Assembly (NCBI GenBank): GCA_051362555.1
Contig: CM120641.1
Location: 42,848,401-42,912,400 of the forward strand
DNA: 64,000 nucleotides
Origin: Lingula anatina
Taxonomy: Eukaryota; Animalia; Brachiopoda
Direction: 5' to 3'
Positions within the stretch are counted from its first letter, which is position 1. Every line of letters starts with the position of its first letter. A program made the translations under genes and the position numbers. Shown piece after piece: positions 1-64,000 of this stretch. A model generated the notes under the pieces. That model was not told where the DNA came from, did not search any database, and saw only the letters and a list, made by a program, of their open reading frames with translations.

Positions 1-53
1 CATTTCTGTGTGCAATATTATTCAGGTACTAATATATATACTTGCTTTTTCAG

Positions 54-3000
54 TCTTGCCTACACCGAAGACATCAACAGATGGTAAGTCAAATTAAGAG
101 AAAGTGAAAAAGATATTTTGAGTACTGTTAATATGTTTGGATATTTTAAATGAAAATTGTGTTAAATTATGCACTAAATTAATTTGCTGAAATTTTATGA
201 TATATGCTATTTCTGTTTAACAATTCTGCTGACTGAAAATATTTCTTAGGAATGAAAATGCTTTATGGGCTGATTTGCTTTCCCTGAAAAAAATTCCTTT
301 AAAATCTTCAGATATTTAAAAAAATTATTTCACAAAAAATTAAGCTTTTCAGAGAAAAGATTGCTCATTAATTATTATTATATTTTTTGTTGGGGGGGGG
401 GGGAGAGTTTGATGAAAAAATATTTTGGAGTCAAATAGATGGATAGAGTCAATTTGTGCATCTGTTCAGTTGAAAGACATGCCATAAATTTCTTGCTTTC
501 AAGCCACCTTTTTTCTAGGTCTTTTGATTGACTTCCGAGTTTTGCCAAATATATCACTAAGAGGTATGAACTTTAAATGAAGAAAGCTTTGGCATGGCAT
601 GTATTCCCAATGTGATATACAAGCAGAAGATGTATAAGAAGCCTGCATATCAGTTTACTGTAGACATTACACTGATTATATTATTATTTTGCATCTTGTT
701 ATAACAATATTTTATTATATTTATTTGTTAACGTATTATTTTTTCAGAAACATATATTTACCCCACTGACTTTGGTGCATAGCCTGATAATAACAGCATG
801 ACATATATGTTCATGTTTTAGTTGATACTGACATTTGTGCATGTAATTTGGAATATAAGGAAGTCCAATATCATTTTAAAAAAAGATTGAACAGGGTTGT
901 TTTTTTTCACATGTGATGTTTTTTTTTATTTGAATTTAGATGAACTGCTTCACCATAGCCCATAGTTGAAAGGTTATTGAAAAATGTCATTTGAGGCATT
1001 TCTTTTAAATGAAGTGATACAAACATGATTATTTTGAAAACCAGCTTCAGTGAAAAATATTTTCAAAAGGAAATTTGCTCTTGTAACTGCTGGTTCGCAA
1101 TATGTTATGGAACACGTTTAATGAACATTGAATTATCCATTCAGTACACAGGTACAGTGTAATGATATAACCCATGGTCATCGCTTCTGCCATCCTGTCT
1201 AAATCATTAATAAAATTGGGTCAATAAGTGATAATGACTGAGACCAAACAATACATATAGATATAGCAAAAGATTGTACATTGTTCTCTGTATTTAAGTA
1301 TTTTTGGACACAATGTGGTCCACAATGCTCATTACTCTGATAAGCACACTTAGGGACCATTCCCAATGAAACTACTGTTCTATGTTGATCAATCCAACAA
1401 CATGGACTCTCCCTGAATGCAGTCAGTTAAACAGATTAACACACTCCCTCTTGTTTCCAATGTACTTATGTAATCACCAGCTTTTCTGTATTCTACTCAG
1501 AGCCAAATGGAGCCATGTTTATCAGTAAATCTGACTGCATTCAGCGAGAGTCCCTGCAGAGAGATCGATTTATGTAGAAGGATAGTTTCATTGGGAATGA
1601 GCCTGGAATGTTTGGATATATACTTTCTTCTCTTTTTATTTCCCAAGGAAGACCTATTTCACTGGATTGAATTCACTTTTGATATATATATTTAAGTCAA
1701 GTAAATTTTATTTTTCATTGGTTTGATTTATGTGTAAACAACAAAACATTAGCTTCATCTACCTTTGACCCAGTTTTCTATAAAACCAACAAGAAGCAAA
1801 GAAAAACAATGATTAAACATTATAGTGTTCAAAAACTCTTGATCATAGCAGTGCCTTGACTCAGGCTAGCATATTTTAGGCCTTATAAATGGATTAGGTA
1901 TTTTTTAACTTGAGCCTCATGTTTGTGAGCACAAATGCCTAAATTTATGACTCCAACCCTGAAATAAGTACTGCAACGTAAAATTACCTGCCACGTTAAG
2001 CACACGAACGAAACGGGGTGCCTCGATATGAAACCAGCCAACTTTTGTGTTTTTAATCTCCAAATACTTAAAAAAATCAATAAAGCTAATAAATAGGCCG
2101 TCTATAAGAACTTATTATATCGTATCTTTTATATTAATTATTATCACATATCACAATAATAAACGAGTCGCCTTTTGATGTACGCCCGGCTATAGACTCT
2201 ATCAGGAAATATCCATTTTTTTGAGATTACAAATTGTATCGTATTGTTTGGTTCCATTGCCTCACTTTCAAAAATTAGAACAGGCGCTCCAAAATCGTAA
2301 GACGGAGTTAAAAATTTTATATTGGCCGAGTTCGCCCCCCGATAAGAATATCCTTACAGCATTATCTGCAATTAACCTTCCTACGATTTTTAATGTATTT
2401 TGCAGTATAAATTTCAATCTGCCCGATGAAGAATTTTATTAATCAAGAGTGGGGGAGGGGTGAAAATTCCCCATTGGGGCCACATATAACACTATAAATG
2501 CAATGGGAATCCCCTTAAATTGAAGGTAAAATAAATGTTATTCTAAGGAATTCCTACGGATTTACTTTTTACAACATAAAATCAATAGAACATTTCTAAC
2601 ATAAATTTTCAAAAAGACACCAGAGAGCAAATGAAATAAAATCAACCAGACGGTAAACCCCGGCAGGCTTTGTCAATTTCACCAACTTGTTCATTTCAAA
2701 CAACGCACTTTTCGCACATGCGCAGTTGTTTGAAGCCTGTGCTGCCACGTTACACAAACTGTTTATCCCTTTATCTACCCGTTCAGTACATTCCGTATGA
2801 GCCAGAAATGGTAAAAACACATTGCTTTTGAATAAAAAAAAAAACCATAAGGGGCCTATGTATACAGCAAGAGACATGAAGGGAAGCTCGCCAAATTGTT
2901 TGTGTAGTGAAATGCTAGGTTGTGGCAAGTAATTTTACGTTGGTATTGTTAATTCATGGCTGGGGTCATTGATTTGTACATTGGTGCTCCCAAAATCTAA

Positions 3001-5817
3001 CTCTTGTGTAAGAAAATATATATGAGGCCTGTATTTGATATACTGCAATGGCATTCTCAAAATTGCTTTCACTAAGTGAATAATAACTTAAAAATAGAAA
3101 ATTGTCTCTTGGATTTCCATAAGAGTTCAGCACCCCAAAACAGAAACTGAATGGTGATGTTAATGATAAGCAAGATGAAAGGGACCATTGAGTAGTTTTT
3201 CTGTCAATAGTAACATGAATAACTTCCAGTTTCTGTGGCAAGTGTAATGTTTCACTTGACAAGCCATACATAGATGCCAATTCACCAGGTGCTACTGAGC
3301 ACATAAATATTACAAAATGCTGCTTTTCATATAAAGACCATACAGCTTTATTTATAAGTTAATGCCTCTGTATTTAGTTATCAATATCATCAATATATCC
3401 AGGTGTATCTACACAGGAATCGGTAACCAGTACCACCACCAATGTGACAACAGTCATAGTAGTGAAGACCACCCCTCCTGGTACTGTCCTTCATATTAAC
3501 ATAACTGATATATATATGTGTTGGTTGGCTTGAGCAGAGTGATACTTGCAGCTGTAGTGATGCTACTGGCACTGGATTTCAGATTCTGGTCTTAGGCTGA
3601 AACAGTGTGGCCAGTTTAATAAATATTGGGAAAAAGGGGGGCATTTTTTTTTTCTTTTTTAAATTTTTTTCTTTTTTTGATTAATTTTTTTATCCCATAA
3701 CTATTTCAGCCAAACAGAAAACACTGCTTTTAGCCAATGTGTGGACTCTTTGCTAATTTGGTATTGTATTTACTACTTTTTTTTTTCTTTGGTTTTGGTG
3801 TTTTAAGGAGTCATAGAAGCCAGTCTAACTTCACTGAGCTATGTGCCATCCAGGACTGATACATTGGAATACACAACCAGCTGGCAGACTGATTCCTCCA
3901 CACACTGTGAAACCACACCATGCTTAAACACAGCATATACACATACAGAAACTGCCACACTGGTGGTGACACCTAGTGGAACTGACCCACATGTTTCCTT
4001 TATAACGGAAGAAACAACTGTTGCTGTACAAAGTAGCAGTGAAATGCTTGGTGAATATATATATATATATGATATATTTAGCCTAATGTTGTCTGCTGTG
4101 CAGTAGAACTTATCCCTGTTTGCTTTGAGTGATTAAAAATGGTTAAACCAAAGTGGCCTGCAGTTAACATACTCTTATCAAGTAATAAAGTGAAGCTCTA
4201 GGTCAGTTTTTCCTATGGCTAATGCAATTCTGATTCATAAAGCAAATTTGTTCCTACCAGAATTTCGGGAAAATAGAACAGAACATTATGTGAAATTGAA
4301 CCCATATTCATTAAAAGCATCTAACTTTGGCATATTGATGGTATTCCCTTTATAATATTATGTAATTTTATATAGCATAATATTAATTGCAGTGCCACTT
4401 ATGCACACCATAATTTTACCTCTAGCTTTGTCTCTAATCACATGCAATTGGATAAAAAAGTTCTGCACTCTATTTCCATGACAAGGCAAGTGATTGATGT
4501 GTATACCAGAACACACACACTGGTTTGATTTAAGTGAAAATCCATGCACTATGTGCTACATGCCAGGTTTATGGCTCTGACAGCCAATACCAGAGCCTTT
4601 CTTATTTGATCTGGTGTTGAGACAGTAACAGTAATTTTGGCAGACATTACCATATTGAAATGGGTTTTTGAATTAGTCTTAAAAGAGTTCATTGCACCTG
4701 AATTAAGTAGTGATATTTTTGATAGACTTTCATGTTCACCTTACTTGATGAAGTCTTGATTATCACTTAATTACAGGGTTATTCTGATATGGTTTCACAA
4801 AATGCTTTCACACATCCTTGTCTTGCCTTAATATTGAAAACTGCATTTGCTCAGTTTCAATTTAAGTTCAGCTAAGGCTACCAAACTCATGCAGTCACCT
4901 CTGTTTTTTCAGTCAAAACTAAGCAATCTAAGCCCAAAAGAAAAAGCAACTACAATTTGATCTTTGTTTTAACATAAAAACAACAAGATATAGGGTCTTC
5001 TGATTCTTTCAAATGCAACCAATGCCATGAGTTTTAGCTATAAACAATTTTAACTGAAGATTTTTTTTGTGTGTGAAATGGTATCCCTGGGCTACGAGCC
5101 AAATTGTTGGTCTATAAAGGTAGTTGCTTTTATTTATCTGGTTTCCTATTATGGACAGACACATACTCCTTCATGATTCACAGAAATGAATCACAACAAT
5201 ACAATATGGCCCTAGTTTGAAAAAAAAAGCTTGACAGATTTATTATTCTTGGACTTATGACATTTTTGTGAATATTTCATTTTTCACAAATTGGCATTTT
5301 CCAGGTATGACTTTGAATTGTCATGGATCTGAATTTCATTCTAAATGTTTACAGTAACATTAGTTCAAAGATAGAAATATGTTCAAACATAAGTTCAAAG
5401 ATAAAAATAAGTTGTTTTTGTTATGAAGCATTCAATTATGTTACATAAGAATTGAAAAAAACATTTTTTTTTTTGCTCTTTCATCATTAAAATTTTTGTT
5501 TTAAACTGTTACTGCAGCTATCAGTTTTGACAGCAATGTGTCTGTCCATTTTACAGCTTTGCTGACTTGTTAGAAATGTGGTTGCCATTGCATCACAAAG
5601 CAGTTCATACATTGAGCTGCTGTCTCAGATCTCTAGGGACCATCAGCTCAGTTACTGTCTAACAAATATTGCTGTCACTTTTTGAGATCAGTAACTCAGC
5701 CCATATCTTACAGTGCCTCAAATATTTTGAAATCAGTAGCTCAGCTCTGAGACTTATGAAGGCCTGTAACCTGTTTCTGGCTTAGACCTATAAGACCCAT
5801 AGCCAGCAGTTCCAAAA

Positions 5818-5849
<32 letters not shown>

Positions 5850-8800
5850 CTGATAAAATGGACCTTTTACCAAGAAACCTTCATGTACTAGTACCTAGGT
5901 AAAATTTTACCTGGCAGAAAGGGGGTACCGCATGGCTACAGGCCTGCCTATTGGGATCTGTAGCTCAACAAATAATTTACAGAGTGTCTTAGACCATCAA
6001 ACTTCAACCTCAAGAAGTCAGTAGCTCAACACTTACATGTAGGTGACAATGTGGCTTAGGCTTCTTGAGCTTTGTAGTTAAGACTAAAGCTGACAGGGAA
6101 ACTCTGAAGTCAAGATATCTGCATATTAGCTGACACTGTGCACTAAAAAACATCTAATCATTACTGGCAGTGAGTGGATCTGCCTTGTGAGTGCTGTAAC
6201 AACACAGGTCTCTGTATCTATGAAATCTTCTGGTATTTTTTCCTAGGCATTGCAAAATTAGTGCTATTTGTGTGTTACTTATTTCTTGTACTATCTTGTC
6301 ACTGTAAGAGCGCATTCTCAACGAATTAAGCCAGGCTTTACAAAGCCGGTGACCTAAAAATGGCGGACGTACATGAAAGAAAAACCGCCTAATCTTTTAA
6401 TAGTCTCTCCGCCTCCCCACACGTCGTCCCTGCGGGGTACAGTAATTAAATCTCGGCTCCGTTCACCATGCGGAATGCGGAAGCTACCTGAGAAATATTA
6501 AGTGCGCATGCTCATCAGTTAAACTCGTGGTGAAGAAAGCATGGCGGCTGAAGGCGATCGAAGGAAAAAAGCTCTTCTGTTCTATTATCTTTGAAAACAG
6601 AGACGAAAAAGGAATAATTTGGCCCGTAGAGCAGCAATGAATCGACTATCTACGGAGATAATATCACCAGAGATATTCACGGAAATATTAATGTTCGGAG
6701 CCGAGATTTAATTACTGTACCCCGCAGGGACGACGTGTGGGGAGGCGTGTGAGAGGCGGAGAGACTATTAAAAGATTAGGCGGTATTTCTTTCATGTACG
6801 TCCGCCATTTTTAGGTCACCGGCTTTGTAAAGCCTGGCTTAATTCGTTGAGAATGCGCTCTAAGTCTTTTACCTACATTTGCAATTCATATGAAAACAAC
6901 AGATAATTTTATATGGTACAGTCAGCAGTTGGACACAGACCAATATGCAGAAATTAAACGAAGGCATAAAAATTACATAATACCCCATGCTATTATAATA
7001 TGATACCTATGAGATTGCATTCGTCTTCATGCTTTAAAGTTTTGAATTCAATTGTGCTAGCTCATAGTGCTACAAGAATCTAATATAGATTTATCAGTGC
7101 TTTAGACAAGTGTGTTGCTTAAGCCTTCTATCATCCCAATAAAATTTTGCAATTGTGGCTGCAGCTAATATCGAACGTAGACAGTCAGATGCTGACTTAG
7201 TACAAAATGGTGGACTGGCTGGTGTGTAATGGACCGATGGTGTTACATGACTCTGTGTGCTGCAATCCTGAGACAGCGCTTCCACTTTAAAATGTGTTTC
7301 TGATTTAATTAAATAAGCATTTCATTTTCAATCCCTCCCTCACTTGATTATCTTTCTATGGGCAGGCTGTATTGGGGAATGTCTTTCTATTTATAATCTT
7401 TGTATTTATTCTTTTTGAATGGTGTGACTGAATTGTGTTTATTTACTTTTAATTTGATAAGTATGGTGTATAATTGTATTTAGTTTCTTATTTTGTGTAG
7501 TTGCAATATCAATACATATAGATAAATTCACTGTTGGTTTTGGTAAGAAAATACCGTTTTCATTTCTAACAGTCAGCTTAAATATGTGTTCTCACTTTTA
7601 TGGCATTTCACTACATGATTGTGCTTTTTTTTTTTAACTAAAAACTGTGTTAGAATTTAGAAGCATTATCCTGGCGAAGTTTCTTGCTAGTCAAAAAGAA
7701 AAATTTGGAAATGTTGAACTTAGCCATATAACCAATGTTAAGTGTGTTTGCTGTGTAAGCATACTAACAAATACATGATTATGCCACATGCAGAGCTATA
7801 TAGATTACTATCAATAACATTTTTGTTTAAAAACGTGTTGTATAAGGGATTGATTGCTACTGGTTGATATTTGATTCTTTTGTTATGAAAATTCTCATCT
7901 TCAGAGTAATAATAAATAATACATAATAAGTTTATGTCAGTGAGGAAGATACAACAGATTGTTATCTATAATTGATTATGGCATCGGTTTTTCAATATTT
8001 CCTGAAACTATGCCATGCAGTAATTCTGTATATATTACATTTTATATTTCCTTCAGGAAATGGGCCTAATTCCTGGTTGCTTGGAGTGGTATTTGGCTGT
8101 ATTGGGCTATGTTGTCTGGTTGCCATCATAGTTGTCATATATTTCAAGAAGAAGGGAAAAAAACTGTAAGACTTTAACTAATTTACCCTCTGATAGTGCA
8201 GTTTTATAAATTTGTTATTTAAGAGTCCTTTATAATAACAAAACAAATGTCAGTCAAAAAGAACTTAAACACCATTGCAGAAATAGTAATTTTTATGTTT
8301 TTTTTTAATAAGTAGGTTTCGTGTAGGGCCAGGATGCCATGACAACAACAATTTTTTGCACAATTTCCAAATCAGAGGTCATAAGTACATTCAGAAGAAA
8401 TCCAAACATGGGAATGACTATGCTATGACAACCGATTTGTCCGGCTCACAGGCGCTAACACCTGTAGAGGGGAGAGAGAATTTTTATGAAAATGCTAATG
8501 TTATTGATGAAAAGAATGTCCCTAATGGGAAGACTCCCCCTTCATCTCCTAAAGGAAGAAAGAGTACATCTAGGCCTTTGAAAACTGCTGTGCCGAAAAC
8601 TGCTCTGCCAAGTGTTTCTGCTGGTGTAGAGAAAACCGCGCCAGCTGACCTTTCCGGCTCACAGGCACCAACACACGAAGAGGGGAGACAGAATATTTAT
8701 GAAAATGCTAATGATATTGATGAAAAGAATGTCCCAAATGGGAAAACTCCCCCTCAATCTCCTAAAGGAAGAAACATTACATCTAGGCCATTGAAAACTG

Positions 8801-9063
8801 TTGTGCCGAGTGTTTCTGCAAGTGTGGAAGAAACCCCGAACCAAAACACATTCTCCTCTGCGGATGCGCACCCAGCGGAACATCAACCACAATCAGTACC
8901 TCCACTATCCCATCAGTGGAACAAAAATAACAATGGTCTTGATGTTTATAATAACCATCAAGACAGTTCTGCAGGACCTAAGAAAAAAGAAAAGAAGAAA
9001 AAGAAAAGTGTCAAAGCAGTGCAAAAATCACGACCACTTCCACCAGCTCCTCATATCCCTTGA
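54..9063 (+). CDS. Type I single-pass membrane protein, 5'-incomplete. Thr/Ser-rich stalk, TM helix and cytoplasmic tail with tyrosine and SH3-ligand motifs. Exons 54-83, probably 748-774, 3808-4050, 8057-8165, 8376-9063
   Basis: AG/GT-flanked exons join in frame (phase 1-1 stalk exons, TM exon ends in phase 2). TM: WLLGVVFGCIGLCCLVAIIVVIYF followed by KKKGKK. Tail has NDYAM, FYENA, IYENA, DVYNN and terminal RPLPPAP; stop TGA 9061-9063. Further stalk exons may have been missed. Confidence 0.75.
5789..5946. mobile_element. Degenerate G-rich MITE-like insertion containing a ~30-nt poly-G run
   Basis: Imperfect inverted ends (aagacccatagcc ... ggctacaggcctg). Internal motif taaaattttacctggcagaaagggg recurs next to another poly-G run near 36040-36100. 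No clean TSD. Confidence 0.35.
6308..6860. mobile_element. PIF/Harbinger non-autonomous element (MITE), 553 bp, with ~155-bp terminal inverted repeats
   Basis: Starts GAGCGCATTCTCAACGAATTAAGCCAGG and ends CCTGGCTTAATTCGTTGAGAATGCGCTC. TAA target-site duplication at 6305-6307 and 6861-6863. Confidence 0.9.
8431..8838 (+). repeat. Coding tandem duplication, two units offset by 213 nt, in the cytoplasmic tail
   Basis: DLSGSQA..YENAN.IDEKNVPNGKTPP.SPKGR..TSRPLKT.VP appears twice; the D codons are at 8434 and 8647. Confidence 0.9.
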
Positions 9064-10479
9064 TATGAAATGGTGGCACTTTCTATGGCATAAAGTGAAA
9101 TTATTTTAATTGAACTATGCTGAATGATTTTAATACAGAACTCCTACAGACAAGAATTTTCATTAAAGAATGATAAGCTAGTGCGGATAATGTAGATGCT
9201 TGCTAGGTTACTGTGATCTAAAAGTGGGCTCTTTTTTGTTTGCAGCATTTTTCTTTCTTTTTGCATAATACAAGAAACGCATGCAAGGGAATTGGTGTCA
9301 TCCAGATATTTGTGAAGTGATGACTAAAAAAGCATAATTTGATTACAAATTAATGTGACACTGAGTACATTGTGGTTTTTTACAAGAAAAAAAATTAATG
9401 AGTACAGTGTGGGTTTTAAAGGAAAGCTGCCATTTTTTTCAATAATTCTGATTAAACATGTTTATTATGTATACAACTGATTTTAAAGTGACAATGTAAC
9501 CAGATAAAATGATTTTCTGCTTGTACTCATATGAGAGGTCTAATCATGCTTATACAATGTTCCCATTTTTATGTGCAAGTCCCGTTCCAGTTTGTATTGA
9601 CGTGAGGTAAATATTTGAAACATGAAGTAAATATTTCCCTGGTTCAAATGGTGCTTGCTTCTACATGTATGTGGTATTTTGATTGTATGTAGGGTTTGTA
9701 TGAGAACAAGCTGCTTCTGTTCCCACCTTTGTATTTTGTGACGTGTCATATAGCTGGTATATGGAGTAAATTACTCAACTTGCCTATGTAAGAAGACACG
9801 TGATATACAGCTGTTGCATTTTGACTGCAGTATTGAAAAAAATCTGCTGATATTTATGATGCACATCTGCTGAAATGAAGGTGTAACACTGTAATCAGAT
9901 TTAAGTATATTTGTCATTTAATATAGGGATTGTGTTGTTTATATATGAATCTGTTTTTCTGTTTATAAGACAGTTACTCGTCATTTAATGTCAGAACTAA
10001 TAATTATTTTAAGAAATAGAAAGATCAGTTGTATTGAAAAGCTGGTGCTTGTGTCAAATGTGATTGATGTGATTTGCCTTGCTTAAGAGGTGTCAAAAAT
10101 CTACTGCTGAGGTACTAATGTATGACTGTATATTTAGCTTATTATCTAACATTTCAAGAGATTTTGCTAATCTAAATGAAATTCGTAATCTGCAGATCCA
10201 GGCTTGAGCTAAAGGGGTGGGGGCCAAGGATAATATTTTTTTTACTGTGGCCACCAAAAGCAATTTTACTTAGATATGTATAGGGCAAGTAGCTGCGAAA
10301 ATTGCTTGGCTTTGTCTTGTTCCACACCTTATCCCTCCAGCTTCTCTTGGTAAGCAGGACTTCAGGGGTGTGGGGAGAGGCGTGGCACATGCTTGAGTCT
10401 GCCATTGGTTCAAAAGACGAATGGGCTGTTTTGTATTGTTCTTTGCAAGGATTATTTTCAAAATATATTGTCTCTCAGT

Positions 10480-10773
10480 TCTCTTGTTCCCAAGATTTAA
10501 CTTGTCCAAAATAAACAAGCCTGACTATGTGACCTTAATATGACCTTAAAGTGATAACTTACATATCTCCATGTCCCCTGTTCCCAAGATTTAACTTGTA
10601 ATAATTTATTAAACCTGGTGGCTACTTTTTATGACTTTTATTTGACCTTAAAGTGTCAACTAGCTTGTCTCCATATCCCCTGTTCCCAAGACTTGTCTGA
10701 ATTTGTTAAATCTGCTGGCTACTTTGTATGACCTTTATACGACCTTAAAGAGTCAACTAGCATGTCTCCATAT
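10480..10773. repeat. Three-copy tandem repeat, units ~94-102 bp
   Basis: tgttcccaag at 10485, 10579 and 10681, each followed by paired TGACCT-like motifs and accttaaag..aact..tctccat. Confidence 0.85.
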
Positions 10774-11639
10774 TGACAATCAGTGTTATAAATATTTGAT
10801 AATTGATTTTTGATATATTCTTTATGTATCATTGATATTGTTTAATTTACTTTTATTAACAAGCAATTTAATTGTCTGTATATTTCTGATCATTTAACCT
10901 TCCATACGGAATAACTTAAAGTTACCTTTTATATAATCATATTAATATGTGAAAAAAAAGCTTGACTGTTGCCTTAATTTTACATTTAAGTTTTCTTATA
11001 GTTCAGAAATAAAACTTTCGTGGGAAATGTTCCAAGTTAAGTAAGAAAACTGCCAATATTTTGAACAAGCACATCAAGCAATGTAAATCCTGTTAAAGCA
11101 AAATTAATTCAAAATATTTATTTAACATATACGCTATGTTCGTTGGCTTTGTAAAAGGTGCAAATTGTGTAAAGAATTATGAATAAATGCATATTGTTCT
11201 TTAACATTATAAATAATTTGTTGGATTTTATCACTGGATCTTAATACAATTACACTATTGGTACGGAGGACATAGGAACAGTATTATTGTTTTGTACATT
11301 AGAAGCATTCGATTCTTTACTGATGATAATTATGACGTAGATACTCCATCTTGAGAACAGCTTAGAAACACGATTTTAGTGAGTTTTGGTGGAAACCATT
11401 GAAACTAAAAATCTGAAAACCAGTTTTGAAACTTTCTATGAAAATGGATACTGAGAAGTTGATATAAAAGCATCAAAAGCGAGATTTAAATTTGTTTCGT
11501 AATTTTTGGTGAAAAATTTGCTCCTTTATCTTTGTAATATTTCTCATAACGATAAAAATCTCAGTTCATTTTTACGTACTGACTGCGCGTATTTATTTAT
11601 TCATTATACAGCAATTTGTGATTAGATATGCCCAGTTAA

Positions 11640-11900
11640 ATAAATGACGTCAATGTCACTTTCAAAATTTTTTTTTTGTCCAATCGTCGCTAGCTGCCCT
11701 CAGCCGCTAGAATAGGACTTCCATAACTTCGCTTTTATAATTTTAGAAAAGCGTGACAAAGAAAACTACGCAATTATATATTTAAAAAAAAACGTGCGAC
11801 ATCACTTAATCGCAAGTTATTATGATTGGCCAAAGCCTCCACCCAGACTTTTCCTTGCCCCGCTCTGTGAAAGAATCGTAGCCAACCAACTACGTATGCC
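11640..11900 (+). promoter_or_regulatory. Putative promoter region of the 12841 gene
   Basis: Locally CpG-rich; perfect CRE palindrome TGACGTCA at 11645-11652; CCAAT/ATTGG boxes near 11680 and 11826; lies upstream of a non-coding exon ending at a donor at 12602. Confidence 0.35.
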
Positions 11901-12840
11901 TTTATTTGGTCCATTTGCTTTTAATATTAATGGCCTGTTTGACAAAAGAACCCCTTAGTTTCCTACTGTGATCTGTGTGCTGTTAAAAGCACTATTAGTA
12001 GTAAAGCAAATAAACTGTATTTTGAGTGCAAGTAAACGAGGTGTAAGTCAACAAAAGGAAGGTATTTCGGGGTAAATATACGTAAATTGTGTATTCAAAT
12101 CATGGAGAGTAGTCGGGGAGGTGATTATGATACGTATGGTTGACAGTCTCTAGAATGGTCAGACTGATCTGTACGTGATCGTCTGATATTTTCCGATCCA
12201 CTGGAGCGCCAATAGCGTCTGTCTCGTGACGAAAAGAGTTGCAGTGACCGATGCTTTGATAAACCGTGGCCATTTTGGGAGTATCATCCAGGAAAGAAGT
12301 TTGATTAAGCATTGGGACACGGCCACGCCTACTCAGGTGTGTACCCAGACGCCATTCTTGCACAGCAAGAGGCAGTCTATCTTAGAACCCGTGTTCTCGA
12401 GTGCCCTGAATTCGACAGGTTTACAAAACACTCCAACAGACTGTCATTTCATTTCAATGGAGTGATGGAGGGAGACCATTGTATTCCATGGCTTTTAGTG
12501 ACTCATGACAAAGTCAAACAAGTTAGCATTCACTGAGCGAGGACATATATTGTAGAAGGAGGCAGACGGTATACAGAACGCTTCTAGATAGATCCGACCA
12601 GGTAATATTGACCCGTTCCTTTCTGGGCGCAAATCTTTGCGTGCATTTATTAAAGGATGCTAATTATTGGCATCTGTATATGTGTCATGTCGCTGATAAC
12701 AGATCTTCGTTAAAATATTTTGATTATAGCAATGATTTGACAGCAAGCAAATGAATTCATTTTGGTAAAAGTTTCATAATATAAATTGAAATGAGTATTT
12801 TATGCCTATGTTTGAAATAATTTTATACTTTTTATTTAGA

Positions 12841-14991
12841 ATGTCAACGCCATCTAGCAACTCAACAAATGGAGCTACCAACGCGAAAACACCTAATCGC
12901 AGAAGCCATGCAGTCAATGATGACGATGATGATTTTATATTATCAAACAAATCATCGTTTTCACGTCTGAAGGAACAGTTGAAAGAACTGGACAGGAGAT
13001 CATGGCGGCGTTCTTTTGAACCAGGCGATAAAGATTTGGACAGTTCTTCAAGTTATAATAAGAGAGCACAAGGCTCTTATAAACCTTACAAAAATGGCGA
13101 CAATTCTTCCGAAAACGAATCTGGGACTTTTGCATTTGGAAGCGAGGAAAACGACAAGGAATTGGAAGACCTTCATAAGAGGATTGCTGCCGTCAGGGCC
13201 CGTTACCTGGAGCCTAGAGATGAGCCAAAGTCCAGAGTGCATGAAAATAGAGCTGCGTCTAGGATAAGAGTAAGAGAAAGTAATTATCACACACTGCCAA
13301 AAGATGAATCTCCCTCTCCAACCAGAGCTCCAGTTGTAACGATTACTGATCACGACGCTGCAGAGGCCTCTGTCTCTGAAAACCTAAACAGGGGACATGC
13401 AGGAGCTGAACTTAACGTACCAAATGACTTGAATACTTCATCAAGCGAAACTTTTTTGGCATATTTAAAGCCTAGGTCACCTGTCAACTCACAAAAGAGC
13501 GTTGATCACCATTATAAAGCCAAATATTTAACCCCTCTTCTGTACGATTTTCACAACCCACCGCGATCTCTGTCCAACTCGCCTGCTTCGCCACTTTTTT
13601 CTAGGAAATTAGATGATGGTGACGCTGATGACGACTTCCAAGGAAGGAGAGGGTCAATCACCAATGGCCTTCCAAGCAGCGACGGTCACGATGCCGACAG
13701 CTTCTTGTTCCCATCTTCAAGGCGAACGAGCTTCAGTACGACTGACTACAAATATTCCACCCCAGAATATGCATCGAGATATCTACGCAAGGAGGACATA
13801 AAACCGCGTTCCAGTTACACACCCCGTGCTACGTCTTTGAGGAGTAATAACCCTTATATGTCACCGGTTAAGTCGCGTTATTCTTTAGATGGCTACACGA
13901 CTCCGACATCGAGTTTGGTCTCGTCGAGAAAAGTATACTCTTCAGATCCCGACAGTTACACCTACACCCCGGTGCGCAGAGGCAGTTTGGAGAAAAGAAA
14001 TTCGCCTGGTAGTTCTTTCAACAATGACACTACTCATAGCCCTTCCAGTTCTAGAAGCAACAGGAGACGCAGTAGCTTAACATTTGACACAGATACTTCG
14101 TACAATAGAAAATCTGTAGATGAGGCTGTAAGTTCGGAGAAAGAAGGCCGTCTGAAAACACGCCTTCCTTTCACAAGGCAAAAACATAGAAGAAGCAACG
14201 AGTCCGAAGATAATTTATCGACTGGAGAGGAAGATGGAAGTGATCACGAGAACAATATTTCAGTGGAAGAGCCAGGAAGATGGGTTGGAAAGTAAGTTAT
14301 CAATTTTATTTATTCGCCACCGGGGAAAGGCGAAAAAGAGAAAAAGAGGGGAGACGCATCCCATAAAACATTATGATATTCATTAAAACAATGAGTAAAG
14401 ATTGTCAGTATATAAGACATTGATATCATCGTCCATTATCTTAGTTAAAAAGTTATGTTAAGAAGAAATGTGGACTTTATGATAATATGAACATTAAATA
14501 TATTGAACACAGCAGATTTTCTCCACTGGAATTTTCTGAAGTGCATTATTTTCGTGGGGAGAGAAAACGCTATTAGTAAACGGATAAGATGAGTTTCTTT
14601 TTATTTTACTGCAATTAGACTGGTCGCAAGGATATCACCAGTATTGATAAATATCCTCAATGCTTGCGTGAAGCATTGTCATACATCAAAAAGAGCATTA
14701 TTATCAACTGTAATATTAAACGCATATAATTTTACATGTGTATTTAGTGTGAAGATTAGTTTTTTCGAAAGCACTGGGTTCAATAATGAAGGCAATAATG
14801 ATATGATTTACTGTTATATTTCAGCGGATACATAGTTGACACGGCGCTTCTTACTGCAGATCGCGGATATTTACTGTGGACGCATCCGAAGGGAAAAATG
14901 GACGTCGTGATCAGATATGAAGACACGAAGGAAGATTTCAGGTTGTTATTCCCTTTATCCCTCCCCTCATCTACCCTCAGTGCCTCTGCCT

Positions 14992-15031
<40 letters not shown>

Positions 15032-15645
15032 TTCTAGTAATTACTGCAACAGTTAAGGATGTTAAATTATCATAGAATGATGAATATTTTTTATACAATG
15101 ACTGAAAGTCCCTAGACTAGATGCAAAATTATTTCAAATGTAAATTAAGCGATTTTAGATTTTTCAGCAACCCCTGGGCTCTGCACTATCACAATATATT
15201 GTATTAAATTGTGCCCATTCTTTTCTTATTTGACAATATTACGAAAATCGGTTGGTAACAATCGACAGGGTGAATAATTCAGGTTGTGGCTTTAAATTAT
15301 TCGCAACATCATTGAAATCAGACTGAAAACTTTTTTCTTCATAGAAAAAATAACATCCACATCCTCATCCATTCCAGCTGCTTCATAGACCCGCAGTACC
15401 TCGGTGTAGCGGTATATCAGATTAAAAGCAAGACCAACAAACGCCAGATAGTCGATGGTATAGAGAACCCGCTGTACAGTAAAAACCCTTGTCACAAGAC
15501 ATCGCCCTCCAGAACGCGTCCTGAAAATAATTTTGAATTAAAATCCATCGACGGAGAGGTCAAGCTACATTTAGAGGTGTTGAAGGGAAAACATGCTCCT
15601 AAACCACAGTTGCCTTTCAAAATCAACTACACCTTAGCTTTGTGA
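12841..15645 (+). CDS. Uncharacterised 622-aa protein: long Ser/Arg/Asp-rich disordered region plus a ~140-aa C-terminal globular domain. Exons 12841-14291, 14825-14941, 15345-15645
   Basis: Acceptor AG 12838-12839, ATG 12841. Two phase-2 GT-AG introns splice into one frame totalling 1869 nt and ending ...FKINYTLAL-TGA. An upstream exon (donor at 12602) has an in-frame stop, so it is 5' UTR. Confidence 0.8.
14994..15030. repeat. (TA)n microsatellite
   Basis: Directly visible in intron 2 of the 12841 gene. Confidence 0.95.
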
Positions 15646-17376
15646 AGCTGTCAAGGTGAAGAAATATTAATAAAAACATCTTAACCACGCAAAACCGTGC
15701 CATTCACCGCTGTGAATGGAAAAAGAGATCGAGGAATGTATGCCAGCGCAATATTAGAAACTTGAGACCGCACAGGGAGTAATAAACCTGGAAAATCCGT
15801 AATACTTGATCGATTTTTTGAACTATTTTTCTTAAGAATAGTTTGGATTAAGATTAACATTCAGAAGTTGGAAGAATGTCGATTTTCAATTGTGGATGGA
15901 ATCGTTTAAACCTTAATACATTTCAAACACAACTGCCTGTAATACAACCCTGACGTTAGAAACCGGACGCCGCCGTCAACTAGGATAAAGTGTGTTCTTC
16001 TCACCACCCTTTCCCTGCAAAACGAACATAAAACACCCTTTCGGTGGGACAATACTTAGTTTACGTCAGCAGTGGCTCATACTCACAGCTGTTTTTTTTT
16101 TTCAGGTGAAATTTTGTGGCTGTAAGAAGTTATATATATTTTAGTATTGTCATTTGCTACATACGATCACAATTCCTGCAAATAAAGCTGAAGCAATTTC
16201 TATCGTCGTTTTACATTTTAACTTATGTCATGTGTATCAAAACGTGTCACTATCACAGTAATTATCAACCTACTGTACTTTCTTGACCACGAACGTTCCT
16301 CAAAACTATGACCTTCTTGGTTAAAGAAAAATGATCGTTTTAGAACAAAAAATATACTCAGATCATTTAGATTTGAGAACACTTGTTGTCAAGTTGTCAA
16401 ATATTTAATCAAACGGCTTCCATATCCACTTTGAAAAGAGACTAAACATTTCACAATAGTTGATTTCAGTTATTATTTAAGAACCACAGTTGTAACAACT
16501 TTAATACAAAGCCAATTCTAATATGCAGAGTCTTAAATTAAATTAAATTGAAATAAACATTTTAACCATTAAGATGAGGTGCTTAATGAAACTGTACATT
16601 TGTCATGCAGAATTATCTTAACATAAGCTACAATATATATCATACCATAATATATGTTTCATCACAGCATTGACCTTACATGAAAGAATATTAGAGATCG
16701 ACTGCACATTGAATGACATTAGGAAAAGAATGCATTTTCTCACATAAGTATAATTATATACCTTTTGTACTAAAGTTTTTCATCTTTGGACATTCAACCA
16801 ACTGATTATCTGTCATTTTTGCTAGTTAATAAGACAAGTAACTTTTATTATTCTCCAAATTTGCTCTGGAAGCTTTCTTGAAAATGGTTCTAACCCTAAT
16901 TATTAAGATAAATGTGTAACACATATTTGTTAACAAAAGACCAGCACACAACCAAATAATTCATCACAGATTAAATAGGAATACTGTTTTTTGGATACAG
17001 AACTGTAGTTCAATGCTGTTGATAGACATTCAACACTATTTGTGAAAGGAAGACACACATAGCAGATAGGTTTCTGTTCAAAAGAACTTTTGATATTTGT
17101 GCATTAATTAAGTTTTAAGCATAGCACGCATCATATGTAACCACATCCCCATGATAATTGATATATTTATCTTCATGCCCAAGAATTCAAAACCAACTTT
17201 TAATGGTCATGTATTTGTTTCATTACATTAGTCTAATTCTAATCTATCAAGTTATCAAAATATCACATTGATGGCATAGAATTTGATTTACCCTGATAAA
17301 AATGAAGGTCTTATACTTTATTCAAGTCCAATGCTGCCTGTTCATACATTACCCACAGACTTGAATATGGCACAAA

Positions 17377-20300
17377 CTACTGTGATTTCTTTTCACAGTA
17401 CTGAATTACAGCAAATTCTCCAGTAACCATCCACCTGGCAGTGTGCTTGCATGCCACTCTGTCCTGCCCCTCCAAAAGTCCAACAACAACATCTGCTTTA
17501 AGAGTACGAAGAGCACACAAGGCTGATGGTCGGAAACCTCTGAGGGCGACATCAAAAGGGGTAGTGTGCGGCCAGTTCCTGTCTCCAACCAGCTTCCTGT
17601 AGTTCAAATCTCCCTTGAAGAGTATCAAGTCTGATTTGCTGAGGTCGGCATAGAGGTCTGGAGCAATGGTCTCCATGTCATGGTAATCATGGGGCAGGGT
17701 CCAAAAGTCATGCTCCTTGATGATCCATGAGCCGTCAACCAGCCTCTCCTCCCACATTTGACCAAAGTCAGCCATGGCCTTGTTGTCCGATGTCCGACAC
17801 GTCTCCAGAGTCCATATGAAATCCTTTTTAGTGGTGTCAGACACAAACCATGGGAAGCGTTTTGGATGGAAATGCACCTCACTAACCATCTTTGATGTTA
17901 ACAGAAATTCAGCTAGGCACATGTCAGAAATCAATTCAAACCCTGCATTGTCTAGAACTATATCCAGCCTCACTGAGCCATCTTTACGTTTATTTAGCTT
18001 GTGAAGGTCATCCCACATCTGGTTCAAGTTGTCAACAAGTAAAAAAGAACGGAAGACATCCAACATGGCGATAGGGCTTTTAGTCTGGAAATTATCATGG
18101 CCTGCAGAAATGGACAGGTCACATTTGTTGCCCCACAAGTCCAGCTGAAGAAATATCGGAAACAAAATAAGATGTTGTCAAATTAATTAATACACAGACA
18201 CATATATACATATAGAAATTCAGGACACACACACACACAAAAAATCATAAACCTTACCAATGAAATAAAGTACTAAATTGTTCTTTCAAGGAAAGGATAT
18301 ATTTACTTAAAACTTTCCATACATGATCAACAAAGCCTCTGCCAGAAAATATATTGAGAAAAAATCTTTCTTGACAATCTTACCTCAAAAAATTGGTCAA
18401 AGAGTGGTCTAAACTTTGAGTCATCCATGCTTGGCAGATTTCCGAGAATTCCTTCCAAAAATTCCATCAAAATGGACACAGCATCTGCTGATGACAATAA
18501 GGCCTGGTCCTTCTGCCCTTGAAAAGGGTCCAGTGTCTTCAAGACTTTGCTGAAATATAGACTTATAACTTAACATCTTTACATACAATACCAGCTATAA
18601 GAGTGAATATTTTTGTCATCCAGTATAATTAGAATGAGAAATATGTATAAATCAAATTCTGGAGCTTACAATTAGCAACTAACCAACAGGTCTGGTCAAC
18701 TGACATGAAAAGTATTACACTTAGTATTGCTGCACTATTGAAACTTCCTTTATAACCTTATTAAATACACCACTTACATGAACTTAATCTATAGAAGGAC
18801 AACATGCAAAGGAAAATCACACTTTTCCCTGCTTTAATGCTGTTGTCACTGTAAGTATCTGTCCCCATTATATCTAAGTTTGCAATGTGCCTAATACACA
18901 AGAACAGAATTATCAGTATATACCATTCTTCAACTGCTTCCTGAATTCTCCTATACATGTAGCATTCTACATAGAGCCAAGCATCTTGGAACCAACTTGG
19001 TGTACGGCCATCATTATCACGAGTTATTTTCTCCAGATAAGCATTCCAGACCTCAAAGTTAAGCCTGCCATCATGAATTGGGATTATTGCTTTGTCAGTC
19101 TGAACTTCATTTCTTAGTTTAGACAGTTTCCCATTTATAGATTTCAAATCTTCCATTCCAGCCTGAAGCAATAAATTATTGCATATAATTGTGAATTTAA
19201 ACCATATAGAACAGTAGGTGATAATCAACAGCACTGCATCCTTCTCAATGTCAATTAACTTGAAAAAAGTCTGCCAAGAGAAAAAAATATTACAGGATTA
19301 AAAAAATGAAATACAAAAATTTTACTTCCGCAGAAAATGTAAGTGGTTACAGTAATTGTTGCAATGAAAAGTATAATGAACCATTCAACTTGTACAGTTT
19401 TTACTTAGCAAATTAATATCTAATTGTGAAATAAAATGGATATCATTCTCACCTCTCCATGTTGCTCTTTTATATCATTCTTTAGCCTATGAACAGCATC
19501 CACTGTCTTTGCTAATATCACAGGCAGTCTATCCTTGATTGTCTCATATGCAAATGAACTAAAAATTTAACAAATATTGATGTTATTTGATGATGTTGAT
19601 AAAAAATTATGATCAAAAGAAATCATGAAATGTATAAATGAAAAAGCTATGTCAAAAACCAACCCATTTACTTTTGCCTTATCCCCATCATTGCAGCAAT
19701 CCAATAAGATTCCAGCATGTGAAAAGTTTACATGTACTAGTTTCATGCATTAATGCTCCCATTGATGAATACTGTATGTTCTATTTGTGATAAAAAGATT
19801 GTGAAAGATGAGGTGATGAGATCTTTTCCAAGGTCATCTTCTATATACAGTTCGTCTAGTTTTCAGCCTTACATGCTAGATTCTTACTGCACCATTTAAG
19901 GCAAAGACTGAGACAAGTATATAGTCAGATGGAAACTCCAAGGTCAGAGTGTGACATAGATAATTAAGGGGACTTTGCCTTAATGTTCAGACTTAATCTG
20001 CCAGCTGTGCCAAATAGTAGATAACAGCTTGCGCCAGTAACTATGGCCATACAAGGACCGGCCATACAAGGTCATATTAAAATGTACAATACAGTTCAAC
20101 ATAGTGCAAGACACTAGGAAAATGACTACAGATGCGAGTAAACACAGGAACTGTCATTCCCAGGAAATAGGGTGAAATAAATTATAATATATTGCTAGGT
20201 ATAATTACTATTGTTGATCCAACTACACAATTTGTTACGATTTGTTTATGAATTGTTGGGTTGCTCATTATACAGTAACTCAAGAAACACTATACACTAG

Positions 20301-20915
20301 TGGCTCATCTCGAGTTTTGACAGGGTAGAAGACCTGCCAATACAAATTGTGACCATCTGTAAAGTTGGATCTATGATATTATTTACCAGGCAGTATTATG
20401 AATATATTTTGATTTAATATCACTCCATTTTCTTGGAAATGATTGTTTCCTGTTTACTCGCGTCCAGAGTAGTTTCCTGTAGTGTACTGGGGGGCGTCTC
20501 GATAGTCCGAAGGTTCATTGGTCCGAAGGTTCATTGGTCCGAAAAGTGGTTACATTTTCATCGATTTTTTAATCAAGGGTTCATTGGTCCGAAGGTTCTA
20601 TAGTGAACATTCGGACCAATGAACCTTCGGACTATTGAACCTTCGGACTATCGCTACGGCCCCGTGTACTGCCCTGTGTTGGGCTGTTCTGCGCATTTTA
20701 GTATGACTGAGTCCCACTGCTACTGATAATGCCGGTAAAACAGCATGAGTGAGGCCGAGCATGAGATGATCTTGGGAAGTATCGCAACATGCTATAAAAT
20801 GATTAAACAATGCTACAGTATTAAAATAATTTAGCTATATCAACTTCAAGTATCAATTCTATTGCACTTACTCTTTAAATTTTGCAGACAGTGACGGTGG
20901 AAGCTTTTCAGTCAT
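17377..20915 (-). CDS. ARMT1: Damage-control phosphatase ARMT1/DCPH1 (DUF89), 440 aa. Exons 20915-20872, 19558-19453, 19162-18924, 18549-18384, 18144-17377
   Basis: Motifs SFAYETIKDRLPVIL, WLYVECYMYRRI, LWGNKCDLS, DIVLDNAGFEL, PWFVSD, FKGDLNYRKLVGDRNW, LRTLKAD. All introns GT-AG; CDS totals 1323 nt. Confidence 0.95.
20070..20707. mobile_element. Old, diverged foldback/MITE in ARMT1 intron 1, interrupted by a younger MITE
   Basis: 20070-20200 (gtcatattaaaatgtacaatacagttcaacatagtgcaagacact...gcgagtaaacacaggaa) is an imperfect reverse complement of 20400-20489 joined to 20672-20707. Confidence 0.6.
20490..20663. mobile_element. 174-bp MITE with repeat-containing TIRs (tccgaaggttcattgg units) and 8-bp TSD; superfamily uncertain
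   Basis: Ends gggggcgtctcgatagtccgaagg / ccttcggactatcgctacggcccc. GTGTACTG is duplicated at 20482-20489 and 20664-20671. Confidence 0.85.
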
Positions 20916-21345
20916 TTTCCCGTAGGACTTCTCTCACAGTGGAAACCTTCAATAGCTAGAAACGCAATCGTAAAGTCGAGATGTTACGATGAATAGATCT
21001 TGAAAAATAATGTATCATTCCCAAGTAAGTGAGAAATCCAAATGAATATTGTAAATAATGATGATTAATCACATTTTAAAGATAATAAAAGTGAAAACTA
21101 TCTCAAGTTGTATAAAAATTTATTTCTTTATCTTGATAAACGTGCCATCGACTTTATAACGCGCATAACAGGAATTTTAGCCTCCATATATAAAAGAGCA
21201 CTTCGCACCACGCCACAACCAGGGTCAAATAGCGAGCCGTGAAGTGCGGGCTTCTTGGAGCATGTTCTCGTTTCGAGGGCAATCTGTTTAGCCAGCACTG
21301 CTCAATACGCAGCACTCTACATGCCAGGGGCAAAGCTGGGTTGTA
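20916..21345. promoter_or_regulatory. Bidirectional promoter/5' UTR interval shared by ARMT1 and NAA80
   Basis: The start codons are 430 bp apart on opposite strands; the interval is CpG-enriched relative to its flanks. Confidence 0.65.
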
Positions 21346-23992
21346 ATGATGAGCTTGTTTGAAGTTTTACCGCTACATCATAACAGAGAGTACAACGAAG
21401 AATGTGCTAATCTTCTAAACTCAGAATGGGCTCGAAGCATGCAAGCAAGGTGCTTACTTTTAATATTTTTCTTTGCGGTCTAACGAGACACGCGTGTTGG
21501 ATAGATTATACCAGAGCGGATATATGTTTGTGCTAGGTATCGCTAAATAATTTTACGGTGTGTTGGTTAAAGTGATAATAACTCTTCGTTTTGGCCAAAA
21601 AATGAATTTTCCTGGAGTAAACAACAATTTTCCCATACTTACCAATGGTTAATGAATCCATTTTTACATTCAAAGTTAGTCCCTGGTTTTTTTCTAAAAA
21701 GTTTGGTTTTTTGTTAAAATCTCTTAAGAGATTTTAACAGAGCATAGCCATCAATGGAGGTCACGTGGTCTAAAGACGAGCTCAGATATCAGAATAATAG
21801 CTATAACTGCCGTTTTTGTGGTAAAACAGAATATATATATATTTCTATAAGTTATTCACAATGTTTTTATTGTGAATTATAGATGCCATACGAAGAGTTA
21901 TTATCCCTTTAATTTGTGGGTTTTGTGGTTAATTTGGGCGTTAGTCACTTCGTGCTAAAATATCTGCCGGTAGTGTTAGTAAACGCCTTTAGAATCTGTT
22001 TATTAGGCCTTATGCCTGTTTATTATAAATTAAACGTTCAGTTATAGGTCAAGTGATTGTTGATCTTTTTTGTCTGTAAACTCATTACAGTTTATATTCT
22101 CTTTGTTTCTAAAGCTGAAAACATTTCCCTATTTTACTGGTAGATTAGATAAAGCATTTGTCATGCTGTATCTTAGGTTGCACAGTTTAGAAAAATCTTG
22201 TGATGAACTGCCTTTGTCCCTGGTGCTCATTGCCAAAGACTCAACAGGAAAGACAGAAGTTTTAGGCCACAGCAAAATATCTCCAGTTGTAGGGAGAAAA
22301 GATGCTTGTTTCATTGAATCAGGTGATATATTATAACATAAATAACATGTGTCATAAGGGCCTAGATTGCAACTGAAAGCATTCCCAGACTCCAGGGCCC
22401 TGTAACTCAAGAGCATTGTGCATTGCGACCGAGCACAACCGTCTCAATTCCATAACTACACCATACTCGCCCGATAAAATAGCCTCGAAATAAAAGGTGA
22501 TATCACGATTTGCAGTTTGCGATGTTTTCAAGTTACAGAGTCCAGGGTTATCTAAGCACTGCAATAAGTTGCACTACAGATAAGTTAAGAAGCAGCTTAA
22601 TGCATGCTTTCTCTGGGAATCTATTGTATGTTATAGTATCTTTTTCTAAATATTGTTTTTTTTTCATACATGTAAGTATACCCACATATATTCATTCACA
22701 TTTATAGTATAATATAAACAGAAAATTTTATAACATAAAAAACTAAATTTATTTGTGTGATGATTGATTTTTGCACATATGCTACCACTTGTAAATGGGT
22801 GGGTGAAAGGGCTCTAATCTTTTTTTTACACTGACAAACCTATCATCTCCAACCTAACCTTTTAAAATATCAACCATCACCACCCTTTATTTGATATTTC
22901 TTGCAAAAGCATAGATGACATTTGCCACGAACACTGTATTTTGTCCTGAAATAATGTAATGTTTACAATTTTTAGTTGTTGTTGCAAAAGCCAGAAGAGG
23001 GCAAGGACTTGGAAGAAAAATAATGGAAGGTACAGAGGAATATGCAAAAAAGTAAGTTGGGTGACATCCAAAACAGTGTATTAAAAATCTTAAGAAACAT
23101 AAGAGTTGACCTCAGAGAATTTTCACCTAAAATAGAGAAAAAATGTGAACTTTTGGTAACATCAAAACCACAAGAAATTATCTTAAAGACATAAAAGTTG
23201 CTGAATTTTAACCTCTAAACACAATCCCTTTCAGTCATGGCATCAAAACTACTTACCTAACTACTCATGATAAACAAGATTTCTATGAGCATCTTGGCTA
23301 TGAATTTTGTGAGCCCATTTGTGCATTTACAGGAGGATCAGGGCTTCTCAGTGAGGACTCCCCACTGGTAATAGTTTAAGCTTATTTCTAGAACTGTCAC
23401 ATTCAATTTTGGACTAATGCTTAACATATTTTTTAATTTGGCCACAAAAAATTAATTTTGTGATAGTTATGATTAATGTGATTGATAATTGTCTTTGGTT
23501 TAAACCTATGGGAATCCATCTACTAGTATTTTATTGAAAGAATTGAATTCAGAAAAAAAAACAACCCTAACATACAAAATCTATTAAAAATTTATACACA
23601 GATTTATTATATCAGTGTATATACTAACAAGTTTTGCATATAGTGATTTAAGAAATTAAAAGGTTTTAATTTGTGAATATGTTTTGTTAAAATTTTTATT
23701 ATTTATATCTTAATTCCAGTTTCAAGCTTTACAAAAGAATATAAAAGACATGTCAATAAAAGAACAAGTTAAACCCAATTCAAAAAACTGTGTAGAAGAC
23801 AGAAGTCACAAGGAAGGGAAGGTTCAGAATACTCCACAGACATTGTCTACAGTCTCTCCAGCTCCCCCTCCCCCTCCGCCTCCACCACTGCCTCCGCCCC
23901 CTCCTCCACGGACATCTTCCAGTCCTTCAGGTCAACAGAAATTGGATGACTCAAACATGTCCTGGATGTGTAAACAGCTGACTAGTATGTAA
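21346..23992 (+). CDS. NAA80: N-alpha-acetyltransferase 80 (actin N-terminal acetyltransferase, GNAT), 243 aa. Exons 21346-21449, 22177-22322, 22976-23051, 23235-23367, 23720-23992
   Basis: CANLLNSEWARSMQARLHSLEKSCDELP, acetyl-CoA motif VVVAKARRGQGLGR, YLTTHDKQDFYEHLGY, polyproline insertion and C-terminal WMCKQL. Splice phases are consistent; CDS totals 732 nt. Confidence 0.92.
22396..22542. mobile_element. Short Harbinger-like MITE in NAA80 intron 2
   Basis: Imperfect TIRs ggccctgtaactcaagagcattg / cgatgttttcaagttacagagtc, flanked by CAG at 22393-22395 and 22543-22545. Confidence 0.55.
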
Positions 23993-24549
23993 TATTTATA
24001 AGAAATATATGTGAGATAAGCCGTCCATTTTATGCCAGTTATTTTTATACAACATATGCATGTGTATGTACCCGTATCATCACTATGTTTCAGATTGCAT
24101 GAGAATTTCTGCAAATATGTGAAGGGATAGTAACTGCAGTGTTTATTATTGAACAGTGGCAGTTTTGATACTGATTACTAGTTTTATCATACATTTGAAA
24201 AAAAATATTATTGTTTAAGTTCTCATGAAAAATATGGTTAGTTCAGTGGTTGTGAAAAATCTTTGTGTAATAGTTTTGAATAGAGCTTTCTCCAAACAAA
24301 ATGAATAGAATTAATATATGAATTAAGATTAGGTCATCTGTAGACACTGATGCTTTTTGATGCATGTACTGCTTATACAAGGTTTATAGATGTGTGGTTA
24401 AGGTAAGGGCAATGGAAAATAGTCCATTTATTTTTCCTTTCCCAATATGTGCTCCTCAGAGCCCAATCACCATGTTTGTTGGTAGAAAGGTAAAATTATT
24501 TCATTTTTAGAAACAATTTATTTCAAATTTAAAGTTAAGAATTGGTGTG

Positions 24550-25020
24550 AAAACAGTATTTGGCTTCTTAAGGGGACAATTTCCTGAAGTGTGTTTTAAC
24601 ATTAAAATTTAAAGGTTTTGAGCCATCTGGTGATTGCCCACCCAGGCCTTGTGAACAAAGTAGCTGTTTGCAAACTTAAACTTTCAATTTGTGAGCATTC
24701 TGGGTTGAGAAAAAGCACCCATATTTATACAGCTAGCAACCTGGAAGTAAGCTGGCCAAATTGCTCTTTGTTGTGTTACTGGAGACTACTAATTTTAATT
24801 GAGGAAAAAATGCCATGAAAACTGGGTTTGAATCATAAATTTGGCACACATGCTTACAAATCCGAGGCTGGTGAACAAACTGCAATTATCTTCTATGAAG
24901 CCTGCCACAGGATGTTGGATGTCAGTTACATGCCTGAATCATGATGGATTTGTTGGAATTAAGCTTAGGTATAATCAAACCAACTGCATATTCTGGAGCT
25001 AATTCCCAACAGATTTCACT
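24550..25020 (-). pseudogene. Possible highly decayed ISL2EU/Harbinger-type (DDE_Tnp_4) transposase C-terminus
   Basis: Broken minus-strand fragments RHVTDIQ..VAGFI and WAITRWLKTFKF..NTLQEIVPL loosely resemble G..SD..I...SGF and ERAI.RLK.FKIL. Weak similarity. Confidence 0.3.
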
Positions 25021-25899
25021 TAAAATAGCAGTCTCCCCAACATACATTCTGCTCAGGTTATCTCTACATACTCACATGTTAATGCTCTAAGAGTCACTAG
25101 AATGAATGAGAGATCCAATGAACTCAGAATACACCTTGGTATAATCAGTTTCCATTTTCAGTTGTGAAGCTATTTCAACCAACACGAAACATAATGGGTA
25201 CTCTTTTCTGAATGGTAAAAGCATTTCTTAGTAGCTGTCATCTGTTTCACGAATCCCCCCCCCCCTCTCAAGTTGATAAATAAAGTGACAATCTTCTTGT
25301 GATGGTCAAATGAATTTAGCCTCTGGTCATTAAGTTCAAACATTTGTAACACACGATTTGGAATGAAAATTTCCTTGATATGGTTGAGGTCATTATACAG
25401 TGACTGGCAGCTATGGAATCAACTTCATCAGATTAGATTGTTCCCTTTCCCACTATGCATATTCTGGCCCAAAATCATTGCAATTAGAGAAGTTTCTGCT
25501 GACAATACCAGTCTCCCCAACATACAATCTACTCAAGTTGACTGTATATACGTACTCATATGTTAATGTGCAAAGATATTGAGTCACTAATAAGATTAAC
25601 TTAAAAGACAAGCATTAGCTTGCAAAAATCCTGAGTATCATTGTTAATATTATCTGTATTCAAATTTAATTTGGATTATTGATGCGATAGTAGAGGAAAG
25701 CAGTGATTTAACTCTGATGTCTGAATTTGTCTCAGACAGTTCGATATCTGCTACAAAGCATATCTCTTTATACTGTGTTTTCTTTGATTGGTGGATTTGT
25801 TTTTCAAACACAAACACACTAATCCTATTTTTTTTCTGCAGTGTTATTTCTATTGACTGGCTTCTTTTGTACGTATCTGTCACACTACATCTTGATATC

Positions 25900-26500
25900 T
25901 TTTATTGTCCTTTGCTTCAGAGGACACACAAACTTAACACTTGATGCTACAATACATAGTCTTTTATTTAATTGCTCTCAGAACTCCAATAAGAACTGTT
26001 GGTTAGGACTTATAAATTTTAGTACTTTACTAATTCTCATAAATGGTCATCTCATTGCCATGGAATTGATGTTTTTATCTCATATGACAGATGCATACCT
26101 CTGTGTCATTGCAGACAACAATCATCAGGTGGTTGTACTACTTCTTAGCAACTGGTTCCTTCCTGATGCCCAAGTCAGTCTGTGGACTCTAAAATAGTAT
26201 TTGTTTGCATATGCCTCTTATGATGGACATAGAGAGAGTCTCTGTAGTAGTGTGTGTGGCCTTGTATATTAATAAGGCTGTGATGAGGCCAACCCTATAC
26301 TGACCCCACTTCACAGACTTCGCTTGCTCATGTGTTACGCTTACCACATATGATGCCTGTGATGGGGTCACATTAATGTCCACACTGTCTGCATGTGCCA
26401 GTACTTCTTCATATGAGGCATCCCTCAAACTATCATTCCTGACTGACTTAAGGTCAACTGGCCAATCACCTTCCAGTGACAGACAGGACAACAGCAGTTA
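25900..26500 (-). pseudogene. Decayed YqaJ-like (lambda-exonuclease family) ORF of a DNA transposon (ISL2EU/Kolobok type)
   Basis: THEQAKSVKWGQYRVGLITA..YKATHT...LSMSIIRGIC matches T..Q..S..W...R.GRITAS. A frameshifted TDLG..KEPVAKK.Y follows, matching the WG...E..A...Y motif. Confidence 0.6.
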
Positions 26501-26884
26501 CTTTTTCAACAGCACACTGTAGACTGCTTCAATCTCACGTTTTGTGGGTGACGGTATATTATTTGGGTCCTTTATGGGATGAACAAGTGCCAAACAATCC
26601 CTCCACTTTTTATTTGCTGACTGTAAGTCTAACTCTCAACTTTGTTTGTATGGATGTTCCAACTACAAGAAGAAAATAAAAAAGATCTTTAAAATACTAG
26701 TAATAACACATGTACATTTTTCATATGGACATTGGAGTAAAATGATAATTAACCAAGCCTAAAAGAAATTTCACACACAAATTATATTCATAACATCTGT
26801 TTGATGCAGATTTAATCATATTTAATATAGTAATGCTACTTTGGCAATGCCTTTTTATGGTCCTCTTCTAAGTCTTAAATCCTG

Positions 26885-27137
26885 TAGTATATTGCCCTGT
26901 GGGTGAGGGATACTTTTTTTTTTTTATATACCAAACACAGGATGGAATGACTCTACGGTTACCAAGAGTTGGTCTGTTATTCTGCCATATTATATAAATG
27001 CATTATGCATTGTGCCTCATCGCAGCATTGTCCTCTTTTCCTGGCTGCCTGTCTTCATTTTGAAAACCTAGAATGTCCCCCCTGGCCACCCTAATTATTC
27101 CCAGGTGGAACTCGTCTGTTATATCCAACTTAATAAC
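26885..27137 (-). pseudogene. Decayed P2X7 C-terminal (ballast)-like / KolX-like exon, copy 1
   Basis: Translates as [47 protein letters not shown], matching RH.AYR.Y..W....LG..RR.IPSC.VW.IR..YP...G.Y.GF. Confidence 0.75.
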
Positions 27138-27183
27138 ATATGAATAAAAATGCACAGAAATGTCCATCACACTTGTGTAGTAA

Positions 27184-27802
27184 AGCCCGCCGTACACAGA
27201 ACAATTTTTTGTTGGCCGATCGGTCGTCCTGGATGAGATCAGCGCACACACACACGACAAGCTGTCGCAACGAAGCGCCAAGTGGTGTGGTGAAAGTGAC
27301 GTATCTCGTCCGCGAGGTGGGGTGTTGTTTCAAAATGGCTGTAATTTCGCTGAAAATTAAAAAAAAACTAATACTAATAGAAAATTATAGGGCCTTCCAT
27401 CATACTGACCGGTCATACCGACTTCCTTTGCTATGTCGAACCAAGCTGCTGCCTTTTTCACTCGGTTTCCAACTCGTGACCAAAATGCCCTCTTTTTCAA
27501 TGGACCACTCACTATTCAAAATTTCTTCACCTGTACTTTCCTCACGGCTATCACTGGGGGCATCCATATTGAATTCTGGCATGGGCACGTGATATCAGAT
27601 GGCGCAACCATTGGCTGAAGATAATGATCAGCCCGACAAATTGTCGTAGGAAAGCGCACACACTACGGTACGACGTTTAAAAATCAAACATGTTTGATTC
27701 TCTCCCGACTAGTTGAAAAGTTGTCATGGAGCAGCGCAGACGGGCCGATATTTTGTCGTAAGTGTGTCGGCCGACGAAAAATCGTTTTGTGTGCAGCAGG
27801 CT
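27184..27802. mobile_element. PIF/Harbinger internal-deletion derivative, 619 bp
   Basis: TIRs agcccgccgtacacagaacaattttt / aaaaatcgttttgtgtgcagcaggct. TAA TSD at 27181-27183 and 27803-27805. Inside is a minus-strand MADF/Myb-like start, WSIEKEGILVTSW. Confidence 0.85.
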
Positions 27803-27837
27803 TAAGCAATTGCTGCTCTACACAATATGTCCTGTGT

Positions 27838-28098
27838 CAAAACCCCTATATTTCACTGTAGGTGAGGGATACTTGTACCACACACAGCATGATGGGATAA
27901 TTTGACTCTATGGTCACCATGAGTTAGCCTGTTCTACTGCCGCATTATATAACTGCGGTAGGCATTGTGCCTTATCGCAGCATTGTCCTCCTTTCCTTGC
28001 TGCCTATCTTCATTTTGAAAACCTAGAATGCCCCCCCCCTCCCCCGGCTACCCTCATACCCAGGTGGAACTTGTCTGTTATATTCAACTCCATAACCT
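27838..28098 (-). pseudogene. Decayed P2X7 ballast-like / KolX-like exon, copy 2
   Basis: Direct duplicate of 26885-27137; translates ILGFQNEDRQQGKEDNAAIRHNAYRSYIMRQ*NRLTHGDHRV, with frameshifts. Confidence 0.75.
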
Positions 28099-28199
28099 GT
28101 AAATAAAAATACAAAGAAATGTACTTCACACTTGTGTAATAAGCAATTACCATGATTCTGAGACAAGTAGGAGATGGCCTGTTTCCCTTCTTATCATCC

Positions 28200-29261
28200 A
28201 TGAAGAGGGTCCCTGAGATGTAGAGTTTTGATACTGGATATTTCTCATTTGCGGTTTCAATTTATTGATTTTAACCTTGTAGCTATCGACGGAAACAGCC
28301 TGAATAATTTCTTGTAGCCCGGCTGTCCTGGGCAACTTAACAAATTATGAGTTCTGTCCAGGAGGTAATGGGCATCAAATGCCTCTGGAGTTTGGGACAA
28401 TTTTCTTACCTCCTCTTCATCAGGTTCAAACAGCTGTGTCAGCTGTTCCTGAAACTCCTTATTAATCATCGAGAAGAGGTCTAACAACACTCTTCAGTTA
28501 AGAAGACGTAACGTGAGGCTTTCCTCAGTTACATTCAGGTGTTGTCTGAATTCTTCCCTGGCTTCTCTTTCTCCAGGCATAATGCTTTCCTCAGAATTCC
28601 TAATAAAGGCCAATCTGCTCATATCGGGTATGTCTTTAAGCACCCCCATTATCCTGCAAGCTAGTGTCTGCAGGGTGGCCACTCTTTGCATATAAGTTTC
28701 CGATCTATGCAGCATAGGATGGAAAATCAAGGGCAGATGGCAATCAAAAGCATGTTCAGCTGCTGTATCTGGGCCCTTGCACCAGGACAGCAAATATCTC
28801 TTTTCTCTCCCTTGACATGGCGCTTTTGCCGCTGGTGAATTGGAAGCCATTCTCCTCCCATGAGGATAACTCCTTTCAACCTGGCCCCTGCTCAGGTCTT
28901 CTGAAAGGAGAGGACAAATTTCTCCTCTGCTTCCTCCAGTCTTTATGGTAAGGACAGCCTTACCTCTTCTTAGAGGATCCACTTTTATCTTCTGCTGTCC
29001 ATACTGCTGTTGATGTCACCTTATGTCTAGGTTCAGACGTTGGTGAGAAGGCAACTCCTTTGAGTGCCCAGTCTCCACCTCCATTCTGACCTCGAACCAT
29101 TCGCCACAGAAGTCACACCATGGCTGTCGGCAGTTACAGTAGACTCTATCATCACCTCTTCTGGTTGCATGACTCTCTGGATTTTTCCTCCAATGACCAA
29201 TCCACTGTGGTAATTCCGTGTCTTTACACGACTTAAGTCGGTCATGACTGGCCACAAACAC
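28200..29261 (-). pseudogene. Fragmented ORF with a PHD-finger-like N-terminal segment, probably from a mobile element
   Basis: VYCNCRQP.WCDFCGEWF in ORF 29016-29261, followed by consecutive minus-strand ORF pieces 28494-28982, 28257-28490 and 28147-28335. Confidence 0.45.
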
Positions 29262-29544
29262 TGTGCCTTAAAAATGTGTCCCTGCTAACAGTGACAAAGA
29301 GAGAGGTTATAGAAAGACAGGTTTTTGATCCATGTGTATATTGATCCACTATCTCTGAAAGTAAAAGTGGAATCGGAAAATAACACTGGTCATTGTTTAT
29401 AAAAAGCAAACTATTCAGAGCACACAGATGCCTGAAAAACCTGGACTGATTAGTTGCCACACTGGCGTGCAGTTCCTTAGTAAAATGCACCGACCAATTA
29501 AAGGAACCACAAGCTGCCCTAAAAAGCTTCTTTTCTTTCGACTC

Positions 29545-30300
29545 AAGTGACATCCTGTGGGAATATTGACAGAGGCGAAAATTGCAGTAGTTGCCTGCAT
29601 TCCATTTGTTGCAAGTGGGTTTGGTTTGGGGACGAAAAGTGCTTTGGGTTTGGGGGCGAAAAATGCTTTTGGGGGTCATGGTCACATATGCAATTTCAGT
29701 AAGAATGACGCTGTCCGGGATTTCCCAATTGCATTTCAGGGCAGCCCTTTTCATTCAAAAACGTTCATCGTAGAGGCGCCAATTGGTGATTTTGTTAGAA
29801 TACATTTCTAGTATACGGTTTTGGTACGCGATGAGATTAGTTGATTCGTCTGGAAATTTTTGAGTGTACACTGCCTTAAACACTCCGAAACCTACTAGCC
29901 ATTGGAATATTTTAATTTCCTTTTTGTTTTGCTGAGTAGGAAGAAGGACCAAGGGGGCTGCCTGATCAAACTGGGGTATTACCAAAAATTGGAGGGAGGG
30001 CTCCTGTTTGTCTCTTGGGAGCAGGGTATTGGACATGTGTGGTATAAGGCCTTTGATATTAACATACTGGTCTTCTTGAATTTTAGTGATGGTTATCTGG
30101 GAGAGGTGAGTTAGTGATTGGTAGGCCGTATCTGTAGATGCTGCCAGGGTTGAGTCCCCTGAACCCAACTGGGTGGTTTGCAAGTGAAGAAGGGTGGGTG
30201 AAGATGTACAGTTGAATGTTCCATCTGGGTTCACCGTTATAACCTGATATTCCCAAGAATCCAGTATTGAAAGCAATAGGTCCCTTGAATCCAATAAAGC
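29545..30300 (-). mobile_element. Ngaro/DIRS-type gag-like ORF1 relic (copy A)
   Basis: QWLVGFGVFKAVYTQKFP..TNLIAYQNRI..WRLYDERF followed by the CCCH finger CNKWNAGNYCNFRLCQYSH; homologous to the ORF upstream of the RT at 39505-40330. Confidence 0.8.
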
Positions 30301-31139
30301 TTGATTGCCAAAGCTACCTGACTTGGTGCTAGGTATCAGATCTGTGGGTCCTGGCTCTGGATCTTCTTTCTTACCAAATATATATCAACTCAGCGATGCT
30401 TCATACAAACTTCTTTCTCCATCTTATCTCTTCTCTGTAAAGTAGCGATCTGCTGGTGTCTTGTGTTCTCGCGCGTATTACGCATCATGTCACGTGACGA
30501 ACATGCGTAAGTTGTTATTGGTCTATTCTGGTGTAGTAGGAGGATCGACTGTCGGGTGTATATGTCAGTCTATAACACTTATGAGCCACATTGCGTGGCT
30601 CAGGAAGCGACTAAAATATCCTTGCATATAAGTGAGATTATTTCATAATCTTTATTAATGACACCAGGTGAGAGTTGATCTTTTCTTGGCTTCCTAAATC
30701 TTGGCATGCAACGTTTACAAAATGGTGTGGATTCATCAACAGTCCCTTCTAATCCGACAGCACCTATGAAGTAGTTGTTACATTCCTGTAGACTGTTTGA
30801 AGGGCAAAATGCAACATCCCCTGGTTAACTGCCAGTTGCACTGTGCACAATATCCTGTGAACAGGAAAAGCAATTTGGACGCCTTAAAAAATCATAGTAC
30901 CTACTATAGTGTGGGATACACAAGGTAAATGGTAATGTTGGTACTGTGGAAACAGAAGATTCTAAAGAAAAACATGGAATTATGTCTTCAGGACTACCAA
31001 GACTTGTCCTCTTAACTTGAGAACCAGAGGATTGCTGGCAAAAAGGTAAACAACACTTACATGTACTTTGTTCAGGTTGATCATTCTTGGGAGTTTTACT
31101 ACTACGCACCAAAGACTTAAACAAGAATAACAAAAGCAA

Positions 31140-31830
31140 TCACTATCTTTGTAAGAACCACCTTGTCTTTTTTCCTCTTCCAAAGCTACCGACTGGTTGC
31201 TAGAAGCAGACTCTTCACTGACATTAACATTCTTGTCGTAAAGACGCCAGTTGGCATAATGGCAATTGGCCTGCATCTCTCAGATTCTATTAGCGTATTA
31301 TAACAATGGAATGGCCTGGGAAGGCTGTAAGTATCTGAAATGCACATTGCCACTGATTTGGTGAGATGACCTCTGTCTTTTTACTTGTTTACCATTCTCA
31401 TCTAATTGTTTCTTATGGACAAAGTGCTCTTCGTTGTTCTTTTCTGCCCTGGACAAGGTGTTGGAGATAGGGGGAATGAGAAATGTTACCTTGAGGAGCA
31501 GTTGCAGTGGGGAAAGTATAGGCAGTCGGCATGTCCTGGAATATGCTGTTGAGGAAAAACCTGTGGGCAGCTGCGCTGGCTGCAGTGCTTGGCGCACTAG
31601 TTGTAGCCTTCGAGGCCTTCTGCGCAGCAGACCTAGTGCTGGCACGAGTACTGATTGGTACGGACGCAATTTATCCGGTGGATCTGCTGTCCTCGGTTGC
31701 GTTCTTGCCACTACCTGCAGTAGCAACATCCCCGGTAGGGAGAGCCTGACATGGCTGAACGCTAATGACAGTAGCCAGTTGATCGAATAAAGACCGTTGG
31801 TCTTTGGCCACCATGACGAGAGTTACGCAA
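31140..31830 (-). mobile_element. Ngaro/DIRS-type gag-like ORF1 relic (copy B)
   Basis: YLQPSQAIPLL*YANRI*EMQANCHYANWRLYDKN; in-frame stops and deletions. Confidence 0.7.
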
Positions 31831-32449
31831 TACTAACCGAGGGCGTAGACAAAGAACCGATTGCAGAACGTCCACAAAGTCAAAGCGCAGCAATAAAAAC
31901 ATCCCTAAAATCCAACCAGAAGTTGTAATCCACGATAAACTGTATAGAAAACCAAGAAACTACTTGGTAACCAAAAAGAAGTCCAGAGAAAAATCAAAAA
32001 CACAACAGAGACGAAGTGAAAACCTGATTCGCATGTTCAAAGCAACTAAGTTCACTGAGCATGCATGGCCTAGTTCTATCTCACATAAGCCCTTTGTGAG
32101 TGAAGACGAGGCATATTTACACAAAATAAATCAAAGATTAACATGAAAAAGTAAAGGCAATCAATGCAGTCTTAATCTAAGCTATTTTGAAGAAATGCTC
32201 TGAAGTAAATGACTTGTAATCTTTCGCTAAACCAGACAATAATCAAGCGAGTAAAGGACAGTGAATAATTGAGTGTAAATTAATTAAGATTCAACAAGTT
32301 TAGACATTTTATCGCAGTAGAAACAGAAGGAACATGTCAAAGTCGGGTAAAGTTGGTTTTGATTTGAATAATTTTTCAATACAGGTGTAAAACATTAATA
32401 CTAAAACTATAACAACTAATATTACTAATACTAAAACAGATTCACTACA

Positions 32450-34348
32450 CTAATTTTTGTTACTCGCTCTCAAATTTCTATTGGCAGTGTTCATTGCTGA
32501 AACCATCTTTCCCCAAAAGTTCTTGGTTAGTCTTTGCTGCTCTGGAAAGTAACGACTAACAGCTTTCTGTATGAACTGGATTCTATTTCTGTCCAGTGGA
32601 CTTCCACGTTCTTTGTAAGGTCCGTCCTCTCCTCCCTGCTAAAGAGCTGCCCCATAAGCTTAACACAAAAATTGGTTGCCTCCGTGGAATTTTGTTTCAG
32701 GACAAGGAGCTCATTCTCAGTGGGGAATAACGGACGGGTCTGTAGTACACGTTTGCCAATCAGAACCGTTTATACCATTTCATGTGATCTGTTTAGGCTT
32801 TCACCCAAGTTTTTCAACCATTCATGAGTCTCATATGGTATCAAATTTTCATTCACACAACCTGTTAGTAAATGTAATGGCATAAAAACTTCCCTCCCTA
32901 ACATCATCATGTTAGGAGTAAACCCTGTAGATGCATTCACAGTTAAGTATTATGCCATAACTAATTGAGGTAGGTCTCTATCCCAAAATCTCACATTACC
33001 TTCTACATTACATCTAATCTGTGCAATAATACCCATGCATCTTTCAACTTGGTGTGCTGTCGTCATCAATCACGATGTCTGCACATCCAGCCATGGCAGC
33101 CTCGAGGTTCCCCGCTGTGAGCGGCAATGTTTGCCTTCACCTGCAATTAATTACAGACAAATTCATTAATTTGTAATCACAATAAAAAAATGTAAATAAA
33201 TATTAATGTTTGTTTATACTTACACTGTTGACGGGCGAAGGCGGACCACAGTCTTGAGGAAGCCGAAATTTGCCTTTACCCACTGCTCCCTCTCTGTCCG
33301 TTTCAGGGCGCTGTCACCGTTCTTTTTCTTGTCAAGACGGGTGTGGGTATCTCACAGGGATTTGAACCACCCTTAAAGGTTCTCAACAGTCTTCTCTGTG
33401 GCTTTGGTTTGATCCTCCCAAAGCTTTGCCTTCTTGTCCACTCTCCAGTAGTCTGTCTTCTTGATATACCAGAGGATGGTGTTCTCATGAAGGAAATCAC
33501 ACATTAGCTGCTCCTCTTAGACATTGAGACAAAACTATTGAACTATCCATAATAACAACAGGTCTGGTAGCGGCCCTGTCCCCTAGAATAGCATCTAGCT
33601 CCTTAAAGTACAATGTGTCCACCTGGGCCCTACCAGACCTGTTGTTATGGTCTTTTTGTTTTCTGTAGTTCTTCGTGAGGTTCCTTATTTTGTTCCTGAT
33701 CTCAGTTTCCGTGAACTGAACATCAAGTTCATCCTGAAAAATATATAGTTTATCTGGAAAAGCTTCACACATATCATATATGAGCATGCAGTAGTAATAC
33801 CCCTCCACCTACCTACACACACCTTCAAGGTGTAATCCATCAGTTTCAATGCCAAAACCAATTTTTAACACTTAAAAAACGCTAAAAAAATCCAATATTC
33901 TCTTTCAGATATATAAGTTTATCGCACATGACAAAATTCACGGTGATAACCTACCTTCAATCTAAGCCCTATTTCACGGAATACCGATTTGTTTTTCGTG
34001 TTTCCTTCCAACCTTCTCTGTATTTCGGTTTAAGACCATAGGGCCAGGAGGGCCTTAATAGCCTCCTCTGGCCACGAAATCTTTTGTTGCTCATTCTGTC
34101 ACGATATGGAGGATTTTCCCGCAAACGAGGTCTGCTGATGAATTGCCCACTTGTGCGCATGCGCTTCATATGTAGACATCCGGTCTCAACCGTGGTCAGG
34201 AGTTTACTCCGATTATACCCACCTCCAAATCTGGGTTTATTTCGACTGCGGTCAGGGCTACGTCGTCCATTCACATTAGAAAAGTCCACCACGATAGGAC
34301 CGAGGTCAGGCCTTGACCGTGGTTAAAAGTGCCAGTGTGAATGGGGTA
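32450..34348 (-). mobile_element. Truncated Harbinger element: one TIR plus a decayed spliced ORF encoding a Myb/SANT (trihelix) domain and a C-terminal BEN-like domain
   Basis: Terminus TACCCCATTCACACTGGCAC on the minus strand at 34348, next to TTA. WPEEAIKALLALWS*TEIQRRLEG..KNKSVFREI splices to FTETEIRNKIRNLTKNYRKQKDHNNRSGR..YFKELDAILG. The last exon (from ~32861) gives TNFCVKLMGQLFSREER..LDRNRIQFIQKAV..FP..FWGKMVSAMN. Confidence 0.75.
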
Positions 34349-34999
34349 TTATTCTTCTTGGTTCTCTTCTTGGCAAGGGTTGGCTGGGAGGAGATGGAGG
34401 CCACTGGGGAAGCAGCTTCCGTTACCATTGACGATGCCTGAGAGGCATTCCCTTCACCTAAAAAACCATAAGTAAAACATTTTTATTGTAGTAAATAGCA
34501 TAATGTACTGTATCAACAACATTATTCATCCAACAAACTTTCAAACAATAATGTTAAATACTATAGGCTCTGTCACACCTACCGTAAATAGGTATAGTTA
34601 TAAGGATTACATGTGACATTGATCATATGCAAAACTTTGAGCATATCCAATCACCATTTCAAGCACATTAACATAAAGATTTAAGAAACATACAGAGTTT
34701 TAAATAACATAATGAAATAAAAATAAACAATAAAAATTTTATCTCCCTGTGAGTAGTGACTCAAGCTTTGTCATAGGGCACATTTACACAAAAAACTTGT
34801 CTGTATGGGTCATTTTTCTCCCACCTAAGTGCTATATGCTAGGGATAACAGTACCGTAATCTAACTCTGTTCAAATATTCCAACATACATTGCACACATT
34901 GTGCTAATGAAGTCAAAAGAATGTAAATTGTCAAAAACATTTTAACTTTTTTTTTTGGCTTTTTTAATCTATCATCAATCAACTGTCATGTTCTTACTG

Positions 35000-35790
35000 T
35001 TTTGCTGAATGGGTTGTCAGCAGCCTCACAGACAAATGCCTTTTGGCACTGAATAGCATTCCCTTGAGTCACTACTTAAAAATAATATTTAACAGGTTTT
35101 ACATACACCCAACAATACTCCATACATAAAATCAAATGCAGTGCTCATTGCAAAATCATAATATGGCAACTCATTCACCATCAGGTATTTTGAACTCTTA
35201 AATACAGGAATGCCATCTGTATTCCAAGTAAGCGAAATATTGTATGGATAATCAGAGGATAATGGCCCACCAGGACAGCTTAGGCGACTGTAAAGTTGAG
35301 CATCATATATATCACTTATATTTTTGGAATTCCTTTTAAACCGATGGCCTATTCCTTATAAAAAGTCATCCCTTGCATGTAAGGAATTCAGTTGATCAAT
35401 TATAGACATTTCAATAAAATAGCACTTGGAGTCTGGACTCCTTAAATCTTGTGCGCAACACTGATTTGTGCATACAGTGGCATCTGATTTAACTGTTTTA
35501 AACATTTTCCACAATAATAATGTTTTACAATTTTTCTTTCACTTAGCCCAGAAATATAGCTTTTAAATCTTTTAATACTAGACAAGAGAGGAGGGTTTAC
35601 CATGCAGTGAGACAAGTATGAACAATGCACTTAGCTGACATGCGTTGATATCATATGCCAAAGAATACAATAAGATCAAAGTCAAACTTCCTCTCAAAGA
35701 CTAATAATGCCCTGGATAAATCTTTTCTTCTTGCTTCACTGTATCTTCGTGAACATCTGCTTGCTCCCAAACAATGTCATCATCATCATC
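35000..35790 (-). mobile_element. EnSpm/CACTA transposase (Transposase_21) relic
   Basis: KHYYCGKC, then ISDIYDAQLY...NISLTWNTDGIPVFKSSK..VNELPY, a characteristic CACTA transposase block; frameshifted. Confidence 0.85.
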
Positions 35791-37389
35791 CTGAAAAATT
35801 GCATTTTAGCTAAAAAGTAAACCAAATCAATTAAGATCTGCAACTTTGATAAATAATTCTTTGGTCTTTTTTTTTTTTTTTTTTTTTCATTTTGCATGGA
35901 CATCTGACTATTTGAAAAAAATTCTTAAAAAGGAGCTCTAATTTTTTTTGCCATAAATATTGCTCCTTATTGCTTTCCAAGTTTTTTCATATGTAATTAA
36001 TATGTTGTACTATTAATCAAATATTAATTTTCATTAAGTTGGGGGGGGGGGGGGGGACTGCAAAAGCGGTAAATTTTACCTGGCAAAAGGGCTTAGTTTT
36101 TCCTGGCAAAAGGGTGGTTAGTATGTTGTAGATGCTGGATATATACTAGCTGTGAGATTTTGTTATATATTAAACTTTATATAGTACCGCTAATTCGCCT
36201 GTACTATTAATGAATAACATACATCTTTTTGGGAGCCTAAAAGATTTATTCGTATATTCTTTCTTTCCAGGTACAATGTATTCTCTTTTATCCTATAGAG
36301 CGTCATTCCAATGTCATGATGTATCACAAAGTCTTTCTCCTACATTACCTTATTTGGTAATGTAATAATTCCTCAGCTCTTACACAATGTCTATGATTAT
36401 CCATTTTTCCATAACTTTCCATCATTACGTCATTACTAAAATGTAATCATTCTCTTATTAGGCAATGGTATGATACTTGACCGTAGGTCGCAATTTCTAT
36501 TAATACAGATTTTTCATTGTAACATCCTGAAGGAATGATAACAATACTCCCTTATTCTTTTTTATTATTGAACAACACATGAACTCTTTAACTCTCTTAC
36601 TTACACTGTTTAATCTTTTAACAAATGTATATTGTATCAGTTATTAAATGTACAATGTATCTCACTACGATCACAACTTAATCATTTTCATTACGGTATT
36701 TATTTGAAAATTAATGTGCACATCGCAATTAATGTACCTGTACGCAGAGATCTGCACTTACACTAGGATAGCATAATTGTTAAATTAGTAAATAAGTTGC
36801 CAAACTATTATATTTAATTACCAAATGCATGGGTCTAAGTCACCACAAAAATTAATTTAGAAAAGGTTTTGAAAGTCAAAGATCGAGGAACATTGCGCCA
36901 TTCGTGGTGGTGGCAGTGGTGATCCCGCAAAATTGCTAATTTGTATATCTTACCTCTTTCCTCTTCTCATGACTTTGAACAATTCTATGGTAGATCAGGA
37001 CACCAGTGTTGACTTCGAAATGAACAATTTTGACGTATAGTTTAGTAGGAGATCGTTGATTTTGCAACGGCAACAAAATAATGTCGTCTGCACTCAGACT
37101 TTCTCCAACGGCAGCACGAACATCCCCGCATTAAAAGTTCACTCTTAAACGTGTTAATGAACAACAATATGTTTATTTTAATTGCCTGGAAATTAAAAAA
37201 AAAGAACAGCTTTGGAATTGATATCATTCAATGGGGAAAGTGGAGTTCTTAGGCGCGAAAGTGTGAACATACACATTTTGATTGGTTCCCAGGAGTCACA
37301 TGAAACATTTCACAGGCATCTGCCACAAGGCATAGTACTCGCAGTCTGTCAGTCACTGCTAAGCACTACCTTATATAGAAATTAAAAAA

Positions 37390-40300
37390 GAATGGTAAGA
37401 AGGTTGAAAATCAACTATGATTCGGATGAAAGTGAGTATGATTATATCCGGAAGTGCAGGCTGAAGGTACGAATCCCAGCGTAGCAAGCAGGAGGGTATG
37501 TTCTGTGTCGCTGAGAGTAAATTCACTTATTCGTAACAGTCCAAAAAATGCGAGGGCGAACATTGCAGCTACAAGGTGAGCCTCATATATAGAATCCGTA
37601 GTTTTTGGTAGTGTTTGAATAAGACTGGCTAGTACTGATAGGGTCACCGGAGACCTTGTATCCATGTACGGGTTCTTCTCTCCAGACCTTGTAAAGTCTA
37701 CTTAACGATAAAAGAGGCGGTTGGGTCAGGAATATTAGCCATTTTGTATTTGTAACTTAGAGCTGACATATGTGTTCTGATTGAGGATGTCTTGTAGCGG
37801 GAACTTAGAAATTGAACGAACAAAGCCGTGCCTGCTGGATTGGATGGGAAAGCACTGAAGTTTGTCTCTTGCTGAAAGTCGGCTAATAATTCGTTTATCT
37901 TGGAAAAGGTCCTTGCTGGATTTTTTGCGAGCGCATTCCTCAATGTGTGGTTCAAGTCCTCAGCAAGTTGGCTGGCAACCAAGCTGGTGGGATGGGAGTA
38001 GGGTCTGAATCTGCCTGAGGGCATAGTCTCCTGAAATCCTGTAATTTGGAGCAGGATAAGGCATCAGCCGCACAGTTTTTTACGCCTGGGATGTGGACAG
38101 CTCGAAAGTTAACATTGTTTGTAAGGCAATGTAAAATTAGTTTTCTAAGTAACCTCATGATAGAATGGTCCTTGGATGTACATTTGTTCAGTATAAAGAT
38201 TAAGCCTCATTGTCCATATATATTGTAATTTTTTTGTTCCTGATTTGTCCAGATGAGGAAGGCTAGAATGATAGGATACAATTCCAGGAAGGCAATATTT
38301 AGGTCTTTCAGTTCCTGAGGCCAGTTTCCATATAACCATTTTGTATCAAATGTTGCCCCAAAACTGAAACCTCCCGATGAATCCGTGTATATACATTCTG
38401 TAGGGGCAGATGACCATGTTTCATCGTAAAAGAAGCCTGCCCGTTAAATGATTGGAGAAATGATTTCACACAGGCCTCGTTATTGAGACAAATTTTGTAG
38501 TGTGGCAGAAGGCCCTACCAATGGGGATAATGAAACAACAGAAGTTCAGAAGGCCGATCATTGATTGCAGGTCATGGAGGGTTATCTTTTTCTTGGACTC
38601 ATGGATTTGTATTTGCTCTAGGCAGTTTTTTATCTTTTCTGGGGGTAAACGGGCTTCTTGTAGCACAGTGTCAAGTTCTATACCAGCAAAGGACATAGTT
38701 GTGGCAGGGGAGGTGGTCTTTTTTGGGGCCAGGGGTACACCTATGATTTCGCACTGGTTTTTAAAACGGTCAAGACGGTCCTGACATTCCTGTTTAGCCA
38801 GTATAAGAAAATCGTCCAGTAAGTGGAGGATGTCAGGTATGTCTAATTTTTCTTTGGCAATCCACTCTATTGCCGAACTAAAAATTTCAAACTTTTGGCA
38901 ACTGGAACGCAGCCCCATTGGGAGGTTTTTATAAAAGTAAAATTGGGACTCAAAGGAGAAACCCAGCAAAAAATGGTAATCTTTGTGTATAGATAAGATC
39001 CGGAATGCATTTTGGATGTCAGTCTTGACCATTAGGGATTTAGTGACTTGTATGGCATCCGAGACGGTGGCGTAGGACACTGAGGCAAATTCATCGTCAG
39101 TGCCGTCATTTACCGAGTGATGTTTAGGATAAGAGAGATTGTGAATAAAACAGAATTTTCCAGGGGTCTTCTTTGGAACTACAGAAACTGGGGATATGGT
39201 AAAAAAGGGGAAGGGGGGGATGGGAAAGGGGCCTGCTATTCGTCCAGCTTGGATTTCAGAATCGATCTTTTCCTTGAGTTTCTCAAAATGCTCATGTTTT
39301 TTAGATTTTTGTGAGGGAGAGTGAGGTAACTCTCCTTGGTTAGGGATGATAAATCCTTCTCTGAAGCCGTGAGTTAGAAATTTTATGATATGGGGATTGT
39401 AACCCTCCAAAAGGTTTTCCAATGCAGTGTGGTTTAGGGGGGTAACAATATTTTGATCCAAAGGTAATGAGGGCTTATTAATTTTGATAATTTCCAGAAT
39501 TGGGTTAGATGAATTTTTTGTGGAATTTGGGTTGGAAAATTTGGGACTTTTGGTGGCTAGAGAAGGTGTAATGGCTGTTGGGGAAGGGCTTTATGGGGTA
39601 AAGGGAAGTAAAATGTCTAGCTCCGGTTGAGTGGCATAAAGAGAGGGGGTGATCTTTGTTGCATAGATAGCATTTGTGCTGATATCTGCAACGGGTAAAT
39701 GAACATTTTCCTCTATTGAAGTTTTTACACACCTCAGGGGGGCGAAAATTGTCTAGTTTTGGGGTCCCCAGTGAGTGACCATAAACTATGGGGTCATCCT
39801 CCTCCCACTTGATGCCTTCGCTGCCTCGTTTTTAGCCGGAACCTCTCATCGTAAACCCTCCAATTTGCTACTTTGTTAGGGAACATCGCGATAACCCTAT
39901 GGGCATAAACCAAAAGGGGGATGGCTTGATCAGGGAATTTTTGTAGATAGATGGCCAAAAAGATTTGCCATGCTTGGCAACACTGGAAGGAGGTCAAATC
40001 AAATTTCTTGGGAGAAGGGGCAAGGATCATTGTGATCTGGCCTTCCTCGTTCCATTCAGTTTGCGTTGAGCAAATTTCAGGTTTATCCTCCCTGCTTGGT
40101 GCCAAAGAGTCAGGGGGAAGAAGGTCTTTCAGATTAACGAATTCATCATCCCAAATTTTTGATCTTAATTTGTGATTTACATGGTGGTCAATTGAAGTTC
40201 TGGGAATTTTCTTACCTTGCTGAGAATCCGGAAATTGGGCTAGGGCATATGTGAAGTCATGTTGTGGCGTCTGATGTGCAAAATTTTGGTGGGGCATTTG

Positions 40301-40400
40301 GTAAGGGGCGATGTATTGAGGGAGAAAAGGTTGGGGGGCATGGAATTGGATTGGTAGTAGGGGGATGGGTTGACGGGGACAGTTTTGAGATCAAATTCTT
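37390..40400 (-). mobile_element. Tyrosine-recombinase retrotransposon (order DIRS, Ngaro-like): gag ~40330-39505, RT 39461-38466, RNase H ~38460-37952, partial YR ~37950-37411; frameshifted and 3'-truncated
   Basis: RT: PVSVVPKK, HNLSYP..SVND, KTDIQNAFR, LPMGLRSSC, HLLDDFL. RNase H: YTDSSG, AVHIPGVKNCAADALS. YR: MFALAFFGLLRISEFT. Gag CCCH finger CKNFNRGKCSFTRCRYQHKC. Confidence 0.92.
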
Positions 40401-40709
40401 GAACTTCTAATAGAGAATAAAAATAGTATTTGGTGTATCTATTATTTCTTGTATTGTTAATGAAGTATAAAATCTGAAGTTATAGTATAGTAGTATTGTA
40501 TTTGGCGTTATTGATTTCATTACATGTACTTATATATATATATATATATTTGGAAAAGATATCAGTAATTCATAATGATACTGATTTTTTGTAACAAATT
40601 CTCTTACCATTTGCTTGTTGATTTTGACCACTTTCTAAGTCTGCTTCCAGAGCATCTACATTTGTGAAGCTTCTTAGTGGCAAATTATAACAGTCATCCT
40701 CATAATTGT

Positions 40710-42225
40710 CTTTTTTTTTCATCAAGATGCTTCTGGGTTAAAAGGGTCTTCAGCAGTTTTGGGTTGGTCTGTACTTGTTCTCTGATTTGCTCCAGGGAAG
40801 TCAGTAACTTAATTTGAAACTCTGTAAGTCAACAGGGTATATTGCCCACAAATAAAAAAGAATGGAAAAAATGTTGCTGCTATATATGCTATATATATGA
40901 TAGCAAATATATGTTCCTGTCAATTCCTATGATAGTAAATACATGTTCCTATCAATTCTTCTGATGCCATTAAAGTCAAAGCCTTATTGTCCTCCTTTCC
41001 CAGCCAGTTGAATTTTGTAGCCAACTCATTGCCCAAAATCTTGGTCATGACCCGATGTACTGTTTGTTTTTATGTATCAACACCGGTGAAACTCAGGACA
41101 CTTATCTACTAGAAGATATGACGTGGAAATGGTCCTCACCTTTGTGAGATTTTAATTAAGATTTATAGCTGAGTGTCTTTGAATTTATTCCATCGAAAGC
41201 AGGTTTTGGATGGGCGAAAGGGCTGCTCCTGTGTTTTTGGATGAAAGTAATTTCGGCCAGCAGCACTGCGTCAGGGACCTCCCACTTGTAACACATGGAC
41301 TTGAAGTTGGCCCGGAAGCGTTCGTCATAAGATCGCCAGAAGGAGACCTTATTTGCATACATCTTAACTATCCTATTGTTAAATTGCAGAAGATTGAGCA
41401 ATTGATGGGGGAATTTTTGGATGTAAATAGCAGAAAAAATATTGAAAGCCACTTGCCATTGCGGGAAGGTTAGTGATGAGCTCTTTTAAGTGACTGGGGC
41501 CAAAATGAGGGTCAGGTTGCCTTCTGCATCTGTCTTTTTCAGTTGGATGAATTGCTCATCATCGATGGTGTCGAAGGGTGTCAGTGTGTTGGAAGTATGG
41601 GGTAATAAGTCTCTAAGTGACACATACTCGTTGTCCCAGATCTTTTGGCATAAGGTTTTAAATATGTGATGGTCCAAGTCTGCCTACCTTCCTGTTGGCC
41701 CAAGGGGCCATCCTGGAGTGGTTGTTTGCCCTGTCGCCTGTTCCCCTGTGGGATGAAGTGGTGCTTGTGTGGTGAATTGGCCTGCCTGGGTGGGAGGGCC
41801 CATGTACCCCTAATTTTGTAATGTTGGCATGTGGCCTTGGCTGTGAGTTTGGGTAGCGGTGGCATCACTTTGCTAGAAAGTTGACGTGCTTCCTGAGGCA
41901 ACAGCTGTGGCTGGCATTGGGTGTGTCATAGGTTGGGGGCCAAGGTCCGTATACCTTGGCACCGTGGGTCCTGTTTCTGTTTGTATGGCGCCCACGGAGG
42001 TCACCATGGTCACCATCTTCATAATTGTCCTTTTTTTCATCAAGATGCTTCTGGGTTTAAAGGGTCTGCAGCAGTTTTGGGTTGGTCTTTACTTGTTCTT
42101 TGATTTGCTCCAGGGAAGTCAGTAACTTAATTTGAAACTCTGCAAGCCAAAAGGGTATATTGATAGCAAATATATGTTCCTGTCAATTCTTATGCCATTA
42201 AGGTCAAAGCCCTCTTATCCACCTT
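40710..42225. repeat. Direct repeat pair ~40710-40990 and ~42030-42225
   Basis: catcaagatgcttctgggtt.aaagggtct.cagcagttttgggttggtct...ccagggaagtcagtaacttaatttgaaactctg and gatagcaaatatatgttcctgtcaattc occur in both; coordinates span both copies. Confidence 0.85.
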
Positions 42226-43283
42226 TGTTAGACAAAGGTGGGCATTGGACTTGATTCACTTGACAAATGTGTAAAAAGAGTAATCCCTTTTTATATATGG
42301 TGGTGTCCTGACTAAGGGAAGGCACTGGTGACTGCTTAAGTGTTAGGATTCATAGGCATTTGTTGTCTGCTTGGATTCATGGCGGTAGCCTGATCACTCA
42401 CTGTGGGCTCTTGACTTCTGGCTTGCAGTAAGGAATGTTAGGTTGGCTGCGGTATACTTGTGTAGGTTGGCGACGGCAAAGTTTCTGTCATTGAAGTTGC
42501 TGTGGCCCATGTCAGCTGTGGACTTATATTATACTGACTCACCAACATCCCCACTGATTGATCTTAGTTTGTCTTTTAAGTTGTCTCTTTCAGTTTTTCT
42601 GTTTGCAGCTGTAAATCTTCTTGTTTCTCTTGGTGTAAATTTTTTCATTTTTTCCGGGATCTTTCCTTTTAACAGTTACAATTAAAAGGTTGGTCACTCC
42701 ACCAAATTATCAGTGAGAGATGCCAGTGTCAGTAACAACAGAACTGCCGTCTCGGTTCCAAAATCAAAAAGGTTGCTTTATTCAATTTCAATCTGATATT
42801 TATTACAAATTGCTAGCCAAAATAACATTTTTTAATGTTTATCTCTTTTACTTTCCATTGAGAAACTCTGGAAGATAACTTTCACACACATCTAATGAAT
42901 GCCAACACATCTTTTACTTTTGACTTCATTCAAGTATGTGTGAATAAAATACTTCCACAGCCCTCAGCTTTGCACCCAAATAACCTTATCATAAATGGTC
43001 AAGTTCATCTTTCTGTACTTCCGAAGCAATGCCAGCATACTTCTGTTTCTGTGGCAGTTGTGCAAGCAGTTCGCCTTGCTCTTCAAAAGAGGGTCTTCCT
43101 TTTATCCACCTTCCCCAGCCAGTTGAATTTTGTGGCCAACTCATTGCCCAAAATCTTGGCCATGACCCGACGTACTGCTTGTTTTAATGTATCAACACCG
43201 GTGAAACTCGGGACATTAATCTACTAGTGGATATGAAGTGGAAATGGTTCTCACCTTTGTGAGATTTTAATTAACATTTATAG
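40995..43283 (-). repeat. Direct repeat pair 40995-41168 and 43110-43283 encoding a DUF4806/BEN-like transposon accessory fragment
   Basis: Shared cccagccagttgaattttgt.gccaactcattgcccaaaatcttgg.catgacccga...gattttaattaa. Minus-strand translation VRRVMAKILGNELATKFNWLGK; coordinates span both copies. Confidence 0.75.
41170..42030 (-). mobile_element. Ngaro/DIRS-type gag-like ORF1 relic (copy D)
   Basis: MDHHIFKTLCQKIWDNEYVSLRDLLP...AFNIFSAIYIQKFP..LLQFNNRI..WRSYDERFR..WEVPD. Confidence 0.8.
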
Positions 43284-43299
43284 AGTGTCTTCCTCGTTT

Positions 43300-43625
43300 T
43301 CTTTTTTTACCAACACCTGCAGAGGTCAAGCTGTTTGCAACCTGCGATTAAAACTTTCGAAGAGGCATAACTAAATTCTTTCCCAGGCCCAATTCTTCTA
43401 CATGTAACCTTCTGTAAAGAAACCATGCATTGACAAGGGGCCATTGTAAGGGAATGTGTGAAAATGTACATGTACCATCTTTTACAGCGATAGGGGTAAC
43501 AGTACAGATTGGTACACATGTTGAGGAGGTCAATACCTCCCATAAACTTGTTGTATTCAATCGGGTATGATAAAGTAGAATGCCCTGCTGACCTAGAGAA
43601 ATTGCCTGGTTTGTTTCTCACTTCA
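43300..43625 (-). mobile_element. piggyBac transposase C-terminal relic
   Basis: YNKFMGGIDLLN..NLY...RCKRWYMYIF.H.L..., then frameshifted LVNAWFLYRR...MPLRKF. Confidence 0.9.
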
Positions 43626-43699
43626 TTTTTCCATCTCTTTCAGTCCTCCTAAAATAGATTTTCAAGCCAGTGGTTTCTTGAGGTCATAGACTTCTATGT

Positions 43700-44400
43700 G
43701 TGGGGCCATATTTGGTTGTCTCTCATTGTACAGAGTATGGCCATTTAGACAGTCAAACATCTTGTCAAATTCAAAGATCTTGTCAAATTGTGAATAAAAT
43801 TCACGGTTTCCGTAGTTTTTGCTCCGCCATATATCAATGTGTCTGTCTGCTGAATCTTGGCAAGCGCTTTGTAAACTTGACAGCTGTTCTTTATCATCTT
43901 AATCATTCTCCTTACTTCTGATATCTGAAATATCTAATTTTTCCCTAATTTCAGGGTCCAGAGCCTCAACGTCATCGGGGTCCTCATCAGTCATATCTAA
44001 AAACATGTCTACCTCTTCATTAGACTCTTATTTTGCTAGCTTTTTCAAACAAGTCCTCTGCATCACAGGCATCCTCATCCGAGTCTGACGACAATGTGTC
44101 ATGACTCCGTTTCTTACTGTTACTACCAGTGTGGGCAGTCTGAGGGGCCTTAACCACACCCTCCTCATCAGAGTCTGATGACACTGCATCATGACTATTA
44201 CTTTCAGAGTGGGCAGTCTGAGGAGCCACAGAGTGTACCCCACTGGAGTGAGCCTTGCTCATCACCATCCATGCCTCACTCATACTGGCCATGGCCCTGG
44301 CCATTTTAGTAAAGTTTGCGTCTATATTGCTTATATATTCATTCATCCCAGTTACTGAAGAATTTTTCTCCTCTTCTAGTGTTTTTTTTGTGATTCCCCC
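43700..44400 (-). pseudogene. Decayed acidic ORF with an internal duplication, possibly ORF1/gag of another retroelement
   Basis: ORF 44020-44346 with APQTAHSESNSHDAVSSDSDEE / APQTAHTGSNSKKRSHDTLSSDSDED, continuing through stops to ~43700. No diagnostic motif recognised. Confidence 0.35.
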
Positions 44401-46365
44401 ATTTTACACATCATGTACAGTCCACATAAGTTAAATAAAGAATCTCCGAAAGTCACAATAGACAGGATACTAAAAATTGCAAGAGAACAATAACCCAATA
44501 TAAAAAACCTAGATAAATAAGAAAGCAATTGACTCAAAGACCAGAGGTAAGAAAATGCGTCCTACTGATATCACAACTAGGATCACAATTGACTAGCAGC
44601 TGGGCTTCCCCCATCTCATGTTACTCCTGATTGACTGACGTGTGAGGTAGAATTTAGCATGGTTCAATATATTCTAAGATGTGCTACGGTAATTCTCCAA
44701 TCTATACGAACGCCGCAATAATTACGAACGGAACGTTTTTTCTCTGAATCTGAATTTTTTGTCTCCGTTCTGTACGAACGATCGCTAAACTCACCTTGGG
44801 CACAATTTAAATTTTCCGAACGCAAGAAAGTGTGCCCAATTGAAACTCGTATTCACTTTTGATTAGAGAAAGTCACAGACAGCAACTGGATTTTATGATA
44901 GCCACAACTTCATAGTTGAATGATTTTTTAGAATAATTTTTATTTTAGCCTTATCAATGATGCCATCTTTGTTGAATGCTATCATTGGTCCAGAGAAATT
45001 TGTTAGCATTTATGCCACTAGTTTTTTCAGAGCAGGATACCATTAAGGGAACTATTTAATAAAAATATTAGAGATTGAATTGTTCTGCTGTTCTCAAACA
45101 TGATATAAATCACTTTTCAAATCAACTTTCAGTTTTAATAGTGGTACAGCTTTTCTCTTAGATAATAGATGCTGGTGTCAAGAAACAACAAAACTGCCGT
45201 CTCAGTTCCAAAATCAAAAAGGTGTCTCTATTCAATTTTAATCATTTATTTATAATAATTTGTTAGTCAAAATAACATTTTTTCATGTATATCTTTTTTT
45301 ACTTTTTGCTGAAAAACTCTGGAAGTTAGCTCTCACACATACCTAATGAATGCCAACATATCTTTTACTTTCGACTTCATTAAGTACATGTGAATAGAAT
45401 ACTTCCACAGTCACTCAGCTTTGAACCCAAATAAACCTTATCATAAAAATACTTGTGTGTCGCATACAGTGATCGATGAGTAGTTGTAACTGTTTTATAC
45501 CGTGATTGGCGCTTCAAACAATAGGAAGAATGCATCGAAGCACATGAAAATACAGGCAAGCAAGCCTGTATGCAAAATACAAATGCATTTATCTTATTGT
45601 TCGAAGCACCAGGCGTGGTATAAGTCATATTAATGCATGAATACTTATCATTGATGAATGTTACTGTTATACTGTTGCTATAGTTCTTGCCTTTCAAAAA
45701 TAAACTATGACTTGCATAAGTCACATTAATTATTATTAATAATTGTTATAGCAGAGGTAGTCTATAAATAATAATCCAGTGTATATGGTAATTCAGTTAC
45801 ATTTATTTTACATTATATGAAGGATTTTAATAAATGTTTAATCAAAAATTTAACTTCATTTGGACTTAAAATGTGTTTGTGTGTGTGTGCATACATATAT
45901 ATACTATATTCTGAATGAAAATAAAAATATCAAAATGCTGTTTTATGTCATTTATTCATTACATTTTACTACTGATATTTATAATAATAGAATCTTTTTC
46001 TGTTTACTGTTAAAGATATACACGGTAATAAACACCTAAGGTACAAAATGTCAAAGACAAAATCTGTCTAGACTGGCTAGTTGTGTGACTTTCAAGATAA
46101 GATAGAATACTTTATTATACAGTTTGTTTACTTTATTTTTATGTTCAGATCTATATAACTTCAAAAACCTTTTGCCTAATATGGCACCTATTATATACTA
46201 CTATACCATAACATAGTGAGTACTGTAGTCTACTTTTGTTGAATGTACAGACATACTAAAATGTGCACAAACTCAGGGAACGTTTAAAATTTTAAACTCG
46301 TGGGAGAAGGGTGCCTCTGTATATTATTTCATTAGCTTCTAAGTAGTGCTATGAAACATTTGTCA

Positions 46366-48077
46366 TTAATGATCATTACATAATCTCTGTACTTCTTTTT
46401 CGAGTTCAAACAAGTATGAATCCTCTATTCCTGTCATTATTTTTCTAAATGCCTTAGCTAGTTCAAACAAATATTCTGTATTTTTTCCACTTGGTCCTTC
46501 GCTTACTGATATAATTTTTGCAGTCTCACTAATAGGTTCTGGACCGATGTAGAAAGGGTTATCTGCTTCACCCATGAATACTAATAGTTCCTTTGGCTCC
46601 ATAGTGGGCTCTAGAGGATGGAACACCACTGGTGTGGCTGTATAACCTCCTTTCTCCCTGAAGTCCAGGTGCTTTCTCACTGGATCTATGTTATCAGCAT
46701 GTATCCTGTATGCAACTCCCCATACTTTTTCCTTCAGTAACAAAATAGAAGATATTGTTATATACAGATGGTGAGAAGTGTTCATATGAGTAGTAGTAGT
46801 AGTGCCAGTAGTTTATTAATATTATTATCGTTTAATATTGACTAATGCATATAATATATATCAACTAGTACACTCATTCTTAAATGGTCCATTGGGGCCT
46901 GTAAATCACCTACTACTTACATATATTACTAACTTATGTATGGAGTAGACTATATATTTAACCAGGATACTGAGTTTGTGGCAGTTAACTGACTAAATGA
47001 TCTTTCAGTAGTTAAGATATTTTCAGATTGTGAGTTTTAACATCAATAAAGTTTTTTAAAATAATATGCAACATTGTAATGTTTTCCTTGCAAATTTTGC
47101 AGTAAACATCAAAATAACAGTGGGAGTTAAAGGGTGCAAATTTTCTTAAAATAAGTTTTAAAGTGTAATTTTGATTTTGCTGTAGCCTCAAAGACATACA
47201 GTTCTTAAGTTAGGGCTTTCTTTCCCATGACTTGAAAACCTTTTTACAAACAGATGTTAACATGCGCATAAGTTATGGCAAAATAAAGCTTACAAAGTTA
47301 AATAAGTGGTGCTAGTAAAATTACCTCACGATCCTCTGACTTCACCAATACAACCACTCGACCAGGCTATAATTAAGACAACAATATTTTCTGTTATATT
47401 TAGACAAATTGCCAAAAGAAGAGATCTAAAATGTCTAAAAAGAGATCTGATCCAGATGAATGAAAAGATGCATTCAGAGTTATTTTAACAAACAACACCT
47501 TGGCATTATTAACATCAAGAAATATATACAGACACTATGTAAGGCACTCCATAAATGTAGATAATATACCGGGTATAAATAGCTTGTTTCCTTATCACAT
47601 ATAGTATCCATGATTAACTATCTTGGTTGCCCCCACCCCTCCCCCCATGATATGAAGCCCTCCTCTTTAATTTAAAGGGTAGCCCCTGGATTTGCTGGAT
47701 TTTTGCCTATCTGTTCTAAAGCAGAATTTCAGTGGAGATAATGGAATGGCTGGTTCTTTTTACCTTCAGTGCTTCATTAACATTTGCCTCACTTTTTGGG
47801 CTTACGTACTGCCCAAGGTAGGTGCATGAAACGAACACAACAATGTAAAGCAGAAAATTAGAGACAACCTACAGTACATGTACAGGTACTACTGTTTAAA
47901 TGTCCATACGTTATGGGCTTTTCACCTTGACACAAATCTTACATTTCCTGGCACGCCTCGATGATCTTCACTGGCTTGCCAAAATCGTCTGCGAAAACCC
48001 TTAATGTACCCAACCACTTTTTGCTCATAAGGAAAATCAACTTTCCATATCAGTGAACCATACCCGAAGATCCACAT
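46366..48077 (-). CDS. CHAC2: Glutathione-specific gamma-glutamylcyclotransferase ChaC2, 180 aa. Exons 48077-47943, 47366-47325, 46731-46366
   Basis: [17 protein letters not shown]...[50 protein letters not shown]. Short N-terminus as in CHAC2; CDS totals 543 nt. Confidence 0.93.
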
Positions 48078-48932
48078 ATTTGTCAACTGCTCTGTCACGC
48101 CACACCGGATGTTTACGTTTTGATACTAGCGCACGCGCACAACCCATGATTGATTGAATTTTGCTGGAGGTAGACACAGTTCCCCAATACTATTTTCCTT
48201 TGTGCTTTTGAGCTACTGCTCAAGTATTGTTTTAGTTTGTTTAACCTATGGTGTTTCACGGAAAAAAGAAGCTGGGTCGATTTTTTTATAGGCCCCTAGA
48301 TCTACGGTGCGAGCAATTATTAAGTTTTACCTGGGTTTAAAATAATATGTAGGCCCTAAAACTTTTTTAAAATGTTTTACTATTAGGCCTATTTTGGATT
48401 TTTTTAGCGTTATAATAGTTGTCTTAAATCACGATCCTTAGTTTTCTTTCTTCATATACAATGCAATGTGGCGTCTTATTAGCTAAAGTGAATAAAAAGA
48501 TAACTAAGACACTTTTTTAATTAATCTTTTTATTGTCCCTTCATTCATGTATTTATTATGCATTGATGTTATTTGAGCAATTAGGCCTACTTGTCTTTTC
48601 TTAAGTGACCTGAAAGATTCGTTATTACGAAATGGAGCGGGTTTCACAATTATCTTGATTTCACCTGAACTGAATCAGTGCTGTGAAGTCTGTAGACTCT
48701 TAAGTAAACTCTAACATCAAACTGTGACCAAACTGTGAAATTATCAAATGTTTTCACTCAGTGGAAAGGTGAATTTACAGCCGTTAAGTAACATGACCCT
48801 AATATTAAAAATCATCCACACAGTGAACACTCGGTGCATTTTAAACCAGAAATAAAGTGGAAATTGTATACAAATTAATTAAGAATTAAACGAGTTCCTG
48901 TTGTCTCTTTTTAACGGATGTTTATGCTATCA

Positions 48933-50174
48933 TTAGACTTCTTTCAGATGTCCTCCATTCCGTAGGCCTCCATTCACAGTGGTGGTGGTAGGGTCTATAA
49001 TATCACCATTGTTGTTTTTGTATTTTTTCGTTTGGAATCGCTTAAAAAGTTTGCAAACGATATCTGCCACAACAATGTCATTTGTGTTTCTGGCCATAAG
49101 TTTTAAAATGAACGCTCCGTCCAATCTTAAGTAGTCTCTGACAAACTCGTTGAGATCATTTTTGTCCGATTTACTACCCGGTTTAAGAAGTCCCTTTATT
49201 TTAAGGCAATTCCTGACAAAATATTGCCTTTCCCTCTGAAATGCTAAACTGACCCATATGAAAAACCCCATGATTGTGGCAATGGTCAACAACAGAAACC
49301 AAAACCAAATAAACAAATAGATTCTTTCGTTGAAATAATTCACAGGCAGCGCACACTGGACTGTATGACGATGGATGTTTCCACCCAAGACGCGGATCTT
49401 CAGGTTACAAAGAATGACCCTGGGGAATCGTGAAGTTTCAGTCCAGTCCCGCCATTGCATGAAGTCTGCTATTATCTCAGTGCCATAGGAATGGAAGTCG
49501 GTGCTTAGAAACCAGTTCAGTAAAAACATCTGTCCTATTATATTTAAAACGTAGAGCACCTTGCACCAGAGGAACAAGAAGAAGAGATAATTGCCCTTAG
49601 CGCGTCCGACACAAAAGCACCAGTAGCCAATAAGAATGCGTCTCACATACCCTTTACAGTCAATTTTGTACTTTCTACATCGACCAAGAAAACGTTCAAT
49701 ATATTTGCAGACGAGATCAACATTATTTTTTCTTTTTTCATTGTTCATAGTTTCTTTTTCTAATAACAGTATGATACTCCTGATATTTATTCCAGCCGAA
49801 CCACACATCAAACGCCAGACGACGCGAGGTGCATAAAACATGGCGGCTTGTACGAGAAGCACGAGAGGAATCCAAATGTAATATGTAAAATGTGGCGTTG
49901 GTAATTCAGGATCTGGTATCCTCTCTTGAAACGGAATGAAGTACATGGGTTCTATGAAGCACATCTGATTCGTGTATTTTTTCCATGCGCTGGTAAATTT
50001 ATCCGGAACCCAGCATATGATGGGGGACCCTGCGTACTGCTTCATGTTGACAAACAAAGAAAAGACCACCAGAATCAAAACCGTCCATCGGTGACTGAGG
50101 CGGTTGTAAAAGTCTTCGTCTGCTCGAAGACCTTGCAGCACCTTTCTCATCACCTTGATGCTCTCCGAAATCAT
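48933..50174 (-). CDS. Innexin (gap junction protein), paralogue 1, 413 aa, single coding exon
   Basis: KQYAGSPIICWVP..YTNQMCF, YYIWIP, FPRVILC..QCALPVNYFNERIYLFIWFWF; four TM segments. A splice acceptor 4 nt upstream of ATG 50174 makes that the likely start. Confidence 0.95.
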   Translation of the reverse strand: MISESIKVMRKVLQGLRADEDFYNRLSHRWTVLILVVFSLFVNMKQYAGSPIICWVPDKFTSAWKKYTNQMCFIEPMYFIPFQERIPDPELPTPHFTYYIWIPLVLLVQAAMFYAPRVVWRLMCGSAGINIRSIILLLEKETMNNEKRKNNVDLVCKYIERFLGRCRKYKIDCKGYVRRILIGYWCFCVGRAKGNYLFFLFLWCKVLYVLNIIGQMFLLNWFLSTDFHSYGTEIIADFMQWRDWTETSRFPRVILCNLKIRVLGGNIHRHTVQCALPVNYFNERIYLFIWFWFLLLTIATIMGFFIWVSLAFQRERQYFVRNCLKIKGLLKPGSKSDKNDLNEFVRDYLRLDGAFILKLMARNTNDIVVADIVCKLFKRFQTKKYKNNNGDIIDPTTTTVNGGLRNGGHLKEV

Positions 50175-52999
50175 TTTGCTGAAAAGGAAACAAAAGGACA
50201 TGAAAATATGATTTCATACAGTTCCTGTATGGAACAGCCACTATATTTTGGGGAGTCAGACAACGTAACATTCTGTGGCTATATACCTCGTCACCTTTTT
50301 GGGGAATAATTTTATCTGGGGATCAGCATTCAGGATCTCCCTCTCGCCCCTCACACACCTCCTTTTGTCCTGGCAGACAGGGCAGCCTTTTATTTTAGAA
50401 ATCAAGGTACCGTTAATATATTTGCCCAATACAACATTATTCTGGTTAGTTTACATTGTGTCATTTGTCGAGCCGGTGAGTATTATTTAAACAACACACA
50501 CACTTTAATTATTTTTATGACACCTTTCTTAACGCACTTGTGACTAAAATTGACATGCACCGTTACCTCCCTGGTGGATGTCACCCGAAGAGTTTGTATA
50601 TTTGATTTGGGATGTTTTATAGTTAAACAAAAAATCGGTGCTGGTTTTACTCTAACATTACACTTTTTATGTACTGTTTCTCTGTACCAAGGCGAAAGCT
50701 TACTAACTATAACGCGCATGAAATTGATATGCTCTACACCACAAACAAATTAAAATAACTCTGCTATGCAAAGAACCGCGGTTTCAAATTAGCAACAAGT
50801 CTTTGCTATTACATCAGCCGTTACCTGTAGCAGGTATCTGAACACCTTGTTATACAACAGTTTATCAGAGTACAGAGTACAGTTATTTCATATTGCCTCT
50901 ATGAGGATGAATATTTATCATAAAACGTTGGTTTCTATTCAGCGTAAAAATGGCCAAGAGGCGGTGGCCGTGGTTGTCAACGTATTTTGATAATCTTTTG
51001 CGGTGGTTGGATCTCATCGTGATTACAAAGTATGCCTTCTGATCTAAATATTGAGCATTTGCTTTCACATAAGTACCAAACTGCCCAATATAATTTGGCC
51101 ATAGGAAAAGAATAACTGCTACAACCACACATATTCCCTTTTGTGGTAATTATTCCTAATAGGACACTGTTAGGAAAAATATGATGAACATGTTTAAAAC
51201 TTCCCTCCAGTACAGACCTAACGAAATGACTTCCAGAGGGGCCTGATTTACCGTATGATTTATGATCGGCAGACGGTGAATGCCACAAGTCTTTTATACG
51301 GTATTGAATTTAGAAATTTTAAGACTGTATCCGAATTCATTTTGTGTGTGTGAGATCAACGTGCACTCAACATTTCAATGTACACTTGGGCGTTATTTTA
51401 CTGTGTGTATAGACCAACAGATTAACCCGAGTAAAAGACGAGAGGTGTGTTTGTATGCTAAAGCTCAAGCGCTCTCTCTCTCTCTCTCTCTCTTTCTCTC
51501 AAGCTACAATGACATAAATTGTATCATATATTCACTAAAGAAATGTACAGAATTGGTAATTGCTGAAGATGTGTCCTCAAAGATAGCACATATTAACATA
51601 TTGTTTTTTCCCTCTGATACAACGTATGCGTAACGTAGCCTACTCCTGGTCAGCAGATTTTGAATTCAGTCAAGTGAAAATAAAAATTAAAAGTTCTGAT
51701 CAGTTATATCAAATTATAACACATAAGAATAGTACTGATATGTCCAAAGTAATGTTGTTAAGCTTCATATTTATATATAACTCTGTACGAAGAAAAAAAA
51801 AGTTCAAAACTAGTTCTGAAAACGAGAATGTTTAATTTTTCCGAATTCGAATATGTAACTTGCCTTCTTTGTTGTTCTCAGCGTGTTTTCGGGTGAGTTG
51901 AGTATCATAAACAGCAATCTCAACTGGCAAACACCTCCGTTTCACGTTAAGCCGTTATAATGCCGCCAATTTGATAGACTACCGTATTTTATCTCTCATA
52001 AGGTGAAATTCCGAGAAACTGCCAACAATTTGCGTTATGTTGTACACACGTACAGCACAGTCTACGTTCGTTGGGGACCAATCCTATAAATATGATTGTA
52101 TTATTAATCTTAATCTTACTCACACAGTGCTTATTCATTCATACACAACTTTGCTCGCTGAATGAAAGGCAGGTTCACAATGTCCTATGTAAACAGCGGG
52201 GGAAATGTATTATTCGTTTCAGATCTACATAACAAACGCTTTCTCCGGTATTTTAATTGCCTTCCTACTCCAGTTGGAAGATCCGTTGTAAGATGTATTG
52301 TCTGAAAACACCCCTGTACTTTGTTTGCAGGCAAGTCTGCCCGTTTCCCTTCCCGGGGCATGAAATCTTTGTAATCATTCGGTAGTTGTTTGTATATATG
52401 ATCCGTGACCTCTGAGCTGGGTTCTTAGAGTATACCTATACACGGTCACCGAGGGCGACATATTTTTGACACACACCATATCGCATCTCATGAACCTACA
52501 CCAAATTAGATTAGCAGAGGGGCACGTGCCAAGGAATTGAAAAGCTTTACAATGCAAATTTATTTCTTTTCAAATTCACCAAGAAGGGGTTGATATTTTC
52601 GGATCTTATTACGAAGCTAATTTATTTGATGGTCGATGAAGAAAATGTGGCTGAAATTTTCTTATCATCGTTGGTCCTACTTTGTTACATCTTTAAAGGA
52701 GAGTCACAGCCGTTACGGTCTTTGGAAGAACTAATTTAAATACTATGAGCAAATGCCTGCTACATGAGAGCATTTAATTCAAGCTTTTTTTCATAGAAAT
52801 GAGCTCATTTAATCTTGTACTGGTAAATGCAGTATCCCCACGGAAGTTTTTTAAAATCAGATAATAGTTACAGGGTACTTTGCAAAAGAAACCTTGTCCT
52901 TCCTCTTTTGAAGGATGCAATATGTATTATTAGACCTTTGTGTTTATTTGAGATTAAAATAAAAAAACTGGAATGGAGTAGGCCTACTCTATACACATA

Positions 53000-53174
53000 G
53001 GCCGCATTCAGAACAGTGGACTAACTAGTCCGAGGGTCAAATATGGCGACCCACTTTAAAACTTGCCGTCTAATCTGCTAATAGACACTGAATAGATTTC
53101 CCATGGAGAAGTATTCAAGCGGGTCGGCTATATTTGACCCTCGGACTAGTTAGTCCACTGTTCTAAATGCGGCC
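53000..53174. mobile_element. 175-bp hairpin MITE, Harbinger-like
   Basis: ggccgcattcagaacagtggactaactagtccgagggtcaaatat / atatttgaccctcggactagttagtccactgttctaaatgcggcc; ATA duplicated at 52997-52999 and 53175-53177. Confidence 0.85.
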
Positions 53175-53836
53175 ATACTGGTAAATAACACTTATATGCT
53201 TGCAGTTCGCTTGGGTACGCTTGCAGAACTAAACCTGCCCCACTTACTATATATTATTATTATTTTAGTTCTAACGTTGATTATATTATACATGTCGACT
53301 TCATTGATTGGTTAATCTTTTTTATACATATAGCAGTTTAGTGCTATGTTGCCAGTGTGCCATAGAACATGTTGGATCTGTAGGGCAGCGATATTCCATT
53401 AAAATGCGTCAGTAGAGACAGACCCGGTTGCGAAAATCAATAGCACTAAATGCGTTGGAGCATGAAACGTACCCAGATATATATTATTACGTGTGCCTTT
53501 GCCTGTAGCACTGTGGATTTATTCATTTATTTTATATTTTTGTCTTGATATGTTCCAAAGTACTTTATTTGGCTACAAAAATGAATCTGAAATTTATTTT
53601 TTCTATGTTACCAAACCATCTTCATTTATTATCCTTCGAGAATAGTAGGAAACGATTCTCTAAATGGTACCTTACATGACGCACTGGTTCGGTTTATACA
53701 TTTAAGTACCTTAAACATTAAAGACGCAAACTTCCATTATGAAATTATGCTTCAGTTTTTTTTCTTTTTCCCCGTTACGTATACATATTTCTGATATTAG
53801 TAAATTATTTGCAACCCATGTCAATTACTGCATTAA

Positions 53837-54069
53837 CGGTGGCGGATTCATGATTATTTGAAGGGCAGGGTCCGGTTTTTAGAATTGACAGGCCGCGGAT
53901 GCGAAAATTTTGGTATTTTAGAGGTCGAACGGTGCCATTTGGTACGGTTTAGAACTATGATTCAGCTAGTCAAAATACTAATTTCAAGATGGTAGCATTG
54001 GGGTGATTTTTTTCAGTAATCGAAGGGGGGTCAGGACCCCCTGACCCCCTCCCCCCATCTCCGCCACTG
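53837..54069. mobile_element. Possible hAT-like MITE
   Basis: Ends cggtggcgga / tccgccactg, with a subterminal palindrome gggggtcaggaccccctgaccccc. Flanking 8-mers match only partly. Confidence 0.5.
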
Positions 54070-54806
54070 AATTTTAAGGAGCTTTGGGGACTTAAATCAA
54101 CAAACACTGGTTTTATTTGAAAACAAAAAATATAAGTGTTTTATTCGTAAATGTGTGACATGTACATTTTAATCTACCATGTAGATGCATACGCTACACT
54201 GAATAAAGCATGTTATGTACAGTAAAAGGCATAAAAATATGCGGATCCTGCCCCATACATTATTCCCGTCTCTTCCAGGCATCCTAAATATATCATAAAT
54301 CGGCCAAATGTCAACATTTTGACTGGTTTAAAATGAGTTGGAAACAGCCATTCCCAATTTGCGTGAACTAAAAGACAAACTGAACTATAATCATTTATAG
54401 GTGAGATCAAATTATCATAGCAAGCACATGCAAGTTAAACTCAAAATAGCAGTGAATTTGAATATGTGCTGTCTATAGTTTATATGGTCAGACATGTACA
54501 GTTTAAAGAATCTTAAACGTCGCTTGGCTAATGGCAGTTCTTGGGTGATAATATATATTACATTCCAGGTGACATTAATTACAAGCAGTGTAAAACTGAT
54601 GTGATGTGCGGGTGATAAGCCAACTGAGCCATTCGATTTTGATACAAAGTCGTCGTTTTTGTAATAAATTTGCCAACGGAAGCTGTGTAGCAATCAGACC
54701 ATTATAAACAAGTCAATGAGATTTGTTTTCCCCCATTTGATCTTTCTGCCTTTTAAATCATGAACCTCAACAACATATATTACGCACGTTATTTAGATTT
54801 ACTTCA

Positions 54807-56069
54807 TCAGTCTTGATGTTCTGGTAGCTTCGGGTATGTTCCATTTGGCCGGCCTGGTGCTTCGTTTTCAGTCATTGGAATACCTTCGCCATCGTTATCA
54901 AAGTTGTTGTTGTATTTTCTGTTCTGAAACCTTTTGAACAGTTTGCATACCACGTCTGCCACTGCTATATCGCTAGTATTCCTAGCCATGAGCTTCAGGA
55001 GGAACGCACCGTCCATTCTTAGGTAGTCCTCCACGAACTCCCTAATATCTTCTCTGTGTGGCTTGTATCCACTCTTTATAAGTCCCTTAATCCTTAAGGA
55101 GTTAACGATAAAGTGCTGCCTTTCCCTAGTAAATACCATGCTGAGCCAGACGAAGAAACCCATAATTGTGGCAACGGTGAGAAACAGAAACCAGAACCAA
55201 ATGAACAAATAGATTCTTTCGTTGAAATAGTTCACGGGCAGCGCACATTGGAGTGTATGGCGATGGATGTTTCCACCCAGGACGCGGATCTTCAGGTTAC
55301 AAAGAATGACCCTGGGGAACCGCATCGTTTCTGTCCAGTCCCGCCATTGCATTATGTCTGCCATGATCTCTGTGCCAAAGGAATGGAAATCGGTGCTGAG
55401 GAAAGCGTTCAGCAAGAACATCTGTCCAATGATGTTTAAAACGTAGAGTACTTTGCACCACAAGAATAAGAAGAAGAGATAATTACCCTTGGCACGTCCA
55501 ACACAAAAACACCAGTAGCCAACAAGAATGCGTCTCACGTATCCCTTAAAATCTAACTTGTATTTCCGCGATCGCATCAAAAATCTTTCAAGATACCTGG
55601 TCACCAGATCGACATTGCCTTTTCTTTTATCATTATTCATATTTTCTTCTTTTTCCATGATGAGTACAATACTTCTCACGTTAACCCCAGCCGATCCACA
55701 CATGAGGCGCCAAATCGCTCTTGGAACATAGAACATGGCGGCTTGGACAAGAAGGACGAGAGGGATCCAAATGTAATATGTAAAATGAGGCGTTGGCAAG
55801 TCAGGATCTGGTATCCTCTCTTGAAAGGGCACGTGATACATCGGCTCGATAAAACACATCTGATTTGTGTACTTCTTCCAGGACGATGGGAAATGCTTTG
55901 GGACCCAGCAGATGATTGGTGACCCTGCGTATTGCTTCATGTTGATGAACAGAGAGAAGACAATCAACAGAATGACCGTCCATCTGTTGCTAAGGCGATT
56001 GTAGAAATCCTCGTCTGCTCGAAGACCTTGGAAGATCTTCCGCATCACACTAATGCTTTCGGAAATCAT
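54807..56069 (-). CDS. Innexin, paralogue 2, 420 aa, single coding exon
   Basis: Same innexin motifs and four extracellular cysteines; closely similar to paralogue 1; acceptor just upstream of the ATG. Confidence 0.95.
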   Translation of the reverse strand: MISESISVMRKIFQGLRADEDFYNRLSNRWTVILLIVFSLFINMKQYAGSPIICWVPKHFPSSWKKYTNQMCFIEPMYHVPFQERIPDPDLPTPHFTYYIWIPLVLLVQAAMFYVPRAIWRLMCGSAGVNVRSIVLIMEKEENMNNDKRKGNVDLVTRYLERFLMRSRKYKLDFKGYVRRILVGYWCFCVGRAKGNYLFFLFLWCKVLYVLNIIGQMFLLNAFLSTDFHSFGTEIMADIMQWRDWTETMRFPRVILCNLKIRVLGGNIHRHTLQCALPVNYFNERIYLFIWFWFLFLTVATIMGFFVWLSMVFTRERQHFIVNSLRIKGLIKSGYKPHREDIREFVEDYLRMDGAFLLKLMARNTSDIAVADVVCKLFKRFQNRKYNNNFDNDGEGIPMTENEAPGRPNGTYPKLPEHQD

Positions 56070-57662
56070 TTTGCTGGAAACAAAAACAAATAGATCATAA
56101 GGTGACTGATATAAAATCTTTAGTTGTTGATATTAATGAACGTTTTTCGAATATGTTTGAAAGAAAAGTAGGACTTTATGTAAATAATGTCGTTAAATTT
56201 GATCAGTTAAAAAGACCAGTTTGGATGCTTGTGCGCTTGTCAAAAGTTATTAAATTCCTCTTTCCGGGCGATTTAGAGAGACTTGTGGGTTCTAATGTCA
56301 CATTACATTTGTGTTTAACAATTGCACCCCAATTTGTCTACGTGCCAAATCAAAACTTAACCATATATTCCCTGGGCTATCCGTTAGAGTACAACATTTG
56401 AATACCCTCCTTCCTTTCACTATGCCTCTGATAAACAGTGTATATGCCGCTATCCTAGCAGGAGTTTTTCTACTTCAGAGGGTAGAATATTGGCCAATTG
56501 CTCATTTTAATCTTGGAGGCAATATGTGCAGAAATGTTAAAGTTAACAAATGGGCCAATTAACTCTGTCTTTTCGCTCGATTTTCCCTTCTTATTATTGC
56601 AAGATAACATATTCGCGTTAGAACACAGTATGCTTAATACTTACATGTTTTAATGCTAAGAAATGAAATGTTTTGATTACTTTTCCTCAATGTTTCATCA
56701 GAAGTAGTTCAAAATAGCGGCGTCTCCATCTTCTTGTGTACCATGTCCGCAGCACCAGACCGTTCTATAAGAAGGGAGGCCAACATGGGTATTTGTTGAT
56801 AAAAGTATTGATATGCAAATCTCCCCCTTTCAAAGTCCGTTGTTGTTTTCTTTGGTTAAGGGTTTTGTAATCCATGTCTGGATTTTCAAAATGTGAATTA
56901 CTGACGTGGATATTAATCGAGTTGACCTTTACGAGTGGGCAGAAAGAAGCATTGTAAGCAGAAAATAGCCGAACCAGAAGAAAAAATACATGCTTAGTTG
57001 TTCTAAAACTGCGGCAAATGGAGCCTTGAATTTATTCTTCTTTTCCTTTCATCAGAAATGTAGATTTATATTTATGTAAGTGTGTCCTTGAATGAAGGGT
57101 TGTTTTCGAATCGGTTAGTCTTTGCAGTGGCCATTGTTGGGGGTGTTATTTAAAACTTCACGTGCATATGTCACCCCCTTGAAGGTTTTAACGTTCAGCA
57201 AACATGGGTGAATATTTGTCGTTACATTGAATCATTTTATGTGCCATAATGTAATGCTTCTTTACAAAAACTCTCTTTGATCTTTGAATTTCCCTTTAAC
57301 CTTTCTTAAAAAGATACCGTTTCTTGTGTGTGTGAACGTCCAGAAAATATACCCACGAATTGTATTCTGTTTTCAAATGACGTAATTTTGTGCATGACAT
57401 TGAGACAAAAGGGACGGCTCCTTAGCTCAGATATTCCGTCAAATGATTTCTAAACGCGTGTTTGACACTTCATGTCAATTTTCAACGACAGCGTTTCCCT
57501 TTATTAAACAAAATGTATTAAATTTCGTTTGCCAATTCTCGTCATTGCCAGTCTCTGCATTGCCTCGTATTTCAGATGTTCTTCCCGACTGAAAGTTAAA
57601 ATTAAAACAAGGCATGATGACATTACTGCATGGCTTTCCTGTGCGCATTTATAAATGGGTTA

Positions 57663-57666
<4 letters not shown>

Positions 57667-57700
<34 letters not shown>
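57667..57700. repeat. (GT)n microsatellite
   Basis: Directly visible. Confidence 0.95.
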
Positions 57701-57704
<4 letters not shown>

Positions 57705-60008
57705 TGTATATATAAATATAACAAAGGTCTCATTTTATGTTGTTTTTGTTGTTTTTTTTTTTTTTGTATTACAACGTTTTTAAAAAATATTTTCGATAGT
57801 AAACTTAATACTAACAAGTCTAATATGCAAGCCCTTGTTATCACAGTTATTCGGTGTACATTCCTTTTAAAATGTTTTAACTCAGATTGGTTGTCAACAC
57901 GCGCAAGCTTCAGTTGGCTCGTTATATACATGTGTATTTACAGATAAATCGAAATCAGAAACATTAATTCCATTTACTTATTTTTATTCTGGATAAAGTG
58001 TGTGTGCAAATGTGACATCTACAAAAACATCGTTTAGACGGACATTATGAAACAGTGGCAATTAAAGTGCAATACAAATGTTCAAAAACAAATCTCCTTA
58101 TTCAGAGAGACCAAATGTAAAACAACATAACTTTGAATATGTCTATTTTTCAGCATGTTTGAAACATGAAAAAAGTGGCAGTCAGACATATCACACATAT
58201 TTCGCTGTAAAGTAACACTAACTGTGTATGAAATTTAATAATGAACAAGTGAATAAAACACGTTATAAATACAGAATTCAAAATATAAAAAGTTAAATTG
58301 TTCAAACATGTTCCACAAAAGCCAGATATGTCAATATCTATTGTGATTTTCAATGTATGGTATAACATAGGCCTCAGCCATATAAAAACACCATATAAAA
58401 CGTTCTTAAGGACGGAATGATAAGGTATAAACATAAATTTTTCTATTTGGCAATTGCACAAACACAGATTCAAGAAATTAGAATTGGTTTGGAATGCTTT
58501 CTCTGGCTGTGGAATTGCTCTACTGTTATGAAAAATATGACCACTGTAATCTTGCAAGTTATTAAAATACTGTGTTAACTGAGTTGACAAGCGGTGTATA
58601 ATCTTTAAATATACTACCTTGGACGGATTAAAATGTGTATTCCTAAGTCGTTCAAATATTGGACATACTGGACATTATGTACAATAAAAATATCAAGTGA
58701 GCAAGGGCGAATGCGGACATTACCTTACATAAGACCCAGTTGGACGAAAGACATTCTATGTAATATATGGAAAATAAGTTATCGTGAGCTTTAAGTGAAA
58801 AAATGCATTGTAGTAGTATTTGATTATCAATTTGCATTGATTGTCTAATAATGTATACATTTTCTCAGAATTATAACATTTAGGTCAAATTAACAAGTCT
58901 AGTGAAAAGCGTTAGATCATTACTACAAAACAGCATATATTAAAATGGAACAAAACCTGCAAAATAGCCATATCTAATGTTTGAATAAAATATGGAAGAC
59001 AACCAATAGTACTTCACGCTACTGTGAAATACACTGTACCTAACAAACATTTGTATTTAAGATTTACTTTGTGAAAAATGACGTCGTTTTGCTTACATAG
59101 TATATTAACCTATTGTCATGAGGCAAAACTTAACGCGCTTCCTCCAACGCCCATTGGCAACCTATCCGCCCGTGTTTGCCTCCAGATACGTGGCCAAAAT
59201 ACGCAATCGTCACATCAACTACCTTGCTAACAATACAGGAATGTTAATATTGAGATCGACGGTTTAAAATGAGAATTGATATCATTCCTCCATCACAAAG
59301 GTAGCACCTTAATTGCACAATCTGTATTTAACCTGCTACCACGCCGCAGTTCTAACTGTTTGCTTTGGAAACACTGCCATACACAAACTACCGTAGAATG
59401 ATTTCTTTTTTGTTTATGCACTAAATTCACAAACATGATATGGATGAATGGGACTTTCTACACTAGTCTTATCATCGCGTTCAGTATTTTGATTTATGGT
59501 GTTTGCGAACGTCTCGATTACTAATAATATTTTTTCAAAGCTGTCGTAATTATTTGTGCATAATGGGTGGGTAGAAGGAATCGCTTAAAACTGATTGTAC
59601 GGGTTTTAGACAACTGGTCACATGATTGATGGAGATGGCTTGTCATCTTAATTAAATAAATTCAATCCATAAACCATAATATTACAATCTCTACACTTTC
59701 ACAACTCAAACTCCATTTTTTAAAATATGCAATAATAAAAGTGCCTAGAAATGCCATCACCTATGACAGATTACGGCTGATTTCATCCACTGGCTATACA
59801 TTAAATGGGTTAAATATTCGTTGTACTTAGATATGTATACAAAAAATATAATAAAAAATCATTTTTTTACATACAATACATGTATAAATGGATCAGTTGT
59901 TCTTGTCATGGGTGAAAAAAATGTCATAGTTTGGAATGTTAAGATTTTCAAAAACGCACAGACAAAGTGCATTTTTACTTCGTCCACTTTTAATGATTTC
60001 TTGATAAA

Positions 60009-61274
60009 TCAAAGGCCTTTAGGAGGTTCACTGTCGTCTGCATCAGTTGGTGGAGCGCTGGGACTGGAAGCGTCGTTTGCTTTTGGAGTTAGTGGCATCC
60101 CATCAGGCTGGAGTTCTTTGTGGCGTTTCAGATATCTCTTCCATAGGCTATACACCACTCTGGAAATCACGACATCGCTAGTGTTCTTGGCAAGAAGTTT
60201 TAGCACAAACACCCCGTCCATTCTCAAATATTTGGTAACGAAGTTTTTCAACCGTTTAGTGTCTCGGTTCTGTTCAATGGAGTCGCCTTTGCCGGTCATG
60301 GAAATCGTTTTCTTCACAAACACTTTCCGTTCATTGACCGAGAAGAGACTCATCCATGTAAAGAACCCAAATATTGTTCCAGCTGACACAAACACTAGCC
60401 AAAACCAGAGGAACATGTAGATCCTCTCGTTGAAGAAGTTAATAGGCAGTCCGCATTGAATGGTGTGGCGGTGTATGTTGCCCCCCAATTCGCGTATTTT
60501 GATGTCACATAATGTTGTTCTGGGGAACCGTCCCGTTTCCGTCCAGTCCCTCCAGTTTATGAGATCTTCTATTATTTGGTAGCCATACATGGTAAATTGT
60601 GTGCCAAGAAACGCGTTTAGGAGAAACATCTGACCAAGACCGTTCACCATGTACAAAATCTTAATCCATAAGAACAACATGTAGAGATAATTTCCTCTGC
60701 GTTTCCCTACACACACGCAAAGATAGCTACTCATTATACGACGGGCCCAGGCGCAGCATCCGTGGGGCTGGTCTCGAGTAGCGTCTAGATAACGCGCTAA
60801 ATAACGGGTTACCTCTTTAACGTTGCTCTTCATTTTCTTGTGCTCTATGATCTCGTCTCTTTCTAGCTTTTTGAACATGGCCTGGATGTCTATTCCTGAA
60901 TTGTAACTTAGCAGCCGCCAGGCAACACAAGGTAATTTGAAAAGCAAAGCCTGCAGAAGGAGGACAATGGGAACCCACTGATAGTAGGCAATATGCGGCT
61001 TGGGGTCGTCTGGATTGGGAATTCTTGTTTCAAACGGAACCCAGTAGGTGTTTGAAATCCAGCACATGGCGTTCGTATAGTCTTCCATGGCTCCTGTGAA
61101 TCTACCTGGCACCCAGCAAAGAATAGGCTCGCCGACGTACTGCTTCATGGTGGTCAAAAGGGCAAACACGAGCAGGACCGCCGCCGAGTACCTGTGGTTG
61201 AGCCTGTCGAAGGAGTCATCGTCGCTTCGAAGGCTCTTAAGGATGGGTCGTAAATATTCAGTAAACGGTGCCAT
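60009..61274 (-). CDS. Innexin, paralogue 3, 421 aa, single coding exon
   Basis: DDDSFDRLNHRYS, KQYVGEPILCWVP, YTNAMCW, canonical YYQWVP, FPRTTLC, QCGLPINFFNERIYMFLWFW. Confidence 0.96.
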   Translation of the reverse strand: MAPFTEYLRPILKSLRSDDDSFDRLNHRYSAAVLLVFALLTTMKQYVGEPILCWVPGRFTGAMEDYTNAMCWISNTYWVPFETRIPNPDDPKPHIAYYQWVPIVLLLQALLFKLPCVAWRLLSYNSGIDIQAMFKKLERDEIIEHKKMKSNVKEVTRYLARYLDATRDQPHGCCAWARRIMSSYLCVCVGKRRGNYLYMLFLWIKILYMVNGLGQMFLLNAFLGTQFTMYGYQIIEDLINWRDWTETGRFPRTTLCDIKIRELGGNIHRHTIQCGLPINFFNERIYMFLWFWLVFVSAGTIFGFFTWMSLFSVNERKVFVKKTISMTGKGDSIEQNRDTKRLKNFVTKYLRMDGVFVLKLLAKNTSDVVISRVVYSLWKRYLKRHKELQPDGMPLTPKANDASSPSAPPTDADDSEPPKGL

Positions 61275-64000
61275 CTTGTTAGAGCTGAAAAAAGGAAAAT
61301 TTGAAATGTTATTGGTGAATTTATATTTAGCAAATTCTATCTAGTTACATATAAACTCATATTCTACAATTCAATTAGTAATTTAAATAGGTAGTTGTAA
61401 TTCTGTCTGTATTATAGAATGTTTCATCAACATCTTAGTTTTATTTCATTTTTTTTAAATGTCTATGCTAAATGTGTCGTAATTTCTTAACGTGTTTATG
61501 AAAGGAATTTACAATTTGTTTCTCAAGCAAGCGAAAAGCACAATTATCTACTGCTTAACGTTCCATTAAAATTGCCTTGGTCCTTGGAGTCTCATTCAAT
61601 GTTCATTAATTGTCATTTATTCATTTTGTTTTTTATTGAAAATCCACTACAAATTGTTTTCCCGTCAAACAAATTGACTTAGGGATTTTAAGATTAAAGA
61701 GGTTTAGATTGGTGTCTCAAATTTGCTTTTGTTTGGCCATCAATTTATAATGAGCATGACAACAGCGAAACAGTTAGCTTTTCTTCAAAATGTCAACAGG
61801 TGTGATATAACTAAGATGCTCAATTATACCGAATTCATCAAGCAAATTTGCTGAGAAAATTTATAACAGATAGGCTTTAAGTGCTTGAAAACTTTTTCTC
61901 ACGCGTTGCTGCCTGAAGCGGAGGGGGTTCGGTGAGCCGTGACACCTGATCACCCTTTGACTCCCCCTCAATAGGAGTATTCTGCATAGTAAACAAAATC
62001 TCTTCTTGCAGTTTATTGCTGATATTCCCCTGAAGACAAGATTACGCCTCCAGACTTTGCTGATAAATTTACCATTCTGTGAGTCTTTCTCTTTCTGTCA
62101 ATGAGGGTCAAATGTTTTATGTTAACGTTATTAACGTTATTTGTTGGAAATAAATGAAGGCGCTCTCAACAGTTTACACGATCAGCTAAATTAATATTTA
62201 CTTCGTGCTGTAAAATGTAACGTCTTGACCATTCGTTTGATACGCTACTTGAAATGAAGTGTTATTTCATGTTTCCCTTAAGATGGAATGCTCAGTTTTC
62301 ATTCCTTTCTACTTTTTAAAAATCCGTATACCATTTATGAATAGTTTGAAGTCAAATTTAAAACAAACAAAATTAACCGTTCGAATTTCAAATCAAGGTG
62401 TTTTTCAAAAACCGTGACACGCGAAAGCATTGTTTTCTTTCTATCTTGGCTCCATGTTTTTAGAGAAAGCAGGTGCCACAATTAAACGCTGATTAACGAC
62501 CTAGACAGAAACATTATTCATGGACGGCGTGCAACTCAACAGGCAATATTACTAACTTCGATTCAGAGCCTTCATCTCACCCTTTATGTTAACCCAGCTG
62601 CTTTTTCTGATACGAGTTTTGATTTTTTTTTCGCGGCGTGATGTAATATTTAGAGAAGTAATTTTTCGGCAATTGCAGTTAGGGCAATTTCAGTGAGCAA
62701 GGATAGTTGTTCGAAGTAAGGAGGAATAGCCACAGGAAGAATCGCCAAAAAGAGTAGGAGCGTGGGAATATGAGGGGGCATTTTTTTATTCATAGCCTAC
62801 AATAGTTCTAGAGAATCACGTGTTATGAAGCATTAGTCACAAGATCATAACCAAGACATCCTCCAAATAAAGTGTCAGTAAAACAAATAGTACTGACAGG
62901 CATTGATAATTTTATGAAAATTAGAACATTATTTAACATAAAGACGCACTATCCTCGTGTTAACACTAAAATCTCGGACAAAAAAGAGGCAGGCTTATGT
63001 TCAGTTTTTGGTTTAGAGACACGAAAAACTATTGCATTTACCATGCGTTGACTTACAATTAGTTCATGTTATATGTCACGGCACAACCATGACAGTTCCA
63101 TCTCTCTCTCTCTCTTTCTCTCTCTCCGAAATATTTAATAAATTGCAATATGATATAATTGAGACAAGTTAACTTTGAGCTCTAGGTGTCCATCAGCTCC
63201 ACATCGACATACCTTTACATATATAACGGAATCTCTTTATCAATTTCCCCTCGACCTCCTTCCAAATCTTCGTCTTCTGAACAGGACATGACACCTCACT
63301 CCCTAACCTCGACAATTCGACATTAAAGTTAGACACTATGGGCTTGCCGCCATGACTGTGATAGAGTATCACGTTAGCTAATGTCTCGACCCTTTCATCA
63401 TATAGGTGGCTAACGGTACCATGGGTATTTACCGCAAGAAAGTTTGAGTTTACACAAGTATTGTATAGCTTTTGCGCAAACCTTAACGCGATTGGTCAAG
63501 GCATTCATGAGCAAACAAGCCGTCTCAAAAAGGTTCTCTAAGAGTGCATTCCCATAGATTTATAACGATCCTAGCTCCCTGGGGGTTCACGCTAAATTGC
63601 TGTTAGCCGAGCGCGCACGGTAGTTAAATACCCCCTTACAGCTTTTAGTAGGCGGGACAGACATTTAAGCCGGCTAAGCTGACAGTAATCTAGTTAGACT
63701 CCCCACAGGGATAGATCGATCTAAAATCTGTGGGAATGGGGTCTAGGCCAAGAATATGGTGCCTCCAATAAATGCCTCTGCAAGTTTTCTGCTCGTTACA
63801 TTCCCTTTATTAATTTATTTATCAGTAGAATAATACGAGAGTCTTCTTTGACAAAGAAGGGACATGTCTTTTCTTTTATTGTTCAGAGAAAAATAATCAG
63901 TTCACATAGAACAGTTTTTTTTCGATATAACCATTCACTAAATTAGAAAAAAGGGCGTAGCAGAATTTAATCTTAAAATCACTAACTGCATTTTTTGCAA

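Follow-up and report, generated by a model that had tools for sequence, protein, structure and literature searches.

Introduction

The origin of piRNA clusters and what drives their transcription are open questions outside flies, mosquitoes, and mammals. As described in the available text of bioRxiv 10.1101/2022.08.22.504762, mosquito read-through core clusters are one-direction loci that begin immediately after an expressed gene of the same strand, with antisense cargo and RNA visible in oligo-dT libraries. Mammalian piC-DoGs have dense antisense transposon fragments just downstream of a host gene and a 3′-extended transcript, according to the accessible portion of PMC11615739. Within Spiralia, that portion describes uni-strand clusters in planaria and in the slug Arion vulgaris, in which piRNAs are made opposite to the packed fragments. 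As far as these two sources go, this layout yields piRNAs in a slug as well as in mosquitoes and mammals. Clusters are also described in oyster and in Lymnaea, the latter with abundant Gypsy elements and DNA transposons, Kolobok among them (PMC6128900, available part). In the accessible portions of PMC11615739 and PMC6128900, none of the slug, planarian, Lymnaea, or oyster clusters is tied to upstream-gene read-through, and these animals include no brachiopod. Our search of bibliographic records returned no paper on a Lingula or brachiopod piRNA cluster and none on NAA80 with piRNAs.

Here we describe a block of ~21 kb in a 64-kb window (the whole stretch of DNA analysed) of the brachiopod Lingula anatina. 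Like the mosquito and mammalian clusters, it lies directly behind an expressed gene and carries cargo antisense to its RNA, here transposon fragments. The mosquito clusters differ in that piRNAs, chromatin, and upstream-gene knockdown have been shown there, whereas the Lingula block is known from DNA and long RNA; the Aedes cargo is viral, whereas that of the block consists of DNA transposons and YR retroelements (bioRxiv 10.1101/2022.08.22.504762, available text). The leading piC-DoGs exceed 50 kb, carry LINE/ERV sequences, and are described in gonocytes, whereas the block spans 21 kb, with a convergent gene at its end (PMC11615739, accessible portion). A first-pass annotation had called the block flamenco-like. 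Drosophila flamenco and flam-like loci share an antisense array of transposon remnants on one transcribed strand; unlike the block, they extend over hundreds of kb and have a Gypsy-driven bias and their own promoter (PMC10643416, available part). Since flam-like loci are defined there by Gypsy enrichment, the comparison is wrong in detail and the block is not strictly of flamenco type: DNA transposons and Ngaro-type sequence dominate the block, and Gypsy amounts to two pieces (29025-29282 and 32767-33054), ~0.55 kb in total. Strict flamenco-type loci are further marked by expression in ovarian somatic follicle cells; the Lingula runs used here bear codes rather than tissue names. The read-through clusters of mosquitoes and mammals appear to fit better.

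Results

The upstream gene, NAA80, matched solved NAA80 chains in a PDB search (E = 7.8e-6 and 1.9e-4), and three GT-AG introns (22320-22974, 23051-23235, and 23366-23719) were spliced in RNA; a loose read end lies in exon 1 at 21418. NAA80 is expressed from the plus strand, as is the block RNA, and the first confirmed piece begins 2.9 kb past its stop codon. The convergent gene, previously named CHAC2, belongs to the ChaC family, an assignment that holds at family level only. Features of the locus, in window coordinates, are as follows.

21346..23992, plus: NAA80 coding exons (PDB match; RNA-supported introns)
23993..46700, plus: low-level RNA, antisense to the pieces, ending inside the ChaC 3′ end
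24901..25614, minus: two GIY-YIG-like scraps, presumably Penelope-like (by motif)
26192..26680, minus: putative YqaJ-like piece (first-pass label)
26871..27183, minus: Kolobok KolX (P2RX7_C) piece, copy 1 (Pfam E = 5e-7)
27847..28142, minus: KolX piece, copy 2 (78% identity over 308 nt to copy 1, co-oriented)
28284..28841, minus: TatD-family ORF piece (strongly supported)
29025..29282, minus: C-terminal PHD finger of Gypsy-type integrase (strongly supported)
29524..30384, minus: gag-like piece 1, Ngaro-type (E = 6e-20 to gag upstream of RT)
31220..31480, minus: gag-like piece 2 (tblastn E = 1.6e-5 and 0.005)
31817..32330, plus: A-rich stretch with a 109-aa ORF (codon score, 11.0 versus 9.7)
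32474..32712, minus: weak BEN-like piece (Pfam E = 0.03)
32767..33054, minus: Gypsy-type integrase core piece (tblastn E = 1.5e-9; profile E = 3.5e-18)
33220..33519, minus: weak MADF-like piece (Pfam E = 0.021)
33590..34077, minus: Myb/SANT piece (model positions 3-42 and 47-89 flank an intron)
35029..35802, minus: CACTA/EnSpm transposase piece with internal deletion (E = 9.5e-30)
37414..40390, minus: Ngaro-type remnant with gag, RT, RNase H-like, and the start of a YR-like domain (RVT_1 E = 3.3e-7)
40695..41179, minus: weak DUF4806-like piece, copy 1 (Pfam E = 0.066)
41240..41677, minus: gag-like piece 4 (E = 2.7e-26)
42014..43291, minus: DUF4806-like piece, copy 2, in two parts (42014-42162 and 43098-43291; 93% and 90% identical to copy 1)
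43400..43639, minus: piggyBac transposase C-terminal piece (Atlas score, 0.97)
43665..44403, minus: putative P-element-like scrap and acidic ORF
46366..48125, minus: ChaC-family gene, the convergent block boundary (Pfam E = 5e-31; spliced reads)

The earlier observation of ~21 kb of one-way transposon remnants between the two genes was confirmed in its core. For the rest of the window, the first-pass annotation had noted only small MITEs; none of 137 ORFs outside the block matched a transposon family in Pfam, and the ~43 kb of flanks, including the other intergenic gaps of the window, contained no such remnants. Repeat searches gave no convincing terminal-repeat pair around any piece or around the block. 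The idea that the locus hosts a known small RNA was rejected, since the 64 kb gave no Rfam or tRNA match.

Several of the proposed family labels needed correction. The P2RX7_C domain identifies Kolobok KolX (PMC9587614), and both KolX-like pieces of the first-pass annotation were recovered. The TatD-family ORF piece, which has relatives at two other Lingula loci, is probably of mobile origin. The ORF described as PHD-like does encode a PHD finger; it is not a separate element but belongs to Gypsy, because the finger is the tail of the Gypsy-type integrase. All four gag-like ORFs are related to each other (32-57% alike), and their "gag" identity is deduced from position upstream of RT. For the CACTA transposase, PF02992 was present in 45 of 47 homologues, and the profile skips from 312 to 461, an internal deletion. 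What had been called Harbinger Myb-BEN retained its Myb/SANT domain, which we take to be Harbinger-type, while the BEN match is weak. This piece keeps a GT-AG intron at 33734-33954, which disfavors capture from mRNA. In the Ngaro-type remnant, gag, RT, RNase H-like, and YR-like segments are colinear and form one element. Its RT was confirmed; we assigned RNase H and YR from motifs that we take to be diagnostic, and neither matched Pfam, nor did a PDB search with the YR-like segment give anything relevant. Repeat searches found no split direct repeats around this truncated remnant, and its domain order and lack of a methyltransferase were read by eye, with RT alone confirmed by a tool. The order gag-RT/RNase H-YR is that of Ngaro-type elements (PMC9210276). 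For piggyBac, 28 of 30 Atlas matches were DDE_Tnp_1_7, yet the score lies below the tool's recognition level, and Pfam and PDB were blank. The DUF4806-like duplication is real and its family label weak.

Other labels found no backing. The YqaJ-like piece had no usable match in Atlas and no support from Pfam or PHROGs. The GIY-YIG-like scraps, which contain a DNA repeat (25024-25092/25504-25576), matched no family in Pfam or PHROGs. The P-element-like scrap and acidic ORF had no match in PDB (P-like part), the homologue search, Pfam, or PHROGs; among 649 candidates, no homologue was found for the frame with the acidic ORF, the P-like scrap, and the DUF4806-like pieces. The plus-strand ORF at 31817..32330, a possible exception to the strand bias, had no match in Pfam, PDB, or PHROGs. 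DNA self-comparison confirmed the reported local duplications (KolX, DUF4806-like, and the repeat within the GIY-YIG-like scraps). With their retained intron, internal deletion, and local duplications, the pieces have decayed in place; several of them are old and may have ceased to match active elements.

Strongly assigned sequence makes up 36% of the block. Pfam searches of six-frame read-throughs gave one transposon match in six frames, and tiles gave 2/78, 0/18, and 0/18; these blanks are weak evidence because Pfam missed the confirmed CACTA and Gypsy pieces. PDB searches gave nothing relevant for the P-like, piggyBac, integrase, YR-like, and plus-strand pieces, PHROGs gave 1 chance-level match in 30, viral-contig scans found no relatives, and a metagenome scan found one distant RT.

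All 12 assigned pieces (Kolobok KolX, Gypsy, Ngaro-type, Myb/SANT, CACTA, piggyBac, and the TatD-family ORF) lie on the minus strand, as first reported, with homologues sought using minus-strand queries. The earlier estimate of about 1 in 2000 for ~12 independent pieces was too strong: they merge to ~9 insertions from 6 families, for which the chance of a shared orientation is 0.03 counting families and 0.004 counting insertions, a level expected by chance among the ~250,000 windows scanned. A strand-blind codon model favored minus in 32 of 42 tiles (p = 0.0009) and in 12 of the 14 tiles scoring >8, with 2 favoring plus (p = 0.013). ORFs of at least 100 aa numbered 18 on the minus strand versus 6 on the plus strand, and at the curated Pfam cutoff matches were found for 3/130 minus ORFs versus 0/129 plus ORFs.

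We used same-species raw RNA-seq data. All nine available runs are long RNA-seq; seven (coded X1 to X7) were used, at ~6% of each (25% of X7). The plus-strand RNA predicted by the first-pass annotation was present in all six stranded runs, making up 76-99% of block depth, and stopped at ChaC. Plus shares were 0.99 (X1), 0.96 (X4), and 0.92 (X5) at 95% likeness and 0.87 (X2), 0.76 (X3), 0.85 (X5), and 0.87 (X6) at 90% likeness; the unstranded control, X7, split 46:54 (plus share, 0.46). These shares include peaks at 34217-34255, 42910-42960, and 44685-44849, which, like one at 45507-45554 (X2 and X3) outside the summed bins, were attributed to reads from other copies on account of their loose ends or numerous differences. 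In X6, plus RNA occupied 25/25 bins at a mean depth of 2.1, about one eighth of that on a ChaC exon (16-19); in most runs, depth was low and patchy (mean, 0.16-0.8). Because the signal is stranded, DNA contamination was rejected, and because the RNA ends at ChaC, so was an intron of a longer plus-strand gene. No splice joint was seen at this depth; a joint at 42928-45419 connects two copies of a repeat and was discarded. The depth of ChaC's own RNA, 9.13 at first, is down to 0.08 one bin inside the block; extended run-on is therefore not a general feature of this locus. Three of four runs had transposon-sense reads of at least 90% likeness on the Gypsy integrase piece, which hints at expressed targets.

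Plus RNA in X1 was unbroken from NAA80 to 27.5 kb and then fell to 0-0.04 at 27.5-28.8 kb; X5 was empty at 24.8-26.8 kb, and X6 was examined from 28.7 kb onward. Block depth ranged from ~1% (X1) to ~10% (X4 and X5) of that on NAA80. These data suggest that the block RNA may be continuous with NAA80 and leave NAA80 a plausible source, although the gaps and the varying ratio count against it. The first AATAAA past the NAA80 stop is at 25279. The plus strand holds 23 AATAAA versus 12 expected, so nothing points to lost stop signals, and poly(A)-signal loss is unsupported as the cause of run-on.

Discussion

The pieces lie in minus orientation, the RNA is plus strand and antisense to them, and it ends at the convergent ChaC gene. 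We judge it somewhat probable that read-through from NAA80 feeds the block and that the block acts as a uni-strand source of piRNAs; the earlier piRNA-cluster reading is partly supported. Polymerase from the NAA80 promoter would pass a weak 3′ end and run to ChaC, and processing of the RNA would give piRNAs that begin with U and are antisense to Kolobok, Gypsy, Ngaro, Harbinger-type, CACTA, and piggyBac elements. Selection would retain antisense insertions and tolerate deletions, because, we propose, even a short antisense piece is enough to guide silencing. We hold more tentatively, at somewhat less than even, a specific form of the model: a brachiopod read-through cluster in which a shared ARMT1/NAA80 promoter region gives an antisense precursor of 25 kb, bounded by the convergent gene. 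Its archive would comprise pieces of DNA transposons and YR retroelements, many of them derived from accessory genes (KolX, Myb/MADF/BEN, and gag).

The main competitor, which we consider unlikely, is a passive sieve: termination of NAA80 would be leaky, sense insertions, which would be expressed or would disturb NAA80, would for that reason be purged, and antisense ones would accumulate neutrally and give no useful piRNAs. The lack of an AATAAA for 1.3 kb past the NAA80 stop agrees with leakiness, as does the decay of X1 depth from 46-93 on the exons to ~2 by 26 kb; RNA in X6 and X5 shows no decay over distance, the bias persists to the far end, 21 kb off, and the other intergenic gaps of the window lack coding remnants. 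Mouse genes offer a precedent for read-through RNAs without piRNAs, but, in the accessible portion of PMC11615739, such genes had no antisense excess.

Less probable again is that a promoter of the block's own, close to its 5′ end as in flamenco, drives a uni-strand piRNA source and that NAA80 is a mere neighbor. A CpG-rich stretch at 27.0-28.0 kb (22 and 21 CpG per 500 nt versus 1-4 upstream), the X1 coverage gap near 27.5-28.8 kb, and relatively high block RNA where NAA80 is low (X4 and X5) would suit it. Against this, no pile-up of read starts was seen in the block, the block sits directly behind NAA80 on the same strand, and some gaps are to be expected at such a depth when the sequenced individuals are polymorphic. 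We find it very unlikely that the block is a few nested or composite elements with local duplications, co-oriented by chance and incidentally transcribed. The first-pass annotation had named one or two large composite elements among the findings that would refute its reading, and some merging did hold: gag-RT-RNase H-YR is one element, the PHD tail is colinear with the Gypsy core and both may stem from one split element, and the KolX and DUF4806-like pieces are duplicated. Yet six unrelated families are left after merging, the four gags are only 32-57% alike, no bounding terminal repeats were found, and the codon test and one-strand RNA are independent of merging.

The block is small and sharply bordered by two single-copy genes, and one-strand antisense RNA has already been seen over it, which makes it a convenient locus for testing read-through in a third lineage of bilaterians. 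If the model is true, the read-through mode would extend from mosquitoes and mammals to Spiralia, and this would suggest read-through as a general bilaterian way of founding clusters.

RESULTS

The transposon remnants of the block (about 24.5 to 45.5 kb of the window), between NAA80 (plus strand) and a convergent ChaC-family gene (minus strand, from 46366), share one orientation. In keeping with the shared orientation claimed in the first-pass annotation, all 12 assigned pieces (Kolobok KolX, Gypsy, Ngaro-type, Myb/SANT, CACTA, and piggyBac pieces and a TatD-family ORF) are on the minus strand. A tblastn search with 61 homologues gave 70 matches, all on the minus strand and within the block, the queries themselves having been drawn from that strand. 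Merging pieces wherever one element was possible left ~9 insertions from 6 unrelated families, for which the probability of a shared orientation by chance is 0.004 and 0.03, respectively, rather than the 0.0005 originally calculated. Strand-blind measures agree with the bias: long ORFs in the block number 18 on the minus strand versus 6 on the plus strand, and a codon model (trained on 2,313 host codons) preferred the minus strand in 32 of 42 block tiles, compared with 28 of 48 tiles to the left of the block and 22 of 34 to its right, where minus-strand genes lie. An A-rich stretch at 31.8 to 32.3 kb may be a plus-strand exception. Given the size of the scan, orientation odds alone are insufficient, and RNA provides an independent test.

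We mapped reads from 7 of 9 same-species RNA-seq runs, all nine of long RNA (the mapped runs are coded X1 to X7). The strand convention was set by spliced NAA80 reads (first mate minus in X1, X4, and X5) and spliced ChaC reads (first mate plus in X5 and X6). For X2 and X3, in which no spliced reads fell in this stretch, we adopted the convention of X1, a run from the same study. The plus-strand share over the block was 0.99, 0.96, and 0.92 in X1, X4, and X5 at 95% likeness (23 bins); at 90% likeness (25 bins), it was 0.87, 0.76, 0.85, and 0.87 in X2, X3, X5, and X6, giving an overall range of 0.76 to 0.99 in stranded runs versus 0.46 in the unstranded X7. The plus-strand, antisense transcription that the first-pass annotation had anticipated is thus present. 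In X6, plus-strand RNA covered 25 of 25 bins at a mean depth of 2.1; reads on the opposite strand fell in 6 bins, and most of them mismatched at many positions or had loose ends, which is what reads from other copies would show. Plus-strand block RNA died away at 46.7 to 47.4 kb, and ChaC RNA measured 16 to 19 on the last exon and 0.08 one bin inside the block. No splice joints within the block were found among the reads at this depth. In X1, 42 reads enter at 25387-25389 from sequence that the window lacks; the junction falls at an AG, a possible splice acceptor, and the outside sequence may represent a distant exon, another allele, or a paralogous locus. In 3 of 4 runs, transposon-sense (minus-strand) reads with 90% or higher likeness to the Gypsy integrase piece fell at 32703-33369; these possibly come from an expressed relative elsewhere.

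At the curated level, Pfam gave 3 matches among 130 minus-strand ORFs of the block (P2RX7_C, Myb_DNA-bind_4, and RVT_1); the 129 plus-strand ORFs gave no match. Pfam is insensitive to pieces as decayed as these, and homologue searches supplied more assignments.

Pieces in the block
28284-28841, minus: TatD-family ORF; homologous to a Lingula protein containing TatD, which has relatives at two further loci
29025-29282, minus: Gypsy-type integrase tail; homologues have RNase H, rve, and PHD domains
32767-33054, minus: second Gypsy-type integrase piece; matched by the same proteins as the PHD tail
35.0-35.8 kb, minus: CACTA transposase piece; best E value, 9.5e-30; PF02992 in 45 of 47 matches

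What had been listed as a separate PHD-like ORF is the Gypsy-type integrase tail, and the first-pass annotation had overlooked the second integrase piece. The TatD-family ORF, which appears to be of mobile origin, immediately follows the PHD tail (28284-29282, minus strand). A TatD nuclease gene may be part of Gypsy elements here; a literature search for TatD with Gypsy or retrotransposons found nothing relevant. P2RX7_C is the fold of Kolobok KolX, as outlined in PMC9587614, and Ngaro anatomy was compared with the outline in PMC9210276. The four gag-like pieces are mutually related, one lying directly upstream of the RT. The putative piggyBac piece is identified from an Atlas match, and the BEN, MADF, and DUF4806 assignments are weak. 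The YqaJ, acidic-ORF, YR, and RNase H labels of the first-pass annotation, which are readings of motifs by eye, drew no support from any tool, as was true of our own presumed GIY-YIG-like and P-like scraps. A short ORF in a CpG-rich stretch (27403-27594, minus strand) resembles, by motif, another MADF-type start; family searches gave no match. Strong pieces cover 36% of 24.9 to 45.45 kb, weak pieces cover 7%, and pieces recognized by eye cover 10%.

The Myb/SANT piece retains a GT-AG intron between its domain halves, the CACTA piece lacks ~150 profile positions, and duplicated blocks of 150 to 300 nt are 78 to 93% identical. The 25 longest of 222 inverted repeats include no pair that is conspicuous as terminal repeats. 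This pattern would fit insertion as DNA and then trimming in place. The piggyBac, P-like, and acidic pieces lie between the two units of a 280-nt direct repeat (42718-42995 and 45167-45447; 85%), both of which also attract reads from other copies.

ARMT1 (minus strand, start at 20915) and NAA80 (start at about 21346) are head to head with start codons ~430 nt apart, which suggests a shared bidirectional promoter. The ARMT1 exon is 100% identical over 254 amino acids to a Lingula anatina protein (next-best match, 57%), and NAA80 is backed by matching solved structures and spliced reads. Intron 1 of NAA80 holds a small, highly repeated element (21567-21900) with hundreds to ~2,000 loose-end reads on both strands. 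Searches of the 22 kb between NAA80 and ChaC found no host genes, tRNAs, or Rfam families, and none of 137 ORFs outside the block matched transposon families. Three tandem innexin genes (48933-61340, minus strand) have unbroken coding regions; two are 78% alike, and the third is about 46% alike. Two long low-complexity plus-strand ORFs (8290-9063, 257 amino acids, with an internal repeat; 12790-14295, 501 amino acids), without Pfam matches, are probably host-gene exons.

DISCUSSION

We lean toward a reading in which NAA80 transcription would continue through the block as far as ChaC, the RNA would be processed to antisense piRNAs, and antisense insertions would be retained as a consequence of that output. 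PIWI genes occur in almost all lophotrochozoans, as summarized in PMC11114477. Mosquito read-through clusters (outlined in 10.1101/2022.08.22.504762) and mammalian piC-DoGs (outlined in PMC11615739) work in the way proposed here. Between the NAA80 stop and 25279 there are no AATAAA signals and one ATTAAA (24601). Against simple read-through, coverage of the block is patchy in most runs, X1 has a gap at 27.5 to 28.8 kb, block RNA does not track the NAA80 level, and AATAAA is in excess on the plus strand of the block (23 observed versus 12 expected).

A cluster driven by its own promoter, rather than by NAA80, we judge improbable. Orientation and antisense RNA might also mark a passive sieve with no piRNA function, which we regard as rather unlikely. 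That a few composite elements happened to be co-oriented is very doubtful, the merged pieces still spanning unrelated families.

A slug has uni-strand clusters that contain antisense fragments (outlined in PMC11615739), and a snail has Kolobok-rich clusters (outlined in PMC6128900); PMC12479628 gives general background on mollusc piRNAs. The flamenco-like label of the first-pass annotation holds for the one-strand antisense remnants, whereas the Gypsy enrichment that PMC10643416 outlines for flam-like loci is not seen in the block. Searches by title and start of abstract on Lingula piRNA, brachiopod piRNA clusters, and NAA80 with piRNA did not return the locus; supplementary cluster tables could include Lingula. 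For the phylum Brachiopoda, where no such locus was found described in the literature so searched, the block is a genuine feature, with antisense RNA from one strand, and a strong candidate piRNA-cluster locus of a known kind, recognized here from sequence and long RNA.
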